Virus record (IMG/VR): IMGVR_UViG_3300031823_000001
Coordinates: 32,001-96,000 of that record
Length of the DNA: 64,000 bases
Strand: one strand, 5' to 3'
From: a virus
In this document: positions 1-64,000 of the stretch, one piece after another
Numbering within the stretch: position 1 is the first letter of the stretch
Layout of the letters: every line of letters begins with the position of its first letter
Program-made: the position numbers and the translations under genes
The notes under the pieces: model-generated
Told to the model about the DNA's origin: nothing
The model's input: only the letters and a program-made list of their open reading frames with translations
Databases searched by the model: none

Positions 1-315
1 GTCACCGCTCACCTTGCTGGAGCAGGAGGGACCCTCGCATTCGCTGGCGTCTTCTTCCTCTTCGGGGGAGGCGACGGCCAGCAGGACCGGGGCTGCCTTG
101 ATCGCCGCCGGCAGCGGCGGCGCGGGGGGCGTGATCCGCACGCGGTCGTGCGCCGCGTGGCGGATCCGGCCGATCCCCACCGCGATAGCGATGAAAGAGA
201 CAGCGAACACGGCCATGTAGAACTGCCCCGGGTAGGCACGGATGAAGTCGTTCAGCTCGACGCCCGCCCAGGCGAGCAGCAGTACTGCGACGATGACGAC
301 GATCGCGGCTGGCAT
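1..315 (-). CDS. membrane protein, runs off the window start (MPAAIVVIVAVLLLAW...)
   Basis: ATG at 315 with SD-like AGGAGG upstream; two hydrophobic segments; frame open to window edge. Confidence 0.6.
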   Translation of the reverse strand, partial: MPAAIVVIVAVLLLAWAGVELNDFIRAYPGQFYMAVFAVSFIAIAVGIGRIRHAAHDRVRITPPAPPLPAAIKAAPVLLAVASPEEEEDASECEGPSCSSKVSGD

Positions 316-452
316 CAGTCTTCCTCCTGTACCCTGCACTCGCCGTCCGGGCAGTCCGTGCAGTTCAGGACGGGCATGGGCCACGAAAACACCACGCCGC
401 GCGGGATCGAGTGAGAGCCGCTGAGGTGCCCGCAGTTCGTGCAGATGTTCAC
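315..452 (-). CDS. small Cys-rich hypothetical protein (45 aa)
   Basis: GTG start after GAGGAG; two CxxC motifs; stop overlaps next start. Confidence 0.5.
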   Translation of the reverse strand: MNICTNCGHLSGSHSIPRGVVFSWPMPVLNCTDCPDGECRVQEED

Positions 453-461
453 TGGATCTCC

Positions 462-761
462 TCAGAAAACGCCCTCGAACGGGCTCCAGCCCCAGCGCCT
501 GCGGCGGCGGGGCGCGGTGCGGACCGTGGCCGGAATCGTCTCCTCCTGCTGCCTCGCCTGGACCATGACCTTTTCCCCGTGCTCGTAGCGCTCGCCCGCC
601 TCGGGCGGGACGACAGCGGCGATCAGTCCGTCGCCGATGCAGACGTAGGTGACGGTCCCGGCCAGGGCGCCGTAAGCGGCCCTGACCATCGCGGCGCCTA
701 GTTCGGCCGAACCATCCGACCCGCGACTGACGTAGTCCTCGATGTCGATGTAGTTGCTCAT
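462..761 (-). CDS. hypothetical protein (MSNYIDIEDY...)
   Basis: TGATG coupling with upstream gene; GC3-rich codons. Confidence 0.65.
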   Translation of the reverse strand: MSNYIDIEDYVSRGSDGSAELGAAMVRAAYGALAGTVTYVCIGDGLIAAVVPPEAGERYEHGEKVMVQARQQEETIPATVRTAPRRRRRWGWSPFEGVF

Positions 762-994
762 CAGGTGAACTCCAGGTCCAGGGCGGGGTTGTAGGACAGG
801 TCCTCGAAGCGGTGCCCCCAGGTTCCCTTCGCTGGCGTGAAGCCGCCGTCGGGGGAGAAATGCTGGGAGTAGTGCTCGGCGACGGCCAGGGCGTCGCCCA
901 GCTCGTCTGCGTCCAGCACGCCGTGCTCGCTGATCAGGTGCTTGCGCAGCCCGTCGTGCTCCTCGGTGAGAGGCCACTCTTGTCCCTTGCTCAT
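761..994 (-). CDS. hypothetical protein
   Basis: ORF directly downstream of promoter motif at 1001-1029; likely leaderless. Confidence 0.7.
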   Translation of the reverse strand: MSKGQEWPLTEEHDGLRKHLISEHGVLDADELGDALAVAEHYSQHFSPDGGFTPAKGTWGHRFEDLSYNPALDLEFT

Positions 995-1000
995 AAAGGG

Positions 1001-1029
1001 ACAATATCAAGGAAAGCTGTATTCCTCAA
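1001..1029 (-). promoter_or_regulatory. sigma70-type promoter with conserved TACAGCTTTYCTTGA spacer
   Basis: TTGAGG-17-TATTGT; spacer motif recurs 7 times in the window. Confidence 0.65.
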
Positions 1030-1069
1030 CGCTTTTGGCCTTCACCGCCAGAAGGGGTGAGGAGGCAGC

Positions 1070-4000
1070 ATGATCCGGAGGCACTCAACCAGGCTGTCCC
1101 AGGCGCACGACGAGCCGGAGGACGACCAGGCGCAGCACACCGCCGCCCGTGACTACCCCGAGCTGGGCACCGTCCTGACCGACCGCCCCGACCCGGGCCA
1201 GCAGATCACGGTCATCGGGATGCGCCGCCACGGCGACGCCTACGGCACCCCCGAGGACGCCCGCAGCGGCGAGTACAACGGCGGCGAGGGCGACCTCGGC
1301 ATGTACTGGGCCGAGCCGGGCCAGCAGGCGTGGAAAGAGGAGAACCTCGGCCCGCAGGAAGAGGCCCCGCCGCCCCTCTACAGCCCGGACACGTTCGCCG
1401 GGAACGTCATGGCCCGCTTGCACGCCATGGAGGAGGCCCAGGGCTTCTTCGGCATGCGCCACCACGCCACCTCCATCAACGGCACCCAGATCGACGACGC
1501 CGGGGACGCGCCGGAGCACGGCACCGTACCCCGCGCCGGCGAGCCGAATTCCTACGACGACCGCTCCACCGAAGGCCAGGGCGACCCCCGGTGGAACCAG
1601 GCGCTGCCGGCGTCGCAGCACGGCGACAAGAAGGCCGAGAACGGCGCGACCGTCGGGATGTACCCCGAGGGGATGTCAGCCGGCGGCGGACCCGGGCTGG
1701 AGATCGGCGCGTTCACCGCCGCCTTGCCTCCTGGCGAGCTGGACGAGCTGCGCAGGCACGTCGGCGGGGACCACGGCTTCCCCGTCCAGGACAGCTACGG
1801 GGACGCAGCCCTGTCCGCCATCCACGACGGGCTGCACATGTCGGGGCTGGCCTCCCACAGCCACGCTGACGACGACTACGAGACCAATCCTGCCTGGGAC
1901 CGCGACGCTGGCGGCTACCACGAGTTCACCGGCTCCCGCCGGACCGCCCGGGTGCCGTGGACCGGCAAGGAGCGCGGCAGCCTGCACCGCTGGCAGGAGG
2001 AGCCCACGGCCACCTGGGGCGACTTCGTGCCGTCCTCGGAGTTCCCGCTCCTGGGCGCGGGCGAGCACGTCAGCCACGAGGACGGCGGCGACGGCATCGG
2101 CCCGGTCGAGGGCGCCGGGGGCCTGGACGACAGGTTCGGCCCGGACATCACCTCGCTGGGCCCGGCGATGAAGAGCCCGTCCGGCTACCCCCTGGCACTG
2201 CCTGAGAACGGCGGGTCGGCCGCCGACGACCCGGAGAAGGCGGTCGCCGACTCGCGGGACTTCCGCCCGCGCCCGCAGGAGGACGTGCGGGAGCGCGACC
2301 CGGACAGGTTCCTGCGGATGATGAACGCGCTCAACGTCCACGTGCGGATCGACGGCAAGGAACTGCACGACCACGACGACCCGGACAACTCCCTGGACGC
2401 TGCCGAGGACAAGAAGCCGGACAGTCCACAGGACAAAAACGACCCCGGTAACGAGTCTTCGCAGGCAGACGACGCTGACTCGCTGGACAGTCCACAGGAC
2501 AGTCCACAGGGACTCCCGGCGCCCGGGACGCAGGAAGACAACCCTGAGGCCGACCCGTCGCAGTGGCCGCAGGCCGGGGCGGACGTGAACGAGACGTCCC
2601 GCGCCTATACCCAGGGCAGCGGAGACGGCAAGGTAAAGCGCGGCACTCCTCCTGCGCCCCAGCAGGATCAGGAGAACGATCCCGGCAACCAGGACGATTC
2701 CAGCGGTCCGGACGACGACAGCACCCCGTTCAGCAAGGACGGCGCCCTGGCGATGTTCACTGCCTCCGCCGCCAGCCCGGCGTTCCGCTTCGAGTTCACT
2801 GCCACCTGGAACGACGTCGTCGCCAAGGCGAAGCGGATCAGGGCCGGCGGCCACGTCCGCATCGTGCACGCTTCGGCGAGCATGGTCATCGGCGAGGTGC
2901 GCGGCGACCACGACACCTACGAGACCGGCATCCAGCGTCCGGTCGGCAAGCGGCAGACGATCCAGCACTGGGCGTGCGGCTGCCCGTGGGCGAGCTTCCA
3001 CCAGAAGACAGCGGCCAGGAGCTTCAACGGCCGCCCGTGCTCGCACGTGATGGCCCTCCAGTTCGAGGCGCAGGCGCGCGGTATGTTCGGCCGCCAGTTC
3101 AGCTCCGACGCCGAGGTGCCCGCCTGGGCGCCGCAGAGCGTCGTGGTGAAGTCCTGGCCGCCGTACGAGGGAGAACCGCACGCCGGCCGCTGGCGTGAGG
3201 AGTGGCGCGCACCACTGGCGCACCTGCGCCGCCCCGGTGGCGCGCCAGGTGCACCAGGCGACGTCCTTGGTGCGCCAGTGGTGTGCGCCACCGCCGCACT
3301 GGTGCGCGCCGGGGAGGACCCCGCCGAGGTCGGCGCGCTCCAGGTGCTGGCCGGGATGCGCACCGAAGCAGAGACGTCTTCGGTGCTGCGCGTCGCGTGC
3401 ATGGGGAATTCCATCGCAGCGAACGGAAACGGACCGGAAGGGGACAACCCAGATCTTTCTTTCCTCCGGTGGGCCAGCCGTCTCTCAGCCGGCTGTATCC
3501 GCCACGCGGGCTCGTTTTCGGCCGACGGGGCGAGCAGCAGCCAGATTCTTGCCTCCCAGATGGCTCCTGTGGTGGCATCCAAGCCCGACGCCTGCATCAT
3601 CGGCCCCTGGGTGGTGAACAACCCGGTCCTCGGTGTTTCCTTCGACCGGACGGCAGCCGACGTTGAGAACGCCGTGCTGGCGCTTCGAGTCGCCGGGATA
3701 GCTCCCCTGCTGTCACTTGAGCCTCCGGCGCCTGACCAGGAGCGCTCTGCTTTCGTGCGGCAGTACAACGAATGGGCGCAGCACTTTGCCGCCAGGTCCG
3801 GCGTCCCGGTCGCCGACTTTTTCGCGTCGCTGACAGGTCGGAACGGGGACTGGGCCGAAGGTTATAGCGCTGACGGGATACACCCGACCGCTGCTGGTGC
3901 GCGGGCTATGGGCAGGACTGTTGCCGGGTTGCTGAATTCCCCGGCGGTAGTTATCCCGGCGCCCCTGGCGTCGCTGCGTTACGAAGCCGACCAGTCGAAC

Positions 4001-5107
4001 GCCCCGTGGGGAAGCCAGAACGTCACCCAGAGCCCGCCGCAGAAGCCCTACGGGGCGACCTCCCCGCCGAACAAGGATCAGGACCCGGGCAGCTACGGCC
4101 CGCTCGCCGGGCCCGACCCGGAGAACTGGGGCGGCATCCAGGAAGACAGCGTGATGCAGATGCCGCTGTCCAACACCGCGTCGCACCCGGTGCCGGGCGA
4201 TACCGCCTGGCCCGCTACAGAGGGCTGGCAGGACGAGGACCAGGACGACTTCCCGTACTCCGACCGCTCGGCCACGGCGGGACCGTCTACCTCGATCAGT
4301 CCCCGGGACCCGCAGGGCATCCGGATGGAGGAGGCCAGGGTCACCGCAGCGGGCACGCCGTTCCCGGTCAACGGCACCGTCCCGCAGCTCGACGGGGCCC
4401 TGGCGGAGCTGCACGACCGCCCGGAGCCCGCGCTGCCGGAGACGACCGGGGACGACGAGACCGCGAAGACGGCCGCCGCCGACGGAACGATCGGCGGGAA
4501 CAGCGCCGGGACCGGAATGGGCCACGGCGCACCGCTGGACACCGCCGCGCTCGGGGAGTTCGGCGCGTCGGTCCGCGCCAGCTTCCGGCAGATGTTCGGC
4601 GGCACCCCGATGGGCGACCTGAACCGGGAGACCTCCCCGCAGGCCCAGCAGCCGTCGCCCGTCACCCAGGAGCCCGGCCTGGGGTCAATGGACGACGCTC
4701 TCAGTCCCGAGGACCCCTCGATCCAGACGATCGGCAACCAGCAGTGGTCCGGCGGCGGGGCCGACTCCGACGAGGTAGCAGTGCCTGCCGGGCAGTCGCA
4801 GGGCGGCATCGAGGACATCGTGGCTTCGTTCCAGCGGTCTGCGGCGGCGAAAGGCTACGCGGGCGGCGGAGGTCCGGGCCCGGCTGACGGCGACATCGCG
4901 GCGGCGGCGCGGCAGCACCTGTCCAGGACCGCTGACGTGCTGCCGAAGGAAGAGGCCGACGAGCTGGTCAGGGAGGGGGCAGGCAGCCGGGCCAGGAACC
5001 TGGACCTGCTCCGCCTGGAGGGCACGCATTACGAGGACGAAGACGAGGACCTGGCTAGGAAGGGCATCAGCTTGGACAACTACGACGACGACGTGATCTT
5101 CGCGTGA
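1070..5107 (+). CDS. large modular head-associated protein with SWIM Zn finger and embedded SGNH/GDSL hydrolase domain
   Basis: 1345 aa; GGAGG SD; CxC...CxH (WACGCPW...CSH); GNSI and DGIHP motifs at 3371-3988; position upstream of protease/capsid. Confidence 0.75.
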   Translation: MIRRHSTRLSQAHDEPEDDQAQHTAARDYPELGTVLTDRPDPGQQITVIGMRRHGDAYGTPEDARSGEYNGGEGDLGMYWAEPGQQAWKEENLGPQEEAPPPLYSPDTFAGNVMARLHAMEEAQGFFGMRHHATSINGTQIDDAGDAPEHGTVPRAGEPNSYDDRSTEGQGDPRWNQALPASQHGDKKAENGATVGMYPEGMSAGGGPGLEIGAFTAALPPGELDELRRHVGGDHGFPVQDSYGDAALSAIHDGLHMSGLASHSHADDDYETNPAWDRDAGGYHEFTGSRRTARVPWTGKERGSLHRWQEEPTATWGDFVPSSEFPLLGAGEHVSHEDGGDGIGPVEGAGGLDDRFGPDITSLGPAMKSPSGYPLALPENGGSAADDPEKAVADSRDFRPRPQEDVRERDPDRFLRMMNALNVHVRIDGKELHDHDDPDNSLDAAEDKKPDSPQDKNDPGNESSQADDADSLDSPQDSPQGLPAPGTQEDNPEADPSQWPQAGADVNETSRAYTQGSGDGKVKRGTPPAPQQDQENDPGNQDDSSGPDDDSTPFSKDGALAMFTASAASPAFRFEFTATWNDVVAKAKRIRAGGHVRIVHASASMVIGEVRGDHDTYETGIQRPVGKRQTIQHWACGCPWASFHQKTAARSFNGRPCSHVMALQFEAQARGMFGRQFSSDAEVPAWAPQSVVVKSWPPYEGEPHAGRWREEWRAPLAHLRRPGGAPGAPGDVLGAPVVCATAALVRAGEDPAEVGALQVLAGMRTEAETSSVLRVACMGNSIAANGNGPEGDNPDLSFLRWASRLSAGCIRHAGSFSADGASSSQILASQMAPVVASKPDACIIGPWVVNNPVLGVSFDRTAADVENAVLALRVAGIAPLLSLEPPAPDQERSAFVRQYNEWAQHFAARSGVPVADFFASLTGRNGDWAEGYSADGIHPTAAGARAMGRTVAGLLNSPAVVIPAPLASLRYEADQSNAPWGSQNVTQSPPQKPYGATSPPNKDQDPGSYGPLAGPDPENWGGIQEDSVMQMPLSNTASHPVPGDTAWPATEGWQDEDQDDFPYSDRSATAGPSTSISPRDPQGIRMEEARVTAAGTPFPVNGTVPQLDGALAELHDRPEPALPETTGDDETAKTAAADGTIGGNSAGTGMGHGAPLDTAALGEFGASVRASFRQMFGGTPMGDLNRETSPQAQQPSPVTQEPGLGSMDDALSPEDPSIQTIGNQQWSGGGADSDEVAVPAGQSQGGIEDIVASFQRSAAAKGYAGGGGPGPADGDIAAAARQHLSRTADVLPKEEADELVREGAGSRARNLDLLRLEGTHYEDEDEDLARKGISLDNYDDDVIFA

Positions 5108-5358
5108 GCGGGCTCGCGTACCGGATGGACCAGCTACACCGCGATGTGATCGCGTCCGCCGACCCCTACCTGGGGCGCGGGGTGTTCCTTGCCGCTCCCG
5201 GGATGGAGTGCGAAGAGATCACCGGGAAGCTCGCCGAGCGGCTGGGGATGACCGTGCCGGCCGTTGCCTGGGACGGTATCGGCGCGTGGGTTGACCTCGG
5301 CGGCGTGCCCGGGATGGATGCTCAGGAGCTGGAGTCCAGGTGGGGCGCGACTCCGTAG
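5104..5358 (+). CDS. hypothetical protein
   Basis: GTGA overlap with upstream stop. Confidence 0.55.
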   Translation: MSGLAYRMDQLHRDVIASADPYLGRGVFLAAPGMECEEITGKLAERLGMTVPAVAWDGIGAWVDLGGVPGMDAQELESRWGATP

Positions 5359-5398
5359 CCGGCTGTGCCGTTTTGACTGACGACTGGAGGGGGTCCGG

Positions 5399-5638
5399 AT
5401 GACTACGGCGCTGTCCGTTCTGGGGGCGCTTGGCGGGTTTACCGCCTTTATCACCGGGGTGACGCTCATCCTGCGGGCGATTTTCAAGCAGGTAAACGCG
5501 ACTGAGAAGAACACCACAGCCACGGAAGACCTGACAGAGAAGGTCGGCAGCCTCTCGGAGAAGTTCGGGCTGCTGGACACCAGGGTCACCATCCTGGAAG
5601 ACCATGACCGCAGGAACGGGGTGAGACCCCATTCGTAA
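5399..5638 (+). CDS. small membrane protein (N-terminal TM plus coiled coil), holin-like
   Basis: GGAGG SD; one TM helix then heptad-like region. Confidence 0.55.
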   Translation: MTTALSVLGALGGFTAFITGVTLILRAIFKQVNATEKNTTATEDLTEKVGSLSEKFGLLDTRVTILEDHDRRNGVRPHS

Positions 5639-5939
5639 GCTGCTTCTCATCAACCTGAGCCCGGCGACGAGGGCCGTCATCGTGGCCGCCGTGCTCATCT
5701 CCTTCATCGTCGGCGGCGTGGTCCTCGACTACCTCGTCGCCGGCTACCGGGCCGCGCAGGCGGTGCAGCAGTCCGTGGGGCAGTCCGAGCAGGCCCTGTG
5801 CGGGATCATCGACCTGGTGACAGCCGTCCCCGAGCAGCCTCCGGCCGACCCGGAGGCGAACCCGTCACGGGTGACGTCGTACCGCTTCTACCTGGCGTTC
5901 GTGTCTGTCGGCCGCAAGTACCACTGCACAGGGAACTAG
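5631..5939 (+). CDS. membrane protein, probable ATT start (MRKLLLINL...)
   Basis: frame open from TGA at 5622; TM segment; first canonical start (GTG 5682) lies inside the TM. Confidence 0.5.
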   Translation: MRKLLLINLSPATRAVIVAAVLISFIVGGVVLDYLVAGYRAAQAVQQSVGQSEQALCGIIDLVTAVPEQPPADPEANPSRVTSYRFYLAFVSVGRKYHCTGN

Positions 5940-6502
5940 CTGTCGTCCTCGTCGTCGCCTGTGTGCTGCGGTGCACCCGGCGCCAGGGAGCTGGGCGGCA
6001 CGAAGAAGACGCCGCCTGAGTCCGGGAGGTCCGGGTAAGAGGGCAGCGTCTCCAGGTAGCGTCCCAGGTCGGCGTCCAGGGCCGGGCGCATCAGCTCTAC
6101 GACGATGGTCGGCGGGTCGTTCGGGGCGCGCCTGCGGGGCCTCTTCTGCTGCGGGACCTGAACGGGGATGTTCCACGAGGGGTTCTCAGCCGTCCTCCAC
6201 GGCGGCTTCTGCCCGGGCGTCGGGTCGGTCACATGGGAGGAGAACCTCCGATGCACGCTGGGGAGCTGGTCGGCGCGGACAGTCATCGGGTCCTGGTCCT
6301 TGTCGGTCCGCAGGTCGGTGACGTACTGGTCGGCCTCCCGCCCGGCAGCTTCCTCCCGCTGGCGGCGGGCCCCGGGGAGGAGCCTGCGCAGCCAGCCGAG
6401 CCAGTCCCTGCGCTCGGGCAGTATGAAGCCGTCCTCGCGCGGCATGGCCAGCGCGAGGACGGCTGCGGCGAGCAGGATGCCTGCCGCCGTCCAGTGATTC
6501 AT
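5936..6502 (-). CDS. membrane-anchored hypothetical protein
   Basis: ATGA coupling with upstream gene; N-terminal hydrophobic helix. Confidence 0.6.
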   Translation of the reverse strand: MNHWTAAGILLAAAVLALAMPREDGFILPERRDWLGWLRRLLPGARRQREEAAGREADQYVTDLRTDKDQDPMTVRADQLPSVHRRFSSHVTDPTPGQKPPWRTAENPSWNIPVQVPQQKRPRRRAPNDPPTIVVELMRPALDADLGRYLETLPSYPDLPDSGGVFFVPPSSLAPGAPQHTGDDEDDS

Positions 6503-7086
6503 CCCTTTTCCCTGCACACTCGCCCCATCCTGAACGCGCGGGACTCAGCGTCTGTCAGGTGCAGGCCGCACTTCATGCACCGCTCCTGGTTGTCCGCATA
6601 GGCCTCGCGGGCCTTGCTGATGCCCGCCTGGAGGATAGCGTTCAGGGCCAGGAACTGCTCGGGCCGCGATGCTTCGACCAGGCGTGGGTACTTGGTGTCG
6701 CCGCCGCCGATGACCCGCTTGACGAAGCGGACCCCGGGCTTCCTTCCCTCGGTCACCTTCCAGAAGTCCAGGTCGTTGCTCCCGGTCCGGGACGGGGTGG
6801 CGTAGAAGCCGCCCGGGATGTCCGCGATAACCGCCGGCGGCTCCTGGGCCGGTGCCTGGGGCGTCATGTTCTCCTCTGAGGTCCGCTGGCCGGGAAGGTC
6901 GGCGCACCTGGCGAGGTACCGCATTATCCCGTCGTACTGCGCCGGGTTGACCGGCTTCCTGCCGTCCACCAGGAAGGCGGCAAGCTTGTGGTCCTTGTGC
7001 GCCGCCGTCGCGGCGATCTTCTCGCTCATCGCCTGCCCGGTCATGTCCGTGCCTACCACTAGAGCCATCTTCTTCTCCCTGGTCAT
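6499..7086 (-). CDS. DUF6011-like Zn-binding protein
   Basis: C-terminal CxxCG.xLTD.ES...MG..C motif; downstream of promoter 7123-7151. Confidence 0.7.
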   Translation of the reverse strand: MTREKKMALVVGTDMTGQAMSEKIAATAAHKDHKLAAFLVDGRKPVNPAQYDGIMRYLARCADLPGQRTSEENMTPQAPAQEPPAVIADIPGGFYATPSRTGSNDLDFWKVTEGRKPGVRFVKRVIGGGDTKYPRLVEASRPEQFLALNAILQAGISKAREAYADNQERCMKCGLHLTDAESRAFRMGRVCREKG

Positions 7087-7122
7087 CCCTGCGTAGCCTC
7101 TGCTCTGCGTTCGCTGGACACG

Positions 7123-7151
7123 ACAATAGCAAGAAAAGCTGTATTCAGCAA
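7123..7151 (-). promoter_or_regulatory. sigma70-type promoter with conserved spacer
   Basis: TTGCTG-aatacagcttttcttgc-TATTGT (17-nt spacer). Confidence 0.65.
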
Positions 7152-7200
7152 CGAGTTTCCCCGGTTCCCCGGAAGAGAGGAGAGCAGACCGGGAGGACCC

Positions 7201-10200
7201 GTGCGCAAGTATGCGTCGCTGGAGGTGCTGGAGGCGTGGCAGCACCAGCCGCGCGCCCGGCTTGAAGGGAACCGGATCGTCCGGACCGCACACCGGGTGG
7301 CATTCGACTACGAACCGCGCCAGGGGTACCTGTACGTCCGTTCCAGGATGATCTCCAGCCGGACGAACGACAACCACGACACGTTCCCGGCCGAGGAAAT
7401 CGAAAAGGGATATAAGTCCTTTTTGGGCAAGCCGGTTTTTGTCAACCACCACAACGCGAACCACCGCCGCGCCCGGGGCGTCATCGTCGCCGTTGCGCTG
7501 CACCGCGACAGGAACCCCGACGGGACGCCCGACACCTGGGTCGAGGGCCTCCATGAGATCGACGCGGTGAAGTTCCCGAAGCTGTCTAAGGCGATCCTCG
7601 CCGGCCGGGTCAACCGCACCTCGATGGGCGTGGACGTGGACTGGTCCACCTGCTCGGCCTGCGGCAACAAGGCCACCAGCCCCGCCGAGTACTGCAAGCA
7701 CCTGCCCGCGCTGAAGGGCAAGAAGATCCGGCAGCGCAACAAGGTCACCGGCAAGGTCGAGGAGAAGCTGATCCACGAGGTCTGCGCCGGCCTCAGCTTC
7801 TTCGAGAACAGCCTCCTGGTGGAAGACCCCGCTGACCCGACGGCGTACCTGCTCGGCAAGCCCGACTCCCGGGGCATGGCGAAGGCCGCCGCGAAGACCG
7901 CAGCGGCCGGGGACCCGGACTTCCGCGACCACCTCGGCAACACCTGCCGGAACTGCGGCGACCCGGTGGCCTTCCTCCCCCGCACCCGGACAGGGAAGTA
8001 CCCGGACAGGTTCGTGCACGACTCGGCGCGCCTCTACGACCACCAGCCCGACCCGGCGGACCCGGGCAGCCGGTCAGGGAAGCTGATGCCGGGCACCTTC
8101 GGCGGGACCCGCTGCGCGGTCTGCGGCGGCGACGTGAAGATCAACCTGCGCGCCCTGCACACCGACACGGGCGGCTGGCACCACGGCGACGGCATGAAGC
8201 GCGATCACCCGGCGGTCCCGCTGGACGCCCGCTCCGTCTACGACTCGGTCCCCGGCACACGGGCGCAGTACGACCAGGCGCGGAGCCAGATGAGCGACCA
8301 CATGCACGGCCTGTTCGAGCAGCTCGAAGGACGCCCGCTGCCCCGCCGGCCGCGCGGCGACGAGGGGCAGATGCCCCCCGACCCGTTCACCGCCGCCAGG
8401 CGGAAGAAGCCCCAGGGCAAGCCGGTGCGCGGCTACGGCAGGGACCCGAAGTTCGACGGGGTGGCCCTCAAGAAGGACCGCAACGGGTTCTACGTGCACA
8501 CTCACAGGTCGAGGAGCGAGTCCTACCCCACAGTCGATGACATCCCGGACGCCGATATCGACTACATCCGGTCCACCGGGGCGAAGGCCGAAGGCGGCGA
8601 TCACCCCTGGTTCATGAACCACCCGGTCTCCCCGCACCACATCGTCCACGCCTATAACGACTCCTCCGACGACGAGCGGGCACTGGGCGACCGCTGGTAC
8701 TCCGACGCCCACCACGTCGCCAAGGTCATCGGCAAGGGGGACTCCGCCCTCGGCGCCGGGCTGCTGTCGGCCTACTCCCCCCGCACGATGTGGCCGGTCA
8801 ACATGTTCAATGCCAGCCGCGCCGCCCAGGGGGATCCGCCCGGCCCCGGCAGCGGCGCGCTCGGCGACCACCAGCGCAAGGCGATCCGCATCCTCGGCGG
8901 CGAGCACCACTCCAAGGTCCTCACCGCCCCGAAGACCGCCGCGTTCGCGCACCTGATCGAGCACGGCGGCGACACCGACGAGGACCGCAGGAGCGGCCGG
9001 GAGCGCGTCGTCATCGACCGGCACGCCATGTCGGTGGCCACCGGGAAGCGGCTGTCCGACGAGGACATGAAGAGCGCGCCCGTCGGTCAGGAGCAGCACT
9101 ACGAGCACGTCGCCAACGCCTACCGCGAGGCCGCGCACCACATCTCCACGGCCACCGGGCGGCAGGTCAGCCCCCACCAGGTGCAGGCAGCGACCTGGCT
9201 GCGGCAGATCAGGAAGAACACCGAGGAGGACTCCTCGGGAACCAGGGGCGGGGGCGGCAAGGGCCGCGTCCAGATGGGCGAGAACAGCCGCCAGCGCTGG
9301 GTGGAGCACCATCACGAACACCACCCGGGCAACATCCCGGAGGAGAACATGCACTACCACGGCTCGTCGGCCCAGCCACCGCCTCCCGGCGCTCCCTGGC
9401 CGGCCGGAGGTACCCACTGCGCGATGTGCGGCGGCCGTCTGGCCCACCCGGGCAACCCGAGCGGGAAGCCCGTCAGCCGGTCCATGCCGATGATGTGCCA
9501 GGACTGCTCGGGCCGCGTCCAGGGGCACGGGGCCGACACCGGCATGCCCGGCTACATGAGCCCCGCCCAGGCGCGGGAGACCGTACAGGACTCGCGTGCC
9601 TGGGACCTGGCCGGCGACCGGCTGCGCAGCTCCATGTCGGTGCGCAAGGAAGCGTACGGGGAGACGCGGGTCCCGCCGCAGGTGGACACCCTGCGGATGG
9701 ACGAGTGCCCGGTGTGCGGGGAGCACAACGTCTGGTCCGGCAGCAGGTGCCCTGTCTGCGGCTTCGTGGTACCGCCGTCGGTTTTCCGGGACCCGGACAC
9801 CGACAAGGCGAAGGAAGTCCGCGAGCAGCTCGACAGCTCCGGCGAGGTCGATGTCCCGGGCGACCAGGCGGACGCCGGCCAGCCAGACGCGACGCTGCCG
9901 ACCGCCCAGGTGGGCAGCGGCGACGACGCCGACGACCAGCTTGTCCACCCCGACCAGATCGCCCCCGACGGGGTGCCGACCGTCCAGGGCGGCGACGACC
10001 CGGCGAATACCGACGGGCTGCCCCCGCAGGACGAGGACGAGGCCCAGGCCGAGGCGGAGGCGGAGGTTCCCGAGGGGTCGGTCCCCGTCGGCGACGTGCC
10101 GCCCGACGAGGCGGACCTGGAGGACGCGGGCGACGAGGGCGAGGAGATGTTCGCCGAGGAGCTGATCTGCCCCGCCTGCGGAACCACCTTCGAGGCAGAT

Positions 10201-11310
10201 GCCGCCGCCCAGCCGGGCGTCCCCTGCCCGGCCTGCGGGATGGCCGCGCTCCACCCGGTGGACGAGGAAGACGGCGACGTAGACGAGGAAGAGCAGGACC
10301 CGGGGGCGGTACCCCCGGAAGGAGCAGAAGACCCGTCTGACCCGGACGAGGAGCCCGGGGACGAAGAGGACGAGGAAGACGAGGACAAGGACATGCCAGC
10401 AGACCGCAAGACGGCCGCCGCGCTCGCGCAGGCCCAGGCGCACCGGATCGCCGAGCTGAGCGCGCAGAACGAGGTCCTGTCGGCCCAGCTCCGCTTCCTC
10501 GCCTTCGCTGCGGGGATCGACCGGGAGCTGGCCGAGGTCGGCCGCCGGGTGATGCGCCGCCACGCGGACGTCCTCAACCCGGCGTCCCCCGTGCCCGACC
10601 CGCCGGAGGCCCCGCCGACGGAGACGACCGAGCAGGCGCTCCAGCCGGAGACGATGGACAACGCCGGGCGCCCCGGGACGACCCCGGGCGCGAACTCGCG
10701 GGTGCCCGCCGCGCAGACCACCACGGCGATCACCCCGGGCGTGGAGATGCAGACGCCCCCGGCGACCAACCTGATCGACGTGACCGCCCCCGTGCAGGGC
10801 ACCAATCCCAGCCAGGACGGCGGCGTGCCGCTGGAGCAGCGGCGCATCGAGACCGACGTCCGCATCGACCCCGACCCGCTGAAGGCGCACGGCCCCGGGA
10901 TCGGCGGCCAGGGCGACAACGGCTCGGCCTTCCCGTGGATTCTCGACGCGCGCCAGCCGGGCCAGCAGGGCGGCCAGCCTTCCGGGTCGGCAGACGAGGC
11001 CCAGGCGTCCCGGCGGACGTTCGCCTCCATCCGGCTGGCGAAGCTCCGGGTGCTAGCCGGGCTCGCCCAGGGCGACGAGCTGGCGGTGGCCGAGCGGATC
11101 GAGCGCGACGCCTCGCTGGCCACCCCGGTCATCGAGCACGAGATCGGGGTCCTGTCCCGCATGCCGGTCATCGATCAGCGGCAGGCGGCCCGGCCGGTGC
11201 AGCGCACCGCCGCCCGGTCGGTCCCGTCGCTCGCCTCGGTGGGAGCCGCGTCCCAGTACGCGCCCGCCGCCGGGGACTACGACCTCGACGCCTCCGACAT
11301 CTTCGACTGA
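7201..11310 (+). CDS. capsid maturation protease / scaffold polyprotein with inserted domains
   Basis: N-terminal protease-like region (PVFVNHHN, TSMG..V...CS.C, FFENS.LVE.PADPTA); acidic scaffold-like C-terminus; upstream of capsid genes. Confidence 0.8.
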   Translation: MRKYASLEVLEAWQHQPRARLEGNRIVRTAHRVAFDYEPRQGYLYVRSRMISSRTNDNHDTFPAEEIEKGYKSFLGKPVFVNHHNANHRRARGVIVAVALHRDRNPDGTPDTWVEGLHEIDAVKFPKLSKAILAGRVNRTSMGVDVDWSTCSACGNKATSPAEYCKHLPALKGKKIRQRNKVTGKVEEKLIHEVCAGLSFFENSLLVEDPADPTAYLLGKPDSRGMAKAAAKTAAAGDPDFRDHLGNTCRNCGDPVAFLPRTRTGKYPDRFVHDSARLYDHQPDPADPGSRSGKLMPGTFGGTRCAVCGGDVKINLRALHTDTGGWHHGDGMKRDHPAVPLDARSVYDSVPGTRAQYDQARSQMSDHMHGLFEQLEGRPLPRRPRGDEGQMPPDPFTAARRKKPQGKPVRGYGRDPKFDGVALKKDRNGFYVHTHRSRSESYPTVDDIPDADIDYIRSTGAKAEGGDHPWFMNHPVSPHHIVHAYNDSSDDERALGDRWYSDAHHVAKVIGKGDSALGAGLLSAYSPRTMWPVNMFNASRAAQGDPPGPGSGALGDHQRKAIRILGGEHHSKVLTAPKTAAFAHLIEHGGDTDEDRRSGRERVVIDRHAMSVATGKRLSDEDMKSAPVGQEQHYEHVANAYREAAHHISTATGRQVSPHQVQAATWLRQIRKNTEEDSSGTRGGGGKGRVQMGENSRQRWVEHHHEHHPGNIPEENMHYHGSSAQPPPPGAPWPAGGTHCAMCGGRLAHPGNPSGKPVSRSMPMMCQDCSGRVQGHGADTGMPGYMSPAQARETVQDSRAWDLAGDRLRSSMSVRKEAYGETRVPPQVDTLRMDECPVCGEHNVWSGSRCPVCGFVVPPSVFRDPDTDKAKEVREQLDSSGEVDVPGDQADAGQPDATLPTAQVGSGDDADDQLVHPDQIAPDGVPTVQGGDDPANTDGLPPQDEDEAQAEAEAEVPEGSVPVGDVPPDEADLEDAGDEGEEMFAEELICPACGTTFEADAAAQPGVPCPACGMAALHPVDEEDGDVDEEEQDPGAVPPEGAEDPSDPDEEPGDEEDEEDEDKDMPADRKTAAALAQAQAHRIAELSAQNEVLSAQLRFLAFAAGIDRELAEVGRRVMRRHADVLNPASPVPDPPEAPPTETTEQALQPETMDNAGRPGTTPGANSRVPAAQTTTAITPGVEMQTPPATNLIDVTAPVQGTNPSQDGGVPLEQRRIETDVRIDPDPLKAHGPGIGGQGDNGSAFPWILDARQPGQQGGQPSGSADEAQASRRTFASIRLAKLRVLAGLAQGDELAVAERIERDASLATPVIEHEIGVLSRMPVIDQRQAARPVQRTAARSVPSLASVGAASQYAPAAGDYDLDASDIFD

Positions 11311-11660
11311 TGACCTACGCCCTGACTGTCGGTTCCGGCACCGACTCGGTCGTGATGCCGAACGGCCTGCGCTACGCGGCGGAGGGGGCCTTCACGCTGT
11401 CCGACCGCCAGTTCGGGCTGCTGACCGCCGGGGCGAAGGAACTGCTCGCAGCGGGCGAGGGGGGCACCTCGACGGGCTACCTGGGAGGGACCGTGAGCCA
11501 TCAGGTGACGATCGCCGGCGGCCTGGACAACGTGGTGCTGCCCAACGGGCTGCGCTACACGGCGGGGGCCGTAGCGGTGCTTTCGGACGAGGAGTACTCC
11601 CTGATTCCCGCCGGCGCGCTGAGTTCTCTTTTCTCTTCCAACACGACGTCGCTGACATGA
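11310..11660 (+). CDS. small virion protein with internal duplication (VVxPNGLRY...LSD twice)
   Basis: TGATG coupling; tandem repeat in protein. Confidence 0.65.
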   Translation: MTYALTVGSGTDSVVMPNGLRYAAEGAFTLSDRQFGLLTAGAKELLAAGEGGTSTGYLGGTVSHQVTIAGGLDNVVLPNGLRYTAGAVAVLSDEEYSLIPAGALSSLFSSNTTSLT

Positions 11661-11742
11661 CGGTGCCTTTTGCGCCCGCAGCCCCAGAAGGAATAGCAGG
11701 AGGGCCTTACGGCCCGGCCGACCAGACACGGAGTAAAGGCCG

Positions 11743-12381
11743 ATGATTCGCACCTACCTCTCGAACGACTACGTGAAGAGGACGATCAGGCCTCTTTACT
11801 CCTGGACGCAGGCGACCCCCAAGTCGTGCTTCCTGGACCCGGCGTGGACCCGCGCGGTGCCGATCTGGCCCGGGATGGGATTCGTCCGCAGCGGCGGCGA
11901 CCTGGTGACCCTGGCGGGCGCGAACAGCACCCAGATGGGCTCCAAGACGATGACCGGCACCGCCTACTCCGGCAACGCGGGCACCACCACGGCACTGGCG
12001 AACTCCCTGCCCATCTACGGGCTGGGCGCGCTGTACGTCGGCGGGGACGGCATCGACGAGCTGCTCTACGCGGGCATCAACGCCTTCGCGGTGTGGGTCC
12101 TCGGGCCCGACGCGGAGTTCGAGATCCTCGCTCCCGCGTTCGACGCCACCCAGACCTGGACGGACCCGTCCGACGGCTCCGGCGCCGCCCTGGTAGGGGT
12201 GTCCACCGCCACCTCGAACCAGGGGATGCTCGTCCCCCTCACGGGAGCGGGCTCGGCTACCGTCTCCGCCCCGGTCGCGCGGCTGCTGAAGGTCAACAGC
12301 TCCACCAAGATCACCATCGGCGGCCTTGAGCCTTACGCCGCCGCGCAGCTCACGGCCAACACCAACGCGGGCCGGGACTAA
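11743..12381 (+). CDS. head decoration / minor capsid protein
   Basis: position immediately before major capsid; 212 aa beta-rich. Confidence 0.65.
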   Translation: MIRTYLSNDYVKRTIRPLYSWTQATPKSCFLDPAWTRAVPIWPGMGFVRSGGDLVTLAGANSTQMGSKTMTGTAYSGNAGTTTALANSLPIYGLGALYVGGDGIDELLYAGINAFAVWVLGPDAEFEILAPAFDATQTWTDPSDGSGAALVGVSTATSNQGMLVPLTGAGSATVSAPVARLLKVNSSTKITIGGLEPYAAAQLTANTNAGRD

Positions 12382-12413
12382 CAGGACACGCGGGAAGCAG
12401 GAAAGGGAACACC

Positions 12414-13439
12414 ATGACCGAGCTGGCGACCACTTCGGCCGGCGGGCAACTGGCGCTGGCTCCCGGCGGCGGCCTGCGGCCCCGCGTGGCATCGCGCAAG
12501 TCCGACGACTACGTTGCGCAGATCGAGGCGCGGCGCTCGCGGAACAACGGCGTCTCGCTGACCCGCGAGGCCAAGGTCCGCAAGATGGCCTTGATCTTGT
12601 CGGACGAGATGCACGGCTTCCGCCGGCTGGGCGTCGGGATGGTCGGCCCCATCCAGCTCAAACTCCGGTACCAGGGCATCGTCCGGAACGTGCTGGTCGA
12701 GGACCCGGTCACCCCGGGCACCCCGGTGGAGTACGACGTCTGGGACGACCTCGGCCAGGCCTACATCCTGTCCGGCACCGAGGGCGAAGTCCGGGTCACG
12801 CCGTTCGAGGGCAAGCGCATCCCCGTCCGGTTCTTCCGGATCGCGTCGCGCCCCGCGCTCCGCAAGGAGGACCTGTTCTACCTGCGGATCAACGCGGTCG
12901 AGCAGGCGCAGGACGAGACCAAGCAGGCCATCCTCAAGCAGGAGGACGCCCGGCTGCTGGTGCTCCTCCAGGCGGCGATCACCGACTACGCCACCCGCCC
13001 CGACCACGTGGTCACGCCCAACCACAACATCACCGAGGCGTCCGGCTACCTGACTCCCGGTAGCCTCTACAGCGCGGTCGCCATGACCGACCTGCACGAG
13101 CTGCCCTCAGCCCGCATCCTGATCAACCCGTTCGACTACCGGGACATGTTCAGGTGGGACATCAACCAGACGGGCTGGGCCTTCAAGGACCGGGTCGTCG
13201 CGGGCGAGACCATCACGAGCTTCGGCGAGTTCCAGATCCAGCGGAGCATCATCGTCCCGCAGGCCAAGATCTTCCTCGCTCCCGAGCCGAATTTCCTCGG
13301 AGTTTTCCCGATCCTGTACTCTTTGGATGTCGAAGAGAACCACAATGTTGAAGCATTCTGGAAGGGATGGGTATTCGACGAAATGATCGCGATGTCGATT
13401 CTCAACCCAAGAGGCCTAGCCTCCATCACGAAGAGCTGA
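12414..13439 (+). CDS. major capsid protein
   Basis: 341 aa; GPIQLKLRYQGIVRNVLVED and related motifs recognised as Bxz1-like myophage capsid; synteny. Confidence 0.9.
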   Translation: MTELATTSAGGQLALAPGGGLRPRVASRKSDDYVAQIEARRSRNNGVSLTREAKVRKMALILSDEMHGFRRLGVGMVGPIQLKLRYQGIVRNVLVEDPVTPGTPVEYDVWDDLGQAYILSGTEGEVRVTPFEGKRIPVRFFRIASRPALRKEDLFYLRINAVEQAQDETKQAILKQEDARLLVLLQAAITDYATRPDHVVTPNHNITEASGYLTPGSLYSAVAMTDLHELPSARILINPFDYRDMFRWDINQTGWAFKDRVVAGETITSFGEFQIQRSIIVPQAKIFLAPEPNFLGVFPILYSLDVEENHNVEAFWKGWVFDEMIAMSILNPRGLASITKS

Positions 13440-13490
13440 GTCTTTCTTGCTCATGACTCTACGAAGGTTCTGAGCAAACAAGACGCCAAA

Positions 13491-13530
13491 CACTCACCTC
13501 TTCCGGTATCCTATCCGGAGGAGGTGGGTG
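13491..13530 (+). promoter_or_regulatory. 16-bp hairpin sequestering SD and start codon of the endonuclease gene
   Basis: cactcacctcttccgg / ccggaggaggtgggtg with loop tatcctat. Confidence 0.6.
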
Positions 13531-14559
13531 TTTGTCATGGCACCGAAGTCTAAGAAGGATCAGTACATCGATGAGGTCAAGCGCCTCTATATCGACGGCC
13601 TGAAGTCTCTCGGCGAGATCAGCGAGATCCTCGGCCCGAGCGTTCAGACGCTCTCACGGTGGCTCGGTGAAGAGGGCATCGAACTGGCCACCCGGCCGAG
13701 GAACCCGAACGCCGGGCGCAGCGAGGCCGAGCAGCAGAAGATCAACGAGAGGATCGCCGCTCGCCAGCGAGAGCGCATCGGCGCTGGCGGCCACCATGGC
13801 GGCCGGTCGCGCGCGATCGACCGCGAAGACCGGGAGTGCGAGAATCCGGCTTGCTCCGAGATTTTCGAGGTCCCCGTCACTTCTCCGCAGCGGTTCTGCG
13901 GTCTGACGTGCGCCAGGTCCGTCGGAAACAAGGACCGCTGGGCAGACAAGAAGAAGATGACCACCTGCCCGTGTGGTGAGGTCTTCTACAGTCCCTACCC
14001 GAAGAAGTACCACTCCGACGAGTGCCGGGCTCAGTACGCTGCTAAGCGCCAGAAGGACCCGGCCAACACCCTGACCGGCACCTGCCAGAACCCGGGGTGC
14101 CCGCGCGAGAACAGCCAGTTCACCTACCCGAAGTCCCAGGGGCACCGACGCTACTGCTCCGACAAGTGCTCCCAGGAGCACACCAGGCCGAACGAGCCGC
14201 TCAATGGCCTGGAGGGAGCTTTCAGGGGACTGTGCTACCTCCTGGATGTCGGATGCCGCCGTCCCGACGGTAGCGAGCAGGTCACCTGGGGAGAGCGCGG
14301 CTCTTACGCACCGGACTTCATCTGCGAGTGGCGCGGCGAGGTGATCGCCGTTGAGACCAAGGGTGATCACTGGGTCAAGGAGGACACCGAGCCGAAGCAC
14401 GCGGCCTGGCGCGAGCAGCGCGGTCCTCTCGCGATGCTGTTCAAGGACGACCTGCGGACGCTTCGTACCGCGCCGTCGGCCGACCGCTTCTGGTCGATGC
14501 TGCGCTACCGGGCGACAGGAGGATCTTCGCTGTTGAGATTACAGCTTTTCTTGATATAG
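13528..14559 (+). CDS. putative free-standing endonuclease: HTH, Cys-rich Zn ribbons, C-terminal PD-(D/E)XK domain
   Basis: YAPDF...IAVETKG motif; repeated C..C / FC..C; N-terminal HTH. Confidence 0.7.
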   Translation: MFVMAPKSKKDQYIDEVKRLYIDGLKSLGEISEILGPSVQTLSRWLGEEGIELATRPRNPNAGRSEAEQQKINERIAARQRERIGAGGHHGGRSRAIDREDRECENPACSEIFEVPVTSPQRFCGLTCARSVGNKDRWADKKKMTTCPCGEVFYSPYPKKYHSDECRAQYAAKRQKDPANTLTGTCQNPGCPRENSQFTYPKSQGHRRYCSDKCSQEHTRPNEPLNGLEGAFRGLCYLLDVGCRRPDGSEQVTWGERGSYAPDFICEWRGEVIAVETKGDHWVKEDTEPKHAAWREQRGPLAMLFKDDLRTLRTAPSADRFWSMLRYRATGGSSLLRLQLFLI

Positions 14560-14560
14560 T
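14533..14560 (+). promoter_or_regulatory. promoter with conserved spacer
   Basis: TTGAGA-ttacagcttttcttga-TATAGT. Confidence 0.6.
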
Positions 14561-14662
14561 CACGGCATCAGGGAAGTGACTGATCCCACGGAGCGCCGCC
14601 CTACGGGAGCGGAACGCCATGGCACGCAGCACCCCGTCCGGTACTCAGACGAGGAGACAGCA

Positions 14663-14848
14663 ATGCCGCAGATCATCAGGACCGCCGAGGAGATCGACGC
14701 TGCCAGGGACCGCGCCCAGAAGGCGGCGTTCGACGCCGAGGACGCCGGGGACACCTACGACGCCGCCGAGGCCGTGTACGGCTTCATCCAGTGGATATTC
14801 GGGGACTCGGACACCGACCCGACCCTGGAGATGGCCGAGGAGGACTAG
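14663..14848 (+). CDS. hypothetical protein
   Basis: GAGGAG SD then ATG. Confidence 0.7.
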   Translation: MPQIIRTAEEIDAARDRAQKAAFDAEDAGDTYDAAEAVYGFIQWIFGDSDTDPTLEMAEED

Positions 14849-14890
14849 GCGGTACCAGCAGAGAGCCGGCCCGGTGATCCGGGCCTACTC

Positions 14891-14918
14891 TTCTCATTAC
14901 AGCTTTTCTTGATAAGCT
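14891..14918 (+). promoter_or_regulatory. promoter with conserved spacer, leaderless transcript likely
   Basis: ttacagcttttcttga-TAAGCT, ATG 7 nt downstream. Confidence 0.6.
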
Positions 14919-14925
14919 GTCCTCC

Positions 14926-15141
14926 ATGAACGACAGATTGAGCGTAACGCTCCCCGACGGCACCAAGTGCTGGATGTACGCAGACCAGTTGACGTCCCGC
15001 CCGGTGAACGAAGCCGCAGACTGCGAGTGCCGCCACACGTGCGCCGAGGACCCCGCCACCGCCTGCTCGCTGTCCGGCGACTGGCACGTCCACCCCGGCG
15101 AGCCGTGCCCGGTCCACCCCGACGCGCCCGGCGACCGCTGA
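14926..15141 (+). CDS. small Cys/His-rich protein
   Basis: ORF after promoter motif. Confidence 0.6.
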   Translation: MNDRLSVTLPDGTKCWMYADQLTSRPVNEAADCECRHTCAEDPATACSLSGDWHVHPGEPCPVHPDAPGDR

Positions 15142-15575
15142 TGACCCCCGAGGGGAAGCGCCGGCACTACGCCGCCGAGCGCGTCATCTACACGGCGGTG
15201 AAGCTGGAAGAGGCGGCACTGCTCGTTCGCATGCGGACAGAGGACCTGGAGAGGAGGCTGCGCGCAGCCGTTGACTGCGGCATCCTTCCGGACGACCTGA
15301 AGGCGATGACCCGGAACCCGGACGGCACCGACGCCGGGGCCATTATCGACCGCGTCTACCGCGAGTACCTAGACGACGAGTTCGAGGTGACCGGCCGGGA
15401 CACGGTGATGTACTGCCTGGCGCACAAGCGCAAGGTGACCTGGCTTCCTGGCCCCGCCTGGTGGATTCACGACAACGACCTGCCGCTCACGGGCAGCCTC
15501 GGGGACCCGAGGAGCTGCGCATCGATGTGGAGCGCACCCTCTCCTATTGAGGTAGCCAGGAAGGCAGCATCATGA
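15141..15575 (+). CDS. hypothetical protein
   Basis: TGATG coupling. Confidence 0.65.
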   Translation: MTPEGKRRHYAAERVIYTAVKLEEAALLVRMRTEDLERRLRAAVDCGILPDDLKAMTRNPDGTDAGAIIDRVYREYLDDEFEVTGRDTVMYCLAHKRKVTWLPGPAWWIHDNDLPLTGSLGDPRSCASMWSAPSPIEVARKAAS

Positions 15576-15817
15576 TCAGCAAGGACGCGGGCGCGGCCAT
15601 GGCCCTCGCCTCCGGCATCCGGAACTGCAAGCAGTACGACGAGGAACTCTGGCCCAGCGTCGTGACCCGGATCATCACCGACCTCGACGAGGCGGGGCAG
15701 CAGGAGGCCGTAGACTGCATCGCGCACCTGCTCGGCGACCTGTGGGACCAGCTCCCCTACACTCCTGAACTCCGGGACAGCATCACCCGGATGGCGTCAT
15801 CCCTGGAGAAGCCATGA
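15572..15817 (+). CDS. hypothetical protein
   Basis: ATGA coupling. Confidence 0.65.
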   Translation: MISKDAGAAMALASGIRNCKQYDEELWPSVVTRIITDLDEAGQQEAVDCIAHLLGDLWDQLPYTPELRDSITRMASSLEKP

Positions 15818-16086
15818 CCTACGAGGAAGCCGAGGCGCTCGCCCGCCTGGTCAGCCTGTGGAACGGCAGCGCGGTCACGCTGACCTGCGCGGCCGACGTC
15901 ATGCACGAGCTGGAGGAGACCGAGTACGACGGCGCGGAGGCGCCCGAGGTCCAGGTGGTCCCCTGGTACGAGCCCGGCCAGTGGAAGCTGACCCGGCACG
16001 ACTCCTGCGACGTGGTCGGCGGGAAGACGATCGAGGACGCGGTCATCGTCAGTCACAAGAACTGCACCGTCCTGGCGGAGTCATGA
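15814..16086 (+). CDS. hypothetical protein
   Basis: ATGA coupling. Confidence 0.65.
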   Translation: MTYEEAEALARLVSLWNGSAVTLTCAADVMHELEETEYDGAEAPEVQVVPWYEPGQWKLTRHDSCDVVGGKTIEDAVIVSHKNCTVLAES

Positions 16087-16298
16087 GGTTCTCCTTCCTC
16101 GTGGACGTCGAAGTCGAGGACATCGAGCCCGGCAGCGACCAGGACAGGCCGCCCGCCGGGTACGCTCTCGCCGCGCTGAACGCCGCCGGGCTGCCGGACG
16201 CCTGGCAGCTTGACGGGTTCGCGGACCTGCCCTGGATAGCGGGCATTACCTCGGTGGAGCCGGCATCGGCTATGACGGGCCGCAAGCAGCGTAGCTGA
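16083..16298 (+). CDS. hypothetical protein (MRFSFLVDV...)
   Basis: ATGA coupling. Confidence 0.6.
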   Translation: MRFSFLVDVEVEDIEPGSDQDRPPAGYALAALNAAGLPDAWQLDGFADLPWIAGITSVEPASAMTGRKQRS

Positions 16299-16320
16299 AT
16301 ACAGCCTTTCTTGATAAGCT
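16292..16320 (+). promoter_or_regulatory. promoter with conserved spacer, leaderless transcript likely
   Basis: aatacagcctttcttga-TAAGCT, ATG 6 nt downstream. Confidence 0.6.
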
Positions 16321-16326
16321 ACTCTC

Positions 16327-16680
16327 ATGACAAACGACAACGGGGCCGGCCTCCGGGCGCTCTTCCACGGCCTGTGCACCTTCTGGGACATAGAGATCTG
16401 GGACGGGGAACAAGCCGGGGAGATGCCCGGCCCGTTCGACTTCTACCTGCCCTACGGGGCGGGCGTGTTCGTCGTCATCGCCCCCGGACCAGCCGACCGC
16501 CAGGCCGAGATCGGTGCCCTCCGGCAGCGGAAGGAGCAGTTCGTCGTCCTGGACCGCGACGACCTGGACAACCTCCGCCTGGCCAGCGGCCCGGAGGAAG
16601 CCAGCGAGACGATCGGCAACTGGATCGCCTACGGCACTCACGGGGCCGTGATGCGCCGCCACCCCGGGACCGCCCCGTGA
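16327..16680 (+). CDS. hypothetical protein, possibly a degenerate PD-(D/E)XK fold resembling the C-terminus of 13528-14559
   Basis: FHGLC vs FRGLC, PFDFYLP, DDLDNLR vs DDLRTLR similarities. Confidence 0.55.
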   Translation: MTNDNGAGLRALFHGLCTFWDIEIWDGEQAGEMPGPFDFYLPYGAGVFVVIAPGPADRQAEIGALRQRKEQFVVLDRDDLDNLRLASGPEEASETIGNWIAYGTHGAVMRRHPGTAP

Positions 16681-16700
16681 ACAGAAGGCAGGGAAGCAGC

Positions 16701-16961
16701 GTGACTACCAACCTGAGCCAGGCCGTCCGGGACGCGGGGGCGTGGCTCGCGCTGCTCGAAGACAGCCAGGACGAACTCGACGTCACTCTCCTGAACGCCT
16801 GGCACTACCCGCCCCTCACCCTCGGCACCATCCGCGTCCTGTACGACCTGGCCCACGAGATCAGCGAGATCAGCGAACGGCACATCGCGGAAACAGTCGC
16901 CCGGCGGGAGGCGGCAGCCCCTCGAACGTCAGTCCCTCCCGGTAAAATACAAGGTAACTAG
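16701..16961 (+). CDS. hypothetical protein
   Basis: GTG start; GC3-rich. Confidence 0.55.
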   Translation: MTTNLSQAVRDAGAWLALLEDSQDELDVTLLNAWHYPPLTLGTIRVLYDLAHEISEISERHIAETVARREAAAPRTSVPPGKIQGN

Positions 16962-16978
16962 ATAAACCAGGAGGAAAA

Positions 16979-18010
16979 ATGGCCGCGTACTCTCCGGCGT
17001 CCGCACCAGCGAACATCATCAACCACATCACGGTGATCGCGGACGAGTCTTCGTCCATGAACCACCTGACAGAGACGCTGATCAAGGTCTTCAATAACCT
17101 GATCGCTCACCTCGCCGCCCAGTCCAGGTCCAACGGGCAGGAAACACGGATCACCGTCTACTTCTTCAATTCCCGGGGTACCAGCCGCTGCGTCATCTAC
17201 GACATGGACGTGCTGCGCCTCCCGACAATCGACGGCCTCTACAGCCCCGGCGGCATGACCGCACTGATCGACACGGTGCTGCTGTCGGTCGAAGACCAGC
17301 GGCTGATCCCGCAGAAGTACGGCGACCACTCGTTCCTCACCCTCGCCCTCACCGACGGGCAGGAAAACAACAGCAGGTGCACCTCCTCCGAACTCACCCG
17401 CACGATCGAGTCCGCACCGGAGAACGAGACCTACGGCGTGTTCGTCCCCAACCAGATGGGCGTGCACGAGGCCAAGAGGCACGGCTTCCCGGCAGCCAAC
17501 ATCTCGGTGTGGGACGCGAATTCCGCCCAGGGGATGGAAGAAGTCGGAAAGGTCATGCGCGACCTCTCCGACGCCTACATGGAAGGCCGCACCAAGGGCG
17601 TGCGGGGCTACAGCGCCCGCTCCGGAGGCGGCCTGTTCAGGATGCGCGACTTCACCGCCGCCGAGGTGACCACCGCCCTGGAGCCCCTCGCACCTGACAC
17701 CTACGTGGCGCTGAACGTCACCCACGACGGCCCGATCCGCGAGTTCGTCGAGGCGGCCGGCCTGATCTACGTCAAGGGCAGTTCTTTCTACCAGCTCACC
17801 AAGGCTGTGAAGGTGCAGTCCTACAAGGAGGTCGTCGTCGAGCACCAGGGGAGCTTTTACACGGGCGACGCAGCCCGGCAGATTCTCGGGCTGCCTGACT
17901 ACGAGGTAACAGTCCAGCCGGCCCGCAAGCCTGGCTGCACGATCTTCTTCCAGAGCACGTCGGTGAACCGCAAGCTCTTCGGCGGGACGCGGCTCCTGGT
18001 GATGCGGTAG
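16979..18010 (+). CDS. von Willebrand factor A (vWA) domain protein
   Basis: MIDAS DESSS, GMTALID, LTDGQEN motifs; strong SD. Confidence 0.85.
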   Translation: MAAYSPASAPANIINHITVIADESSSMNHLTETLIKVFNNLIAHLAAQSRSNGQETRITVYFFNSRGTSRCVIYDMDVLRLPTIDGLYSPGGMTALIDTVLLSVEDQRLIPQKYGDHSFLTLALTDGQENNSRCTSSELTRTIESAPENETYGVFVPNQMGVHEAKRHGFPAANISVWDANSAQGMEEVGKVMRDLSDAYMEGRTKGVRGYSARSGGGLFRMRDFTAAEVTTALEPLAPDTYVALNVTHDGPIREFVEAAGLIYVKGSSFYQLTKAVKVQSYKEVVVEHQGSFYTGDAARQILGLPDYEVTVQPARKPGCTIFFQSTSVNRKLFGGTRLLVMR

Positions 18011-18076
18011 CTTGCCCCGGTGCCGGCAGACAAGACTCCGTTCCCCGGTGTCGCACGCGGAAGGTGAGGAGGACAG

Positions 18077-18343
18077 ATGATAGGACAGGACAGCGACGCG
18101 GCGGTCCTCGCGTCCCTGCGGGCCGAAGGTCCCTGCACCGTGACCGTGAAGCAGCTCGCGGCCAGGACCGGCCTCCCCCGGGTCACCGTGCGCACCTCGG
18201 TCACCGTCCTGGCGCTGGACGGCCTGGTGTGCGTGATCCCCAACGAGGGCGAGAGCGCCTACATGATCCGGCACCTGCACGCCGGCCCGGGGTCCTGCGA
18301 GCATTCCCTCGGGTGCACCATCCAGGAGGAGGGCGCGTCCTGA
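18077..18343 (+). CDS. winged-helix DNA-binding protein
   Basis: TVKQLAARTGLPRVTVRTSV HTH pattern. Confidence 0.6.
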   Translation: MIGQDSDAAVLASLRAEGPCTVTVKQLAARTGLPRVTVRTSVTVLALDGLVCVIPNEGESAYMIRHLHAGPGSCEHSLGCTIQEEGAS

Positions 18344-18358
18344 GGAGGCGGTAACGAG

Positions 18359-18388
18359 AGAGCCCCGGCGGGCGGTCCGCCGGGGCTC
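18359..18388. terminator. GC-rich hairpin, probable terminator
   Basis: gagccccggcgg / ccgccggggctc inverted repeat after stop. Confidence 0.5.
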
Positions 18389-18447
18389 CTCTGTGCTCAG
18401 GACATAACGTACCAGACAGCACCAGCGAAGCGCTTTATGATTTCAAT

Positions 18448-18681
18448 ATGCAGGACAATATGCAGCGGGACGAAGCACGCAAGGTTCTCCGGAGCGCCCT
18501 GTGGCTCGCCCGGGAACAGGCCGTGGGGGACCTGGAGGAGAAGAAGATCGCCCGGGAGCGAATCACCGACCTGGAGGCCCGCATGGGCATCGGGATGGAC
18601 AGCCAGCCGACCGCCGGCGACCTGCGGGAAGTGCTCGGCGACGGCGACGCGGAGATCAGGGCGGCCCTGGCGGCCTGGTAA
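18448..18681 (+). CDS. hypothetical protein
   Basis: ORF followed by hairpin at about 18686-18722. Confidence 0.6.
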   Translation: MQDNMQRDEARKVLRSALWLAREQAVGDLEEKKIARERITDLEARMGIGMDSQPTAGDLREVLGDGDAEIRAALAAW

Positions 18682-18804
18682 TTCAGGGTCCCGGCCCCGT
18701 CCCTCAACGGGACCGGGACCCCGGGGGGCGTGCATCCGGTCTCGGGCCGCTTGAAACCGGGAGCACTATGCCGTTATTACACCATTATTACTGACAGAGA
18801 GCAA

Positions 18805-19044
18805 ATGATTACTCCAAGTAGTGAAAATAGCGAATGGTTCAAGTCCACGGACAGCTTCGCGAACGGCAACTGCGTCGAGGCGATGCGCTCAGGCGACACC
18901 GTGCTGGTCCGGAACAGCAGGAACCCGCTCGGCGCCGTCCTCAGCTTCACCCTCGCGGAGTGGGAAGCGTTTATCGGCGGGGCGAAGCTCGGCGAGTTCG
19001 ACCTGGACGAGGACGGAAAACTCGCCCGGTCAGACCCCCAGTGA
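18805..19044 (+). CDS. DUF397 family protein
   Basis: WFKS..S...NCVE....V.VRNS.NP...L.F...EW.AF motif. Confidence 0.85.
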   Translation: MITPSSENSEWFKSTDSFANGNCVEAMRSGDTVLVRNSRNPLGAVLSFTLAEWEAFIGGAKLGEFDLDEDGKLARSDPQ

Positions 19045-21129
19045 CTCCGACGGCTGCTGGAACCCGTAAGCCGCCGGCGGCGGCTCCTCCTCCGGGATCA
19101 GCGGCCCGTTCACCTGCTCGATGAAGGCGTAGTCGGCCGGGACGCGGGTGTAGGTGCCGAGCACGGAGGCCAGCTCCCGGTGCGGCGGCGGGATGACGTA
19201 CGCCACCGACGCCTTCGGGTCCTCCAGCGCCGCGCTCGCCAGGTTGTAGGAGATCCCCGCCGACGCCTGCCACGGCGACGCGAACCCGGTGCGCAGCGTC
19301 GTCCGGTCCGGCACCGCGAGCTGGTAGCGGCGCCCGTCGGACCGGAAGAAGTAGTCCAGCGTGTTCACCCGGAAGTCCGGCGTGGACTGCACCGTCACCT
19401 GCCCGGTGTTCACCGTGCCCTTCGCGGTGCGCTGCTGGTTCTGGTCGGTGTCGGTCAAGATCGCGGGCCGCACGAGCAGCGCCCGCAGTCCCGGCACCTG
19501 CGCCGGGCGGGCCGCGATCACCTGGGTGCCGTAGCACAGGGTGCAGCGGAACTGGTTGCCCTGCCCGTAGGCGGCGCTGATCTGCGCTTCGGTGGCCGCC
19601 GTCGGCCAGCCGAGCGGCAGCGCCGTCTCCGGGGCGATGTCGCTGACCGTCTTCGCCGGGGTGTAGCAGCGGGTGCACCGCTGCGCCAGGCCAGCGCCGA
19701 TGTCCAGGGGCCGCCACATCAGGGCGAACATCACCAGCTCCCCGTACTGCCACAGCGCCTGGGCGTGACGCTGCCGCTCCTGGACGACCGTCCAGCGCTG
19801 CGCGTCCCGCTGCCAGGTGGGCTGCTGGCCCTTCGGCCGGACCGGGAACGGCAGCTTCGGCTTCGTATCCGCCGCCGCGCACAGCGACGGGGAGCACGCG
19901 AACGCTGCGGCCCCGTGGACGATCCCGGCGGGGACCGGCGTGAAGACGCCCGGCGCCCGGAAGGCCGCCTTCGGGAACGCGGTCCCGTGCGCGGTCCCGG
20001 CGAGCTTCGCCCCGGCGGACAGCGTTCCGTGCCCGGCGCGGCTGAGCACCGCCGTCCCGGCCAGCGCCGGGGCGGCATACAGCCGGGCCCCGGGCAGGTC
20101 CTGGCCGGCGGCGTGCACCTGGGCCTGGGCGGCGAGCTGCGCGCGGGTGACGGCGGTGCGCAGCGCGTGCGCCGACAGGGCGGCGGCTGACGCGAGAGAG
20201 GCCGCCCCGAAGGTCTTCCGGACCCCGGCCGCCCGCAGCGCGGCGGCAGCCTCCAGCGCCGCAGCACCCAGCTCGGTCTTGTGGGCCGCCCCTGCGGCGG
20301 TAAGGGTGCCGGCGGCGCTCAGGTGCCCCCTGGCGGTCCGGGAGAGCACAGCCGGGCCCGACAGCGCTGCCGAGCCGTGCATGGCAGCAGCGGCGTGCTC
20401 CGTGGCCTTCGCGGCGGCACTGACGGAACCCGGCGCGTGCAGCCCCGCCGAGGCGTTCGCTGTGTGCTTCCCGGTGACCGTCAGCACCGGAGCGGCAGCC
20501 AGGTGAGCGGCCGACGCCGACGTCGCGGCGGTCAGGTGCCCGGCGGCCGACAGGACTGCCGACTCGGTGACGTGCAGCAGCGCCGAAACGGCCATCGCCG
20601 TCGAAGCGGACAGGCGAGACGAGACGGTGTCGGTGACGTGCGCGGCAGCCGAGAGCTGGGTCCCGGCGTACAGCGCCGCCTGGCCCGGCATGAAGTACCG
20701 GCCGGAGACGGTCAGGCTGGTGCCCGCGAGCAGCCGGGCGGCGCCCATCCTCCCCGGGACCGTCAGCACCGGAGCGGCAGCCAGGTGAGCGGCCGACGCC
20801 GACGTCGCGGCGGTCAGCGCGGAGGAAGCGTGCAGCGCGGCGACGGCGTTCTGCTGGATTTTAGCGGTCGCGGCGAGCGCCGGACGGGCGATCATCATCG
20901 GCACGGTGCCGCTGGCTGTCAGCGCCGTGGATGCCGACAGGGCCGCACTGGCGTTCTTGATGACGCGGGCGAGGACCGACAGCGAGGCGCCAGCGGACAG
21001 CGGTGCTTGCAGGGCGACGGCGCCGACAGTCCCCGACCCGGACATCTGCACGGACGAGCCGAGGGTCACGGCGGTGCCCAGCGTCCCGCTTCCCGTCAGG
21101 GGCGCCGCTCCGTTGTGAGTGACGGGCAC
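19030..21129 (-). CDS. virion protein: long Ala-rich repeat region fused to a head-completion-like C-terminal domain
   Basis: 699 aa; N-terminal about 400 aa of A/L/T repeats; C-terminal domain with CxxC pairs. Confidence 0.65.
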   Translation of the reverse strand: MPVTHNGAAPLTGSGTLGTAVTLGSSVQMSGSGTVGAVALQAPLSAGASLSVLARVIKNASAALSASTALTASGTVPMMIARPALAATAKIQQNAVAALHASSALTAATSASAAHLAAAPVLTVPGRMGAARLLAGTSLTVSGRYFMPGQAALYAGTQLSAAAHVTDTVSSRLSASTAMAVSALLHVTESAVLSAAGHLTAATSASAAHLAAAPVLTVTGKHTANASAGLHAPGSVSAAAKATEHAAAAMHGSAALSGPAVLSRTARGHLSAAGTLTAAGAAHKTELGAAALEAAAALRAAGVRKTFGAASLASAAALSAHALRTAVTRAQLAAQAQVHAAGQDLPGARLYAAPALAGTAVLSRAGHGTLSAGAKLAGTAHGTAFPKAAFRAPGVFTPVPAGIVHGAAAFACSPSLCAAADTKPKLPFPVRPKGQQPTWQRDAQRWTVVQERQRHAQALWQYGELVMFALMWRPLDIGAGLAQRCTRCYTPAKTVSDIAPETALPLGWPTAATEAQISAAYGQGNQFRCTLCYGTQVIAARPAQVPGLRALLVRPAILTDTDQNQQRTAKGTVNTGQVTVQSTPDFRVNTLDYFFRSDGRRYQLAVPDRTTLRTGFASPWQASAGISYNLASAALEDPKASVAYVIPPPHRELASVLGTYTRVPADYAFIEQVNGPLIPEEEPPPAAYGFQQPSESLGV
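20476..20817. repeat. exact 60-nt direct repeat (20476-20535 and 20758-20817) within the Ala-rich gene
   Basis: both copies encode LTAATSASAAHLAAAPVLTV. Confidence 0.9.
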
Positions 21130-21132
21130 GGG

Positions 21133-21390
21133 CTACTCCCGCCTCTCTGCGGGGTGCTTTTCCCCGGTCACGTGGCGGTACAGGTCGGCGGCGATCTTCC
21201 GCGCCGCCTCGGCGTCCGCCTGGGCTTTCCGGGCGGCTTCGCTGTTCTCCCGGCGCAGCCAGGCGAGGAAGCGCCGGATCGGCTTCTGGAAGACGAGGGT
21301 GGCTACTACGGTGATGACGAACTCGGCGGGCATCGCGCCGATGTTGGACCCCGCCCAGCGCCAGTACGCATCCCACCACTGCGGCAGCAC
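21133..21390 (-). CDS. small membrane protein
   Basis: SD GAGGGAGG; TM helix; CCCCGGAAG motif upstream. Confidence 0.65.
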   Translation of the reverse strand: MLPQWWDAYWRWAGSNIGAMPAEFVITVVATLVFQKPIRRFLAWLRRENSEAARKAQADAEAARKIAADLYRHVTGEKHPAERRE

Positions 21391-21550
21391 GGCAGCCCTC
21401 CCTCGGTCTCATGTCTTCCGGGGAAAGCCGGAGCCCGCCTGCTCGGTGTAGCGAGGGGTGGCAGGCGGGCTCCGCGAGGGCCGTAAGGCGGGGAAGACCC
21501 TCGTCCGGCGAGGGGACGGGGACTCCGCGCTCGCCAGGTGCCAGGCTATA

Positions 21551-21787
21551 TCAGGCGCCCGGAGAAAGGGCGTTACTTGTCGTAACGTTGTCGAGGCTGG
21601 AAGTAATGGCGGTATTGCACCAGGTGATGCCGTTCCACCACCACGGCTGCGGGGCGGCGCCCGGCATGAGGTACTGGGGACCTACCTGAACGGCGGCATG
21701 GCTGACGATGATCCGCTCCAGGGACGCTAGCTGCTCGCGCAGCAGCCGCACCTCGGTCTCAAGCTCCGCCTCGCGCTTAGCAGTCAT
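21551..21787 (-). CDS. hypothetical protein
   Basis: ATGA coupling. Confidence 0.55.
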   Translation of the reverse strand: MTAKREAELETEVRLLREQLASLERIIVSHAAVQVGPQYLMPGAAPQPWWWNGITWCNTAITSSLDNVTTSNALSPGA

Positions 21788-22008
21788 GCACCTTCCGGGG
21801 CGAAGACCTCGGACAGGGCCTCAGCGGAGATGGTGAAGTGCGAGGTTGTCACCACGCTCGGCCCGGCCAGGGTCGATGACCCGTGTACCGTCCCGGGCTG
21901 CCGTCCCGCCCGGCAGGTATCGCACAGCAGGTCCTCCTGGGTGATCGGCGCCGGGCACGGGCGATCGGGGACAGCTTCGCACTGGCAGGCGGCAGGCACC
22001 GGAGTCAT
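21784..22008 (-). CDS. small Zn-finger protein (CQC...C.AP.TQED.LCD.CR)
   Basis: paralogous motif shared with 22367-22582. Confidence 0.65.
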   Translation of the reverse strand: MTPVPAACQCEAVPDRPCPAPITQEDLLCDTCRAGRQPGTVHGSSTLAGPSVVTTSHFTISAEALSEVFAPEGA

Positions 22009-22358
22009 CCCGGAGGGTCCGCGCGCTTGAAGACCAGGCTCCCTTGCTCGGTGAGGGTAAGGCGCCACCGGCCTGCGGCCATGCTCCTCTCGGACTCCTG
22101 GACCGCCGTCATCTTCCGGCCCATCTCGCAGGCGAACAGGTCGCCGCCAAGCCGCTCGCGCAGCGGGTGCTTCAGCGTCCACCCGTCGTCGGTGATCTCG
22201 GCGACGTGCTCAGTCTCCTGGTCGGAGAGGATGTGAGTGACGGCCCCGGGATTCGGGCACTCCGGGTCTAGGCATTTGATCATCCCGCCGGACATCACGT
22301 GCAGGTGCGGGCCGCAGCCCATCGGGCAGTAGCCGACGACATCGCGGATCGGTGGCAT
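22005..22358 (-). CDS. hypothetical protein with CPMGCG / C...C Zn ribbon
   Basis: ATG start; coupled stop. Confidence 0.65.
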   Translation of the reverse strand: MPPIRDVVGYCPMGCGPHLHVMSGGMIKCLDPECPNPGAVTHILSDQETEHVAEITDDGWTLKHPLRERLGGDLFACEMGRKMTAVQESERSMAAGRWRLTLTEQGSLVFKRADPPG

Positions 22359-22366
22359 GACGGTAA

Positions 22367-22582
22367 TTATCCGCCATTCCCTCGCGAGGGGAGGAGCAAC
22401 GAGTTGACCGCCCCGAAGTGGTAAGAGCCTGACTCTGGCAACGTGACGGCGAGACAGCAGGCCCAGGGCGCGTGTGCGACTTCCCGGCAGATGTCGCATA
22501 GGAAGTCCTCCTGGGTAGCTGGCGCACCGCACGCGGCTGCCAGGTTCTTCTGGCACTGGCAGGTGACCAGGGCGTGGCTCAC
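22367..22582 (-). CDS. small Zn-finger protein, paralogue of 21784-22008
   Basis: CQC...CGAPATQEDFLCDICR. Confidence 0.65.
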   Translation of the reverse strand: MSHALVTCQCQKNLAAACGAPATQEDFLCDICREVAHAPWACCLAVTLPESGSYHFGAVNSLLLPSRGNGG

Positions 22583-22779
22583 CAGAACTCACCCGCTAGC
22601 AGCCGCGCGATCGTCTCGCGGGTCAGTTCCCCGGACTCGCGGTAGATGCGGTCGAGTTCCTTCCGCTGGGACGGCAGCATCGTCGGCAGCGGGAGGATGA
22701 TCGACTCCAGGGTGTAGAGGCTGGCTATGTCGTCGGCCCAGTCGTCCGGGTCGCTTAGTACGGGATCGGCGGCTGCCAC
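22579..22779 (-). CDS. hypothetical protein
   Basis: GTG start; GTGA coupling. Confidence 0.55.
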   Translation of the reverse strand: MAAADPVLSDPDDWADDIASLYTLESIILPLPTMLPSQRKELDRIYRESGELTRETIARLLAGEFW

Positions 22780-23294
22780 GGAGTCCCCTTGTGATCGTGG
22801 GTCTTGAGCTTGCAGTCGATCGTCTTGCAGCTCCGGGTCCGATCACAGATACGGCAGACTCGCTGGCCGTTCTTCGCGATCCGGGTGGTGCTCCGGGTGA
22901 ACTTGTGGCCCCACCGGCAATTGGTCTTCGATCCGTTGTGATGGCGGCCGTGCCTGACAGTGTCCCTCTTGTTCGCGGAGTAAGTCTTCCAGAAGAGGTT
23001 CTCCAGGCGGCAGTTCTCCTTGTTGCCGTCGTCGTGCGCTCCCTCGCAGCCGCGAGGGCACTTGCCGCGAAAGGCAGTCAGCACCAGTACGTGGACCCGG
23101 TGGTGGGTGTGCTTTCCCTCCTTGGAGAGGGTGACCATCAGATAGCCGTTGGGGTCCCGGCGCGGGCGGATGATGCGCCCTCTGGTGGTGGCACGGGGAA
23201 GACTGTGCACGCGTCCGTCGTCGGACACCAGGTAGAGCCCTTCGAAGTCCGGAACCGGAGCCCACTTGCCCTCAGGTAGCTGAAGATCAGTCAT
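22755..23294 (-). CDS. NUMOD4-HNH homing endonuclease
   Basis: W.PVPDFEGLY.VSD.GRV (NUMOD4); VH.LVL.AF.G...H.DGNKEN..LENL.W.T...N; C-terminal C..GH...C..C. Confidence 0.9.
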   Translation of the reverse strand: MTDLQLPEGKWAPVPDFEGLYLVSDDGRVHSLPRATTRGRIIRPRRDPNGYLMVTLSKEGKHTHHRVHVLVLTAFRGKCPRGCEGAHDDGNKENCRLENLFWKTYSANKRDTVRHGRHHNGSKTNCRWGHKFTRSTTRIAKNGQRVCRICDRTRSCKTIDCKLKTHDHKGTPWQPPIPY

Positions 23295-23336
23295 GCACCA
23301 ATGCTACATCGGATATCCGAAACGGACAAACCAGGA

Positions 23337-24233
23337 TCAATACCATCTCGCCCACATACGAGGCCTGGCAGCCACAGACCCTGCGATCCTGGTAGGGGCG
23401 TATCTGCCATAGCTCCCTCCGGATACGAGAACCTTCGGGCTGCCTGTCATTATATGGCGGATCTTGAATACGTCCAGCAGGCCCTTCAGCTCGGCCATCT
23501 CGTCGCCGAGAGCCGCCCGCCAGCGGTCGGCGTAGTCCCGGCGGTCCATCCGGGCGACCGGCGGTCCTGAGAACGCCGGCTGCTCGGTGTAGGAGCGGAT
23601 GAGCTGCTTGACGCACTCCACGTAGGCGTAGGAGGCCAGGAGGCCGCCCCAGAACTGGATCGGGTACTGCGGGCCGCCGTTGCCGTCCAGGGTGTAACTG
23701 CTCCACGGCTGGGCGACCGCGTTGATCTTCTGGAGGGCGATGCCCATCATCTGCGCCGCCCGGCCCCGCGACCAGTGCGCCTGGAAGTACTCCTGGGCGT
23801 TCGGTCCGCCCCCGGCCGAGTCGAAGAGGTCGGAAAACCGCACCCACACCTGGTCGTTGAGGAAATCCTGCATCTCCGGCGGCAGCACGTCGTAGGACGG
23901 GTTGGCCGGGCCGATCTCCAGGTAGGAGGCGTACTGCTGCCCGGCGCCGGAAACGGCGTAAGCCCAGTCCAGCTCCGCGTACCCCGGCGTCTGGGTGTCG
24001 GCACTGGACGGGGTGATCACGTAGGTGCCCGTCGCCTCGTGCGCCGCCGTGTACGTGTTGACCAGGGCCTCGCTGCCGTCCGGGTTCTGCATCAGCAGCC
24101 GCCCGGTCACCGAGGAGCCGTCCGGATCGGCGAGAACCCCGCCGATGTAAATCGCGAAGGTGAGCGGCGGCTGGGCGAACTGGGACAGGTAAGTGCGCTC
24201 CCGCCAGTCGATCAGCCCCGGGTCCACGGTCAC
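23337..24233 (-). CDS. head-to-tail adaptor (neck) protein
   Basis: 298 aa; DLFDS..GGP, RMDRRDY..RW motifs; synteny. Confidence 0.65.
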   Translation of the reverse strand: MTVDPGLIDWRERTYLSQFAQPPLTFAIYIGGVLADPDGSSVTGRLLMQNPDGSEALVNTYTAAHEATGTYVITPSSADTQTPGYAELDWAYAVSGAGQQYASYLEIGPANPSYDVLPPEMQDFLNDQVWVRFSDLFDSAGGGPNAQEYFQAHWSRGRAAQMMGIALQKINAVAQPWSSYTLDGNGGPQYPIQFWGGLLASYAYVECVKQLIRSYTEQPAFSGPPVARMDRRDYADRWRAALGDEMAELKGLLDVFKIRHIMTGSPKVLVSGGSYGRYAPTRIAGSVAARPRMWARWY

Positions 24234-24243
24234 GGCAGGCTCC

Positions 24244-24906
24244 CTAAAGGACGTTGCCGGAGGCGAAAGTGGAGATCAGCGCGATGATCTTCACTCCCTG
24301 GAGGTTGACTGTGCTGAAGTAGATGTGGCTGAGCTGCGTCTTGATCCCGATCTGGTGCTGGCCGGCCGCCACCGACGGGATCATCGCCAGGGAGGTGGCG
24401 CTGGACGCCACCGTGCCGCCGGAGTTGTACGGGTCGCCCGCGCACCGCACCTGCTCGGAGAAACCGCCCATGTTCGAGGGGGTGCCGTCGAACGTGACGG
24501 TCTGCGTCACCACCTGCCAGGCGTCCGACCCGTAGGTGTAGTTGGCGGTCGCGATGATCGCCAGGGCGCTGGGCCGGGGCGTAGTGAAGGTGAGCAGCCC
24601 GAAGCTGCTCGTCGAGCCCGGGTTCAGCCCCGCGTTCAGGTTGAAACCGCCTGCGAACACCGGGGCCGCGTCCCGCAGGTCCGTCCACCCGGTCGAGTTG
24701 TTCCAGTAGGAGAGCTGCTTCAGGTCGCTCATGAAGATGAGGCGGCCGTTCTGATTCGCTCCCCAGCTAGGGCGGGTGGTGGACGTGCAGATGTAGGTCC
24801 CCGGCGAGGCATCCAGGATCTCGTAGTTCGCGGTGAAGTCCGAGAGCTGGAACTGGTCGGACTCGTCGTTGAGCTTCAGCCCCAGGACCGTGCTGTAAGT
24901 GGCGAT
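24244..24906 (-). CDS. minor virion protein, probable ATC start (MATYSTVLGLKLND...)
   Basis: GGAGG-5nt-ATC right after upstream stop; 58 extra in-frame codons before first ATG. Confidence 0.65.
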   Translation of the reverse strand: MATYSTVLGLKLNDESDQFQLSDFTANYEILDASPGTYICTSTTRPSWGANQNGRLIFMSDLKQLSYWNNSTGWTDLRDAAPVFAGGFNLNAGLNPGSTSSFGLLTFTTPRPSALAIIATANYTYGSDAWQVVTQTVTFDGTPSNMGGFSEQVRCAGDPYNSGGTVASSATSLAMIPSVAAGQHQIGIKTQLSHIYFSTVNLQGVKIIALISTFASGNVL

Positions 24907-24907
24907 G

Positions 24908-27250
24908 TCAGCCTCCCAGGCCAGTGCCGCTCTTGATGGCCCCGCTGGGGAGGTAGATCGGGTTGACCGTGTTGGCCGGGTCGAGCGCCCCGGTGCCGAC
25001 GTTGATCGAGCCCTCGCTGCCCGGCTGGGCCTCGGCGTAGTTCAGCGGCACCACGTAGGACGACCAGGCGGAGAACGCGCCGAGGCCGAGCTGGTTCCCG
25101 GCCGCCACCCGGAAGGCGTACCCCTGGTTGTAAGGGGTGGTCCCGTCCGGGTGGTAGATCACCGGGGTGTTCTGGATCAGGCCCTGGGTGAAGACCGCCG
25201 ACACCGAGCTGGGGTCCGCCCCGTACCAGTAGTCCACCGTGATCGCGTCGCCCGCCTGGGCGTTCACCGATCCTTCGGCCAGCGCGACCGAGTAGGAGGT
25301 CCACGGGCCGGCGCCGGTCACCGTGACGGTGTAGTCGTAGCCGTACTCCAGCACCTGGCCGTCCGCCTGGAGCGGGTCTGCCTCGCCGCCCGCGATCTCC
25401 CCGGAGGTGAGGATCGACTCGGCCGAGGAGGTGACGTCCCGGACAATGAGCTGGGTCGGCGGGGTGAGGATGCCCGTCTTGGTCAGGTTCGTACCGGAGG
25501 TGTCCGCCGTCGGGGCCAGTGCACCGGAACTGGTCGGCGGCGCGGTCAGCGTCAGGCTCGTGCCGATCGCCGTCGGCGACCCGGCCGTCTGCTGGCGGGT
25601 GAAGGTGCTGCCGCCCGCCTGGGTGACGTAGGCGTACCAGCCGGTGGCGCTGGTCTTCGCCGGCGGAGACGGGACGGTGATCGTCGAGGTGGACCCCGTG
25701 GTGGTCACCGTGCCCATCGCCGAGGCGACGCTCTCGCCGTTGGCGTTGACGTAGGTGACCTTCACCCCGTAGGTGCCGGCGAGGACCGTGCCGGTGGTCG
25801 CCGCCGTGGTCGGAGCAGGGGTCGAGGGCGCGCCCAGTGCTGCGGCCAGCAGCACGAGGGTGTCGGACTGGAAGGTCGGCTGCCCGGCGGTGCCGCCGCC
25901 GGCCGGGGCGTCCTGCCCGTAGTTCACCGGCTGGCCGGTGTAGGGGACGTACATCGTGCCGAGGGTGGTGGACTGGAGCAGGTAGTACTGGACGTAGACC
26001 GTCCCCGAGGGAGCCGCCCAGGTGATCTTCGCACCCCGGTTGACGGCCGTGACCTGGGAGATGCTCGGCGTGCCCGGCACCGACACGGGCGGGTTGGAGT
26101 CCCAGTAGGTGGCGTCCCCGTAGCTGTAGCTGACGGCGACGTTGTTCCCGGCGGTGAAGTTCGTGCCGGCGGTGAACTCGATGTACGCCGCCGTGGTGGG
26201 GCCGGCGCCTGCCGTGGTGACGGTGTAGTCGGTGGCCGCCACCAGCGGGGTCGAGGTGGAGGTGTCCTCCACCGTGACCGAGGACGGCACCACGCCGGCC
26301 TGGCTGAAGTAGTAGGGGGTGGAGACCGCCGCCGCGCTGAACGTGTCGGTCTGCGACGCCAGCGCCGTCGGGGCGGCGGGCGAGCCGATGTAGCTGGTGT
26401 CGATCTGGGTGGCCGCGTACGAGGCATCGACCAGCACCGGGGTGTCGTTCACCTGGTTGCCCAGGATGTCGGTCAGGGTCGTGTCTTTGCTGGACGCGGC
26501 GACCCCGGCCGACGGGGAACGGTACCCGGGCGGGCTGGAGTACATCGACGGCACGAGGTCGGAGCCGCCCGAGACGGTGGTGTCCAGGGTACCGGACAGG
26601 TAGTTGGTGCTCGGGGTGAAGCTCTCCGGGAGGTCGCCGCCGTAGACGCCCTCGGTGTCCGGGGAGCCGGCGCCGGTCCAGCCGAAGGTGCCGGGCTCGG
26701 TCTCGGCGACCTTGTACTCCGAGCCGGGCGAGCCGGTCTCCGAGCTGGACTGGGTGCCGGCCGCCGGGTCGGTGAGGGAGCCGCCCGCCGCCTGGTCGCC
26801 GATTCCCGCCACGGTCGAGCCGGTGGTGGGATCGACGGACGCCTTGAAAGCGGTTCCCGTCGGGGCCGCGCCGGGCTCGCCTTCGAAGTCGCCCGCGTTG
26901 TAGGACGTGTCCGGGACGGTGCCGTAGCGGTAGGTGACCTGGGCGGTGTCGCCGTTCGCCGAGGCGGAGGACGAGGACATGCGGGTGACGGTCCAGGAGA
27001 CCGTCTCCGGCCGCGTCCCGGTCATCGCCAGGGTGTAGTCGGTCCCTTCCACCAGGGCGGCGGAGGCAGTGACGTCGTACACCGTGATGACGTCGGCTGT
27101 CGGCGCCGCCCCGGCGGTCTCAAGGGCCGGGTAGGAGACGACGTACTGCTTCGACAGGGCGGCCGGGGTCCCGGACTCCAGCGTGATGGTGTCGGTCTGC
27201 TCGGCCACCCCGACCAGGGGCACGCCGTAGAAGTCGGCGGGGGTTGTCAT
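24908..27250 (-). CDS. virion structural protein with Ig/fibronectin type III-like domains
   Basis: 780 aa T/S/G-rich; VTAVNRGAKITWAAP and Y.FRVAAGN..GLG.FS.WS FN3 motifs. Confidence 0.75.
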   Translation of the reverse strand: MTTPADFYGVPLVGVAEQTDTITLESGTPAALSKQYVVSYPALETAGAAPTADVITVYDVTASAALVEGTDYTLAMTGTRPETVSWTVTRMSSSSASANGDTAQVTYRYGTVPDTSYNAGDFEGEPGAAPTGTAFKASVDPTTGSTVAGIGDQAAGGSLTDPAAGTQSSSETGSPGSEYKVAETEPGTFGWTGAGSPDTEGVYGGDLPESFTPSTNYLSGTLDTTVSGGSDLVPSMYSSPPGYRSPSAGVAASSKDTTLTDILGNQVNDTPVLVDASYAATQIDTSYIGSPAAPTALASQTDTFSAAAVSTPYYFSQAGVVPSSVTVEDTSTSTPLVAATDYTVTTAGAGPTTAAYIEFTAGTNFTAGNNVAVSYSYGDATYWDSNPPVSVPGTPSISQVTAVNRGAKITWAAPSGTVYVQYYLLQSTTLGTMYVPYTGQPVNYGQDAPAGGGTAGQPTFQSDTLVLLAAALGAPSTPAPTTAATTGTVLAGTYGVKVTYVNANGESVASAMGTVTTTGSTSTITVPSPPAKTSATGWYAYVTQAGGSTFTRQQTAGSPTAIGTSLTLTAPPTSSGALAPTADTSGTNLTKTGILTPPTQLIVRDVTSSAESILTSGEIAGGEADPLQADGQVLEYGYDYTVTVTGAGPWTSYSVALAEGSVNAQAGDAITVDYWYGADPSSVSAVFTQGLIQNTPVIYHPDGTTPYNQGYAFRVAAGNQLGLGAFSAWSSYVVPLNYAEAQPGSEGSINVGTGALDPANTVNPIYLPSGAIKSGTGLGG

Positions 27251-27672
27251 CCGGCGCTCCGGTCAGTGGTCTCGTCAACGACGGTCATGGGACCGATCCC
27301 CGAGGCGTGGTTCTGCCACGGCGCGGTGTGATCGCGCCAGCGGACCGCCCCGCTCCCCGGGTCAAGCTCCAGTCCTGCCTCTTCCAGGGCCCGGCGGGCG
27401 CGCTCGGCGGCGTCGGTGACCCGCTGCCGGTCGCCGTCCGGGTCCCCCCGGTTGACGGTCAGCCCCGGGCTCGTCTGCACGACGTTCGGGGAGACAGCCT
27501 CGTCGTCCGGGTCCATCGCGCGCAGCGCCCACGCCAGGTCCGAGGCACGGGCGTAGTCGAACGCAGACGTTACCCCGCGCAGGCTGGTGTGGGGCGCGTC
27601 CGGTCCGGCGGTGTCCGAGGTGTCGTACGTCCCGGTCATCGCCGCGTGGTCAGGGTTGCGCCCCCATGCCAT
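27247..27672 (-). CDS. hypothetical virion-associated protein
   Basis: ATG 1 nt after upstream stop; coupled to next gene. Confidence 0.65.
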   Translation of the reverse strand: MAWGRNPDHAAMTGTYDTSDTAGPDAPHTSLRGVTSAFDYARASDLAWALRAMDPDDEAVSPNVVQTSPGLTVNRGDPDGDRQRVTDAAERARRALEEAGLELDPGSGAVRWRDHTAPWQNHASGIGPMTVVDETTDRSAG

Positions 27673-27673
27673 G

Positions 27674-28228
27674 TCAGAACCGCGTTCCGTCGTAGTCGTA
27701 GTCGCCGTCTTCGAGGACCCAGGGGCCGTCACCGCGCTTGAGGCAGTTGCCGGACAGTCCCTTGTGGCGGTCGCACAGCGGCGGCTTGCCGGTGTCGCCC
27801 TGGCGAACCGGAACCTGCTCGCCGCACACCGCACCGGGACGCGAGCCGGGGCCGATGCAGTTGACCACGGTGATCTCGTTGACGCCCGGGGAGTCGAGGA
27901 CCTCCCGGTCAGCCATCTGCTGGGCCTGCACCCGGCGTGCGAAGGCGTCCGACTGGCGGCTCAGGGCCTGCTGCACGACCGGGTGGTCGGCTCCCTCGAC
28001 GACGACGATGACGCCCCGGGAGAGGGCCCTCTGGAACGCGATGGTGCGGATCAGCGCATCGGGGATCGGCTGGACGTCCTCGCCGTCGGGGTGGCCCTTC
28101 CCCTGGAACACGACCTCGTAGTTCCGCTTGGCGTCGGCCGCGATCACCGTCGGCCCGCTCATCTGGTTCTGGCACATGACGGCCAGCGCGTCGCCTGCCC
28201 CTGGCAGTGCGGTGTCCATGATGGTCAT
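27674..28228 (-). CDS. hypothetical virion-associated protein
   Basis: AGGAGG SD; late-type motif upstream. Confidence 0.7.
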   Translation of the reverse strand: MTIMDTALPGAGDALAVMCQNQMSGPTVIAADAKRNYEVVFQGKGHPDGEDVQPIPDALIRTIAFQRALSRGVIVVVEGADHPVVQQALSRQSDAFARRVQAQQMADREVLDSPGVNEITVVNCIGPGSRPGAVCGEQVPVRQGDTGKPPLCDRHKGLSGNCLKRGDGPWVLEDGDYDYDGTRF

Positions 28229-28256
28229 TGGTTTCCTCCTAACCCTTCCGTGGCCG

Positions 28257-28589
28257 CTAGCCGAGGGCCAGCCAGGAGACCGTCGAGGTCTCGCTGCCGG
28301 AGCTGGAGGAGACAGTGAAGCCGCTTCCCGTGGTCACCGTCGGCACCGACAGGTTCCCGAGGGTCCCGCCGGGGGCCAGCCGCGAGACGATGATCACCGT
28401 GGTGTCGCCCAGGGAGGTCAGCGTGACGTTGACGGTGCCGGCTACCAGGGTGGCGGTCCCGGCGGTGATGCCGGGGATGGCACTGAGCTGGTCCTGCTGC
28501 TGCGTCAGGACATCGGAGATCGCGTTGTGGGCGTCGATGTGCCCGGTCTGCCCGGCAGCGACGGTATCCGGCGGGATCGGTGTGGTCAT
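28257..28589 (-). CDS. small fibre/decoration-like protein
   Basis: GGAGGAGG SD; GH..AHNAI motif; beta-rich C-terminus. Confidence 0.65.
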   Translation of the reverse strand: MTTPIPPDTVAAGQTGHIDAHNAISDVLTQQQDQLSAIPGITAGTATLVAGTVNVTLTSLGDTTVIIVSRLAPGGTLGNLSVPTVTTGSGFTVSSSSGSETSTVSWLALG

Positions 28590-28669
28590 GGAGGCCTCCT
28601 CCCCGCTTCCGGGGGAGAACGCCGCGACTCGCCCCCGACACATATCGGAAACAGCCGTACACTCAGCTC

Positions 28670-29026
28670 ATGAAGGAAATGAATCTCAGCAAGACGACCG
28701 TGAAGATCATAGATATCTTCCTGGAGGACCCGCAGGCGCCCCGGTACGGGTTCGAGCTGATGAAGCGCATCCACCGGGGCGCCGGCACGGTGTACCCGAT
28801 CCTCGCGGACCTGACGTCAGCCGGATGGCTGGACCGGAACCGGGAGGACGCCGCAGCCCTGGACAGGCCGCCGCGCATCTACTACACGCTCAGCGCCGGG
28901 GCAGCGGCCTACCTGGCCGCCCGGGTCATAGCGATGGCCGGAGACTCAACAGCGGAACACCAGGCGGCCCGAGCCGGAATCGAACCGGCGCCCTACCGCT
29001 TAGGAGGCGGTCGCTCTCTCCCCTGA
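28670..29026 (+). CDS. PadR-family transcriptional regulator
   Basis: YGFELMK.....GTVYPILADL...GWL...RIYYTLS; TACACT -10 six nt before ATG. Confidence 0.85.
   Translation: MKEMNLSKTTVKIIDIFLEDPQAPRYGFELMKRIHRGAGTVYPILADLTSAGWLDRNREDAAALDRPPRIYYTLSAGAAAYLAARVIAMAGDSTAEHQAARAGIEPAPYRLGGGRSLP
28945..28960. repeat. 3' arm of a 16-bp inverted repeat bracketing the tRNA array (partner 36635-36650)
   Basis: CTCAACAGCGGAACAC is the exact reverse complement of 36635-36650. Confidence 0.85.
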
Positions 29027-29037
29027 GCTACCGGGCC
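28965..29037 (-). tRNA. tRNA-Arg(CCT)
   Basis: cloverleaf; loop ctCCTaa. Confidence 0.9.
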
Positions 29038-29186
29038 ATGAGGTAAGCAGTAATCCATGCGAGCACCGAGACGACGGCAGCGAGAACGCACACCAGTTGG
29101 TACCCGTACATGCCCATGACGGCAGACGTAGCGGCGGAAGCCGACCCGGTGAAGACATAGGACACTACCTGCTGGAGCTTGTTCAC
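29028..29186 (-). CDS. possible 52-aa two-TM peptide inside the tRNA array
   Basis: GTG-start ORF, strongly hydrophobic; no clear SD. Confidence 0.35.
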   Translation of the reverse strand: MNKLQQVVSYVFTGSASAATSAVMGMYGYQLVCVLAAVVSVLAWITAYLMAR

Positions 29187-29200
29187 AGTGCTGATCGTAG

Positions 29201-29272
29201 AGGCGGAACGGGGGATCGAACCCCGGTAATGCGCTTTGCAGGCGCATGCCTGAACCACTCGGCCATACCGCC
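29201..29272 (-). tRNA. tRNA-Cys(GCA)
   Basis: cloverleaf; ctGCAaa; U73. Confidence 0.9.
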
Positions 29273-29412
29273 GTGGGTGCTCCCCCGTCCTATCCGCCAG
29301 GACCGGGGCCCTGGTTTTCCCTTCATCCGGCCATAGCATGTCTGAAAGCTTCGGGGACTGCTCAGGGGGCTGTTGTAACCGGGGTTGGACTACCGGCGAC
29401 CTGGGGTGCACG

Positions 29413-29486
29413 TGCGCCTGGAGGGACTTGAACCCCCGGCCTCGCCCTCCGGAGGGGCGCGCTCTTTCCTGCTGAGCTACGGGCGC
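29413..29486 (-). tRNA. tRNA-Arg(CCG)
   Basis: cloverleaf; ctCCGga. Confidence 0.9.
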
Positions 29487-29487
29487 A

Positions 29488-29574
29488 TGGAGGCGACACC
29501 TGGTGCCGGCCCAGGTCTGTCCGCGAGGACGGCGGATTTACAGTCCGCTGGGCGTGCTGCCGCCCACTGCCGCC
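29488..29574 (-). tRNA. tRNA-Tyr(GTA), atypical T and D loops
   Basis: ctGTAaa; long variable arm; CCA encoded; T-loop GCCGGCA. Confidence 0.75.
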
Positions 29575-29577
29575 ATT

Positions 29578-29739
29578 TGGCGCGAGCCCCTGGATTCTGC
29601 CAGGACTCCTCCGGGTGGAACCGGAGCGTGCTGTCCGGGGACGTTATCCATGGTTTCGTCCCCTTCGCATCGAGGTCCCTGTCCAGTCAGGCCCGTGCGC
29701 ACGGACCTGGCCGGAGCCGGCCTCTTACACCAGACTCGC
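29578..29739 (-). ncRNA. tRNA-like RNA with about 95-nt structured insertion in the D-loop
   Basis: acceptor GCGAGTC/GGCTCGC plus G-CCA; D-stem GTGT/GCAC; anticodon-like arm CTCCGG-TTCCAC-CCGGAG; T-like arm CCTGG-CAGAAT-CCAGG. Confidence 0.6.
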
Positions 29740-29740
29740 G

Positions 29741-29813
29741 TAGGCAATGACGGACTTGAACCGCCGACCTCTCCGGTGTGAACGGAGCGCTCTTCCAACT
29801 GAGCTAATCGCCC
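29741..29813 (-). tRNA. tRNA-Val(CAC)
   Basis: cloverleaf; ttCACac. Confidence 0.9.
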
Positions 29814-29814
29814 T

Positions 29815-29891
29815 TGGGGTGAATGACGAGGCTTGAACTCGCGACCTCCGGTACCACAAACCGGCGCTCTGCCGACTGAGCTACACCCACC
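29815..29891 (-). tRNA. tRNA-His(GTG)
   Basis: G-1, C73, CCA; ttGTGgt. Confidence 0.9.
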
Positions 29892-29950
29892 ATGAGGACG
29901 ACGGGGGACTGAGCCCGAAGGCGGTGTCAGCCTGCTCACCTGTCGTCCAG

Positions 29951-30023
29951 TGCGGGCGGAGGGACTCGAACCCCCAACACGATGCTCCGTAGGCACCAGC
30001 TCTATCCATTGAGCTACGTCCGC
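29951..30023 (-). tRNA. tRNA-Arg(ACG)
   Basis: cloverleaf; ctACGga. Confidence 0.9.
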
Positions 30024-30061
30024 ATTAACGGGGCGGTCCCCAGGTGCCGCCGGGGACCGCT

Positions 30062-30140
30062 AAGAGGAGGCAGGGCTCGAACCTGCAATGCGTGGGCTGG
30101 CATCCCGCGCGCCAACGTCTACCAATTCCGCCACTCCTCA
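30062..30140 (-). ncRNA. atypical tRNA-like RNA (Leu-type D arm, extended anticodon stem, loop atGCCag)
   Basis: canonical T-arm GCAGG-TTCGAGC-CCTGC; 6-bp acceptor; irregular D/anticodon junction. Confidence 0.55.
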
Positions 30141-30144
30141 CCCG

Positions 30145-30217
30145 TGGGCGTACCTGGGATCGAACCAGGGACCTCTTCCGTGTCAGGGAAACGCGCGTTC
30201 CGCTGCGCTACACGCCC
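30145..30217 (-). tRNA. tRNA-Val(GAC)
   Basis: cloverleaf; ctGACac. Confidence 0.9.
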
Positions 30218-30299
30218 AGATACCGCAGCCTGTTCAGTCTCAGGTCCGTCCCCGGAGGGATGCGAGTCCCGGGCCTAGGCCCGGGAGGTCGCTGCGGCG

Positions 30300-30373
30300 C
30301 GGTCGTGACGGGACTCGAACCCGCGATCTCCTCCTTGACAGGGAGGTGAGCACTCCGTCTGCTCTGCACAACC
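30300..30373 (-). tRNA. tRNA-Asp(GTC)
   Basis: cloverleaf; ctGTCaa. Confidence 0.9.
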
Positions 30374-30450
30374 ATGCCTGCTGCACCTTGGCGTCGGTGC
30401 TTCCCTCCCCGGACGGCCCGGGTGGTGTCGGAGCGTGCAGGACCGCTCGG

Positions 30451-30522
30451 CTCCGGTACCTGGACTCGAACCAGGAGGCGCGGATTAACAGTCCGCTCGT
30501 TTACCGATTAACGGACACCGGA
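30451..30522 (-). tRNA. tRNA-Asn(GTT)
   Basis: cloverleaf; ctGTTaa. Confidence 0.88.
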
Positions 30523-30703
30523 ATGGTTCCCCGCTTCCGGTCAGCAGTGCGGGGAGAACTGCGTTCCGAAGACCACCGGGAGCGACCCGGTGCCGACCTT
30601 GCCCTTTCTGAGAGCCGGCCGGGCCAGGGCCGGTGGACGGCCAGGCGGTAGCGTTCTGCCTCCCTTACACCCGGGCGTAAAGGCGCTAGGCCTGTCTCTC
30701 TCG

Positions 30704-30776
30704 TAGCGGAGGCAGGACTTGAACCTGCGACCTCTGGGTTATGAGCCCAGCGAGCTACCGGCTGCTCCACTCCGCG
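30704..30776 (-). tRNA. initiator tRNA-fMet(CAT)
   Basis: 1:72 mismatch; three G-C pairs in anticodon stem. Confidence 0.9.
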
Positions 30777-30891
30777 TCGTGCTCCCAGGGTATCCCGGGA
30801 GGTATCTGTCTCGCACCTGCGAATTTCAGCCCACCAGTGCAAGCGCCCGGATGCCGTAAGAGGGCCGTCCTCTCGCTCCGGCATCCCCAGG

Positions 30892-30963
30892 TGGCCCCAG
30901 ACGGTTCCGACCCGTCTTCTCCTGCTTGAAAGGCAAGCGGCCTAGCCATTGGCCGATGGGGTC
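30892..30963 (-). tRNA. tRNA-Glu(TTC), atypical T-loop
   Basis: ctTTCaa; T-loop GTCGGAA. Confidence 0.8.
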
Positions 30964-31009
30964 TAGAATGTTACTCGCCGAGTCGGCTGACAACACCTAT
31001 ACTTAATTC

Positions 31010-31414
31010 ATGAACACCACCACTCAAGGAGAAATAAGCGAAGGCCACGTCATCGCGCACCTACTGAAGCGCGGCTACGCCGTGTCCATACCATTCGGTA
31101 ACAACCAGCGATATGACCTTGTAATCGATGACGGAAGCCATTTGTGGCGAGCCCAGACAAAAACAGCTCGGCTAGAAAAGGGCTGCCTGGTGTTCAATTG
31201 CAGCAATAACGGATACAAGGGCGTACGCAAGACGTATCAGGGGCAGATCGACCTCTTCCTGATCTACAGCCCACACACAGATAAGGTCTATCGGGTACCC
31301 ATCGAAGCAGCTACTGTCACGTCGATGATGCTGCGTATCGACCCGACCAGGGCAGGGAGCCCCAAGTCACCGAAGCATCCGATCAAGTGGGCTAGCGACT
31401 ACGAGCTGACCTGA
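31010..31414 (+). CDS. PD-(D/E)XK homing endonuclease of the I-Ssp6803I-like family
   Basis: T..QGEISE..V...L...GY.VS.PFG...RYDL......RAQTKT motif; low GC; TATACT -10, leaderless. Confidence 0.85.
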   Translation: MNTTTQGEISEGHVIAHLLKRGYAVSIPFGNNQRYDLVIDDGSHLWRAQTKTARLEKGCLVFNCSNNGYKGVRKTYQGQIDLFLIYSPHTDKVYRVPIEAATVTSMMLRIDPTRAGSPKSPKHPIKWASDYELT

Positions 31415-31415
31415 G

Positions 31416-31490
31416 TGGTCCCGACGGGATTCGAACCCGTGTCAGTTGGTTGAGAACCAACCATCCTGAACCTGACTAGACGACAGGACC
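31416..31490 (-). tRNA. tRNA-Glu(CTC)
   Basis: cloverleaf; ttCTCaa. Confidence 0.9.
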
Positions 31491-31578
31491 ATGTTCCGCA
31501 CGGCTTGACCGACCGCCGGAGAGCACCCGGGGCTAGCAACCGGGTTCACGGGGCCGTCTTTAAGCGCGGCCGTTCAAG

Positions 31579-31651
31579 TGCGCCATGAGGGTCTCGAACC
31601 CTCGGCCAGCCCCTTAGAAGGAGGCTGCTCTGTCCGCTGAGCTAATGGCGC
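31579..31651 (-). tRNA. tRNA-Arg(TCT)
   Basis: cloverleaf; ctTCTaa. Confidence 0.9.
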
Positions 31652-31660
31652 AGATGCTAG

Positions 31661-31733
31661 TGGGCCGCCAGGGGATCGAACCCTGAACCCGTCGGTTAAA
31701 AGCCGACAACTCTGCCGATTGAGTTAGCGGCCC
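31661..31733 (-). tRNA. tRNA-Lys(TTT)
   Basis: cloverleaf; ctTTTaa. Confidence 0.9.
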
Positions 31734-31784
31734 GCGATCGGTATTCGCCGGGCCTGTTTCTCGTACATGTTTTCTCCGTCCCGG

Positions 31785-31857
31785 TGGGCCGTGTACGGAT
31801 TGAACGCACGACTCTCACCTTATAAGGGTGCCACTCTTACCACTGAGTTAACGGCCC
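31785..31857 (-). tRNA. tRNA-Ile(TAT)
   Basis: cloverleaf; ctTATaa. Confidence 0.85.
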
Positions 31858-31862
31858 CTGAG

Positions 31863-31935
31863 TAGCGGTAGAGGGGATCGAACCCCCGACAACCCGATCA
31901 TGAGTCGGGCGCTCTGCCGACTGAGCTACACCGCC
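31863..31935 (-). tRNA. elongator tRNA-Met(CAT)
   Basis: cloverleaf; ctCATga; GGCGGTG acceptor. Confidence 0.85.
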
Positions 31936-32021
31936 ATGGCGCACCCGGGGTCCCTCACAGCCTCCTGGCGAGCCAGGCTGCCGACCTACCCATCCGGTCG
32001 TACCCTCCGCCGGGTGCACTG

Positions 32022-32095
32022 TGGGCGAAAGAGGAATTGAACCTCTGACCTCCCGGTTATCAGCCGGACGCTCTAACCAACTGAGCTACCCGCCC
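32022..32095 (-). tRNA. tRNA-Ile(GAT)
   Basis: cloverleaf; ctGATaa. Confidence 0.9.
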
Positions 32096-32106
32096 ATTTA
32101 CCTGCG

Positions 32107-32192
32107 CAGAGGATTGAGGTGCCGACCCCCACGGCCCTTCCGGACCGCCGCCGGTTTTCGAGACCGGATGCGCCGCCGGGCGCGAACCCTCC
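32107..32192 (-). tRNA. tRNA-Ser(CGA), atypical T and D loops
   Basis: ctCGAaa; long variable arm; T-loop GTCGGCA; 4-nt D-loop. Confidence 0.75.
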
Positions 32193-32277
32193 ACTATCTG
32201 CGGTCGCCCCTGGGAACGCTTTGCGGCCGGAGCCTTGCACGGGTCGCAGCACCCGTAGCGGGGAGTCGAACCCCACG

Positions 32278-32362
32278 CGGAGAGAGCGAGATTTGAACTC
32301 GCGAGGCGTTGCCACCAACACGCTTTCCAGGCGTGCGCCCTAGGCCACTAGGCGACCTCTCC
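32278..32362 (-). tRNA. tRNA-Ser(GGA)
   Basis: cloverleaf with variable arm; ctGGAaa. Confidence 0.9.
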
Positions 32363-32524
32363 ATGCACGGCCGGATGACCTCCCGGGTTTCCCCTCGGGG
32401 GCTCGCTCCCGCCTGCCGCTGCCTTGCCGCGCGTCAGCAGCAGCGCAGTCACGAGCTGGAAGGTCATCCAAGTGCCGGTCCCGGCTTCCGGTGTACCCAG
32501 GGTGGGAGCCTGCCGGGACCCGAG

Positions 32525-32609
32525 CGGAGGGAGCGAGATTCGAACTCGCGAGGGCGGACCCAACTGCATTAGCGGTGCAGCGCCATAGGCCGGACTAGGC
32601 GACCCCTCC
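32525..32609 (-). tRNA. tRNA-Ser(GCT), C33
   Basis: loop ccGCTaa; variable arm. Confidence 0.85.
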
Positions 32610-32710
32610 ATGTGCGCTGCTCCCCCAGATCCAGGCTCGGGGTGGTAGCTCCCCGGCATAGTCCTGGAGCGGAGCCGGGGTCGCCAGGGTGCCGCAGCGC
32701 GGGCACCCTG

Positions 32711-32797
32711 TGGTGGGCGAAGAGGGACTTGAACCCTCACATCCTTGCGGGATACACGGGCCTGAACCGTGCGCGTCTGCCGTTCCGCCACACGCCC
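32711..32797 (-). tRNA. tRNA-Leu(CAG)
   Basis: ttCAGgc; variable arm; CCA. Confidence 0.9.
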
Positions 32798-32915
32798 ATG
32801 GAGTGCTCCGCCAACCCGAAGCCCTCTTAGATCTAGCGTCTCGGCAACCGTCATCTCACCAGCCCGGAGACCTCGGGGCTGGCAGCTCGTGGAGCCTGGT
32901 GTGTTGGCGACGCTG

Positions 32916-32988
32916 AGCGGATAACCGGGTTCGAACCGGCGACATCCACCTTGGGAAGGTGGCGCTCTGCCTGCTGAGCTACATCCGC
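32916..32988 (-). tRNA. tRNA-Gly(CCC)
   Basis: ttCCCaa; U73. Confidence 0.9.
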
Positions 32989-33084
32989 ATGACCTGGGGT
33001 CCCCTTCAGGCCGCGTCCGGCCTCGGAGGGCGCTCTGTACCATGGCTCGGGCTTTGGGCCAGCAGAGGCGTGGTACCCCAGTTG

Positions 33085-33156
33085 AGCGGATAACGGGGAT
33101 CGAACCCGCGACCTACACCTTGGCAAGGTGTCGCGCTACCACTGCGCCACATCCGC
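33085..33156 (-). tRNA. tRNA-Gly(GCC)
   Basis: ttGCCaa; U73. Confidence 0.9.
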
Positions 33157-33168
33157 ATGCTTACTGCG

Positions 33169-33241
33169 AGCCCGGAGCCGGATTCGAACCGGCGACCTGC
33201 TCCCTACCATGGAGCCGCTCTGCCGCTGGAGCTATCCGGGC
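33169..33241 (-). tRNA. tRNA-Thr(GGT)
   Basis: atGGTag. Confidence 0.9.
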
Positions 33242-33252
33242 ATGTTCTTGCG

Positions 33253-33327
33253 CTGGGCGGCAGGGACTCGAACCCCGAACCTCCGGGACCAAAGCCCGGC
33301 GCTCTGCCAAAGTTGAGCTAACGCCCA
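33253..33327 (-). tRNA. tRNA-Gln(TTG)
   Basis: ctTTGgt; U1-A72, G73. Confidence 0.9.
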
Positions 33328-33332
33328 CTGTG

Positions 33333-33405
33333 AGCCGCCTAACGGATTCGAACCGATGACCCTCCGCTTACAAGGCGACTGCTCTTCCTGCTGAGCTAAG
33401 GCGGC
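33333..33405 (-). tRNA. tRNA-Thr(TGT)
   Basis: ctTGTaa. Confidence 0.88.
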
Positions 33406-33523
33406 GTAGTCCGGGGTACCCTCCCGGTCCAGGACAACCAAGTACCACAGGCACGATGTTCCACAAGCCTGCCGTCCCCGCTCTGCCGGGCTCATATACG
33501 TTTCGCCCGGTTTATCCTGCCCG

Positions 33524-33610
33524 TGTCCGAGGAGGGAATCGAACCCTCACGCCCGTGGGTATGGGCACTAGCACCTCAAGCTAGCGCGGCTGCCGTTACG
33601 CCACCCGGAC
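33524..33610 (-). tRNA. tRNA-Leu(GAG)
   Basis: ttGAGgt; variable arm. Confidence 0.9.
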
Positions 33611-33866
33611 ATAAGTCAGACCTACACCCGGGCCGTACTGCCCGGCATCCTTCTCCCGCTTGTCCAGGCTCGGCCTGGCGAGTTCGGGCAACCTAACGCG
33701 GCCCCGAGGGGTCTCCCCTGCCTCGGTCTGACGATCATGGTGACGGCCTCAGCCCTAGCCGCCACGGGAGCCCCGCCTGTACCTCGCTCCTTCTAACTGC
33801 CGGACGTTTCCACCCTCCGCTACCCGGACGTATCTGCAAGGCCGAAGCCCTCGGTGGGACACTACG

Positions 33867-33939
33867 AGCCCCGGAACGGAATCGAACCGTTGACCTCACC
33901 ATTACGAGTGGCGTGCTCTGCCATCTGAGCTACAGGGGC
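33867..33939 (-). tRNA. tRNA-Thr(CGT)
   Basis: ctCGTaa. Confidence 0.88.
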
Positions 33940-34016
33940 TGGATGCCGCGCTCGATCCGTCTAAGCTACCGGCCCACGGGCGGACCGGACGGGACTCGAA
34001 CCCGCCTCTACGGCTG
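33940..34016 (-). ncRNA. circularly permuted tRNA-like RNA (T arm, loop-closed acceptor, D arm; YrlA-like topology)
   Basis: GCCGT-AGAG-GCGGG TTCGAGT CCCGT-CCGGTCC gcccgt GGGCCGG-TA-GCTT agacggatc GAGC-GCGGC-atcca. Confidence 0.7.
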
Positions 34017-34092
34017 CTGGGGTACCAGGTCTCGAACCTGGAACCTCGGGCACCAGACGCCCGCGCTCTGCCATTGATTGAGCTATACCCCA
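34017..34092 (-). tRNA. tRNA-Gln(CTG)
   Basis: gtCTGgt; U1-A72, G73. Confidence 0.88.
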
Positions 34093-34119
34093 ATGCGGCG
34101 TTTACCGTCTGCCGTGGAC

Positions 34120-34203
34120 TGGTGGGCAAGGAGGGGGTCGAACCCTCATGTCGAAGACACCGGGACTTGAGGCCGGCGCGTCTGCCTGTTCCGCCACTCG
34201 CCC
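34120..34203 (-). tRNA. tRNA-Leu(CAA)
   Basis: ctCAAgt; variable arm; CCA. Confidence 0.88.
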
Positions 34204-34395
34204 AGAGATTGCGGGGCCTGGCCGCCTTCCCCTTGCCAGCTCAGCGGCCAGGCCCGTGTGGACGGGGACCTGCCGCGAGTCCTGCCTGAGGCCTGAGCAC
34301 CGTCGCCCCACGGCCTGGAACCCTGCCGCACGGGTCTCCTCGCGGGTGGCCCGCGCCGCCCATCAGGAAGATACAGCATTTCAAGCCAGCTCGCG

Positions 34396-34468
34396 TGCGC
34401 CGTGAGGGACTCGAACCCCCGGCCCGCTGATTAAGAGTCAGCAACTCTACCGACTGAGTTAACGGCGC
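34396..34468 (-). tRNA. tRNA-Lys(CTT)
   Basis: ctCTTaa. Confidence 0.9.
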
Positions 34469-34469
34469 C

Positions 34470-34543
34470 TGGAGCGGATGACGGGAGTCGAACCCGCGTG
34501 ACCAGCTTGGAAGGCTGGGGCTCTGCCACTGAGCTACGTCCGC
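34470..34543 (-). tRNA. tRNA-Gly(TCC)
   Basis: ctTCCaa; CCA. Confidence 0.9.
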
Positions 34544-34678
34544 ATGTGCCAATTCCACGGCAGTCCTTCATGACGGAACTGCCTCCCTTAACGCAGGGGT
34601 CACAGGCAACCTTCGCGCCCGGGAGCACTTCACCCCGGGCTGCCGCGATGATCCTGAGTGCACCAGGTCGCTGCATCG

Positions 34679-34735
34679 CACGGTCCCGGGGTTCGAACCC
34701 GGCTCGGCCCGTAGGCCTGGCGTCCCGCCGACCGC
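34679..34735 (-). ncRNA. miniature anticodon-less tRNA-like cloverleaf
   Basis: GCGGTC/GACCGT stem; GGCG-gga-CGCC; GGCC-tacg-GGCC; canonical T-arm CCGGG-TTCGAAC-CCCGG. Confidence 0.5.
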
Positions 34736-34792
34736 TTTTCCGCCCGGGGCGCTTACCGGGCGGTCCAGGTGACGTCCGTACGCCTGTCACCG

Positions 34793-34866
34793 TGGTCACA
34801 GGGGCGATCGAATCCCCGGCCTGTCCCTTTTCAGGGGACCGCTCGTACCGTCTGAGCTATGTGACC
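34793..34866 (-). tRNA. tRNA-Phe(GAA)
   Basis: ctGAAaa. Confidence 0.9.
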
Positions 34867-34871
34867 TTGAG

Positions 34872-34981
34872 TAGCGCCCCGGGGGTCGAGCCCGGCCCTG
34901 GGCGAGTGACCACCGCAGGTGCCCGGTTACCCCGGGCCTGCGGCGTCCGCCCGCCCTGTGCGTGCCACCACACCAAGCGCG
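34872..34981 (-). ncRNA. tRNA-like RNA with greatly extended anticodon arm
   Basis: GCGCT/GGCGC acceptor; TG-GTGT..GCAC D-arm; about 60-nt rod; T-arm CCGGG-CTCGACC-CCCGG. Confidence 0.5.
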
Positions 34982-35031
34982 GTACGCGGGTTGCGGTCCC
35001 GCGCTCCGGTGACCCCTGGCCTGGGGTCCCG

Positions 35032-35106
<75 letters not shown>

Positions 35107-35216
35107 TTGAAAGGCAGTGCACCCGGGAAAGCTGCGGGGTACCCCGCGAACCCGGGACATGCGTCCATGCTTCGGCCGACCACCTGGTTCGTCCAGATTC
35201 CTGCCTCGGCACTGCC

Positions 35217-35291
35217 TGGTCGGGATAGCAGGGGTCGAACCTGCCGCCCCCCGGCCCCCAGCCGGGTGCGCTACCGCTGCGCCATATCCCG
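35217..35291 (-). tRNA. tRNA-Pro(GGG)
   Basis: ctGGGgg; CCA. Confidence 0.88.
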
Positions 35292-35574
35292 AAGCGAATC
35301 CCTGGCAGGGCGTGGCCCTTCACTACCGCCGCACTTACGCCGGGGATTCTGTTTGCTCGGTGCCAGGCCCTAGCGTCGCGATCACTTCCTGGTCACCTGC
35401 ACGGTACTGCCGGACGGCTCTCGCCTCCCCGTGCTGTGGATGCGCCTGCCCTTTTATGAGTCCCCGGCAGGTACAGGGAGGTTAACGCCGCCCACCCGGC
35501 CGCCGCATGGCAACCAGGACTACTCCCCCTTGCGCGAGAGGGCTTCGGGGGCTGCGCAAGCCCCAGGCGACTCG

Positions 35575-35645
35575 TCGGGACAGCCGGGAACGAGCCGGCA
35601 CCTTCCTGCTTCCAGAGCAGGGGCTCTGCATTGAGCTACATCCCG
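35575..35645 (-). tRNA. tRNA-Pro(TGG), atypical or degenerate
   Basis: loop tcTGGaa (C33, A37); T-loop CTCGTTC; D-loop lacks GG; stems intact. Confidence 0.65.
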
Positions 35646-35750
35646 TCACCCGCGTCCGGAAGCCGTTATCCGGTTATGCATTCGGGCTCGCGGCGCCCGC
35701 CCGGCATCCTCCAGCGCTGAGCCTAGGATTCGCGCTGGCAATCACCAAGG

Positions 35751-35824
35751 TGGAGAAGAGGGGACTCGAACCCCTGACAACCCGGTTGCGGGCCGGGTGC
35801 TCTGCCAGACTGAGCTACATCCCC
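35751..35824 (-). tRNA. tRNA-Ala(CGC), C33
   Basis: G3:U70; loop ccCGCaa. Confidence 0.85.
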
Positions 35825-36169
35825 AGGTACGCCGACGCGACTGTCTCCCGACGTGGTGCGACGCCGCTGACGTTTGGCTAAGGCAGTCAGCTAGCCCGGT
35901 ATAAGCCGGAAGCAGGCAGAGACCCCGCTGACAGGCGGAGGCGGCACCGTCGCGCCGCCCTGGTCTCCCGAAGAAGTCAAGCGCCCGGATCGCTCTCGGA
36001 CCTGCCTACGGACCTCGCTTGGCTAAAGAACATCTTCGTTGCCTTCCAACTAGTATCGGCTTCCGGCCGATCACGGCAGTGCTCTCGCGTTTGGTTACGG
36101 TTCGCCGCACCCGCTGTTGAGCTATGCCCCCTCAGGGGCACCCGGTCTGGGGCCGGGATCGCTGCCTCG

Positions 36170-36242
36170 TGGAGCCTATCGGATTCGAACCGATGACCTT
36201 CTCCATGCCATGGAGACGCGCTACCAACTGCGCTAAGGCCCC
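36170..36242 (-). tRNA. tRNA-Ala(GGC)
   Basis: G3:U70; atGGCat. Confidence 0.9.
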
Positions 36243-36634
36243 ATTGGAGCCGCCCCCACGGTCGCCGGGTAGCCACGAGGGCAGCCGGGCGCGAGGGCGG
36301 ACTCACTGATCCCTAAGATCCTGACGGCCGAGGCCCGGCGCATCCCGCTGGTGTGAACAGCGGGCCGCCTTATCCTCGAAGTGGATACCGCAGCGAGCAT
36401 CGGGATTCTAGCTGGCGAGGTGCCCGGTACAGGACCGTCTTGCGACAGCCCCAGCCTTTAACGGCTGCTGCTCCCCGGGAGTAGCTGCATTGTCTTTCAC
36501 CACGCCGAAATCTGAGCGACCGAGGAGTACCCGCCGGTTTGTTTCATGACTCCACCAGACGGTAAGTGTCCGTAGGTCTCCTAGCCCGGACGGGTCCCCG
36601 GTCGCTGGCGGCAGGTTGGCACCCTGCCGCATTC

Positions 36635-36650
36635 GTGTTCCGCTGTTGAG
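36635..36650. repeat. 5' arm of the 16-bp inverted repeat bracketing the tRNA array
   Basis: GTGTTCCGCTGTTGAG; partner 28945-28960. Confidence 0.85.
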
Positions 36651-36726
36651 ATGTCAAATATCGAGCCGGTTACCGTCCTCGGGGCTCTCGCCCGTCGGCC
36701 GGTGGCTGTAGGACCTTGCGGTCCAG

Positions 36727-36798
36727 CAGGGACGGAGGGGCTCGAACCCCCGGCACGCGGCTTTGGAGACCGCTGCTCTACCACTGAGCTACATCCCT
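36727..36798 (-). tRNA. tRNA-Trp(CCA)
   Basis: ctCCAaa; G73. Confidence 0.9.
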
Positions 36799-37091
36799 AT
36801 GCGCTGTTCAGTTGTACCCCGGAAACGGGAGGAGCCGCCTGCGGTTTTCTCCGCTGGCGGCTCCTGGGTGGTCCGGTTTCCCGTTACCCAGGGAGCCCCC
36901 TGCCGCTGCACGGCCTGTCTTCGGGCTGGACGGCCTTCAGGGCATGCCCTGAGAGCCAGCCCTGAGACTGGTAGCCGCGTGCGGTGGAGAAGGTCATCCC
37001 TGTCCGTTTCATGTGGTCTGCTTGCCGCCGGCCCGCTTGAACGATCCCCTCGCGGGGTCCTCCAGAGGCGGTCTCCGGCGGTTATGGGTCA

Positions 37092-37121
37092 ACCATAGCA
37101 GCCTCTCCCGGCAAGACGCAA
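37092..37121 (-). promoter_or_regulatory. candidate promoter for the tRNA array
   Basis: TTGCGT-18-TATGGT on minus strand; spacer-type motif copy adjacent at 37126-37147. Confidence 0.45.
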
Positions 37122-37141
37122 CGCTATTACAGGTTTTCTTG

Positions 37142-37369
37142 CTAACTCTGCCGGGGGTCCGGGTTCTCTTCCGCCAGCAGGCGCTTCACCTCGGACTCGC
37201 GGAACCTGCGGTGCCCGCCCGGGGTGCGGACCGACCTGATCCTCGGCGGCTTCGCCGCTGCCCAGCGGGTCACCGTCTTGGGATCGACCCGGAAGAGGGC
37301 AGCCACCTCGCCGGGGGTGAGCAGCGGGTCGTCTTGGCCGTCTTTGGGCACGCGAGCAGGAACAGTCAT
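37142..37369 (-). CDS. bldC: BldC-family (MerR-like HTH) regulator
   Basis: PLLTPGEVAALFRVDPKTVTRWA...RTPGGHRRFRESEVKRLL closely follows Streptomyces BldC; AAGGAG SD. Confidence 0.88.
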   Translation of the reverse strand: MTVPARVPKDGQDDPLLTPGEVAALFRVDPKTVTRWAAAKPPRIRSVRTPGGHRRFRESEVKRLLAEENPDPRQS

Positions 37370-37503
37370 GTCAGCTCCTTATGGGGACGTACGATGCTTC
37401 CCTGGCAAGATTGCCCTAAAGAGGCAGGCCAGGACTCAAGTCACATTAGCCGAGGCTGTTTTGTGACCACCGCACACCTGTGCCGCCCGCCGCCGTGCAG
37501 TAT

Positions 37504-38030
37504 CCGTGCAATCTTCGTGCGGTCCGCGTGCAATCTTCGTGCGCATATGTGCAGAACGCGATTTCGGTAAAAGCTCCCCAGCAGTGACGTGTGCACATGT
37601 GCAATCTTGAAGCGTCTTATCCGCCAGAAAAATCAGGCCGAGGACGAAGGTGACTAATGCGGCTAAATTCGCAAATCGGTCACCGCGTGGGAATCAGCCC
37701 GCGTAGCTACCATTAGTTACTTGTGGTATACCAACTGTCGGCTCGCATGCGCGAGACGAGGCTTTGGGCACTTTCAGATTGCACATGTGCACATATCCCA
37801 GGTCAGAGTGTTTAACAGAAGACACGTTCTGCACAAAATGTGCACACCGGATTGCACAGGCCCCGCGAAGATTGCACGGCACCGGGCCGGCCGCGTAGGG
37901 AGGAACCTCAACACAACACCAAATACAACTATGTACTAATACTTTTTAGAAAATAAGAAGTAGTTATATACATGGTTTAGTTAGTTAGTAGTTGTTACGT
38001 CGAATACTATTTCCTAAGCTAGTTACCCGC
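37504..38030. repeat. dyad-symmetric iteron-like repeat array plus AT-rich tract (candidate origin)
   Basis: three inverted pairs share centre 37691/37692; GTGCAATCTTCGTGCG repeated with 22-nt period; AT-rich about 37915-38030. Confidence 0.65.
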
Positions 38031-38086
38031 CGGTAGCATACGGTACCGTAACCTCGCGTCCCCCTCTGGGTAGCCCTGGAAGGCTC

Positions 38087-38788
38087 ATGGCCGCCCTGAC
38101 CGAGACGCAGGAGATGATCATCTCCCCCAGCCCGGACCGGCTGATCATGCTCGTCCCCGGGCTGTCGGGGAGCCGCGCCCGGAACCTGGCCAACGCGGCA
38201 CTCCGGGAAGCGCGCCGGGTCATGCCGAAGCTGTCCGGGCAGGCGGCCAGCCGGATGTTCCCGCTGTACGGCTCGGGCTACTTCGGCATCGGCTGGCAGG
38301 ACTCCTACGTCTGGTTCCAGGAACAGGGGATCCGGCCGTTCACCATGTTCTCCCTGGCGGGCAAGACAATCCCCATGTGGATCGACGACCCGACGGGCAC
38401 CGAGCGGGAGAAGAACCCGAAGGCCCGGACCCGGGTCACCCTGTCCGGCAAGACCCAGGTGCTGATCTTCCGCAAGGCGGCCATGCCCGGCCAGATGAAA
38501 ACGGTCCGCAAGAAGGTCGCCGGAGGGACCTATGAGGAGAAGAGCGTCCCGCTGTCCTACCCTGGGGCGCCGGGCCGGATCGGCAAGCGCGAGGCTCCTG
38601 CCCCGTGGACCACCCCCGGACGGGTGGCTGGCGCTGTCGCCCGTGGCAACGTCGGGACCCGGTGGCGTCATCCGGGACTGGCGCCGCGCAAGTTCCTGAA
38701 CCACGCGGTGAGCCTCGCCGCGCAGCAGGGCGGCATCAACCCGGAGCGGATCTACGCCGCCGACCGTACCTGGAGAGCCCGGTTCTAG
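38087..38788 (+). CDS. neck / tail-completion type virion protein
   Basis: 233 aa basic; RWRHPGL.PR.FL motif; first gene of tail operon. Confidence 0.6.
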   Translation: MAALTETQEMIISPSPDRLIMLVPGLSGSRARNLANAALREARRVMPKLSGQAASRMFPLYGSGYFGIGWQDSYVWFQEQGIRPFTMFSLAGKTIPMWIDDPTGTEREKNPKARTRVTLSGKTQVLIFRKAAMPGQMKTVRKKVAGGTYEEKSVPLSYPGAPGRIGKREAPAPWTTPGRVAGAVARGNVGTRWRHPGLAPRKFLNHAVSLAAQQGGINPERIYAADRTWRARF

Positions 38789-38867
38789 GGGAATCGGCCG
38801 CCTCCCTTAACTCCCGAGAGCCAGGGTGTCTTCTCCTGTTGCAAGCACGCAGCAGACGGAGGATGAC

Positions 38868-39092
38868 ATGTTCAAGGCAGAAAGAGACGACGAGTTCAGC
38901 GGCCACGCGGTGGTCTGCGAGCTGTCGGACGACTACAACAGGGACGGAACTGTCGTCGGTTACACGGTGGGGGAAGAGGCACTGGACGATGCGGCCGAGG
39001 TTGCCCGGTACATGAGCGGGACCGGCCGTCAGCCGCCTCAGGAGATGCGAGAGACCCTGAATTACACCGTGGCAGCCGGAGAGGAGTTCTAG
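38868..39092 (+). CDS. hypothetical protein
   Basis: GGAGG SD then ATG. Confidence 0.6.
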   Translation: MFKAERDDEFSGHAVVCELSDDYNRDGTVVGYTVGEEALDDAAEVARYMSGTGRQPPQEMRETLNYTVAAGEEF

Positions 39093-39112
39093 GCAGCCGC
39101 CCCGGAAGGTTC

Positions 39113-39760
39113 ATGACGGGCTACCTCCGGACGATCAAGACGACCGCCGTGAACGCGGTCCAGCAGTCGTTCACGTCCCGGTACCCGGAGCCCGACTCGG
39201 CCGGCGGCACCTCGGAGCAGCCGTTCGTGTCGATCGAGTACCCAGTGGAGGAGGCGCAGTACCCGGCCGTCTGGGTGGACTTCGAGACCAGCGAGCTGCG
39301 CACCGTCGGCATCGCCTACACCCAGACCGACCCGCAGAACAACGCCTACGCCCGCTGGCGGTTCACCGGGCACGCCGTGTTCACCATCGTCGCGATGACG
39401 TCCAACGAGTGCGACATGATCTTCGACCAGATGGTGTCGATGACCGCGTTCGCGGCCCAGTCCGAGTTCCCGTCGGTGTTCCGGCAGACGGTGGAGGCCG
39501 CTCCCCTGGTGGCCAGCGTGTGGTCGTTCGACACCGTGGAGGCCCGCGCGAACGCCGCCGCGCCGGGCACTCCGTGGGGCACGATGGAGGTCATCTACGA
39601 GCGCGGCTTCGCGCTCCAGGTCATCGGCGAGTTCGTCACCGACCCGTACTCGCAGGCGCTGGTCGAGCTGAGCGCGATCGACGTGGTGATGACCGAGGCG
39701 GGCTTCCCGGACTCGACGATCATCCAGATCCCTTCAGGCCAGGTCACCAACACAGGATGA
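39113..39760 (+). CDS. tail terminator-like protein
   Basis: 215 aa directly before sheath; SIEYP.E..QYP.VWVDF. Confidence 0.6.
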   Translation: MTGYLRTIKTTAVNAVQQSFTSRYPEPDSAGGTSEQPFVSIEYPVEEAQYPAVWVDFETSELRTVGIAYTQTDPQNNAYARWRFTGHAVFTIVAMTSNECDMIFDQMVSMTAFAAQSEFPSVFRQTVEAAPLVASVWSFDTVEARANAAAPGTPWGTMEVIYERGFALQVIGEFVTDPYSQALVELSAIDVVMTEAGFPDSTIIQIPSGQVTNTG

Positions 39761-39819
39761 TCAGGTCCCTGCTGCCCCGGAAGGAGTGACCACCAGGGCT
39801 GCAAGCGGGAAAGGGACAT

Positions 39820-41364
39820 TTGGTGACGATTCCGTCCTTTACGTCATATCAGCCACCGCAAGTGTATGTAACGGACACTTCGATCCCGATCGTCGTGACC
39901 CCGCTGGTGCCCTCCACGGTCCTGACCCTCGTCGGCCCGGCGCTCGGCTACCGCACCGCCGTCCAGTCGCTGCTGCTCTACGCGGCCACCGCGACCGGCC
40001 TGACCTACACGGGCGTGTTCACCACCGCCCAGTCGGGGCCGCCCGTCGTCACGGCCCCGGTGGTCAGCACCCTGACCGGGACGATCCTCACCGTGGGCGT
40101 GGACTACGAGCTGACGGTGACCGCCGACCCGTCGGGCAACGCCGGGCTGGCCACCACGACGATCACCCGGGTCAACACGAGCACGAACGTCTCCGACGGC
40201 CAGCAGGTCTCGGTCACCTACAACTACGCCGACGCCGGCTACTACGCGCCGCAGGTCTTCTACGACCAGCAGAGCGTCATCAACGCCTACGGGCAGCCGT
40301 TCCTGTCGTCGGTGCCGGTGGCCCCGAACGCCTCCCAGGTGGCGAACCCGCTGTCGTGCGCCGCGCAGATCGCGTTCAGCAACGGGGCGACCACGCTGAT
40401 CTGCGTGGCCTGCAACCCGGCCGACGGGTCCCTGGAGCAGCAGCTCACCGCCGCGTACGCCAAGGTGGCGACCACCCCGGCGGCGACGATCGTGGTGCCC
40501 GTCTTCACCGACGACCTGACCCCGAGTTCGGGCACGGTCGCGGCCGAGGCGCAGTCGCTGGCGCAGGCGCTGAACACCGCGATGGTGACCGCGTACAACG
40601 ACGGGTTCCCCAGGATCGGCTTCTTCGGCCTGCCGAGGAACTACAGCGAGGGCGACATCCCGTTGCCGACGCTGGCGGCGAACATCGCCAGCCGCCGCCT
40701 GGTGCTCGCCTACCCGGAGATCGTGCTGCTCTACAACACGGCGACGAGCACGACGTTCCAGGCGTCGGGCTGCTACCTGGCGGTGGCGCTCGGCGCGGTC
40801 CTGTCGTCCCTGCCGGTCAACACCGGCATCACCAACCAGACGGTGCGGGGGACCGGCGGCCTGCCGCAGGCCGAGGTCACCCTGATGACCAACGCGTTCA
40901 TGAACACGGTCGCGGCTTCGGGCGTGTCGGTGTGCTCGCTGAACTACGCGGGGGCGCTGACCTGCCGCCAGGGCCTGACCACTGACATGTCGGCGATCAA
41001 CCGCCAGGAGATCTCGGTGGTGCGCCAGTCCGACTCGCTGTTCGTGGCGGTCAGCCAGGGCCTGATGAACGCGGGCCTGATCGGCCAGCCGATCACGGCG
41101 AACACGGTCAGCGCGGTGCAGGAGGCGGTTCTCGGCATCCTGGAGGGCGCGGTCACCCAGCAGGTGATCATCAGCTACACGAACCTGACGGTGCAGCAGC
41201 AGGCGTACCCGGGCGGCAACCCGACCATCATGAGCGTGACTTTCCAGTACCTGCCGGCGATGCCGCTGAATTTCATCACCGTGCAGATGTCGATCGACCT
41301 CTCGGGCGGCCTGGTGGCCACCCAGTCGCAGCAGAACGCCTCGGGCACCGGGACAGGCGCCTAA
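39820..41364 (+). CDS. tail sheath protein
   Basis: 514 aa; Y.PP.VYV N-terminus; RQGLTT...EIS.VR..D and F.Y.PA.PLNFI.V C-terminal sheath motifs. Confidence 0.88.
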   Translation: MVTIPSFTSYQPPQVYVTDTSIPIVVTPLVPSTVLTLVGPALGYRTAVQSLLLYAATATGLTYTGVFTTAQSGPPVVTAPVVSTLTGTILTVGVDYELTVTADPSGNAGLATTTITRVNTSTNVSDGQQVSVTYNYADAGYYAPQVFYDQQSVINAYGQPFLSSVPVAPNASQVANPLSCAAQIAFSNGATTLICVACNPADGSLEQQLTAAYAKVATTPAATIVVPVFTDDLTPSSGTVAAEAQSLAQALNTAMVTAYNDGFPRIGFFGLPRNYSEGDIPLPTLAANIASRRLVLAYPEIVLLYNTATSTTFQASGCYLAVALGAVLSSLPVNTGITNQTVRGTGGLPQAEVTLMTNAFMNTVAASGVSVCSLNYAGALTCRQGLTTDMSAINRQEISVVRQSDSLFVAVSQGLMNAGLIGQPITANTVSAVQEAVLGILEGAVTQQVIISYTNLTVQQQAYPGGNPTIMSVTFQYLPAMPLNFITVQMSIDLSGGLVATQSQQNASGTGTGA

Positions 41365-41371
41365 CTAGCGT

Positions 41372-41782
41372 TCACCACTGGGCGTCCTCGGCTTCCTCGG
41401 CATCGCTGACCGGCCTCCAGCGGGACGACTGGTCTGTCCAGGGGAGGGCCAGGCCGTCTCCCTTGGTGCGCGGCACCAGGTGCACGTGCAAGTGGAAGAC
41501 CGACTGGGTGGCCTCGGCGCCGGCGGAGGTGATCAGGTTGAAGGACCTGATGCCGTTCATTCCCGCCCAGCGGGAGGCGTGTTCTACGGCGAGCCCGGCT
41601 CCGTAGGGCCCGTTTCGCGGGTCGGCGGCGCTTTCGACGTGGGTGGTCGGCACGAACAGCAGGTGCCCCGGGGTGACCGGGTCCAGCGGCTCGAACCAGA
41701 CGATGCTCGGCTGCATCTCCGGCTTTACGAAGGCTTCGTATTCCCCGTGCTCGATGCGCAGGCAGAACGGGCAGCCCATCAC
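41372..41782 (-). CDS. HIT family nucleotide hydrolase
   Basis: CPFC, P..PGH.L.VP..H, QSVFHLHVHLVPR. Confidence 0.9.
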   Translation of the reverse strand: MMGCPFCLRIEHGEYEAFVKPEMQPSIVWFEPLDPVTPGHLLFVPTTHVESAADPRNGPYGAGLAVEHASRWAGMNGIRSFNLITSAGAEATQSVFHLHVHLVPRTKGDGLALPWTDQSSRWRPVSDAEEAEDAQW

Positions 41783-41976
41783 GGCACGATCGCCTGCCGC
41801 TCGTGCTCGGCGGCCGTCTGCTCTCGGACGGCGTCGGCGACGTCGAGCAGTGCCCAGCCGACGGCGGTGAGCGCGCCGGCGATGTCTCCCAGTCCGACCC
41901 GGCCGGTGGCTCCCAGGCCTTCCTCGACGGCGTGCAGCATGGCGTCGGCTGCCGCGCGGGGGTGCTGGTTGGTCAT
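41779..41976 (-). CDS. hypothetical protein
   Basis: coupled via repeated CAGGAGGAATCATGA junction. Confidence 0.65.
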   Translation of the reverse strand: MTNQHPRAAADAMLHAVEEGLGATGRVGLGDIAGALTAVGWALLDVADAVREQTAAEHERQAIVP

Positions 41977-42245
41977 GATTCCTCCTGGCTGGGCTTACGG
42001 TCGAATTCCGGGCGGCTGACCCCGGCCGGCCACTTCTCCTGGCAGCCGCGCCTTTGGCATCGCAGGATCACCGGGACTGACCCCGCCTGGACTGTCGTGT
42101 CGGTGCGTTCGAGGTCGAACTTGCTGGTGGCCAGTATGGTGCGCGAGCAGGAGGCGAAGATCTTGTCGCGGACTATGTGGTAGCGGCGCGCTGTGCCGGG
42201 GTGGTTGTAGCTGGTGGCGTCGCGCATCGCCGCCCGGTAGCTCAT
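41973..42245 (-). CDS. hypothetical protein
   Basis: coupled via repeated junction. Confidence 0.65.
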   Translation of the reverse strand: MSYRAAMRDATSYNHPGTARRYHIVRDKIFASCSRTILATSKFDLERTDTTVQAGSVPVILRCQRRGCQEKWPAGVSRPEFDRKPSQEES

Positions 42246-42565
42246 GATTCCTCCTGGCCGGCGGCGAACCGGGACCTGATCCTGGTGCGGATCTCCCGCG
42301 AATCCATTACCTGCTGCCCGGCTTCCCGCCAGGTGACAGGGACGGCCCCGGCCTTTATGGCGGCGAGGCGCTTGGACTCGGTGACGTCGTAGTGCTGCAT
42401 GGGCCAGGGCTTGTCCTGGAACCAGGAGCGGTGCAGCCCGATCTTCGCGGCGAGGGCGTGCAGTTCCTCGATGTCGTCGTCGGGCCCGACGGTGAGGTGG
42501 GACCAGCGGGCGGTGATGCGGCCGACGGTGGCCTTCTGCCGCCAGTCGTCTACGTAGACGGTCAT
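42242..42565 (-). CDS. DUF4031 family protein
   Basis: MTVYVD...WSHL...EELHA.A..IGL.RSWFQ....HYDVT..KR. Confidence 0.8.
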   Translation of the reverse strand: MTVYVDDWRQKATVGRITARWSHLTVGPDDDIEELHALAAKIGLHRSWFQDKPWPMQHYDVTESKRLAAIKAGAVPVTWREAGQQVMDSREIRTRIRSRFAAGQEES

Positions 42566-43440
42566 GATTCCTCCTGGTCGGTGACGTGGGCGTAGGAACG
42601 GCGGCTGAGGATATTGCCGAGGGCGGCTTCCTTGATGCCGAAGCGCCCGGCTAGAACGGAGCGCTTCATTCCCTCGGCCCCGAGCCGCCGGATCTCGCGG
42701 ATCTGCTCGTCCGTGAACCGCGCATCGCTGCGGCGCGAGCGTGCCTTCGGCATGTCCCGGCAGATGATCGAGATGTTCGAGTGGTGAACGCCGAACTGCA
42801 ACCCGAGTTCGTGGATGCTCTTCCCCTCGGCTCGCAGGCGCCTGATCTCTGCGGCTTGAGGTGCGGTGAGCTTCCCGCCTGACATGCGGCGCTCGTGGGG
42901 AGCGATCGGCGGAGGATCGGTGATCCATCCCCAGCTCTTGCCCGAGAGCGCGAGCTGGACAGTGTCGAGCTTGCGGTCCAGTTCGGCGGCGATCTTCGGC
43001 GCACTCAGGCCGCCCCGGTAGAGAGTGCGGGCCTTGCGCACTAGGTCGGGACTCAGTGCGTCCTGGCCGCCGATCCCGAGAGACCGGCGCCTGATCGCCT
43101 TGTCGCGGTTATTGTCCGCGACGCTCCCGTCCCTGATGTGCAGCGGACGGCAGCAGGGCGGGTTGTCGCAGTCATGCCTTCCGATCACCGGCATGTACCC
43201 GTGCACCAGGTAGAAGGCGACTCTCTGGGCGTTGACTGTTCCCTTGCGTCCGGTGAGCGGGTTGATCATGCTGACGGCCCCGTAGTTCCCTCTCGGGCGC
43301 TTCCGGGTGGCTCTGAGGAACTCCCAGCAGGACTCGTCGTCGTCGATGATGTTGACCTTCGGCCAAAACTGCCTGTCGGGACCGGGAAGAGTTGTGAGCT
43401 GGCCGTCTCGGAGGACCTGCTCGTACTCGATGATGTTCAC
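42562..43440 (-). CDS. HNH homing endonuclease with C-terminal HTH repeats
   Basis: FW.KV...CWE; RH.CDNP.CC.P.H...G...DN..D; three HTH-like repeats; TAGTAT -10, leaderless GTG. Confidence 0.88.
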   Translation of the reverse strand: MNIIEYEQVLRDGQLTTLPGPDRQFWPKVNIIDDDESCWEFLRATRKRPRGNYGAVSMINPLTGRKGTVNAQRVAFYLVHGYMPVIGRHDCDNPPCCRPLHIRDGSVADNNRDKAIRRRSLGIGGQDALSPDLVRKARTLYRGGLSAPKIAAELDRKLDTVQLALSGKSWGWITDPPPIAPHERRMSGGKLTAPQAAEIRRLRAEGKSIHELGLQFGVHHSNISIICRDMPKARSRRSDARFTDEQIREIRRLGAEGMKRSVLAGRFGIKEAALGNILSRRSYAHVTDQEES

Positions 43441-43499
43441 GAACCCAATACTATCTTGCGAGAGATGGTGTGGCGCGAGGAACGTCCAGAGAGGGGGTG

Positions 43500-44059
43500 G
43501 TGACCACGGCCTCCACGCAAGCGAGAGTAGTCGGATCAGGCTACACTGTGCTGTCATACAACAGCCAGCCTATCGCTTACTGTGAGGGCTGGTTAATTGT
43601 GAGGATAGTGGGCAACGCGCTTTCAGCGATGTCGGCCAGCCTTATCAATTCATCCAGCCCATTGGTGCCGAGCACCCGGTCGAGATTGCCACGTCGCGCG
43701 TGATCTCCGGCGGCACGGTGATGATCACCATCCGCGAGTTGTGGAACCAGCCCGTGTGGTGGCAGCTCGCCGGGCTGACCGGCACCTGGGACATGGTGGA
43801 CATCTTCACCGCCCTGGCGGCCAACCCTAACTACGTCACCGCGTCGATGATTATCAAGCCGCCCGGTACGGAAAGCAACTCGGGTTCCTGGCGAGGCAAG
43901 GTATACCAGAACGTGACAGTCGTAGACATTAACGACGGCGAAACGGTTACCGTCGGGGCTCTGGCGGTCACTAAGGGTATTACCTTCGCGTACACCCACT
44001 ACGTGCCCCTCAACAGCAACCAGTACGGCGCTGGCCTGCTGGGAACCGCCACCGCCTGA
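43500..44059 (+). CDS. tail tube protein, split by an 8-nt insert (43593-43600); about 183 aa if bypassed
   Basis: frame 1 ...IAYCEGW then TTA; second frame EDSGQRAFSDVGQPYQFIQP...RELWN; follows sheath. Confidence 0.8.
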
Positions 44060-44159
44060 TCCCGGGACAATGCCAGCATTACCAAGGAACCTGGTATTCC
44101 TTCTGGTGCCGATGATAAAATTCCTCTTTGCCTGCCAAGGTAAAGCACAAGGAGGAAAA

Positions 44160-44495
44160 GTGGCGCAGAAGGTACAAGTTGACCAGGTAAGCGACCTGGA
44201 CGGGGTGCCGGCCGACGAGACAGTGAAGTTCTCCCTGGACACCACCGACTACGAGATCGACCTGTCCGCTGTCCAGGCGCAGGAGATGCGCGCCGGGCTG
44301 GCCCCGTTCGTGACGCATGCCCGGAAGCGGCCCGGCCGCCCGCGACGCGGCAAGCGGCGGCCCAGCCGCCCCGACCTGCCGGACATCCGCACGTACGCCA
44401 GGGCCAGGGGATACGACATCAACGAGCGGGGCCGCGTCCCCACCCAGATCATCGACGAGTACGACGCGCTGAAGGGCACCGACGCCGCCCGGTAA
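44160..44495 (+). CDS. lsr2: Lsr2 nucleoid-associated protein
   Basis: MAQKV....DLDG..ADETV.F.LD..YEIDLS; IR..AR..G..INERGRVP. Confidence 0.92.
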   Translation: MAQKVQVDQVSDLDGVPADETVKFSLDTTDYEIDLSAVQAQEMRAGLAPFVTHARKRPGRPRRGKRRPSRPDLPDIRTYARARGYDINERGRVPTQIIDEYDALKGTDAAR

Positions 44496-44551
44496 CCCGC
44501 AGGGCCGCCCCCGGAAGGTAAGAACCCAGATTCTCTTCCGGAGGAGGACCA

Positions 44552-44878
44552 TTGACCACTCCCGCCCCGCCGGCGGCGCCCGTCATCACCACGGACAAGG
44601 CCAGCTACAGCCCCGGCGACCCCATCACCGTGACGGTGGAGTACACCGACCCTGCCAACCCCGGCACCGCCGTGACGATCACCGCGACTGTCACCAACTC
44701 TGACGGCACGACCGCCAGCGGCACGGCCCAGGTCACGGTGGGCGCGACACCCGCCAACCCGCTGCCCGTCTCGGTCACCGACTCGCTCGGCGATGCCTAC
44801 ACCCAGACGAGCAACGAGGCCGGCACCGCCGTGTTCGCCGGCACCATCGGGACCCCTCCGGCCGCCCCGGCAGCGTGA
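44552..44878 (+). CDS. small Ig-like virion protein
   Basis: TTG start with GGAGGAGG; TDKASYSPGD.ITVTV motif. Confidence 0.7.
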   Translation: MTTPAPPAAPVITTDKASYSPGDPITVTVEYTDPANPGTAVTITATVTNSDGTTASGTAQVTVGATPANPLPVSVTDSLGDAYTQTSNEAGTAVFAGTIGTPPAAPAA

Positions 44879-44985
44879 TCCTCACCATCGACGTCACAGT
44901 CACCGGCCCGGACGGCTCCACGGCCTCCGGGTCGGTGACCGTTGACGTCACCGACCCGGGAACAGCGGCGGAGGAGCAGGCGTGA
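44875..44985 (+). CDS. 36-aa peptide resembling part of the upstream Ig-like gene
   Basis: GTGA coupling at both ends; VT.PDGSTASG.V.V. Confidence 0.45.
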   Translation: MILTIDVTVTGPDGSTASGSVTVDVTDPGTAAEEQA

Positions 44986-45164
44986 ACGTCAACGTGAACA
45001 CCAGCGTGGGCGCGGACAAGTCCGTGACCTGCGACATCGTGGTTGACGGCCGCCAGGTGGCCGTTACCTTCGCTGAGGGCGAGATCACCTTCGCTGTCGC
45101 TGCCCCGGGCGGCGACATCACTTTCCAGGTGCCCGAGTCCGTGGTTGCCCTGGAGCCCGCGTGA
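44982..45164 (+). CDS. hypothetical protein
   Basis: GGAGGAG SD; coupled both ends. Confidence 0.6.
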   Translation: MNVNVNTSVGADKSVTCDIVVDGRQVAVTFAEGEITFAVAAPGGDITFQVPESVVALEPA

Positions 45165-45703
45165 CCGAGGCATTCCCGGGCGAGGAGACCCCGGCCGGCG
45201 ACGGCCCGACCGACTCGCCCCTGGAGCTGCATGCCGAGCCCCACGACGAGGCCGCCTGGCGCGAGGACTTCACCGGGCTCCTCGTCATGGGCGCGCTGCG
45301 CGGCTGGTTCGAGTGGTGCGGGCACCGCATCGCCATCAAGACCCTCACCACCGAGGAGGAGCTGCTGGTCGCGCAGCTCACCCGCGAGTACGAGGGGGGC
45401 ATCGGCGGGACCAAGGCCTACGCCACGGCGCTGGCCGGGCTGTGCGTGGAGGCGGTGGACCGCCAGCCGATGCCGGTCCCTCTCGGCGAGCACCCCGGCC
45501 AGCCGAACAAGTGGGCGCTGGAGCGGTTCAACTACGCGCTCAGGTGGTACCCGCCGACCATCGACGCGATCTTCGACGCCTACCTCCGGCTGGAGGCCAG
45601 GCAGCGGGACGTCATGGCGGGACTGGGAAAATCCTCGGCCCAGGGGGATGCGACCCCTGGGCTGAGCGCCAGATCCGCCTCGCCGAGCGACGCGGGCTCC
45701 TGA
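45161..45703 (+). CDS. tail assembly chaperone (short form)
   Basis: position before tape measure; slippery site near end. Confidence 0.8.
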   Translation: MTEAFPGEETPAGDGPTDSPLELHAEPHDEAAWREDFTGLLVMGALRGWFEWCGHRIAIKTLTTEEELLVAQLTREYEGGIGGTKAYATALAGLCVEAVDRQPMPVPLGEHPGQPNKWALERFNYALRWYPPTIDAIFDAYLRLEARQRDVMAGLGKSSAQGDATPGLSARSASPSDAGS

Positions 45704-46071
45704 CCGGCCGGTCCCTCAACGTCGTCCAGGAGGCCTGCCTGGACGTCCTGTACTTCCTCGACGGCCTCGCCGAGCGCAGGCGCCGCGAGGACATGATCTT
45801 GTCGGCCGCCGTCTCCGGCGGGGTGATCACCCCCGTTCAGGCGTGGCCGGAGTTCTTCGGAATCGACCGGGGCGACCCGGATGTCTTCCCGTCCGCCGGG
45901 ACCGACAACAGCGGCTTCGCCCTGGAGCGCGCCACCCCCGAGTCGTTCGCGGCCGACATGGCCGCCCTGGTGGCGTCGAGCAGGCAGGTGGTGCTGCGCG
46001 AGGGTTCCCAGCAGCCCGTTCCCGCGCCGCAGGAGCAGCACCAGTACGTCCCCGATCCCGAGTGGACCTGA
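45161..46071 (+). CDS. tail assembly chaperone, -1 frameshift product
   Basis: in-frame G GGA AAA at 45625-45631; -1 frame open to 46071 (ILGPGGCDPWAERQIRLAE...). Confidence 0.8.
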
Positions 46072-46142
46072 GAATTATCCGGAAATCTCGTGGGGTAAAC
46101 GCTATCCGCTCACGTATGAGTCTTCAGGAGGACTCATAGAAC

Positions 46143-46307
46143 ATGAACTGCACCCACGAAGAATGCGAGCCTTACAGCTCCTGCCAGGCGCTCACCGACT
46201 GGGAGCGCAGGATCGAGTTCCGCTTCCGCCAGCGGACGGGCCTGCCCGCTGATGATCTCGCCACCGACCCGGTCGCCTGGTACGAGGGGGCGACCGAAAC
46301 GGGATAG
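46143..46307 (+). CDS. hypothetical protein (54 aa)
   Basis: AGGAGG upstream; ATG...TAG. Confidence 0.5.
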   Translation: MNCTHEECEPYSSCQALTDWERRIEFRFRQRTGLPADDLATDPVAWYEGATETG

Positions 46308-46337
46308 CCGCCGCCCCGGAAGCACGGGAGGCAGAAC

Positions 46338-48749
46338 ATGACGATTCCGTGGCCGGGGGGCCTCGACCGCTCAGTGAACCAGCCCGACCCTGGCCAGCAG
46401 CAGGTCACCCAGGGCCTGAACGCCGTCGTCACCCAGCTCCGCAGCATGAACCAGGCGATCCAGGCGCAGACGTCGATGATGCAGCGGACCATCAACGCCT
46501 CTTCGCGCTTCCAGTCCCCGGGGCAGCAGGCCGCTCACTCGGCCGGCCAGCCGCACATGCGCCAGGACGTCACCCAGGCCCTGGTGGCGGGCGGCGGCAC
46601 CCTGTCGGGGGCCCAGCTCTCCCAGGTCTCCCCGATGAGCGCGATGACCTCCCTGGAGTCGCTCAAGGCATTCGGCGCGCAGCAGCTCGGCCAGTGGATG
46701 GCCGGGATGCCGCTGTACGAGTCGGGCAGCACCCCCGCCGGCATGCCGACCTCGTTCACCCTGCCGCAGCAGTCGAACTACTGGTCCGGCGGCGTCCCGG
46801 GCGACAGCACCCCGGCGGGACCCGAGTACATGGGCCGCCACGCGAGCGGCTACTCCGGTTCTCACCGTGCCTCGCCTGCTGCTCCTGTCGGCGGTAGCGG
46901 AGGCAGCGCAGGAGGCCAGGGCGGCGGCGGAGGAGGCGCAGGAGGTCCTGCCGGGCCGGGCGGCGGCCCTCCTGCCGGAGGAGGCCACGGCGGAGGCGCC
47001 GGGGGCGGCGGAGGAAGCAGCTCCAACCTGAGCCTCCTCCAGCGCGTCGGCGTCCAGGTGGCCGCCTCGGCGGGCGGTCCCGGCACCATCACCAACGCGC
47101 TGCGCAACGTCCCCGGCGTCGGCCTGGCCATGGACGCGGTCAACTCGGTCGCCAACACCTACATCGCGCAGCGCGAGGCCGGCCGGGTCTACCAGAACGT
47201 GGAGGGCGGTTCCAACCTCGGCGCGCAGACCGAGCGGCTGCACGCACTGGCCTACGAGGCGTCCATGTACGGCCGGATGCCGTCCGGCGCCGCCGCGCAG
47301 GCGTTCGGCCAGGTCACCGCGATGGGCTTCAACCAGGCGGCGCAGAACGAGGGCGGCCAGCTCCAGAACCGCCAGTCGGCCCTCAACTTCGCCTACCACA
47401 ACTACACGGCGACCGGCATGGACGTGAACGAGTCCATGGGGTTCCTCGCCTCGGCCAGCCAGAACCCGACAGTCAACCTCAACCAGCTCTCCACCGCGCT
47501 GAACAACCTGTCTACCTCCGCCGGGAAAGCCGGCGTCAACGCCGAGCAGGCCCGGCAGAGCTTCCAGAGCTACTTCAACGCCGCCCTCGGCCAGGGGGCA
47601 GGCAACAGCTCGACCGGCATCGCCCAGGGCATCGCGGGCATGCAGGCGTCGGGAGGCAAGACAATGGCCGGGGTGAACTTCTCCGGGCTGCTGTCCTCGC
47701 AGAACCAGTACCTGCTGTCCGGCCAGAGCGGCCTGTCGGTGCCGCAGCTCCAGCAGATCCAGCGGACCAATCCCGCGCAGTACAACCAGCTCCTGTCCGG
47801 GCAGAGCCTGTCGGAACTCACTTCCAGCGGGCTGATGAGCAGCCAGGAGCAGCAGGGGCTCAAGCAGATGATCTCCCAGGCGGGCGGGACCTCCGCGCTC
47901 CAGGCGAACCCGGACCTCTACAGCCAGATCGTCGGCCAGTTCCTCAACAAGTACCAGACCAGCGGGAACATCAACGAGAACGTCTGGACCGGCTACATCA
48001 ACAGCATGACCGGCTCGAACATGAACAACAACCAGGCCATGCAGTGGATCGTGCAGCAGGTGGCCGGGGTCAACGAGTCGTCTTCCAACGGCAGCCTCGC
48101 CACCAGCCCGACCACCAACGGCGCGAGCGTGCCCGCGAACAAGCTGGGCAGCGCACCGACGGGCAAGGGCGGCCTGGCGCTGCCGTCGCAGCCGGGACTG
48201 ACCGGCCAGCTTTTCCTCGGCGACAAGTCCAAGACGTGGCAGCAGGTCCTCCAGGGCGACAACTCGGCGGCGGCGGCCCCGTACCTGGCGGCCGAGAAGC
48301 AGAGCGGGCAGCGGAACCCGGTGCTGGAGTCGCTGCTCCAGAACACCAGCTCAAGCGACCAGGTGTCCGTGCAGACCGCGACCGGCACCCGGGTCATGAG
48401 CATGGCCGACGCGATGAAGTACTACCCGAACGAACTCCAGGCCGGGAACGTCAACTTCTACGGTTCGAACGGCCAGTCGCTCGGCAACACCGCCGCGCTG
48501 ACCGGCGGCCTGGTCAACACGGGGGCGAATACCGCCGGGGAGGTCCAGCAGAAGGCCGGATCTACTCTGGGCAGCACCCTGTCGGCGTGGCAGAAGGCGC
48601 ACCCGGCGTCCGGCGGGCAGATCACGAACATCGTGGACCTGTCCACCGAGGCGAAGCAGCTCCTGAAGCTGCTGCCGTCTACCAGCAACGCGGCGGCGGC
48701 CACCAGCACCGTCCCTGCGAACACCTACGCCTCGCAGGCGAGCCGCTGA
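46338..48749 (+). CDS. tape measure protein
   Basis: 803 aa A/Q/G/S-rich; follows chaperone frameshift pair. Confidence 0.8.
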   Translation: MTIPWPGGLDRSVNQPDPGQQQVTQGLNAVVTQLRSMNQAIQAQTSMMQRTINASSRFQSPGQQAAHSAGQPHMRQDVTQALVAGGGTLSGAQLSQVSPMSAMTSLESLKAFGAQQLGQWMAGMPLYESGSTPAGMPTSFTLPQQSNYWSGGVPGDSTPAGPEYMGRHASGYSGSHRASPAAPVGGSGGSAGGQGGGGGGAGGPAGPGGGPPAGGGHGGGAGGGGGSSSNLSLLQRVGVQVAASAGGPGTITNALRNVPGVGLAMDAVNSVANTYIAQREAGRVYQNVEGGSNLGAQTERLHALAYEASMYGRMPSGAAAQAFGQVTAMGFNQAAQNEGGQLQNRQSALNFAYHNYTATGMDVNESMGFLASASQNPTVNLNQLSTALNNLSTSAGKAGVNAEQARQSFQSYFNAALGQGAGNSSTGIAQGIAGMQASGGKTMAGVNFSGLLSSQNQYLLSGQSGLSVPQLQQIQRTNPAQYNQLLSGQSLSELTSSGLMSSQEQQGLKQMISQAGGTSALQANPDLYSQIVGQFLNKYQTSGNINENVWTGYINSMTGSNMNNNQAMQWIVQQVAGVNESSSNGSLATSPTTNGASVPANKLGSAPTGKGGLALPSQPGLTGQLFLGDKSKTWQQVLQGDNSAAAAPYLAAEKQSGQRNPVLESLLQNTSSSDQVSVQTATGTRVMSMADAMKYYPNELQAGNVNFYGSNGQSLGNTAALTGGLVNTGANTAGEVQQKAGSTLGSTLSAWQKAHPASGGQITNIVDLSTEAKQLLKLLPSTSNAAAATSTVPANTYASQASR

Positions 48750-48881
48750 CCACGGACTTCACCTGAATCCCGGGCGCAGCGCGTTACCCTCGTGTTACTT
48801 TCCAGGCTTGTACGCCGGCTAGGCTCCGGCCCCGCTCGCGGGACCCCGGCCCGAGGCCGTCCCTGCGAGGTCTGGAGCCCG

Positions 48882-49535
48882 ATGCGCACCGTCCCGCCGA
48901 GCCAGCGCCAGGTCTACTTCGCGGGGGCGCTGACCGCCGCCGCCGTAGCCTTCGTCTCCCCGCCCCTCCACCTGCCGTCGTCTGCCCCGGGCGCCGCCCT
49001 CGACGCCGTCGTGGTGAAACCGTCCCGCACCGCAGAGCAGCCCGTCCTGACCGGGCCGCAGGTGTTCGCCTCCTACCGCGCCCGGCACCGCCAGACGGCG
49101 CCCCGGGTCCAGGTCCCGGCGCCCCGCGTGTCGGACGACCTCGAATCGGCTGCGGTCATCCCCTCCCCGCCGCCCCCGCAGCCCTCCCAGGCCGCTCAGC
49201 CCGCGAGCACCGCCCAGGCGTCTCCTTACCCGTCCTACTCCGACCTGCCCTCGCAGAGCGGCGCATACGGCTCGCCAGGGGCGCAGAGCGGTTCCTCCGG
49301 CAGCACCAGCTCGTTCCAGGCGTGCGTCATCGCCCGCGAGTCCGGCGGCAACCCCCAGGTCATGAACGCCTCCGGGCACTACGGCCTCTACCAGTTCAGC
49401 GCTTCGACCTGGGCGGAGTACGGCGGCAACCCCGCCGACTTCGGCAATGCCTCCGCAGCGGAGCAGAACCAGGTATTCGCCAACGCCATGGCGGCCGGCG
49501 GCGAGTCGAACTGGGCGCCGTACGACGGCTGCTAG
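48882..49535 (+). CDS. Rpf-like lytic transglycosylase with N-terminal hydrophobic segment
   Basis: C...RESGGN....N.SG.YGLYQF...TW...GG...AS..EQ......W motif. Confidence 0.85.
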   Translation: MRTVPPSQRQVYFAGALTAAAVAFVSPPLHLPSSAPGAALDAVVVKPSRTAEQPVLTGPQVFASYRARHRQTAPRVQVPAPRVSDDLESAAVIPSPPPPQPSQAAQPASTAQASPYPSYSDLPSQSGAYGSPGAQSGSSGSTSSFQACVIARESGGNPQVMNASGHYGLYQFSASTWAEYGGNPADFGNASAAEQNQVFANAMAAGGESNWAPYDGC

Positions 49536-50032
49536 CGGCGGGGGAGGCCCGCCGCGATCCACGCATCGAGCCGCCTCTTCCCCTCCGGCCCGGCTGGCGG
49601 CAGGGACTGAAGCGCCTCCCAGTCGAACGGGAACGGCCAGCCGGGGTCACCCGACGGCAGCTCCAGCGGACGCGGCGGCTTCTGGTTCCTGCTCCTGATC
49701 GCCGCCCGCACCGGGTCGCTCCACGACGAGTCTGCCTGGTCACGGGAGAAGTCGGTGGCCCCGAGGACTACAAGGCCGAGGGGCGGGCTTCCGGCTACGC
49801 GAAACGGCCCGGTCCCGTCCCGGTACCTGCTCGGCCACGCACCGAGCCTGACAGTAGGGGACGGCACGGTCTGCGAACCGTGCACCCGGTTGTCCCACAG
49901 CCGGGTGCGCTTGCCCTTCTTGCCCGGCCGCCAGTTTCTGCCCATCATCAGGCTCGCGCCCGGGTGCTGCGGGCACGGACCCTTTGCGGCCCAGCCGCAC
50001 TCGGTGCACAGGTACTTCGGGCGGGCGCTCAC
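49532..50032 (-). CDS. hypothetical protein with N-terminal Zn ribbon
   Basis: CTEC...CPQH. Confidence 0.55.
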   Translation of the reverse strand: MSARPKYLCTECGWAAKGPCPQHPGASLMMGRNWRPGKKGKRTRLWDNRVHGSQTVPSPTVRLGAWPSRYRDGTGPFRVAGSPPLGLVVLGATDFSRDQADSSWSDPVRAAIRSRNQKPPRPLELPSGDPGWPFPFDWEALQSLPPAGPEGKRRLDAWIAAGLPRR

Positions 50033-50034
50033 TG

Positions 50035-50316
50035 CTAGCTCCTCACTGCCCGGAAGACGCGCTCGCGGCGGCCGTCCGGGTGCACGAGGTACACCCGGTC
50101 CTGGATGCTGTAGGTGCCCTGGCCGCCGCTGCTCGCGGTCGGCTGAGTACGCTCCAGGTCTTCCAGTCGCCTCTGCGCGTCGAGGAGGGCCTCCTGCGGG
50201 CTGGCGTACTCCGGCTTCATCCCGTCCAGGGTGCTGCGCCCGTCCACCACGTTGACGTCTCCGAGCGGGTAGTCCTCCTCAGAGAACGCGTCGTAGCCTG
50301 CCAGCTTCCAGGTCAC
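50035..50316 (-). CDS. hypothetical protein (MTWKLAGYDAFS...)
   Basis: GTGA coupling. Confidence 0.65.
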   Translation of the reverse strand: MTWKLAGYDAFSEEDYPLGDVNVVDGRSTLDGMKPEYASPQEALLDAQRRLEDLERTQPTASSGGQGTYSIQDRVYLVHPDGRRERVFRAVRS

Positions 50317-50672
50317 TGCCCGCCCCTTTCCGGCCCCATCACGCTGTCGGTGAGGCGCCCGGACCACTCCCGGTTGTACTTCGCCCACTCGTGGTGCGCT
50401 GTCTCCATGACGGCGAACTGGATCAGGGCCGCTTCTCCCGGGCTGAGCCCGAGGCGCCGGGACGCGCGGTTCAGTTCGCCGGCGAACCAGATGACGATCA
50501 TCGCGGCCGGGACGGCGAACAGGATCAGCGCGGCGGCGCCCCACCGGACCATCCCGTTGAGCGCGCCCGGGTCGGCCCACGCCGAGTAGTGAAGTCCCTC
50601 GTACCCGGCGGCGACCAGGCACCCGAGGCCGCCTGCGATCGATGCGAGTGCTGCTGCTGTCTTCGGCTTCAT
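50313..50672 (-). CDS. two-TM membrane protein
   Basis: TATAAT 6 nt before ATG, inside a copy of the spacer motif. Confidence 0.7.
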   Translation of the reverse strand: MKPKTAAALASIAGGLGCLVAAGYEGLHYSAWADPGALNGMVRWGAAALILFAVPAAMIVIWFAGELNRASRRLGLSPGEAALIQFAVMETAHHEWAKYNREWSGRLTDSVMGPERGGQ

Positions 50673-50740
50673 GCTGAGATTATAGCTTTTCTTGATAATC
50701 GCCCGCTACCCCTTAACCCCCGGAAGCAGCGGAGGTGCTC

Positions 50741-51349
50741 ATGGGAACGGCGACGCTCGGCTACCCGAACGGCCCCTCGGTGGCGTTCAGGATCGACCCT
50801 GACCTCATCGACTGGACGTGGGCCGTGCAGACGAACGTAGTAGAGACCATCGGCGGCCGGGTGATCCAGGTCCTCGGCGCGTCCCTGGACGACCTTACCG
50901 TCCAGGGCAGCCTCGGCCAGGACCACGCGGACAAGGTCACCGGGGAGAGCTGGCAGCAGGCCCAGGCGTTCCTCACCACCGTCACCGCGATCATGGAGCA
51001 GCAGGCCTCCGACGCCACCACGAACGCCCTGATGCACCCCCCGGCGGTGTTCACCTACCCGCCGAAGGGCTGGCGGTGGAACGTCTACGTCAAGTCGCTG
51101 ACCGACCCCGACGGGAGCAGCTCGGTCATCCTCAAGCCGGGCAAGGTAAACCAGCGCTACGTGCTGACCCTGTTCATCGTCAACGAGAGCGCGAGCCTGA
51201 CGGCCGCCGGGACCACGGCCAACGGCGCGCTCGCCCAGCAGTCAACCCTGGCGATCTCCCAGTTCATGGCCAGGATCAGCGACGGCGTCGGGTGGACGGC
51301 CAACAAGTACACCGGCATCTACACCGGCAGCACGCCGCCCGGCACCTGA
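50741..51349 (+). CDS. baseplate / tube-initiator type protein
   Basis: F.IDP..I.W...T.V.ETIGGRV.Q.LG; tail operon position. Confidence 0.65.
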   Translation: MGTATLGYPNGPSVAFRIDPDLIDWTWAVQTNVVETIGGRVIQVLGASLDDLTVQGSLGQDHADKVTGESWQQAQAFLTTVTAIMEQQASDATTNALMHPPAVFTYPPKGWRWNVYVKSLTDPDGSSSVILKPGKVNQRYVLTLFIVNESASLTAAGTTANGALAQQSTLAISQFMARISDGVGWTANKYTGIYTGSTPPGT

Positions 51350-51383
51350 CTCCGCCCCCGGAAGCACCGGAGGAGGATCAGCG

Positions 51384-51626
51384 ATGCCGTTCAATACCCC
51401 GCCCGCCTGGGGCGCAGACGTCCCGATCTCGATGCCGCTCCCCGCCGCCGAGCCGGTCATGGTCGATATGTACGGCTTCGGGATGACCCAGTACCGGCTG
51501 GTGCACTCCCTGTCCCAGGCGGACTACGAGTCGCTCGCCGTCCCCGTGTACGCCCCGGCCAGCCCGACCGGCGCCGTGGTGGCCGGCGATGCGGGCCTTG
51601 ACGCCACCGGGAAGTCGTCGGGCTGA
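51384..51626 (+). CDS. small tail-associated protein
   Basis: GGAGGAGG SD; coupled to next gene. Confidence 0.65.
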   Translation: MPFNTPPAWGADVPISMPLPAAEPVMVDMYGFGMTQYRLVHSLSQADYESLAVPVYAPASPTGAVVAGDAGLDATGKSSG

Positions 51627-52384
51627 TGGCGCGCCAGGGGCTGAACGGGACCCTCACCTACACCGACGGGACCACGGCGTACACCTACCAGGTCCGGGTC
51701 GGACAGGTCGGCTACGGGGTGGACATGATCTACGCCGAGGACCAGGCGCGCACCCAGCGGAGCTTCTACCCGCACCGCACCGCCAACCAGCAGTTCTCCG
51801 TCCAGGTGCTGCTGCTGAACTGGGACGAGCGCAACGACCTGATGACCTGGATGTCGAGCTACGCCCAGTACGCGCTCGACCCGACTGCCGTCCGCACTGT
51901 CTTCCCGTTCATGCAGGTGGTCTGCCCGGTGCGGAACTTCAACCAGCAGGGGATGCCGCTGAAGGGATACGAGTGGGGGGCGCACTCCGGGATGATGGCG
52001 TTCTCCCCGGTGTTCACCTTCGAGGCGGCCCAGTCGCCGGGGCAGAACTCCCTCTCGGTCGTCACCAGCTCCGTGGTCAACGCGGCCAGCGCCTTCGCCA
52101 GCGACCCGGCCGTCCAGTACTTCTACCCGTTCTCCACGCAGCTTTCGGCCAGCCAGGTCCCGCAGGACTACGGCCAGGTGGTCCCGTCTCCTGGCACCGT
52201 GCCGCCCGCGCAGACCGCTCCCGGACCGGACAACCCGCCCGCCGGGGTGAGCCAGTCGCAGTGGACCAACGCCCTCGGCGCGGTCGGCGTGGTCAACCCC
52301 GGCACCGTCGCCGGGCCGGCTTACCCGCCTGCCGGGAGCGCCGCCGATGCGGCCACCTCCCCGGGCATCTCCCTGGGGGGCTGA
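51626..52384 (+). CDS. baseplate-associated protein
   Basis: TGATG coupling; GC3-rich. Confidence 0.65.
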   Translation: MARQGLNGTLTYTDGTTAYTYQVRVGQVGYGVDMIYAEDQARTQRSFYPHRTANQQFSVQVLLLNWDERNDLMTWMSSYAQYALDPTAVRTVFPFMQVVCPVRNFNQQGMPLKGYEWGAHSGMMAFSPVFTFEAAQSPGQNSLSVVTSSVVNAASAFASDPAVQYFYPFSTQLSASQVPQDYGQVVPSPGTVPPAQTAPGPDNPPAGVSQSQWTNALGAVGVVNPGTVAGPAYPPAGSAADAATSPGISLGG

Positions 52385-52386
52385 CC

Positions 52387-55011
52387 GTGGCGGTGTTCAT
52401 GTACGCGCCGGGGATCGCGATCTACATCTCGACGCAGAATAACGGGATCATCGATGTCAGCAACGACGTCACCCAGGGGACCCTGGTGCGCCGCAGCGAC
52501 GGGGTCTCGACGTTCTCCTTCAACCTCCAGAACCCGTTCCGCAAGTACCAGGGGATCTTCACCCCGAACGACCGGATCATCGTGATGATGAAGCGGGTGT
52601 CCTGGGTCCGGGTTTTCACCGGCTACCTGAACCAGGTGCCGCTGGTCACGGCGTGGCCGTCAACGGTGCAGCTCACAGCCTCCTGCTCCCTCAAGCGGCT
52701 CCAGTACTGGTTCTGGGACCCGGGCCTCCCCGCCTCGCAGAACATGGTCGCCCAGGCTATGGCGACCGCAGCCAACCCCGACGACGGCGGCACCTCGGCG
52801 GCCGTGCTCGCGATCCTCCAGAACGTGGTCGGCTGGCCCTCCAGCAAGGTCCACATCGCCGGGGTGCCGCAGGGCTGGTCCGCCTGGGCCTACAAGATCG
52901 CCCAGCAGGTGGAGGGGGAGCTGTCCTCGGCGGACACCCTGGCACAGCAGCTTTACGCTGCGCTCGGGGCGGGCGGAACCGTCGGCGGGGTGACCGGCGG
53001 CGGGGTGACCGTCCCGTCGAACGCGCTGGCCGCCGGGACCTACGCCGGGCAGTCGCTGACCACCGCGCAGGTGCAGACGGCCACTCTCATCTACAACACC
53101 GTGATCCAGATGGGCGGGTCCGTCAACGACGCGATCGTCGCGATCATGACCGCCTACCAGGAGAGCCGGCTGGGTGCCAACACCGGCTCCAGCCCCAGCG
53201 CCATCGGGCTGTTCCAGCAGAACCCGGCGGACGGGTGGGGCACCGCCGCGCAGCTCGCCAACAACACCACGGCGACCCAGGCGTTCGCGAAAGTGCTCCT
53301 CGGCATCACCAACAGGTCCACGATGACCGACGCCCAGCAGGCGCAGGCGGTGCAGCGGTCGGCCGACGGCTCGCTGTACGCCCAGTGGCAGACGATGGCC
53401 ACCGACCTGGTGGACTCGCTGACGACCACCGGGGCCTCCTCGGTGGCGAACACCCCGGCTGCCGCCGCCACCGCCGCGACCAAGACCGGGAAGGCGTCCG
53501 GGGCGCAGCTCCTCGGGACGGCGCTGAACCTGGTGGACACCTACTCGATTCCCTACCAGGAGGGAAACGACTCGGCCTACAACGCGGCCGTCCCTACCGT
53601 GCTGGACTGCTCGTCGTTCACCCAGTGGGTCTACTACCACACGCTCGGCTCCATCGGCTCGATGCCGCGCACCTCCCAGGAGCAGTCCGCCTGGGCCACG
53701 GAGATCCCCGTCGCCCAGGCGCTCAACACCCCGGGCGCGCTGCTGTTCTACGGCACCCCCGGCACCTCCTCCCACGTGGAGATCTCCTGCGGCACCGGCA
53801 GCAGCAGCGTCGGGGCGCATACCACCGGCACCTATGCCGGGGTGGTCGGCGCCGGGGCCTACAGCAACGCCAACCCCTACGGGTTCGCCTTCGGCGGCCT
53901 CGCCCCGAACATCGACTACTCGGCGACGCCGGGCACTTCCCCCGCCTACGCCTCGGTGCCGGCCAACGGGGCGGCCCTGGCGGCGGGATCGCCCGCCAGC
54001 ACCAACCCGCTGGCCGCGACCACCCCGGGCGCGGAGCTGGCCGCCGAGGGGCTCCAGGTCAACCCGTCGTCCTCCGAGCCCTGGTACAACCCGACGAACG
54101 AGTTCGACAAGCTCTTCGGCAGCTCCCCGTGGATTCCGACGTTCGACACCGACGCGCAGCTCACCGCGCAGATCCTCACCGGCCCCCGCGCGCTGATGGC
54201 CGACAGCCCGCTGCTGCCGTACCTGAAGAACCTGTTCGCCTCGTGCATGCGCTCGTACTGCTCGGCGCCGAACGGCGACCTGATGGCCTGGTTCCCGGAT
54301 TTCTACGGCATCTGGGGCACGGCGGCGATCATGCAGATCGAGTCGATCGAGCTTCAGGACTTCACCGTCTACTGGGACGACGAGCAGCTCATCACGCACC
54401 AGTTCGTGGTGGGCGCGCCGCAGAACCAGATCGACCTCGGGTCAGGAACGGTGTCCAGCGTCTCGATCACCGCCCCGAGCGGCACCCAGTCGATCCCCCA
54501 GGACCTGCTGCTGGCGATGTCAACCACCGGGATCGCCAGCATCGACTTCCCTGCCATCATGTACGCGCTGTTCGGCCTGGACGCCACCTCCACGGCAGCG
54601 AAGTCGTTCACCCAGTACGTCTACAACCGCTTCGGCGCGCGGCCCGACATGGAGCAGCTCCCGGGACTGGCGGGACCGTCGGGGGAGTTCTTCGGGGCGC
54701 TTTTCCTGTTCATGCGGAGCTGGGCCTACCAGTACAACGCAGATATCCCGATGACTTTCATGCCTGAGCTGTGGCCTGGAATGCTTATCCAGGTCCCTGA
54801 TTTCAGCTTCCAGGCCTACGTCACCACGGTGACCCATACCTTTCAGATGGGCGAGGGCGGCTTCTTCGACACCACCGTCAATATCGCCGCCCCGTCCCGC
54901 ATCCCGGGCAGCGGCAACGATTCCGGCGGCCAGCTCATCGGCCTCCCGGTAGCCGGCGGACTGGTCTCCCCGGGAAGCACGCCGGCCCCGGCGGCAGGGA
55001 CGGGCGGCTGA
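52387..55011 (+). CDS. baseplate hub protein with lysozyme-like and NlpC/P60 peptidoglycan hydrolase domains
   Basis: AYQES.L....GLFQQ...GWG; LDCSSFTQWVY...PRTS.EQ...HVEI. Confidence 0.82.
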   Translation: MAVFMYAPGIAIYISTQNNGIIDVSNDVTQGTLVRRSDGVSTFSFNLQNPFRKYQGIFTPNDRIIVMMKRVSWVRVFTGYLNQVPLVTAWPSTVQLTASCSLKRLQYWFWDPGLPASQNMVAQAMATAANPDDGGTSAAVLAILQNVVGWPSSKVHIAGVPQGWSAWAYKIAQQVEGELSSADTLAQQLYAALGAGGTVGGVTGGGVTVPSNALAAGTYAGQSLTTAQVQTATLIYNTVIQMGGSVNDAIVAIMTAYQESRLGANTGSSPSAIGLFQQNPADGWGTAAQLANNTTATQAFAKVLLGITNRSTMTDAQQAQAVQRSADGSLYAQWQTMATDLVDSLTTTGASSVANTPAAAATAATKTGKASGAQLLGTALNLVDTYSIPYQEGNDSAYNAAVPTVLDCSSFTQWVYYHTLGSIGSMPRTSQEQSAWATEIPVAQALNTPGALLFYGTPGTSSHVEISCGTGSSSVGAHTTGTYAGVVGAGAYSNANPYGFAFGGLAPNIDYSATPGTSPAYASVPANGAALAAGSPASTNPLAATTPGAELAAEGLQVNPSSSEPWYNPTNEFDKLFGSSPWIPTFDTDAQLTAQILTGPRALMADSPLLPYLKNLFASCMRSYCSAPNGDLMAWFPDFYGIWGTAAIMQIESIELQDFTVYWDDEQLITHQFVVGAPQNQIDLGSGTVSSVSITAPSGTQSIPQDLLLAMSTTGIASIDFPAIMYALFGLDATSTAAKSFTQYVYNRFGARPDMEQLPGLAGPSGEFFGALFLFMRSWAYQYNADIPMTFMPELWPGMLIQVPDFSFQAYVTTVTHTFQMGEGGFFDTTVNIAAPSRIPGSGNDSGGQLIGLPVAGGLVSPGSTPAPAAGTGG

Positions 55012-56576
55012 TGGCCGCGCCGCGCCCGGCCCTCAACGGCGCCACCACCTCCGTCGGCTTCACCACCAAGCTGGTCACCATCCAGTCAGTCAGCCCGGAC
55101 GGCAAGACGGCGGTCTGCGTAGACCGGCAGAATACCCAGGTCAGCGTCCCCATGCTGGTGCAGCGCAGTAAGGGAGTTCTGCCCGCTGCCGGGGAAACGT
55201 GGCTGGTCACCCAGGATCTCGGCCAGTGGACGTTCGCGGCGGTCGTCGCGCAGTCGCCGGCTCAGTTCCAGACCGTCGCCCAGTCCAGCGGCGTCTACAG
55301 CGGGGGGACTGTCCCGGGCAACCCGACTGTCGGCGAGCTGTGGGTGAACTCCGCGCTGGGCAACATCGTCTCGGTGTGGAACGGCACCGACTGGGAGCCC
55401 CTCCAGTTCGGCGGCACCGCCATCCAGCCGGGCAGCCTGACCTCGGAGCAGCTTTCCGCCGAGGCGAACATCGCCGCCTCCCAGGTGAACTTCACCGCCT
55501 CCGACATCGGCGGGCGCACCACCACGATCTCGGCTACCGCGCCGCCGGACCCGTCGTTCGGCGACCTGTGGTACGACGCGGAGAACGGCTACCAGCTCAA
55601 CCAGTGGGACGGCACCGAGTGGATTCCCTACCAGTGGGGAACCCAGGCTATCGCCGCCAACTCGGTTACCACCGAACTGCTCGCCGCCGAGGCGGTCACC
55701 GCCGAGCAGATGGCCGCCGGGATCATCTACGGCGGGATCATCGACGGCACCATCGTGGACGCTGCGACGTTCATCGGCAGCACGTTCGAGGGCACCGACT
55801 TCATCCTCAACAGCGTCGGCGGGTACTGGTACACCACCACTCCGGGCGCCGGCGACCTGGTAGTGAGCATCACCGCGCAGGCGGGGACCGACCCGGAGGG
55901 GAACACCACCGAAGGCGGCGTCACCATCTACCAGGGCGGCGCCCGCCTCCAGCTCCACGTCAACACCTCTGTCAGCGCCCCCGCGATCGAGATGCCGACC
56001 GGCGCGGCGTCGGAATCCGGGGGCGCCGCCATCTACACCTGGGTCCCGAACCCGGGGGCGCCTTCCGAGGGCCTGATCTCCTACTGGCAGGGACCGGGGT
56101 CGTCTTTCGACGGCAAGTCAGTCGCCATCCAGTTGACCAGCTCTAACGCTGACGGCTCGAAGCTCGCCCAGGGCGGCCTCGTCATAGACGGCGGGATCGT
56201 GGCCTACTGGGACGTTAACGGCCTTTACTCCACGGCCACGTGGGCGAACATGAGCCTTTCGAACGGCTGGTCGGTGAGCGGCACCGGGTTCGCCGAGTAC
56301 AAGCTGGGACTGGACAGGATGGTCCACGTCCGGTTCGGCGGCCTGGGTCCCGGCACCACGGCCAACGGCACCACGATCTGGACGCCGCCGTCGGGCCTCG
56401 TCCCGACTTTCACCGGCACCATGAGCTTCCCCATCGCTGTCGGGTACTCGGGGACCGCGCCTGCCTACGGCTCCACCCCTGAGGTTGTCTTCAGGGGCGG
56501 CAGCATGCAGTGCTTCAACATAAGCACCGGGACGGTCGCCAACATCGCGGGGACGTTCTCGTACCCCCTGGACTGA
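55011..56576 (+). CDS. baseplate spike / minor tail protein
   Basis: N-terminal OB-like segment (LPAAGETWLV); two P..GxLW...W.GT.W repeats. Confidence 0.65.
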   Translation: MAAPRPALNGATTSVGFTTKLVTIQSVSPDGKTAVCVDRQNTQVSVPMLVQRSKGVLPAAGETWLVTQDLGQWTFAAVVAQSPAQFQTVAQSSGVYSGGTVPGNPTVGELWVNSALGNIVSVWNGTDWEPLQFGGTAIQPGSLTSEQLSAEANIAASQVNFTASDIGGRTTTISATAPPDPSFGDLWYDAENGYQLNQWDGTEWIPYQWGTQAIAANSVTTELLAAEAVTAEQMAAGIIYGGIIDGTIVDAATFIGSTFEGTDFILNSVGGYWYTTTPGAGDLVVSITAQAGTDPEGNTTEGGVTIYQGGARLQLHVNTSVSAPAIEMPTGAASESGGAAIYTWVPNPGAPSEGLISYWQGPGSSFDGKSVAIQLTSSNADGSKLAQGGLVIDGGIVAYWDVNGLYSTATWANMSLSNGWSVSGTGFAEYKLGLDRMVHVRFGGLGPGTTANGTTIWTPPSGLVPTFTGTMSFPIAVGYSGTAPAYGSTPEVVFRGGSMQCFNISTGTVANIAGTFSYPLD

Positions 56577-56595
56577 CCGCCCGGAAGAGGGGGAG

Positions 56596-57036
56596 GTGGT
56601 CGTGAGAGATCTCCAGCTAGCCGGCGGGGACCTGGTCGCGTCCGGGCGAGGGTTCGCGACTGTGACCGGGGCCGGCTACGTCCGTCAGCGGGTCGCCTGC
56701 GCCCTGTCCGAGCCGTACGGCAGCGACCCGTACAACCCGGGGTGGGGGTCGGCCCTGACCGGGTGGCTCGGCGCGCCGCAGACCTCAAGCACCCAGGCGA
56801 TGGTCGCCTCCGAGGCGCAGCGGGTGCTCAGCGGGCTGATGGCCGCTCAGCAGCTCGTGCTCAAGTCGGCGGCGATGACCAACACCCGGAGCCAGCTCAA
56901 CAGCGCGGACGTCATCGCCTCGGTCAACAGCGTCACCGCCTCGGCCGGGTCCCGGCCCGACGCGGTGCAGGTCACCGTCACCCTCACCACCATGGGCGGC
57001 CAGCAGGTCCAGGCATCGCGGACGGTCAGCGCCTGA
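56596..57036 (+). CDS. baseplate wedge protein (gp25/W-like)
   Basis: L.E.YGSDPY.P.WGS.L motif; precedes baseplate J. Confidence 0.8.
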   Translation: MVVRDLQLAGGDLVASGRGFATVTGAGYVRQRVACALSEPYGSDPYNPGWGSALTGWLGAPQTSSTQAMVASEAQRVLSGLMAAQQLVLKSAAMTNTRSQLNSADVIASVNSVTASAGSRPDAVQVTVTLTTMGGQQVQASRTVSA

Positions 57037-57038
57037 TG

Positions 57039-57551
57039 CTAGGACGGCAGCGGGTTGAGGTAGGCGTGCTCTCCGAACAGCTCCAGGGCAGCCTCGTTGT
57101 AGGCGCGGGCGCAGGCTTCCTGGCTGTCCGAGTGCAGGATGGTCCGAGTCTTTCCTTTTATGGTGATGCGGGCGCGCCACTTATTCATCTGCTTGTCCCA
57201 TCCGACCCCCTTGTACTTAGAGGTGTGCCGCGTAAGGTCCGGTCTTCTGTTCTTGTCATTGTGCAGGCCGTCGCGCAGGTTGCGGCGGCGGTTGTCCAGC
57301 GTGTCATGGAAGATGTGATCCGTGCGCGGGTATCCGGTGATCATCGAGTGCATGGAGATGATCTTGTAACCTCCGCCGATCTGACGGATGGCGGTGCGAG
57401 CGTACGGCCCGTTGGTACGTCCGTTGCGCTTGATTTCAAGCACGTGTCACCTGTGCCTGATGACCAGCTCGTAATCTTCGACGTCGATTCGTGCGACTCT
57501 CCCGGCTGCCTTCTTGCCGGACAGGGGAACCTCGATATGCGCCGTCGCCAA
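57039..57551 (-). pseudogene. HNH-AP2 homing endonuclease with internal TGA (57447-57449)
   Basis: GGAGG plus TTG start; ...DYELVIRHR*HV...; DH...DTLDNRR.NLR; AP2 SKYKGV.W....KW.ARI...ARAYN.AA..LFGEHA.LN. Confidence 0.8.
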
Positions 57552-57594
57552 TGGTGGGCCTCCGTGCTCATCGTCTCTAAGGGGGTGATGCACC

Positions 57595-59422
57595 TTGGCA
57601 AGCCAGTCTGATATTTCATCTCAGATCATCTCGGTCCTGGCGGCTAGCGAACCTGACCTTGACACCACCGTCGGTTCCGTGACCCGCAAGATCATCGACG
57701 CAGTTGCAGCTTCGATCTCAACTGCTTCGCTGGACCAGCAGATGTTGGCTTATCAATTAGCAATACGATATCAACTCGATGACCGGCGCCGCGCTCGACT
57801 CTTTCGTCCAGCTTTTCGGGATGTCCCGCTACCCGGCCACCCGGGCGGTCGGCACGGTTTCCTTCACCCGGGGCACCGCTGTCGATACCGCGACGGTCCC
57901 CTCCGGCCTCCAGATCGCCTCCGAAGACGGGTCGGTGGTAGCCGTCACCCTGACCGCCGTGATTCTCGACCCGGCGGCACTGAGCGGCACCGCGCCCGTC
58001 CAGGTGGTCACCGCCGGCCCGCAGGGCAACGTCGCCACCGGGACTCTCACACAGGTCCAGAGCCCGGTCGCCGAGATCACCGCCTGCACCAACGTCACCC
58101 CGCTGACCGGGGGGGCCAACCAGGAGACCGACACCCAGCTCCAGGCCCGGTGGAAGGCGACCGTCTTCAAGTCCATGGCCGGGACCAGCCAGATGTTCAT
58201 CGGCATCGCGACCAACGACCCGGACTGCACCGCCGCCAACGTGGTGGACGGGGCGACGAGGTTCCGCGAGCAGGTCCAGATCGCCAGCGGCGCGGCCACC
58301 TCCACGGTCTCCGACGCCCAGTACACCTACCCGTCGGGCCAGGTGGTCGGCCGGGACATCGACAACGGGGACGTCGCCGCGCCGGGCACCCAGTACATCT
58401 GGGACTACACAGCCGACCCGCCCTCGATCTCTGTCATCGACGCGAGCTACTTCCCCAACGCCGAGCTGGTTGACCTGTCGTTCCTCTACATGGACACCTA
58501 CTCGCGCAATTCGGCCGCCGCAGGGATCTACAGCCGGGTGGACGTCTGGTGCGCCGGCAGCCGCCCGGCGGCGGCTTCTGCGACGGTCAACTACCACAAC
58601 GCCACCACGTTCTCCAGCACCACCACCTCAAACTGGTACACGGGGGGCTTCGTGCGGCCCGACGGCACCGCGCCGGCCACGGGGAACGTCTTCGTCGCGC
58701 TGCCCTGGGGGCCGATCGTCACCCTGCCGCCGGTTCTGGTAGTCAACGGCGTCACCTACGGCCTGGCCACCCCCGTCTACCCGCTCGGCTCGGTGTCCGG
58801 CGGGGTCACCTACGCCTACCAGATCGTGCACCGCACCGGGGCGTTCGGCTGGAGCCCGTACTCTGACTTCGGCCTTGAGTGGGACGCTGCCTACCAGCCG
58901 CCCTCAGGGTCCGCGATCACCCTGAGCGAGAACTACACCTACAACAACGTCCCGGCCGCCATCCAGGCGGACCTGGAGAACTGGCGGCTGGCCGGCCAGG
59001 ACGTCCTCGCCCACCAGGGCATCCCGGTTTCCCTCCAGTTCTCCCTCGCGGTCATCTTCGACCCGAGCGTCACCCAGTCGGTCACCCAGACCTCGATCAA
59101 CACCAGCCTCCAGACCTATCTGTCGCAGCTCGGGTTCAACTCGCGGATCTACCCCTCCAGCGTCATCCAGGCAGTGGAGAGCACCCCGGGCGTCATCGCC
59201 TCCCGGTTCCTCACCGGGGCCGACTACCCCGCCTGGAACTCTGCGGCCCCCGACAACTTCAATGTCGGCATCCAGCAGGTCTACGAGGGCGTGGTGGCAC
59301 AGAGCTACGTGGACAGCGGGGGCAACCCGGTAGACGTCGCCCTCGGTGCGGCCCAGCTCCCGACGTTCGGCGGCGCGGTCGTCGTGCCGAAGGCTGGTAA
59401 CACCATGGGGCCGTTCAGCTAG
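57595..59422 (+). CDS. baseplate J-like protein, split by a 7-nt insert (57757-57763); about 606 aa if bypassed
   Basis: frame 1 ...DLDTTVGSVTRKIID...MLAYQ then TTA; second frame YDINSMTGAALD..VQLFG..R..AT.A.G.V.F; GG...ETD..L..R. Confidence 0.85.
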
Positions 59423-59440
59423 ACTGACGGCGGTCTCCTT

Positions 59441-59587
59441 GGACCAGGGGTTGGTGTCCCGCAGCGCGTCAACGCTGCGGGACACTTTCGTCCGCGTAGA
59501 GTGGTACTGCCTTTCTGGCTTGGGGATCGCACGTCCCGCAGCGTTGGCGCGCTGCGGGGCGTTTCCATGCCTGAGGGCAACTGGTCC
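59441..59587. repeat. intergenic pair of inverted palindromes (REP/BIME-like)
   Basis: 13-bp hairpins at 59454-59485 and 59531-59562 are near-inverted copies; GGACCAG/CTGGTCC closing. Confidence 0.7.
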
Positions 59588-59617
59588 TTCCTCCGCACGG
59601 AAGCAGGAGGAGGGAGC

Positions 59618-60973
59618 ATGCCGCAGGTACTCACCGGCACAGTGAACAGCGGGGTCATCAGCAACGGCGGGACTGACCTGTTCAGCTACCCGAACGTGCA
59701 GCAGGGCTCGGTGCTTGGCCTCCAGACGCCGTCCACCCAGCCGCTGCCGCCGGGCACCGCCACCGCGACCAACCTGATCAGCCCGCCGCTCCAGGTGGCC
59801 TCGCAGCTCCCCAACTTCCCGTCGAACGTCTACGACGTCTCCCCGACGAGCATGCTCTACCACTTCATGGCGGCGCTGCTGGGCGACGCGGGCACCGGGC
59901 AGCTCCTCAAGCGGAACATGATCTCCCGCCTCCAGCAGGCGATCACCAGCACCCACTTCTACGACCTGGACAGCTTCTACGGAGCGCTGTTCGGCGCGCA
60001 GCGCGGTCCCTCGGGCTCCCTGCCCGAGAACCCGAACACCGGCCAGCCGGTCAGCCCCTACACCGACCTGGCGTCCCCGGACGGCTGGGACGAGATCGAG
60101 GCGGCCGACGCCACGTTCCGGGAGCGGATCATCCAGCTTGCCCGCGCGATCACCCTCGGCGGCACGATGCCGGGCATGATCGCCCTGGCCGAGGCGGTCA
60201 CCGGGGTCACCTGCCAGGGCTGGGAGGCGTGGCGGCTCGGCGCGGCCGGGGGGCCGGACACGGTGACCTGGCAGGACGTCACCACCTCCTACTCCACCTG
60301 GCTGGCGACGGCCGGCCAGACCTGGGGCGCGATCGACGGCTACGTGCCGGACATCAACGTCAACGGCGTCCCCAGCGCTGTGGTGGTCGAGCCCCGCAAG
60401 CAGTACAACTCAACGCCCGAGGGCGCGGCCGAGCAGGGCAGCGACATGTTCGGGGTGCTGTCGGTGGTGGAGGTGCTCCGGCCGGCCGCGAGCATCGTCA
60501 GCTTCACCGACGGGATCTCCACGATGGTGCCGCTGACGATCGCCGGAGCATGGGCCGACTCGCAGAACTGGGAGCTGACGCACACCGTCACCCCGCCGGA
60601 TGCCTCTGTCCCTGCCTACTCGGCGGTAGCGAACTCCTACCAGGGCGTGAACGCCGGGCAGCTCCCCGCCGGGTCCTACGTCCAGCCACGGCCGCCGCTG
60701 TCGCGCTCGGGGTCGGGACAGTACAGCTACGCCCAGGAGGTCACCTCGGTGTCCTCCCGGGCCGTGCAGGGCTGGAACCCGGGCAGCGCGCAGGTCACCG
60801 ACGGGCAGAACTTCCAGTCGGTCGTGTTCCCCGGGGGCGCCGTCGGCCAGTACCAGGCCGCCCAGGGGGTCATGACGCCCGGCCGTGCCGGCTCGGCCCG
60901 CGCCGCCTCCAGCGTGGCCGTCAAGTGCGCCCCTTACTCCGGCCCCCGCGTCCCGGTGGCACGCGCGTCATGA
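59618..60973 (+). CDS. baseplate wedge / tail protein
   Basis: strong SD; follows baseplate J; DATFRERI..LA.AI..GGT..G. Confidence 0.7.
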   Translation: MPQVLTGTVNSGVISNGGTDLFSYPNVQQGSVLGLQTPSTQPLPPGTATATNLISPPLQVASQLPNFPSNVYDVSPTSMLYHFMAALLGDAGTGQLLKRNMISRLQQAITSTHFYDLDSFYGALFGAQRGPSGSLPENPNTGQPVSPYTDLASPDGWDEIEAADATFRERIIQLARAITLGGTMPGMIALAEAVTGVTCQGWEAWRLGAAGGPDTVTWQDVTTSYSTWLATAGQTWGAIDGYVPDINVNGVPSAVVVEPRKQYNSTPEGAAEQGSDMFGVLSVVEVLRPAASIVSFTDGISTMVPLTIAGAWADSQNWELTHTVTPPDASVPAYSAVANSYQGVNAGQLPAGSYVQPRPPLSRSGSGQYSYAQEVTSVSSRAVQGWNPGSAQVTDGQNFQSVVFPGGAVGQYQAAQGVMTPGRAGSARAASSVAVKCAPYSGPRVPVARAS

Positions 60974-63900
60974 CGAACTCTTTCGCCACTCCGGGCGCGT
61001 TCGCGATCCCCTCCACCGCGCCCGTCTACATCGACGGCATCCCGGCTGGCTCGGTCACCCCGGCGTCGTCGTCGGCCCAGTCGCAGCAGCGGTTCTGGTC
61101 CAGCCAGCCGCGCTACGCCGGGGACCAGACCGCCGAGGAGCTGGTCATCTCCCTCGGCCAGCCCCGGTACGTCAACTACGTCGCGTGCGAGCTGCCCCAT
61201 TTCCCGCACGCGGCCTACTTCTGGTGGTGGGACGGGGCGCAGTGGCAGTACCTGACCACCGCCAGCGGCATGCAGCTCATGATCATCACCAGCGGCTCGG
61301 TCCCCGCCCTGGTGGAGAACGCCGCTGCCCTGGGCGCCGGGATGAACCCCTACCACTACGGCGCGGGCCACTGGGTGAAGCACGACGAGCTGATCGTCCC
61401 GGTGACCACCTCCAAGATCCTCGTCCACCTCCAGCGGCCTGCCTCCCAGGCGGGCCAGCAGGTGCCCTGCGACCCCCACGGCCAGCCGGTGCCCTACCCG
61501 CTCGGCTGCCGGAACTTCGACCTCGGCTGCCGCGTCACCCAGCGGTCCCACGTGCCGCCCACGCTGCGGGACCCGGTGACGCTCAGCCAACGGCAGCCGT
61601 TCACGACCTCCTCCGACGTGAACGGCTCTGCGGTGCAGGTGGCGGTCCGGGAGAACCGGGCCGCCGACCTGCTCCAGGGCGGCACCTGGCGTTCCGCGCC
61701 GCAGCCCACCGCCGACTCGGTGGTGAACCTCTACATCGACGGCCGTGACGCAGACGGCAGCCCGCAGCTCGTCAGTGCCTTCAACCTCCAGCCGGTGACC
61801 TCCGGCGTCCGGTACAACCTCTACTACTCCGCCGACCCGCCCCCGGCCACGGCGACTTTCAGCGCGCTCGACGACCCGATCTCCTCCGGGCTGCTCAGCC
61901 CCGGCGGCTCCCAGTTCCCCGCGACCACCGGGCAGGGCATCTCCTTCGGGCAGGCGCCTGGGTGGCTCGACCTGTCCAACCAGGCGGCCGGGACGAACTC
62001 CTCCAGTCCCTGGTGGTGCGGGATCGAGGTCATGCCGCAGTTCAGCTCCGACGACGCCGGCACTTACGTCGTCGTGGACGGCGGGTCGTTCCAGCTTTCC
62101 TTCTCCGACGGAACCTGGCAGGTGACCGTCCCCGACCCGGACAGCCCCCAGGCAGTCCCGTCGGGCGGGGTGCTCGGCCAGTGGCAGTTCAGCTTCAGCC
62201 GGGGCGACCGCCTCCAGTTCTGCCACGGCTACGACGGGAACTACCTGTTCGCGTGGAGCCCGCAGGGCGGCCTGTGCCAGTCGGGGGCCACCTCCCCGCC
62301 GCCGTCCCCGGCGTTCCGCTTCGGCGCGCTCCGGTACATCGACCCGTCCGAGCAGGTCCTGGCCGGGAACTACATCCTGACCTGCTTCATCCTCAAGCAG
62401 GCGCTGGCCGACCTGTCCGACGGCATCCCGGGCGACTTCACGAGCTTCGCCGCCGGGGCCTCCGCGTACTGCACCGCGCCCGCCGGGGCACCCTCGACCA
62501 ACAACGCGGTCGCCCGGTTCCACCCCCAGTGGGTGCTCGGCAATGTCTGCCCGTGGGGTTTCGTGGGCGGTCCCGGGTCGTCGTTCGCGGCCTGCAACTG
62601 GGTCCAGGTCCCGCGCACCTACGTCCTGGCAGCCGGGTACGCCGAATTTGACGCGACCCTGGCAAGCTGCTGGAAGTTCGAGTTCACCTCCCTCCAGGCG
62701 GAGAACTACGACTACCTGGTGCCCGGTCCCCTGGACGGGCAGTACTTCCCGCCGCAGGCACAGCCGGCAGCCGCCCAGCAGAACCCGACCACCCCGGCGC
62801 AGCTCGACACCGGGCTGACCGTCGGCACTTCGATGGCGGCGGCTTTCCGGCTCGGCGACGCACCGCCGTCGTGGGCCGCTTCCCCGTCGCCCGGTACCGT
62901 GCTGGGCACCGAAGCGCTGTACGGCACCGACCCGCTCGCGGCGGCCCGCATGCAGCAGCAGGGCGGCGCACTGTACGGCTTCCAGCAGTGGCAGCCCGCC
63001 CAGGTGATCCCCGCCGGCTCCGGTCCGAGCGCCTACCAGCAGCAGAGCGTCCCGGTCAGCGGCCGGATCGCCTACTTCGTCGCCGTCTCCTCCGTCGCCA
63101 TGTACGCGATCGACTACACCCAGGCCGACGACACCCCGCAGTACCAGGAGACCTTCGCCACTCTCGACAACGTGGACGTCTCCAGCTTCGCGTTCGGCGG
63201 GTGGGACCTCCAGCCGGGCACCGGCCTGTTCACTCCGAGCAACCTGTCCCCGGCGGGCGCGACCGCGCAGAGCGTCGTGCTCAGCTCCACGCACCAGGTC
63301 ACCGGGCTCCAGTTCGCCACCGTCCAGTCCAACCCGGTCCAGCTCCTGGACGACTCGGACTTCGCCCAGGACGGCTTCCCGAGCTGGGGTCCCGTCGGCG
63401 ACGCCGTGCCCCTGGCGCCTTCCCCGCAGGAGTCCCAGCTCGGCATCATGGTCCAGGTGGCCCGGGGCGGCGCCCCGTCTGTCACCACTGCCTACGCCCC
63501 GGGGAGCTGGGAATACCTGGAGTCCACGTACGCCTCCTGGCAGCTCCTGGAGGCTGGGGTGCCCGCGTGGATCGACCTCGGGCTGCCGGCTGCCTCGTCG
63601 TCCTTCGGCGGCATCGGCTACACCGGAACCCCGGTGGCCACCTCGCCCGGCGGGCGCCTGTACACCGCCGCCCGGGTGTTCTCCCCGGTCGCCCTCACCG
63701 CGCCGCTGTACCTCCAGCTCCTGGACGGGGCGACCGGCACCGTCATCGCCGAGGCGGAGCAGGCAGTGGCGGGCGGGGCGGTTACCGAGTGGTTCGCGGG
63801 CTTCACCGTAGGCCAGTACACCGCCTCGACCAACACCTGGACCGACGTCGCCGGCGATTACGCCGCCTGGAGCGACACCGAGGGGCTGACCTGGAGCCAG

Positions 63901-64000
63901 GTCGATACCACCGTCGCGCCGCTGGGCGTCACCGTCACCGCCCAGGTGATCCAGAAGACGTCCACCGCCGACACCTGGGACGTGGACAACGTCAGCGTGT
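60970..64000 (+). CDS. large baseplate / tail fibre-associated protein, runs off the window end
   Basis: ATGA coupling; frame appears open for over 1000 codons; discoidin-like FWSSQP...EELVI.L...VNY and LamG-like segments. Confidence 0.75.
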   Translation, partial: MTNSFATPGAFAIPSTAPVYIDGIPAGSVTPASSSAQSQQRFWSSQPRYAGDQTAEELVISLGQPRYVNYVACELPHFPHAAYFWWWDGAQWQYLTTASGMQLMIITSGSVPALVENAAALGAGMNPYHYGAGHWVKHDELIVPVTTSKILVHLQRPASQAGQQVPCDPHGQPVPYPLGCRNFDLGCRVTQRSHVPPTLRDPVTLSQRQPFTTSSDVNGSAVQVAVRENRAADLLQGGTWRSAPQPTADSVVNLYIDGRDADGSPQLVSAFNLQPVTSGVRYNLYYSADPPPATATFSALDDPISSGLLSPGGSQFPATTGQGISFGQAPGWLDLSNQAAGTNSSSPWWCGIEVMPQFSSDDAGTYVVVDGGSFQLSFSDGTWQVTVPDPDSPQAVPSGGVLGQWQFSFSRGDRLQFCHGYDGNYLFAWSPQGGLCQSGATSPPPSPAFRFGALRYIDPSEQVLAGNYILTCFILKQALADLSDGIPGDFTSFAAGASAYCTAPAGAPSTNNAVARFHPQWVLGNVCPWGFVGGPGSSFAACNWVQVPRTYVLAAGYAEFDATLASCWKFEFTSLQAENYDYLVPGPLDGQYFPPQAQPAAAQQNPTTPAQLDTGLTVGTSMAAAFRLGDAPPSWAASPSPGTVLGTEALYGTDPLAAARMQQQGGALYGFQQWQPAQVIPAGSGPSAYQQQSVPVSGRIAYFVAVSSVAMYAIDYTQADDTPQYQETFATLDNVDVSSFAFGGWDLQPGTGLFTPSNLSPAGATAQSVVLSSTHQVTGLQFATVQSNPVQLLDDSDFAQDGFPSWGPVGDAVPLAPSPQESQLGIMVQVARGGAPSVTTAYAPGSWEYLESTYASWQLLEAGVPAWIDLGLPAASSSFGGIGYTGTPVATSPGGRLYTAARVFSPVALTAPLYLQLLDGATGTVIAEAEQAVAGGAVTEWFAGFTVGQYTASTNTWTDVAGDYAAWSDTEGLTWSQVDTTVAPLGVTVTAQVIQKTSTADTWDVDNVSV

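Follow-up and report, generated by a model that had tools for sequence, protein, structure and literature searches.

Two essential tail genes of an uncultured soil actinophage, whose 162-kb genome is complete and has terminal repeats, are each interrupted near the 5′ end by a short insert that begins with TTA, and the question is how a functional tail tube and baseplate J protein could be made from them. The window analysed is a 64,000-nt stretch of this genome (positions 32,001 to 96,000 of IMG/VR record IMGVR_UViG_3300031823_000001), and all coordinates refer to it. The features at the two loci are as follows.

39820-41364, plus strand: tail sheath gene, given for context (phrog_2839 tail sheath, E = 4.6e-41)
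42562-43557, minus strand: HNH1, an intact free-standing HNH_3 endonuclease gene with C-terminal HTH domains, divergent from tube; its true start may be internal (Pfam HNH_3, HTH_38, HTH_7; PHROG endonuclease/HNH families, E = 1e-15)
43497-43592, plus strand: tail tube coding segment 1, 32 codons, ending CEGW (aligns to the N-termini of intact homologues)
43593-43600, plus strand: candidate coding gap 1, TTAATTGT, consisting of TTA, 2 nt and the putative landing triplet TGT (absent from the intact homologues examined)
43601-44059, plus strand: tail tube coding segment 2, EDSGQRAF to the stop (phrog_2756, E = 6e-24, profile positions 39-151 only)
57039-57551, minus strand: HNH2, an HNH-AP2 endonuclease gene with an in-frame TGA at 57447-57449 (phrog_99 HNH, E = 2e-25; Pfam AP2)
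57595-57756, plus strand: baseplate J coding segment 1, 54 codons, ending LAYQ (matches the N-termini of 606-aa homologues)
57595-57800, plus strand: recoded J 5′ tract, probably co-converted on arrival with the HNH cassette (identity drop relative to L028; GC 54-60%)
57757-57763, plus strand: candidate coding gap 2, TTAGCAA, consisting of TTA, 1 nt and the putative landing triplet CAA (absent from 9 relatives)
57764-59422, plus strand: baseplate J coding segment 2, starting YDINSMTGAALD (Pfam Baseplate_J, E = 2e-26; phrog_6)

Two tail genes split by TTA-led inserts

The tube gene is open in frame 0 from GTG at 43497 to ..PIAYCEGW, the codon before the insert (the take-off codon) being TGG at 43590-43592. 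Segment 2 lies in a different frame, opening with GAG at 43601 and stopping at 44057-44059, and in that frame no start codon was found ahead of GTG at 43700. It is 92% identical to the intact homologue P0001, and Rhodococcus phage E3 gp112 carries a tail tube annotation. Full-length intact homologues (172-177 aa) carry an unbroken CEGWEDSGQRAF; at this junction E27, E30 and D31 never vary and G28 hardly does, whereas V or I can replace W29 at the take-off position. The J gene is read in frame 1 from TTG at 57595 to ..MLAYQ, with CAA at 57754-57756 as take-off codon, and resumes at TAC 57764 to end with the stop at 59420-59422. Its second segment is 98% identical to intact P0121, and intact 606-aa homologues read LAYQYDINS with no interruption. 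Both genes are thus split, and their flanks rejoin exactly in intact homologues. As a preliminary description of this DNA had noted, each insert opens with TTA and closes with a copy (CAA in J) or near-copy (TGT in tube, two of three bases as in TGG) of the preceding codon. Both halves of J are under purifying selection: pN/pS of segment 1 is 0.04-0.14 in the four most similar gap-bearing alleles, and the window differs from L026 there by 16 synonymous and 2 non-synonymous changes.

The breaks are not errors. Contigs (rather than raw reads) of a second assembly, from Logan and the likely source run, contain both, with zero differences over 43200-57900 at a depth of about 30. An RNA-library contig from another study matches 43541-43691 identically, insert included, and contigs from other samples carry the same inserts or variants of them.

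Gap alleles in related phages

The preliminary description had reported two instances, both of which were confirmed, and the pattern proved to be far wider than that. The window and related phages together hold 24 gap alleles, in which 17 different gap sequences occupy 9 sites (seven in tube and two in J); 15 of the sequences and seven of the sites come in addition to the two gaps of the window. Gap lengths are 2, 4, 5, 7, 8, 14, 15 and 16 nt. In every gap allele TTA is the 0-frame codon directly after the last sense codon. TTA is used only about 0.2 times per 1000 codons in confident genes of the window's genome, yet it heads 24 of 24 gap alleles at 9 sites, which excludes chance. The landing triplet is identical or synonymous to the take-off codon, or matches its first two bases, at seven of the nine sites (binomial P = 1.2e-7); the match is poor at the other two (TGT..TAC in L009 and ACC..GCT in L031), which counts against a hop.

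In relatives the place of gap 1 is taken by TTAATTGG, TTACCTGG or TTAATGC, and that of gap 2 by TTAGCAG, TTAAGCAG or TTAATAAG. A single tube junction therefore accommodates a 7-nt gap (TTAATGC) as well as the 8-nt gaps, and a single J junction 7-nt TTAGCAR as well as 8-nt TTAAGCAG; the landing triplet always abuts the resume codon, whichever the length. Two alleles (L003 and L032) have 15-nt in-frame gaps with a stop codon inside and identical TCT or TCC codons on the flanks. Four others (L009, L031, L073 and L080) have two gaps apiece, the summed lengths of which restore the frame, those of L031 being separated by a 3-codon segment, GYT. At all four gaps of 14-16 nt a hairpin can form whose 5′ arm includes the take-off codon and whose loop contains UUA; its non-coding 3′ arm covaries with Gly-Ser codon choice. 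At the J site of the window no stimulatory RNA structure was evident (z = -0.5).

Linkage to HNH endonuclease genes

Both inserts lie in low-GC tracts (54-60%, compared with about 69% for the genome) adjoining a divergent HNH gene, in agreement with the preliminary description. The tube 5′ tract (segment 1) is 57-72% identical to gapless alleles, rising to 82-91% after the gap. At J, the block 57037-57594 is missing entirely from the close relative L028, and overlapping 90-nt windows of the recoded tract show 69-86% nucleotide identity to L028, as against 92-99% in the cassette flanks; one low value, 59%, falls where the alignment still has cassette gap columns. A relative that is otherwise about 96% identical thus lacks, as one block, the HNH gene together with the gap and some 200 nt of recoded J, which supports their joint acquisition and is in line with the mobile unit proposed earlier.

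Co-occurrence in relatives points the same way. Among tube alleles, a gap is present in 12 of 18 with extra DNA between sheath and tube and in 0 of 37 that are HNH-free with a short spacer, the spacer in HNH-free relatives being 18-30 nt (Fisher P = 2.7e-7, computed with 11/18, prior to the reclassification of L003 as gap-bearing). The extra DNA in gapped alleles is mostly an HNH gene or remnant, the gaps are concentrated in the roughly 50 codons nearest to where the HNH gene inserted, and the HNH clade predicts the gap site: homologues of HNH1 (64-80% identity) accompany the remaining W29 gaps, the 64% one (L010/L051) as a remnant. At J, every gap allele is accompanied by a whole or fragmentary HNH gene or by extra upstream DNA, none of which occurs in the nine gapless alleles.

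The earlier claim that insert and HNH gene belong together holds as linkage but not as a strict partnership. The TGA of HNH2 is TGG in L026, as translation and alignment show, so HNH2 is probably inactive, and probably a homing endonuclease gene in decay. The HNH gene has disappeared from several gap alleles, some keeping remnants only, and six alleles are gapless despite a sheath-tube insertion, four with an HNH gene (L013, L060, L063 and L087) and two others (L042 and L046). The gap is therefore neither necessary to an active nuclease nor permanently tied to one, and the link is historical rather than obligate.

A proposed translational bypass

The reading that best accommodates these data, to which we assign a probability of about 0.72, is that the inserts are translational coding gaps in which hopping of a UUA-stalled peptidyl-tRNA has become joined to a homing cassette resembling that of gene 60 and mobA. 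This is in essence the interpretation of the preliminary description, every computationally testable part of which held. A tRNA that reads UUA is not supplied by the phage:

28963-36798, minus strand: array of 40 phage tRNA genes, including tRNA-Trp(CCA), Gln(UUG) and Gln(CUG) (ARAGORN on the window and whole genome; Rfam)

No tRNA-Leu(UAA) was found among these 40 tRNAs by ARAGORN (window and whole genome) or Rfam, and it is likewise absent from four relatives with 33-40 tRNAs. A ribosome that has reached UGG in tube or CAA in J, the final sense codon before the gap, would meet UUA next, the rarest codon of this high-GC phage, and its A site would stay empty, the host being assumed to be starved for UUA decoding. 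The peptidyl-tRNA would then release its codon, shift 7 or 8 nt downstream and re-pair on CAA in J (cognate) or UGU in tube (near-cognate), and translation would restart at the following codon. The predicted product is a full-length tube or J protein with the sequence found in insert-free relatives. The hop, its efficiency and the scarcity of a UUA-reading tRNA in the host are what we infer from these sequences, and some observations weigh against a hop: UGU mismatches tRNA-Trp at the third position, and if UUA were decoded in J, frame 0 would remain open for a further 238 codons, which would be wasteful. Hundreds of copies of the tube protein are required, and the spontaneous hops that are known have low efficiency.

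Comparison with known bypass systems

In phage T4, gene 60 reportedly contains a 50-nt bypass within a mobA homing-endonuclease cassette (Huang 1988; Bonocora 2011). As there, an essential gene has a coding gap next to a free-standing HNH-type endonuclease gene, the two are passed on together, take-off and landing codons match, and the hairpin of relatives with 14-16-nt gaps has the take-off codon in its 5′ arm. The present gaps differ in being 7-8 nt (2-16 nt in relatives) instead of 50 nt, in having a rare sense codon rather than UAG as putative trigger, and in showing no sign of a nascent-peptide signal or of any relatedness in sequence to the gene 60 element. Here the HNH gene occupies upstream intergenic space and does not divide the gene into two cistrons, and protection from cleavage is putative.

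A close precedent in a high-GC actinophage is the large terminase gene of the Streptomyces phage phiHau3, with two UUA-led 10-nt inserts; in the StrepC.1 and S. catenulae prophages the inserts in this gene are 7 nt long, and there is partial experimental support for the inserts of all three (Smith et al. 2013; Antonov et al. 2023, PMC10732093). Both systems feature short, frame-breaking, UUA-led inserts in an essential late gene with insert-free homologues, a landing codon that abuts the resume codon, and an A site proposed to be empty for want of a UUA-reading tRNA. Here, however, the genes are tail tube and baseplate J, the phages are myovirus-like with genomes of about 160 kb and about 40 tRNAs and are known only from soil metagenomes, and the many alleles (9 sites, gaps of 2-16 nt) are known from sequence alone. 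A further difference is how tightly the gaps are linked to HNH homing endonuclease genes and to recoded tracts; the words 'HNH' and 'homing' are absent from the text of PMC10732093.

In E. coli, ribosomes hop spontaneously at hungry or stop codons as a low-level error on reporters (Weiss et al. 1987; Gallant & Lindsley; cited in PMC10732093). With the A site vacant, the peptidyl-tRNA pairs anew with a cognate codon 2-16 nt further along; the +2, +5 and +6 classes match the short gaps reported here. By comparison with that account, the hop in these phages would be the sole way of making two essential structural proteins, and it would be shared by phages that have diverged from one another. The byps of Magnusiomyces mitochondria (Lang et al. 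2014, cited in the same paper) are 27-55-nt GC-rich hairpin elements in an AT-rich mitochondrial genome. They too are short mobile inserts, many in number, that ribosomes skip in essential genes, several per gene as in the four two-gap alleles, but as described there they have no endonuclease partner and follow no UUA rule.

Alternative explanations

Non-functional tube and J genes, with the phage complemented by co-infecting relatives, or a defective or mis-assembled contig, would also account for broken frames. The genome was assembled from a metagenome with no isolate, and relatives with intact genes co-occur in soils; nevertheless this explanation is highly improbable given a complete genome and identical breaks in the second assembly and other samples, and random lesions would not all open with TTA and close with a matching codon, form frame-restoring pairs or leave an upstream fragment under purifying selection. 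Conventional programmed frameshifting, in which the insert is partly read (a -1/+2 shift in tube, +1 in J) and 1-3 residues are added at the junction, is very unlikely. A slow UUA in the A site is a classic +1 trigger, and the 2-nt case, UUU UUA UC, amounts in formal terms to a +2 slip along a run of U in which tRNA-Phe re-pairs on UUU, which shows that slipping and hopping form a continuum. In J and in the 7-nt tube alleles, however, the +1 frame meets TAG or TAA immediately past the take-off codon (in gap 2 of the window a TAG), no slippery heptamer is present, stop codons lie inside the 15-nt in-frame gaps, and the residues at the tube junction are, apart from W29, invariant or nearly so. 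Where 7-nt and 8-nt gaps share a junction, the shifts would have to go in opposite directions, which rules out simple +1 or -1 frameshifting.

Two further possibilities accept the hop and differ over what the insert is for. The insert may be a tolerated remnant of error-prone end-joining after HNH cleavage, only hoppable remnants having survived, with no protective or regulatory role. Gaps do occur only with sheath-tube insertions and close to the HNH insertion point, recoded tracts stop at or slightly past the gaps, where a double-strand break is expected, and at least four HNH-bearing alleles do without gaps. Against this, gap sites follow HNH clades, gaps are retained while sequence and length drift (alleles sharing TTAGCAR differ by 8-16 synonymous changes in J segment 1), and the compensating changes in long-gap hairpins look like a maintained function, so that such a scar is rather unlikely; a scar at the target would also confer immunity, which makes the two ideas hard to separate. 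Doubtful, though somewhat less so, is a regulatory sensor, in which bypass would require a shortage of the host tRNA that reads UUA (bldA in Streptomyces) and tail synthesis would be gated by the developmental state of the host. The same proposal was made for the phiHau3 terminase (PMC10732093), a phage Lsr2 homologue points to an actinomycete host, and this phage lineage consistently lacks tRNA-Leu(UAA), yet has tRNAs for other rare A-ending codons. The distribution of gaps, however, tracks HNH genes and not lifestyle, close relatives are gapless, and it is simpler to regard the arrangement as the by-product of a selfish element.

A putative homing cassette in tail genes

On the favoured reading of a coding gap joined to a homing cassette, an HNH gene would have inserted just upstream of the tail gene, and recoded 5′ coding sequence, about 100-200 nt up to the gap or slightly beyond it, would have arrived together with that gene. 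The preliminary description had further suggested protection from cleavage, dependence of tail assembly on scarce host tRNA-Leu(UAA) and a regulatory role, all three of which are putative. The gap most likely disrupts the target site of the nuclease, and the carrier genome would in that case be immune to its own enzyme. We propose that the gap may then outlast decay of the HNH gene because ribosomes tolerate it.

Frame-breaking gaps in the tail tube and baseplate J genes

The record that holds the window is complete (161,740 bp, direct terminal repeats, GC 69%), and as a whole it carries 40 tRNAs, an Lsr2 homologue and a contractile-tail module. The features needed here are as follows.

28963-36798, minus strand: array of 40 tRNA genes
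39820-41364: tail sheath (phrog_2839)
41372-42559, minus strand: four small genes between the sheath and HNH1 (phrog_3962, two unknowns, DUF4031/phrog_4887)
42562-43557, minus strand: HNH1, beside the tail tube gene
43593-43600, plus strand: gap in the tail tube gene
44070-44495: Lsr2-like nucleoid-associated protein gene with dimerisation and DNA-binding domains, immediately 3′ of the tube gene, where GC is low
56596-57036: baseplate protein, part of the contractile-tail module
57039-57551, minus strand: HNH2, beside the baseplate J gene
57757-57763, plus strand: gap in the baseplate J gene
Rest of the contractile-tail module: tube, an NlpC/P60-containing protein, baseplate J and DUF7297

The tube frame runs ..PIAYCEGW to TGG at 43590-43592, is broken by the 8 nt TTAATTGT, and resumes as EDSGQRAFSD.. 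in a different frame. Tube homologues (172-177 aa, up to 92% identical) read CEGWEDSGQRAF unbroken, and CEGW|EDSGQ is contiguous in more than 40 distinct gapless alleles among the loci and proteins examined. The baseplate J frame runs ..QQMLAYQ to CAA at 57754-57756, followed by TTAGCAA and then YDINSMTGAALD... LAYQYDINS is unbroken in J homologues of 606 aa, the length of most J homologues, that are up to 98% identical, and LAYQ|YDINS is contiguous in nine loci. Both inserts, referred to as gaps, lie where the preliminary description had placed them, and its account of their ends was borne out: each opens with an in-frame TTA, and the last triplet before the resume codon (the landing triplet) is a copy of the last sense codon (the take-off codon) in J, CAA to CAA, and close to it in the tube, TGG to TGT.

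Logan contigs of the probable source run, built with a second assembler, match 43200-57900 without a single difference at a depth of ∼30. A 151-nt metatranscriptome contig from a different study is identical over 43541-43691, insert included, which is compatible with presence of the insert in RNA, DNA carry-over being possible. Further TTA gaps were sought across the 162-kb genome and nothing convincing was found; the scans have low sensitivity, and in most of them even the known tube site went undetected, its upstream segment being short and rich in AT. One candidate, at genome position 14612, was discarded as antisense to a real gene.

Since the AlphaFold2 model built on an alignment of intact tube homologues was too poor for a fold search (pLDDT 43), the tube protein is identified by its place after the sheath, by phrog_2756 and by the annotated E3 gp112. 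Megablast of the tube and J regions against isolated phages returned zero matches; the nearest isolated phages by tblastn are those of Mycobacterium, Rhodococcus and Gordonia, at only 27-39% amino acid identity. Soil metagenomes hold many relatives, and a scan of genome contigs for a host found no relative. The host is presumably a high-GC actinomycete.

Elsewhere in the window, at 24700-24940 on the minus strand, a coding signal begins directly after the stop of an upstream 780-aa gene, and ATG, GTG and TTG are absent over 64 codons. A GGAGG 5 nt ahead suggests that an ATC at about 24924 may be the start; the product opens IATYSTVLGLKLNDE.. and resembles a tail-fibre N-terminus.

Gap alleles in related phages

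Gaps in relatives, here loci from metagenomes and viral contigs designated by L-numbers, were found independently of TTA, from truncated ORF products in the protein collection or from the spacing of conserved motifs. The full table comprises 24 alleles with 17 distinct gap sequences at nine codon junctions, named for the last residue before the gap. Seven junctions are in the tube gene, all within its first 46 codons (after S11, Y13, T14, C26, W29, Q45 and F46), and the other two, after T52 and Q54, are in J; the gaps measure 2, 4, 5, 7, 8, 14, 15 and 16 nt. TTA is the incoming-frame codon directly after the last sense codon in all 24 gap alleles, across the nine sites; its share of confident-gene codons in the window phage genome is 6 of 26,348.

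At seven of the nine junctions the landing triplet is identical to the take-off codon, synonymous with it or shares its first two bases (P = 1.2e-7, at a per-site chance of 1/16). Landing at W29, TGG to TGT in the window, is TGG to TGG in L010 and L041. Poorly matching landing triplets occur at two junctions (TGT..TAC in L009 and ACC..GCT in L031). The W29 alleles are TGG[TTAATGC]GAG, TGG[TTAATTGT]GAG, TGG[TTAATTGG]GAG and TGG[TTACCTGG]GAG, and those at the J junction are CAA[TTAGCAA]TAC, CAA[TTAGCAG]TAC, CAA[TTAAGCAG]TAC and CAG[TTAATAAG]TAC. At both junctions the spacer is 1 or 2 nt depending on the allele and the position of the landing triplet is fixed, so the required frame change differs among alleles of one junction.

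In two relatives (L003, L032) a gap of 15 nt keeps the frame, contains a stop codon and is flanked by identical Ser codons. Four loci (L009, L031, L073 and L080) carry two gaps apiece, the summed lengths being a multiple of three. One of these, L031:1350-1420, has a 14-nt and a 7-nt gap around the three codons GGC TAT ACC (GYT); if this segment is translated, two hops would be needed within 30 nt.

RNA structure and tRNA supply

The four gaps of 14-16 nt are at the tube S11 site in L003:2528-2551, L032, L039 and L031. In all four, a hairpin has the Gly-Ser take-off codons in its 5′ arm, with UUA at the loop or within it. The 3′ arm is non-coding and inside the gap, and its sequence co-varies with the synonymous codons chosen for Gly-Ser in the other arm (GGCUCU/GGAGCC, GGCUCC/GGGAGC, GGUUCU/GGACCC and GGAUCU/AGAUCC). 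A stop codon stands directly before the landing triplet in three of these four long gaps, and those of L003 and L032 contain an SD-like GGAG.

The short gaps of the window leave too little room for a take-off hairpin. The J site has no significant RNA structure (z = -0.5). At the tube site a long-range hairpin is predicted over 43586-43660 (z = -3.35), in which the take-off codon, gap and resume codons pair with a recoded CCUUAUCAAUU..CCAGCCC about 40 nt downstream. The same recoding is found in the relatives L050 and L011; L041 and L010 are without it, partial pairing still being possible.

The phage tRNA array is without tRNA-Tyr, Leu(UAA), Leu(UAG), Ser(UGA), Val(UAC) and Ala(UGC). Its tRNAs read the rare A-ending codons AGA, AAA, GAA, CAA, ACA, CCA, GGA and AUA but not UUA, which is consistent with slow decoding of UUA being maintained. 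tRNA-Leu(UAA) is also missing from four relatives, whose tRNA sets number 33-40, and comparison of gaps with tRNA sets gave no contrast, all five genomes, gapped or not, being without it. For the gap-bearing relative G001, the tRNA array was not in the stretch of genome examined.

HNH genes beside the gaps

Both HNH genes adjoin the interrupted genes in divergent orientation and are missing from most relatives. HNH1, assigned to the I-HmuI-like HNH_3 type, is an intact ORF with HTH domains (PHROG E 1e-15; Pfam HNH_3 19.4 bits, against a curated cut-off of 24.8). HNH2 (phrog_99, E 2e-25) has an AP2 domain and is interrupted by an in-frame TGA at 57447-57449 (minus strand), where L026 has TGG (Trp); by this comparison it resembles a homing endonuclease gene that was inactivated only recently. 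Of the HNH gene in L024 a remnant of ∼170 nt is left, and L010 too retains fragments only. Together with the HNH2 nonsense codon, these fragments indicate that gaps outlive their nucleases. The gene upstream of a third HNH gene, at 22755-23294 (minus strand), is unbroken. In the divergent HNH1/tube intergenic region, a 15-nt motif, AATACTATCTTGCGA, occurs at 43447-43461 as a single copy in the window and is identical in the related locus L002 amid ∼16% surrounding divergence; it may be a promoter or operator of the cassette.

The association of gaps with HNH genes was examined across tube loci. Metagenome loci were picked by peptides downstream of the gaps, so that the sample is unbiased towards gaps, and were pooled with viral-contig loci. 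The preliminary description had proposed that insert and HNH gene travel together, and the relatives uphold this as an imperfect link: gaps are present in 12 of 18 alleles with a sheath-to-tube spacer of 293-2130 nt, that is, with inserted DNA, and in 0 of 37 distinct alleles with a spacer of 18-197 nt (Fisher P 2.7e-7, computed at 11/18 before L003 was counted as gap-bearing). The window's spacer reaches 2.1 kb, against 18-30 nt in HNH-free relatives, because of the four small genes at 41372-42559. Wherever the extra DNA in long spacers is identifiable, it is an HNH gene or remnant. Six tube alleles with inserted DNA are gapless: L013, L060, L063 and L087, which have an HNH gene, and L042 and L046, whose inserted content is not assigned to HNH. 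At the W29 junction, L013 has recoding and a W-to-V change instead of a gap.

The HNH clade also predicts the gap site among tube loci. The W29 gap is found with the HNH1 clade (64-80% identical), the S11 gap with the clade of L003, L039, L031 and L032, and the Y13 and Q45 gaps with the AP2-type HNH of L073. Among J alleles with a gap, an HNH gene is present in the window, L026 and L029, an HNH fragment in L027, a deletion remnant in L024 and unexplained extra DNA in L030; in all nine gapless J alleles the baseplate gene abuts J.

Compared with L028, a relative with ∼96% nucleotide identity on the flanks, the window has a 560-nt insertion, which is the HNH cassette. After the cassette, J is only 69-86% identical for ∼200 nt, with the gap inside this tract, and then 92-99% identical. 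The J gap is thus part of one block with the HNH gene and the recoded tract, as had been proposed, and the block is missing from L028. The tube 5′ tract is 57-72% identical up to the gap and 82-91% past it. Judging from these alignments, the recoded tracts were apparently left by homing, with co-conversion on one side that ended near the gap, which is where the nuclease target would be expected. Circumstantially, from recoded tracts that end at the gaps, the gap may disrupt the endonuclease cleavage site and so protect its carrier.

Hopping compared with frameshifting, decay and error

A split gene with a separately translated downstream part would need a new start. The tube frame is free of start codons for 33 codons past the junction, and the downstream ATG in J, at 57779, is without a ribosome-binding site and encodes a conserved internal Met. 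Decay is at odds with the 53 J codons upstream of the gap: among alleles that carry the gap, these codons are strongly conserved by purifying selection (window against L026, 16 synonymous and 2 non-synonymous differences; window against L027, pS 0.76 and pN 0.10). This selection indirectly favours the predicted protein with an exact junction. Random lesions, assembly error and independent downstream translation each fail to fit the gap pattern, the paired gaps and the purifying selection.

Programmed +1 or -1 frameshifting is likewise a poor match: a slippery motif is absent, stops in the +1 frame lie inside the gaps (in 7-nt gaps this frame meets TAA or TAG at once), and a single junction has a 7-nt gap in some alleles and an 8-nt gap in others. 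The exception to this mismatch is a 2-nt U-run site in relatives. Were UUA simply read in the incoming frame of J, a long out-of-frame product would result. Taken together, the gap pattern points to hopping rather than to frameshifting or decay. We infer the ribosome hop itself and its efficiency, with the tube protein required in large amounts, as well as host identity, the host level of tRNA-Leu(UAA), which is bldA in Streptomyces, and any regulatory role of the gaps.

Discussion

Translational bypassing is among the rarest ways of reading a gene. Natural examples accepted so far comprise T4 gene 60 with its relatives, the mitochondria of Magnusiomyces and, still tentatively, the terminase of the Streptomyces phage phiHau3. 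The closest precedent for the window gaps is the set of inserts in terminase genes of phiHau3 and prophages, which are UUA-led and 10 or 7 nt long; bypass was proposed for them in 2013, and partial support followed in 2023, when a junction peptide was obtained in E. coli with UAA in place of UUA (PMC10732093). Like these, the window gaps are absent from homologues, have UUA as first codon and carry a landing triplet 5′ of the resume codon. Endonucleases are not mentioned in the phiHau3 terminase study (PMC10732093). As with T4 gene 60 and mobA, a free-standing, sporadic homing endonuclease gene adjoins the interrupted gene, and the gap is co-inherited with it. The window case departs from gene 60 in the features that define it, having neither a 50-nt gap nor a UAG after take-off, and neither a nascent-peptide signal nor homology to the gene 60 element. 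Its gaps are 7-8 nt long and follow a sense codon, and take-off hairpins are confined to the 14-16-nt gaps of relatives, where they recall the gene 60 take-off stem-loop. The cassette works like that of gene 60 but is not a member of its kind; by joining terminase-type UUA gaps with gene 60-type cassette logic, the window case unites two known kinds.

We give about an even chance (0.5) to the reading that, in high-GC actinophages, homing endonucleases routinely immunise essential targets with UUA-initiated coding gaps of 2-16 nt that rely on hungry-codon hopping, a natural and evolving bypass series with the side effect that tail assembly depends on scarce host tRNA-Leu(UAA). If true, the series would include graded lengths, cognate and mismatched landings, compensated take-off hairpins, pre-landing stops and three-codon inter-gap segments. 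The alleles come close to a ready-made mutagenesis of the needs of a short hop (7 or 8 nt, perfect or mismatched landing, with or without hairpin and stop). Since gene callers truncate gap-bearing genes, so that public collections list tube and J products of only 119 aa and 547 aa, essential phage genes are mis-annotated. The window and its relatives lend strong comparative support to the UUA-hop proposal and extend it to two abundant structural proteins, and the link to homing endonucleases would account for the origin and persistence of such gaps.

Follow-up and report, generated by a model that had tools for sequence, protein, structure and literature searches.

Skipping of a coding gap by the translating ribosome is, to our knowledge, a rare mode of decoding, documented for gene 60 of phage T4 and for the terminase of phage phiHau3. 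T4 gene 60 reportedly contains a 50-nt translational bypass, an observation ascribed to Huang in 1988. Gaps headed by UUA have been found in the large terminase of the Streptomyces phage phiHau3 and in two prophages (Smith et al. 2013; Antonov et al. 2023, PMC10732093), and for the phiHau3 g6/g7 bypass the junction peptide was detected by mass spectrometry in E. coli, with UAA replacing UUA (PMC10732093). Read from GenBank record JX182369, the phiHau3 sites are GGC-TTACTCC-GGT-AAG and TCT-TTAACGG-TCC-ACG. In T4, the gene 60 gap and MobA form a self-protecting cassette in which the gap blocks self-cleavage (Bonocora 2011; bioRxiv 10.1101/2022.08.31.505936), and the polymorphisms that flank the gap belong to the MobA element (bioRxiv 10.1101/2022.08.31.505936). 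Two further systems are the short tRNA hops at hungry codons in E. coli (Weiss 1987; Gallant & Lindsley; refs 47-52 in PMC10732093) and the Byp elements in the mitochondria of Magnusiomyces capitatus (Lang 2014; Nosek 2015; cited in PMC10732093).

Here, we describe a tail tube gene that is interrupted by an 8-nt insert headed by TTA. The gene lies in a window of 64,000 nucleotides, which covers bases 32001-96000 of the record of a soil virus; the record, of 161,740 bp and 69% G+C, is complete and has direct terminal repeats. We consider it likely, from the comparison of related sequences, that the gene works and that its 8-nt gap is skipped in translation by a UUA-stalled hop from UGG to UGU. 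The features of the window are collected in Table 1.

Table 1. Features of the window that bear on the interrupted tube gene and on a second interrupted gene; positions are those of the window.
Feature	Position	Strand	Match or property
Array of 40 tRNA genes	28963..36798	-	ARAGORN and Rfam
Tail sheath gene	39820..41364	+	phrog_2839
HNH-type endonuclease ORF with HTH domains	42562..43557	-	phrog_1872, phrog_59, weak PF13392
Tube gene, 5' segment (31 codons, zero frame)	43500..43592	+	matches residues 1-29 of uninterrupted homologues
Predicted RNA hairpin	43563..43594	+	-19 to -21 kcal/mol
8-nt insert TTAATTGT	43593..43600	+	frameshift-aware alignment; absent from 50 HEG-free alleles
Synonymously recoded low-GC3 tract	43601..43672	+	GC3 0.53 vs 0.83
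Tube gene, 3' segment (152 codons, -1 frame)	43601..44059	+	92% identical to P0001
Tail assembly chaperone	45161-45703		downstream of tube gene (synteny)
AP2-domain (HNH-AP2 type) endonuclease remnant	57039..57446	-	PF00847 AP2
Baseplate-J-like gene, 5' segment (TTG start to take-off CAA 57754-56)	57595..57756	+	
Insert TTAGCAA (UUA, then landing CAA 57761-63)	57757..57763	+	
Baseplate-J-like gene, 3' segment	57764..59422	+	phrog_6 baseplate wedge

The tube gene extends from GTG 43500 to TGA 44059, with a ribosome-binding site (GAGAGGGGG) just upstream of the GTG, and lies between the genes for the tail sheath and the tail assembly chaperone. It is followed by an Lsr2-like gene, which points to an actinomycete host. 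The only sequence family matched by the gene is phrog_2756, annotated as "virion structural protein," and a PDB sequence-profile search with the protein gave no match. A structure model was built for the uninterrupted homologue P0001 (92% identical) on 85 diverse relatives (pLDDT 88.4), replacing an earlier and poor fold from 14 close sequences (pLDDT 58.7). Its top Foldseek matches are the tubes of phage 812, diffocin, PVC, and the S. coelicolor contractile injection system (CIS), with scores against contractile-tail tubes of E 3.6e-6 and TM up to 0.72. Since the model matches contractile-tail tubes, we name the product a tail tube, an assignment that is supported by the model and, through the neighboring sheath and chaperone genes, by synteny; the initial annotation had proposed the same identity. 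No match to the tube locus was returned by blastn against 50,697 INPHARED phage records, so that none of these records provides a cultured relative for comparison.

From GTG 43500, the zero frame reads M-TTASTQARVVGSGYTVLSYNSQPIAYCEGW, ending with TAC TGT GAG GGC TGG (43578-43592; last codon TGG 43590-43592), which is followed by an in-frame TTA (43593-43595). Past the TTA, this frame continues as ATT GTG AGG and then through unrelated sequence up to TGA 43701-03. The conserved continuation, EDSGQRAFSDVGQPYQF, is encoded in the -1 frame, between GAG 43601 and TGA 44057-59. A TGA at 43583-43585 closes the -1 frame upstream; from 43586 this frame is open, and its first potential start codon (ATG, GTG, or TTG) is GTG 43700. 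The +1 frame is closed by TAA 43594-96 within the insert. Re-initiation was considered as a route to the 3' segment and rejected, the resume frame being without a start codon. Uninterrupted homologues, which number in the hundreds (167-177 aa; P0001 has 176 aa), read IAYCEGWEDSGQRAF without a break, and in the DNA of these alleles the TGG and GAG codons are adjacent. Because the flanks are contiguous in the uninterrupted homologues, the extra DNA of the window is exactly TTAATTGT, placed between the Trp (W29) and Glu (E30) codons of the conserved motif YCEGW/EDSGQR. With the insert skipped, the 31 codons of 43500-43592 and the 152 codons of 43601-44056 would together encode a protein of 183 aa. 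Directly ahead of the resume codon GAG 43601 stands a landing-like codon, TGT (43598-43600), in which two of the three bases match the take-off codon (UGU versus UGG). The in-frame TTA after the Trp codon and the closed, startless -1 frame had already been described in the initial annotation and can be read directly off the sequence; the 8-nt hop from UGG to UGU that it put forward, with resumption at GAG and a 183-aa product, is the sole reading that would yield the conserved protein junction.

A predicted RNA hairpin precedes the insert and extends with its 3' arm across the take-off codon to the second base of the UUA. Uninterrupted alleles form it at least as strongly as insert alleles, which gives no indication of a specific stimulator, and no stimulatory element specific to the insert alleles was identified.

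We then compared tube loci taken from IMG/VR, from metagenome contigs, and from contigs behind shortened gene calls (about 100 distinct sequences), detecting inserts with conserved peptide anchors and frameshift-aware alignment. Mini-inserts of 2-16 nt are carried by 16 of the 75 scorable distinct related loci, and the frameshift-aware alignment of the approximately 100 sequences contains 17 interrupted alleles with one or two inserts each. These amount to 22 insert occurrences at seven sites, all within codons 11-47. Inserts of 14, 15, 15, and 16 nt, together with one 6-nt insert headed by TAG, occupy site S11/G12; TTAC occurs at Y13/T14 and again at C26/E27, TTAGGCT at T14/V15, and TT at F46/I47, where it gives TTT-TTA. 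Site Q45/F46 carries TTAGGCAG and TTACTTAG. At W29/E30, the site interrupted in the window, the same insert is present in L078, a metagenome contig that is independent of the window and diverged from it (dS 0.71), while L067 carries TTAATTGG, L007 carries TTACCTGG, and L005/L058 carry TTAATGC. The insert lengths across relatives are 2, 4, 6, 7, 8, 14, 15, and 16 nt. In alleles with two inserts, the lengths always add up to a multiple of three.

The inserts share a simple grammar. Of the 22 occurrences, 21 have TTA directly behind the last good codon and one has TAG, and in most of them the triplet ahead of the resume codon is identical or synonymous to the take-off codon, with the take-off/landing pairs TGG/TGG (L067, L007), TCT/TCT, TCC/TCC, TCT/TCC, TAT/TAC, CAG/CAG, and TTT/TTT. 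The L005 allele, TGG-TTAA-TGC-GAG, is a sister of the window insert with TGC as its landing codon. Two related inserts, L008a and L057b, have poor landing matches. In the divergent L056, the alignment script split the insert into 4 + 11 nt, and we retained the manual reading TCC-TTAGGGAGCTAA-TCC-GGA. TTA is otherwise scarce in these genes, with 5 in-frame occurrences among the 11,374 tube codons examined over all loci, 3 of the 5 being insert heads. The resume frame meets a stop inside the gap in L005/L058 (TAA), in L065, in L057, and at the baseplate-J-like site of the window (TAG), and the inserts of L004 and L056 are in frame but contain stops. Because of these stops inside the gaps, landing on the last triplet would be the sole productive route in those alleles. 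A common rule fits this series and the two phiHau3 sites: a take-off codon, an in-frame UUA, a short gap, a cognate or near-cognate landing codon, and the resume codon.

The window holds a second insert with the same layout, in a baseplate-J-like gene. Positions 57751-57766 read TAT CAA TTAG CAA TAC, the TAG in the gap closing the resume frame, and eight relatives read QMLAYQ/YDINSMTG unbroken at this site. The gene is head-to-head with a remnant of an AP2-domain endonuclease whose N-terminal part is in another frame, and no significant RNA structure was found at the site. A tblastn scan of five whole genomes for frame breaks, used instead of a blastn indel listing that was too noisy at 70-80% identity, returned ordinary gene boundaries and internal breaks that are all TTA associated, namely, the tube and J genes of the window's genome (G000) and, in G003, the tube gene and one 2-nt site. 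At the latter, CTC-TT-ACC, tRNA-Leu(GAG) could re-pair from CUC to CUU; no HNH gene lies beside it. A scan for frame breaks by codon usage found none, and the insert flanks have an atypical, recoded codon usage.

The inserts are associated with extra DNA upstream of the tube gene, mostly nuclease genes. In the window, an HNH-type ORF is placed head-to-head (divergently) with the tube gene, its homology to relatives beginning at residue 27 (about 43479), and the distance from sheath to tube is 2.1 kb, versus 30-160 nt in most relatives, which are HEG-free. Homologues of this HNH protein adjoin the interrupted tube genes of L005, L067, and L078, and L007 has retained its insert beside a decayed HNH gene. 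Where over 250 nt of extra DNA separate the sheath from the tube gene, 16 of 25 loci carry inserts, compared with none of the 50 loci that lack such DNA (Fisher p 2.4e-10, a value that overstates independence, the loci being phylogenetically related). In most of these loci, the extra DNA encodes homologues of the window HNH protein, more distant HNH proteins, or AP2-HNH proteins, or consists of short remnants. Seven sites and several nuclease families are involved in the association.

The sequence adjoining the insert is also unusual. Over the 36 nt 3' of it, identity between the window and the closest HEG-free alleles is 0.61-0.67, versus 0.86-0.94 elsewhere in the gene, and all changes in this stretch are synonymous. 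For the 15 codons after the W29/E30 site, the median GC3 is 0.67 in alleles with extra DNA versus 0.87 in the others (p 1.5e-6; this Mann-Whitney value likewise overstates the independence of related loci). In nuclease-free alleles, few stretches are as conserved as the recoded one, and because of this high conservation it would be well suited as a nuclease target. We propose that the gap is part of a homing-endonuclease cassette whose HNH gene was placed between sheath and tube, with the insert and the adjoining synonymous changes most likely destroying the nuclease target in the phage's own genome, reminiscent of T4 gene 60 and MobA. On the basis of this analysis, the insert probably shields its own genome from the HNH nuclease.

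Among the sense codons of the genome, TTA is the rarest: the long ORFs contain 7 in 26,114 codons (at most 0.27 per 1000); the count is an upper bound, most of the 7 lying outside true coding frames by a GC-by-codon-position test. This test replaced an in-frame count over tblastn HSPs, which was unreliable because of spurious high-GC frames. The phage's tRNA array includes Leu(CAA), Leu(CAG), and Leu(GAG) and lacks Leu(UAA). Trp(CCA) and Gln(UUG), the readers of the two take-off codons of the window, are present in it, as are some tRNAs for other rare A-ending codons. No tRNA-Leu(UAA) was found in the window's genome or in the tRNA-bearing relatives G001, G002, and G004. Since no phage tRNA reads UUA, its decoding must rely on the host. 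In Streptomyces, the UUA tRNA is the developmentally limited bldA tRNA (PMC10732093).

We propose that the ribosome would stall when UGG (Trp29) occupies the P site and UUA, presumably read by a scarce bldA-type host tRNA, enters the A site. The peptidyl-tRNA-Trp would then release UGG, the mRNA would slide by 8 nt, the tRNA would re-pair with UGU through the first two bases, and decoding would restart at GAG. This would yield a tube protein of 183 aa whose junction, ...YCEGWEDSGQR... (cf. PIAYCEGWEDSGQR), is the normal one. The hop, its efficiency, and a protective effect of the insert are what we infer from these sequence patterns. Several considerations weigh against the hop, among them the imperfect landing codon of the window and the poor landing matches of L008a and L057b. 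The tube is a very high-copy protein, so the hop would need to be efficient, and short hungry-codon hops in E. coli are low-level laboratory events that are usually inefficient. Moreover, the matching codon at the end of the inserts could instead be a target-site duplication made at the DNA level.

A more general version of the hop, which we advance only tentatively, is that UUA in this family of actinophages of about 160 kb serves in infected cells as a signal to slide to the next cognate codon. Because the phage supplies almost all tRNAs except that for UUA, small indels at nuclease targets would be tolerated if they are TTA headed. The seven sites in the tube gene are consistent with this broader proposal.

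Among the alternatives, an unlikely one is a -1 (or +2) frameshift at or next to the stalled UUA, with no long hop and a 186-aa product. A -1 slip would read GUU AAU UGU after the Trp codon, a similarly doubtful outcome that would add Val-Asn-Cys and give the junction peptide YCEGWVNCEDSGQR. The resume frame of the window is indeed open across the gap, slow codons promote frameshifting, as discussed for phiHau3 (PMC10732093), and the 2-nt inserts TTT-TT-ATC and CTC-TT-ACC are describable as +2 shifts with cognate re-pairing. However, the zero-frame codons GGC TGG TTA ATT GTG hold no X XXY YYZ slippery heptamer, as the initial annotation had noticed, and tRNA-Trp is unable to re-pair at -1 (CUG). 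The homologous insert of L005 would need the opposite shift, and since TAA lies in that resume frame within the gap, a simple frameshift cannot work there. The varied insert lengths would call for shifts that differ in sign and size, whereas one hop rule, by which the tRNA in the P site pairs anew with the next cognate triplet, covers all of them. The three added residues would also enter a conserved β-strand; they would be costly because W29/E30 lies inside strand 26-31 of the tube model, in a nearly invariant motif.

Still less probable is that the insert is removed or missing at the nucleic-acid level, through editing or processing of the mRNA or in an insert-free subpopulation of genomes. 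The TGTGAGG direct repeats (43581-87 and 43598-604, 17 nt apart) could in principle support deletions, but the 17-nt deletion between them, which had been offered as an alternative, would take out the conserved Gly-Trp and does not hold. We know of no bacterial or phage process that excises 2-16 nt from mRNA, which counts against removal at that level. An insert-free subpopulation is at odds with the fixation of the insert in independent assemblies of other samples (L078, L067), and dependence on a helper genome would not keep interrupted copies at a dN/dS near 0.1. Such alleles appear in gene calls as a 119-aa ORF (P0038) with short N-terminal ORFs (P0217, P0232), as would be expected of a dead or split gene, be it a pseudogene in a defective phage or a 67-aa N-terminal peptide with a C-terminal piece starting at GTG 43700; we give this reading marginally less credence than a loss at the nucleic-acid level. 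It conflicts with the interrupted copy being the sole tube gene of a complete genome, since the whole 161.7 kb contain no second, intact copy that would make this one a pseudogene. Interrupted alleles stay under purifying selection, with dN/dS about 0.1: among them, the 3' part has dN/dS 0.05-0.18 at dS 0.5-1.4, and the 3' segment of the window has 0.07-0.11 against the other interrupted alleles. The 5' part and the startless 33 codons from the insert to GTG 43700 are conserved as protein with many synonymous differences, the zero-frame extension after the UUA is unconserved and of variable length (23-50 codons), and the N-terminal strands belong to the tube fold. A sequencing or assembly artefact is the least credible of all. 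The record is a metagenome-derived contig, and the initial annotation had itself pointed to an artefact as a way for its reading to fail, but identical or sister inserts recur in at least 5 independent assemblies, including the identical one in the diverged L078; at least 16 further alleles are interrupted, with TTA heading nearly every insert, and an 8-nt AT-rich insertion is atypical as an error.

With the hop from UGG to UGU as the preferred reading, the window site can be placed among the known systems. As in phiHau3, a sense codon is followed by an in-frame UUA that heads a frame-breaking insert and then by the resume codon, the flanks of the insert are contiguous in homologues, and both phages are high-GC actinophages that hardly use UUA. 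The phiHau3 inserts measure 7-10 nt, and their last triplet is synonymous to the take-off codon (GGC and GGT, TCT and TCC), whereas the landing codon of the window tube gene is near-cognate only; apart from this imperfect landing codon, the window site has the sequence features of the phiHau3 sites. The gap-bearing gene of phiHau3 is a terminase, and here it is a high-copy tail tube gene and a baseplate gene. Unlike in phiHau3, the relatives of the window present seven sites and gaps of 2-16 nt in one gene, and their inserts are associated with HNH genes and with a recoded tract. Neither "HNH" nor "homing" appears in the phiHau3 paper (PMC10732093), and the sole annotated HNH gene of phiHau3 (gp1) lies 1.4 kb upstream of the terminase, a distance that leaves a nuclease link not evident in that phage. 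In addition, the phage of the window is a 162-kb myovirus with 40 tRNAs and phiHau3 is a 50-kb temperate siphovirus; because the phage types differ, the lysis/lysogeny-sensor rationale of phiHau3 need not apply here.

The likeness to T4 gene 60 concerns the genetic setting. In both cases, the gap is near the 5' end of an essential gene and beside an HNH gene, it occurs with the nuclease or in genomes that keep a remnant of it, and divergent synonymous polymorphisms are found at the flanks. Take-off and landing codons match in T4 and in most of the related inserts, and at two of three bases in the window. The T4 gap comprises 50 nt, with UAG after the take-off codon GGA, versus 8 nt and UUA in the window, and neither a take-off stem-loop or nascent-peptide signal of the gene 60 type nor sequence homology was found at the window site. 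The window site is thus an analogue of the T4 gene 60/MobA cassette and not a member of it. In the E. coli hops, a slow A-site codon likewise leads the peptidyl-tRNA to detach and to re-pair at a nearby cognate codon, and the 2-16 nt of the inserts are within the distances reported there; unlike those events, the hop proposed here would supply a major structural protein and would have been fixed by selection. The Byps are also many mobile frame-breaking inserts in essential genes, with matching take-off and landing codons and an unassigned or slow codon in the A site, but they are structured, measure 27-55 nt, have no nuclease link, and belong to another domain of life.

In the literature that we searched, we found neither the combination of a UUA hop with a T4-type nuclease cassette nor UUA-headed gaps in major tail genes or such a multiplicity of sites. 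Programmed translational bypassing is among the rarest known departures from standard decoding, and its UUA-triggered form has rested on one phage terminase and two prophages. The locus and its relatives offer a natural series for the rules of take-off, scanning, and landing, with seven positions in one gene, gaps of 2-16 nt, landing codons that are perfect, synonymous, or mismatched, and gaps with and without stops. They would link the UUA hop of the Streptomyces type with the homing logic of T4 gene 60 and suggest that selfish nucleases create recoding sites. Phage and metagenome records misrepresent genes of this kind, annotating them as fragments or pseudogenes.

If tail synthesis does depend on the way in which UUA is decoded, phage production would be tied to host tRNA physiology. 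Should UUA act as a slide signal, nuclease cassettes would gain a general and evolvable way to immunize essential genes, and the hop would need an efficiency that suffices for a major virion protein, reached without signals as elaborate as those of T4 gene 60. The expression of late structural genes would then depend on a host tRNA of the bldA type and, with it, on the developmental state of the host.

In the two-insert tail-tube alleles, found at related loci L057, L008, L108 and L101, the inserts measure 14 and 7, 4 and 2, 4 and 2, and 4 and 8 nt, respectively. Their summed length is a multiple of three in every such allele; despite this, a stop is met in the zero frame ahead of the second site. 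At S11|G12, one of the seven tube insert sites, the 6-nt insert of locus L172 (L172:1501-1600) begins with TAG, a stop codon, in place of TTA (TCT-TAG-TCC-GGA). In the longer inserts at this site (loci L004, L056 and L065), GGAG-like motifs precede a stop that lies immediately ahead of the landing codon. Both the TAG head and the combination of GGAG-like motifs with a stop before landing recall T4 gene 60.

The baseplate-J-like gene of the window carries a second insert that resembles the one in its tube gene. Its take-off and landing codons match perfectly (CAA/CAA), and the TAG that it contains shuts the resume frame. Eight relatives have the J gene without the insert, and in the window the 5' part of this gene, too, is recoded, with a lower GC3. 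The AP2-domain endonuclease near J has its N-terminal and AP2 parts in different frames; it has either decayed or been recoded itself.

In relative G003, a 2-nt insert in a tail-module gene other than the tube (GTC CTC TT ACC) produces an in-frame TTA, and +2 re-pairing from CUC to CUU would bring back the conserved sequence; no HNH gene is located near this insert. In a 1915-codon open frame of the window, two long translated matches, of about 460 to 900 and about 1030 aa, abut in different frames in all five genomes compared, reflecting either two neighboring genes or a conserved frameshift.

The tRNA array of the window serves the majority of codon families, several rare codons with a final A among them, and has no tRNA gene for Leu(UAA), Leu(UAG) or Tyr.

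Features and coordinates (window positions unless stated otherwise)
Feature	Position	Strand	Remark
tRNA array, 40 genes	28963-36798	-	
phrog_4887 gene, function not known	42242-42568	-	directly downstream of the HNH ORF, within the sheath-tube insertion
AP2-HNH remnant (AP2 part)	57039-57446	-	adjoins J gene
AP2-domain endonuclease, N-terminal part	57341-57625	-	
J-gene insert with flanking codons	57751-57766		TAT CAA TTAG CAA TAC
Abutting matches	62327-62353		G000 (whole genome) 94327-94353
2-nt insert, tail-module gene of G003	G003:C1:119121-119127	-	homologue of 50735-51349

Possibly the phrog_4887 gene is carried along by the nuclease cassette as a passenger. Tube loci L013, L014 and L091 have an upstream HNH gene and no insert, and the 5' tract of their tube alleles is strongly recoded (GC3 0.47). 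This pattern suggests that synonymous changes alone could confer immunity on the target.

Follow-up and report, generated by a model that had tools for sequence, protein, structure and literature searches.

Candidate UUA-triggered translational bypass of a short, nuclease-linked insert in a phage baseplate J gene

The baseplate J gene of an uncultivated virus carries a 7-nt insert that breaks its reading frame. The sequence evidence makes it probable that the full-length J protein is produced by a hop of peptidyl-tRNA-Gln from one CAA codon to the next while the ribosome is stalled at UUA. We examined a 64,000-nt stretch of IMG/VR record IMGVR_UViG_3300031823_000001 (positions 32,001 to 96,000), hereafter the window, to whose first letter all coordinates refer unless another genome or contig is named. 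Direct observation covers the insert itself, its absence from relatives, its linkage to a nuclease gene, selection on the coding segments on both sides, and a grammar common to eight inserts. From these we infer the hop and slow decoding of UUA in whichever host the phage infects. The genome is complete with terminal repeats, yet two of its virion genes are interrupted in this way.

The insert site in baseplate J

Read directly, the insert site is TAT (57751-57753), CAA (57754-57756), TTA (57757-57759), G (57760), CAA (57761-57763), and TAC (57764-57766), followed by GAT and ATC. An earlier note on this DNA had described this CAA-TTA-G-CAA arrangement at 57751-57766, and its letters and coordinates are exact. 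Segment 1 of the gene (57595-57756, plus strand) comprises 54 codons, from a TTG start to the take-off CAA at 57754-57756, and is 94% identical to residues 1-54 of a 606-aa homologue (P0003). The 7-nt non-coding insert (57757-57763, plus strand) contains a zero-frame TTA (57757-57759), a +1-frame TAG (57758-57760), and the landing CAA (57761-57763). Segment 2 (57764-59422, plus strand) extends from the resume codon TAC at 57764 to a stop codon at 59420-59422 and is 97% identical to P0003. It belongs to the Pfam family Baseplate_J (PF04865), with a profile match of 93 bits against a curated cut-off of 21 (E = 2e-26). The protein also shows ~29% identity to the baseplate J/wedge proteins of Mycobacterium phage Myrna and of Gordonia phages. 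The phage group comprises ~160-kb myophages known only from soil metagenomes, and its nearest cultured relatives are cluster-C-like mycobacteriophages (~29% identity).

When the first CAA is joined to TAC 57764, the two segments give 54 + 552 = 606 aa. This confirms the length that the earlier note had derived from a 7-nt skip, and it is the length of most homologues among the best 120 listed, a few of which have 546-548 aa. Decoding of TTA in the zero frame leads instead into a 292-aa off-frame ORF (57595-58473), again as the note had stated. The downstream frame is closed by TAG at 57758-57760 and then opens with CAA at 57761-57763; a simple +1 slip would therefore end at once, which the note had also claimed. 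Contig comparison indicates that the insert is not an assembly error: the contig from the source run itself is identical, and the insert recurs without gaps in an independent soil contig from 2024. In a pattern scan of viral contigs, the exact insert context was found nowhere besides the window's own record.

Intact relatives have no extra nucleotides at this position. We fetched 67 baseplate J loci and measured the distance between the equivalents of codon 54 and codon 55. The gap at the YQ/YD junction is 0 in all intact loci (46 distinct contigs), most of which read TAC-CAG-TAC-GAC there. The two closest among the homologues listed (97% and 92% identical) read QQML-S-YQ/YDINSM, ungapped. Since intact relatives read YQ/YD without a gap, the window carries 7 extra nt. 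The earlier note had proposed checking that homologues read Y-Q-Y-D-I continuously, and they do so with no extra residue.

Inserts of 5, 7, or 8 nt occur at the baseplate J site in seven independent contigs. The 7-nt window form, CAA-TTAG-CAA, is the same in contig L003 and is also found in the 2024 soil contig. L001 and L002 have CAA-TTAG-CAG (7 nt), L004 has CAA-TTAAG-CAG (8 nt), and L110 has CAG-TTAAT-AAG (8 nt), where the landing codon is a 2-of-3 match. The remaining type, ACT-TT-ACC in L109 (5 nt), lies two codons upstream of the other J inserts. Four of the five insert types end in a codon cognate to the take-off tRNA, and the fifth ends in one that matches at 2 of 3 positions. A common origin is probable for the three CAA-type alleles, which would leave ~5 independent events rather than 8.

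If the stretch from TTA through the last triplet of the insert is skipped, each allele yields the exact homologue sequence. Some of the inserts displace the frame by +1, others by +2. Because these offsets differ, no single frameshift fits, and only a hop restores the protein in all alleles. This lends sequence-based support to the matched CAA-to-CAA hop of peptidyl-tRNA-Gln proposed in the earlier note: a hop would rescue the 5-, 7-, and 8-nt alleles alike, which a +1 slip cannot do. The “547-aa” J proteins are artefacts that arise where gene callers meet the same kind of break.

The region upstream of the insert is under strong constraint. Among insert alleles, the 54 N-terminal codons have a dS of 0.23-0.58 and a dN of 0.017, giving a dN/dS of 0.03-0.07. 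This strong purifying selection suggests that these codons are translated and needed. In their C-terminal part, the insert-bearing alleles are 59-97% identical.

Homing-endonuclease genes and a second interrupted gene

An HNH homing-endonuclease gene with an AP2-type DNA-binding end lies directly upstream of J, on the minus strand and divergent from it (57039-57593). It matches PHROG 99 (E = 1e-24) when read through with TGA as tryptophan. An in-frame TGA at 57447-57449 interrupts the gene, where L003 has TGG, and the window copy is probably a decaying homing-endonuclease gene. Intact phages have a baseplate-W-like gene immediately next to J, separated from it by -5 to 26 nt, whereas in the window 558 nt encoding the HNH protein lie between the two. 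The HNH block is missing from the closest intact relative, L013, and one soil contig without the homing-endonuclease gene lacks both the block and the 7 nt.

Nuclease linkage holds across the allelic series. Of the seven insert alleles, six come with a nuclease gene or its remnant, against none of 42 intact W-J junctions (Fisher p = 5e-7). The HNH gene of L004 and L109 belongs to another family (NUMOD4 + HNH_3) and lies on the other strand. L001 retains only a 150-nt nuclease remnant and has kept its 7-nt insert, and L110 has no nuclease gene. A tRNA-Met(CAT) gene occupies the corresponding interval of L110 (354-428 of that contig, opposite strand), between the W-like gene and the insert-bearing J, where other alleles have the nuclease gene. 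We also considered the 550-680-nt W-J spacers of distant relatives as possible nuclease genes; these were rejected, as they encode a Pro/Ser/Thr-rich membrane-type ORF and not an HNH protein.

Together with the nuclease gene, the window carries an AT-rich, synonymously recoded 5' tract of J (57595-57775, plus strand), whose right edge lies ~12 nt past the insert and which we regard as part of the same cassette. Its GC content is 0.54, against 0.71 in the next 600 nt. Relative to L013, 29 of 39 synonymous sites differ in the first ~58 J codons, with 3 amino acid changes; the differences are thus mostly silent, and they enrich for AT. Judged by eye, the flanking W gene and the part of J after the insert are much closer to L013 than is the recoded tract. 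By analogy with what has been proposed for T4 MobA and gene 60, the insert and the recoded tract might disrupt the nuclease target and so protect the allele that carries them. Three further loci (L005/L056 and L019) have an intact J and no nuclease gene, and show an AT-rich synonymous patch (TAC-CAA-TAT-GAT-ATT-AAT) at codons 53-59, exactly the insert site. These may be nuclease-resistant alleles or relics of a cassette.

A putative tail-tube gene in the window has the same kind of interruption and is, on its sequence, the strongest single argument for recoding in this phage. Segment 1 (43500-43592, plus strand) consists of 31 codons, from a GTG start to the take-off TGG at 43590-43592. An 8-nt insert follows (43593-43600, plus strand), containing a zero-frame TTA, a +1-frame TAA, and the landing triplet TGT, so that the site reads TGG-TTAAT-TGT-GAG (43590-43603). 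Segment 2 (43601-44059, plus strand) matches PHROG 2756, a virion structural protein, and the gene lies downstream of the tail sheath gene. Four intact relatives read CEGW/EDSGQ across the junction, while in a fifth, G005, the site holds a 7-nt insert (TGG-TTAA-TGC). The landing triplet TGT is only a 2-of-3 match to TGG.

Segment 2 of the tube gene has no ATG, GTG, or TTG until the GTG at 43700, that is, none for 33 codons. Compared with relative G001, these first 33 codons encode identical amino acids while 20.5 of 22.8 synonymous sites (~90%) differ. Because 33 conserved codons lack any start codon, ribosomes must enter segment 2 from upstream. An HNH homing-endonuclease gene with HTH domains (42562-43443, minus strand; Pfam HNH_3 + HTH_38, PHROG 59/1872) stands head-to-head with the tube gene, and G005 has its orthologue in the corresponding position. 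The tube gene is followed directly by a gene for an Lsr2-like nucleoid-associated protein (44070-44492; PHROG 1223, E = 3e-21).

A third HNH gene (NUMOD4/HNH_3-like; 22755-23294, minus strand) lies in a ~1-kb block that does not align to four related genomes. We found no broken neighbouring gene adjacent to it, and a short open frame immediately after it might represent the fragment of a gene. An in-frame TTA near this nuclease gene (window ~22424) was discarded, as it lies in a wrongly called ORF.

The UUA codon, the hop and its alternatives

TTA is exceptionally scarce in this genome, accounting for 26 of 42,799 codons (0.06%) in crude gene calls. A zero-frame TTA nevertheless opens all eight frame-breaking inserts found in the phage group, as well as both phiHau3 sites. 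That so rare a codon stands first in all eight inserts suggests a pattern beyond chance. In well-aligned coding DNA of five complete genomes, the isolated indels whose length is not a multiple of 3 proved to be these TTA sites; the raw blastn indel list was too noisy until it was limited to isolated gaps. A looser, protein-based tblastn screen for frame-split genes in the five genomes, most of whose matches were false and came from wrong-frame ORFs, added a TT site and one exception.

The added site is a 2-nt insert at ~119123 of G005 (CTC-TT-ACC), in a conserved 204-aa virion-module gene homologous to window 50735-51349; there is no nuclease gene near it. Its sequence, CTC-TTA-CC, would be compatible with +2 re-pairing from CUC to CUU at UUA. 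The exception, at ~105860 of G005, lies in the homologue of the large ORF that starts at window 60229. It is a 1-nt frame break in a G or G/C run with no TTA, the sole non-TTA break found, and is probably a sequencing error or a true mutation.

The phage encodes a tRNA that could perform the hop. A tRNA-Gln(UUG) gene (33252-33327, minus strand; ARAGORN) reads the take-off CAA and can pair with either CAA or CAG at landing. In J, every insert with CAA or CAG as landing codon has CAA as its take-off codon, the pairs being CAA to CAA in the window and CAA to CAG in L001 and L004. This gene belongs to an array at 28963-36798 that comprises 40 genes with 38 anticodons and includes both Gln tRNAs. 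The 40-gene set is without Leu(UAA), Leu(UAG), Tyr, Ala(UGC), Val(UAC), and Ser(UGA) tRNAs. The missing tRNA-Leu(UAA) was initially taken as strong support for stalling at UUA; it was downgraded since the other five are also missing. The relative G005 has one tRNA only.

We found no sign of a structural signal at the J site, where the RNA of four alleles folds no better than shuffled sequences (z from -0.7 to +0.9) and where no Shine-Dalgarno-like element was found. Reference locus L070 was left out of the folding comparison. At the tube-gene site, a 5' hairpin has z = -2.0, which is partly dictated by coding.

We propose the following mechanism. The 7 nt at 57757-57763 would have entered baseplate J within a homing-endonuclease cassette made up of the HNH gene, a new ribosome-binding site, the AT-rich recoded 5' end, and the insert. 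During translation, peptidyl-tRNA-Gln(UUG) would occupy CAA 57754-57756 in the P site, with UUA in the A site. No leucine codon is rarer than UUA in this high-GC phage, and the same presumably holds in its host. The ribosome would wait at UUA, the peptidyl-tRNA would let go, and the mRNA would slide by 7 nt. The tRNA would then re-pair with CAA 57761-57763, and decoding would resume at TAC 57764 to give the full-length 606-aa J. Points against a hop are the landing codons in the tube gene and in L110, each only a 2-of-3 match, and the negative results for RNA structure and for a Shine-Dalgarno-like element at the J site. The earlier note contained neither the rare TTA as likely trigger, nor the phiHau3 precedent, nor the homing-endonuclease cassette.

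The main rival to the hop is a two-piece protein, in which a 54-aa N-terminal peptide with an off-frame tail and a 547-aa protein started at ATG 57779 assemble unjoined, like T4 gp39/gp60 or other nuclease-split phage genes. We regard this as unlikely overall, and plausible only for the 8- and 5-nt alleles. In those alleles, the zero-frame TGA overlaps the conserved ATG (ATGA), a classic coupling arrangement from which re-initiation could yield two pieces, so that the layout expected of a split gene is partly present there but not in the window. Also in favour of two pieces are the 547-aa products annotated by gene callers and the methionine at the 57779 position, which is conserved in intact homologues too; selection on the N-terminal codons is compatible with either model. 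Against two pieces, the zero frame runs to 292 aa in the window and in L001 and stops after 57 in L003, so that an N-terminal fragment would bear between 3 and 238 junk residues across alleles. No Shine-Dalgarno-like run occurs within 30 nt before the ATG in any allele, and the five codons between the landing site and the ATG still encode homologue-like residues. The 33 conserved, start-less codons of the tube gene would require recoding in any case. An independent start at ATG 57779 was the case that the earlier note had named as refuting the hop; with no such run before the ATG and with 54 N-terminal codons under purifying selection, we judge it unlikely.

Two other explanations are less likely still than the two-piece protein. 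The insert could be a repair scar that has inactivated J, in genomes that are defective or rescued through co-infection with intact relatives. In favour of this, a TGA also breaks the neighbouring nuclease gene of the window, and viability cannot be proven from metagenome assemblies. Such decay is nonetheless very improbable, given that the insert persists across alleles that are 59-97% identical in their C-terminal part with an upstream dN/dS of 0.03-0.07, that its variants keep the TTA/landing grammar, and that the genome is complete and shows such an insert in a second gene as well. The assembled contig of the source run also contains no insert-less variant, although contigs drop rare variants. 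It is similarly hard to credit another form of recoding, either a +1 frameshift slightly further downstream, which would give ~608 aa and so add two residues, or loss of the 7 nt at the RNA level. In the 7-nt alleles the frame would be recovered by a +1 shift after GCA, and the phiHau3 authors were at first unable to exclude +1 shifting (PMC10732093). However, the J site has no overlapping slippery sequence, its +1 frame is closed by TAG directly after the take-off codon, and the 8- and 5-nt sister alleles need +2 or -1, so that one shift could not serve every allele. The junction has the same length in all 46 intact loci, and there is no homopolymer for transcriptional slippage. The UUA-stalled hop remains our preferred reading.

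Relation to known bypass systems

To our knowledge, natural translational bypass is known from very few cases, of which those of one Streptomyces phage and phage T4 are the ones shown so far. The closest is that of Streptomyces phage phiHau3, for whose terminase UUA-triggered bypass of 7-10-nt inserts was proposed in 2013 (Smith et al. 2013 J Bacteriol 195:4924, as related in PMC10732093 and PMC5009743). In 2023, support including mass spectrometry was reported, from full-length protein in Streptomyces and from a peptide spanning the junction in E. coli (Antonov et al., PMC10732093). The StrepC.1 and S. catenulae prophages are reported to share this large-terminase UUA bypass (Smith et al. 2013; Antonov et al. 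2023). According to the 2023 study, a +1-frame stop in the gap doubled bypass efficiency, and the bypass may serve as a regulatory lysis/lysogeny sensor (PMC10732093). We read the phiHau3 terminase DNA (L111) directly and found GGC-TTACTCC-GGT and TCT-TTAACGG-TCC at its bypass sites (2599-2626 and 2909-2936): a take-off codon, TTA, four bases, and a synonymous landing codon. The phiHau3 HNH gene (gp1) lies 1.4 kb upstream of these sites and is not adjacent to them.

The present phage resembles phiHau3 in most respects. Both are high-GC actinophages in which an essential conserved gene has acquired a short, frame-breaking insert. In both, this non-3n insert is absent from homologues, which tolerate no extra residues, a zero-frame UUA directly follows the take-off codon, and a landing codon readable by the take-off tRNA stands just before the resume codon. 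The differences concern the genes (baseplate J, tail tube, and one unknown gene here; the terminase in phiHau3), the gaps (2, 5, 7, and 8 nt here; 7 and 10 in phiHau3), and the +1-frame stop, which occurs naturally inside the gap here, unlike in phiHau3. Furthermore, the inserts described here are tightly linked to homing endonucleases, which are unmentioned in PMC10732093. While the phiHau3 bypass has been read as a regulatory sensor, our data point to the footprint of a selfish element.

In its mobile-element context, the present system is closer to T4 gene 60, whose 50-nt bypass is carried by a MobA homing-endonuclease element (PMC5009743; Manning & Atkins, bioRxiv 10.1101/2022.08.31.505936). 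In both, an insert in an essential gene travels with an HNH-type homing endonuclease and the A-site codon is poorly decoded (presumably so in the present phage), some gene 60 relatives using a rare “hungry” codon. Nuclease co-inheritance is therefore common to both, whereas the ~50-nt gap starting with a stop codon (UAG) is replaced here by a 7-nt gap starting with a sense codon (UUA). Gene 60 also has RNA and peptide signals, and the J site differs from it in having no detectable take-off stem-loop and no known nascent-peptide signal, and in its target gene.

Two further systems share parts of this pattern, as they are described in PMC5009743. Short “stop-hops” and hungry-codon bypass in E. 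coli constructs (Weiss et al. 1987; Gallant & Lindsley) likewise involve re-pairing of peptidyl-tRNA nearby when the A-site codon is slow, over distances of a few nucleotides that include +2, +5, and +6. In that account, these events are synthetic or stress-induced and of low efficiency, whereas the virion proteins considered here would depend on such a hop in nature. The translational bypass elements (byps) of Magnusiomyces capitatus mitochondria (Lang et al. 2014) are similar in being many short mobile inserts in essential genes, with an unused A-site codon and, in some cases, 2-of-3 landings as in the tube gene. They differ in being mitochondrial, 27-55 nt long, and GC-rich, with no nuclease gene attached as far as that source describes them. 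We found no report in the literature of bypass in baseplate or tube genes, or of nuclease-linked UUA inserts.

The sequences are thus best described as candidates for bypass of the phiHau3 kind in new genes, in a gene-60-like mobile-element context that may explain where the inserts come from. The alleles form a natural series across two to three virion genes, in which the gap measures 2, 5, 7, or 8 nt, landing is cognate or a 2-of-3 match, and a nuclease gene is present or absent. The series amounts in effect to a mutational analysis, already in place, of the requirements for a short hop, and it suggests that the inserts originate from homing-endonuclease cassettes. It also carries a warning for annotators: where recoding is ignored in high-GC phages, baseplate J proteins of 547 aa and tube proteins of 119 aa are called as “truncated”, which is an artefact.

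A broader joint reading, which we put forward tentatively and with somewhat less than even confidence, is that UUA micro-bypass inserts are a general class of mobile-element footprints in actinophages. Homing endonucleases would plant a few bases in their own recognition site and thereby protect the carrier, and such inserts would survive only if they start with the host's scarcest codon and end in a codon that allows re-pairing. If this is true, the T4 gene 60 and phiHau3 paradigms would merge, and the phiHau3 “regulatory sensor” would be recast as a selfish-DNA scar. Virion genes of these phages would then depend on, and possibly be tuned by, the level of the host's rare tRNA-Leu(UAA).
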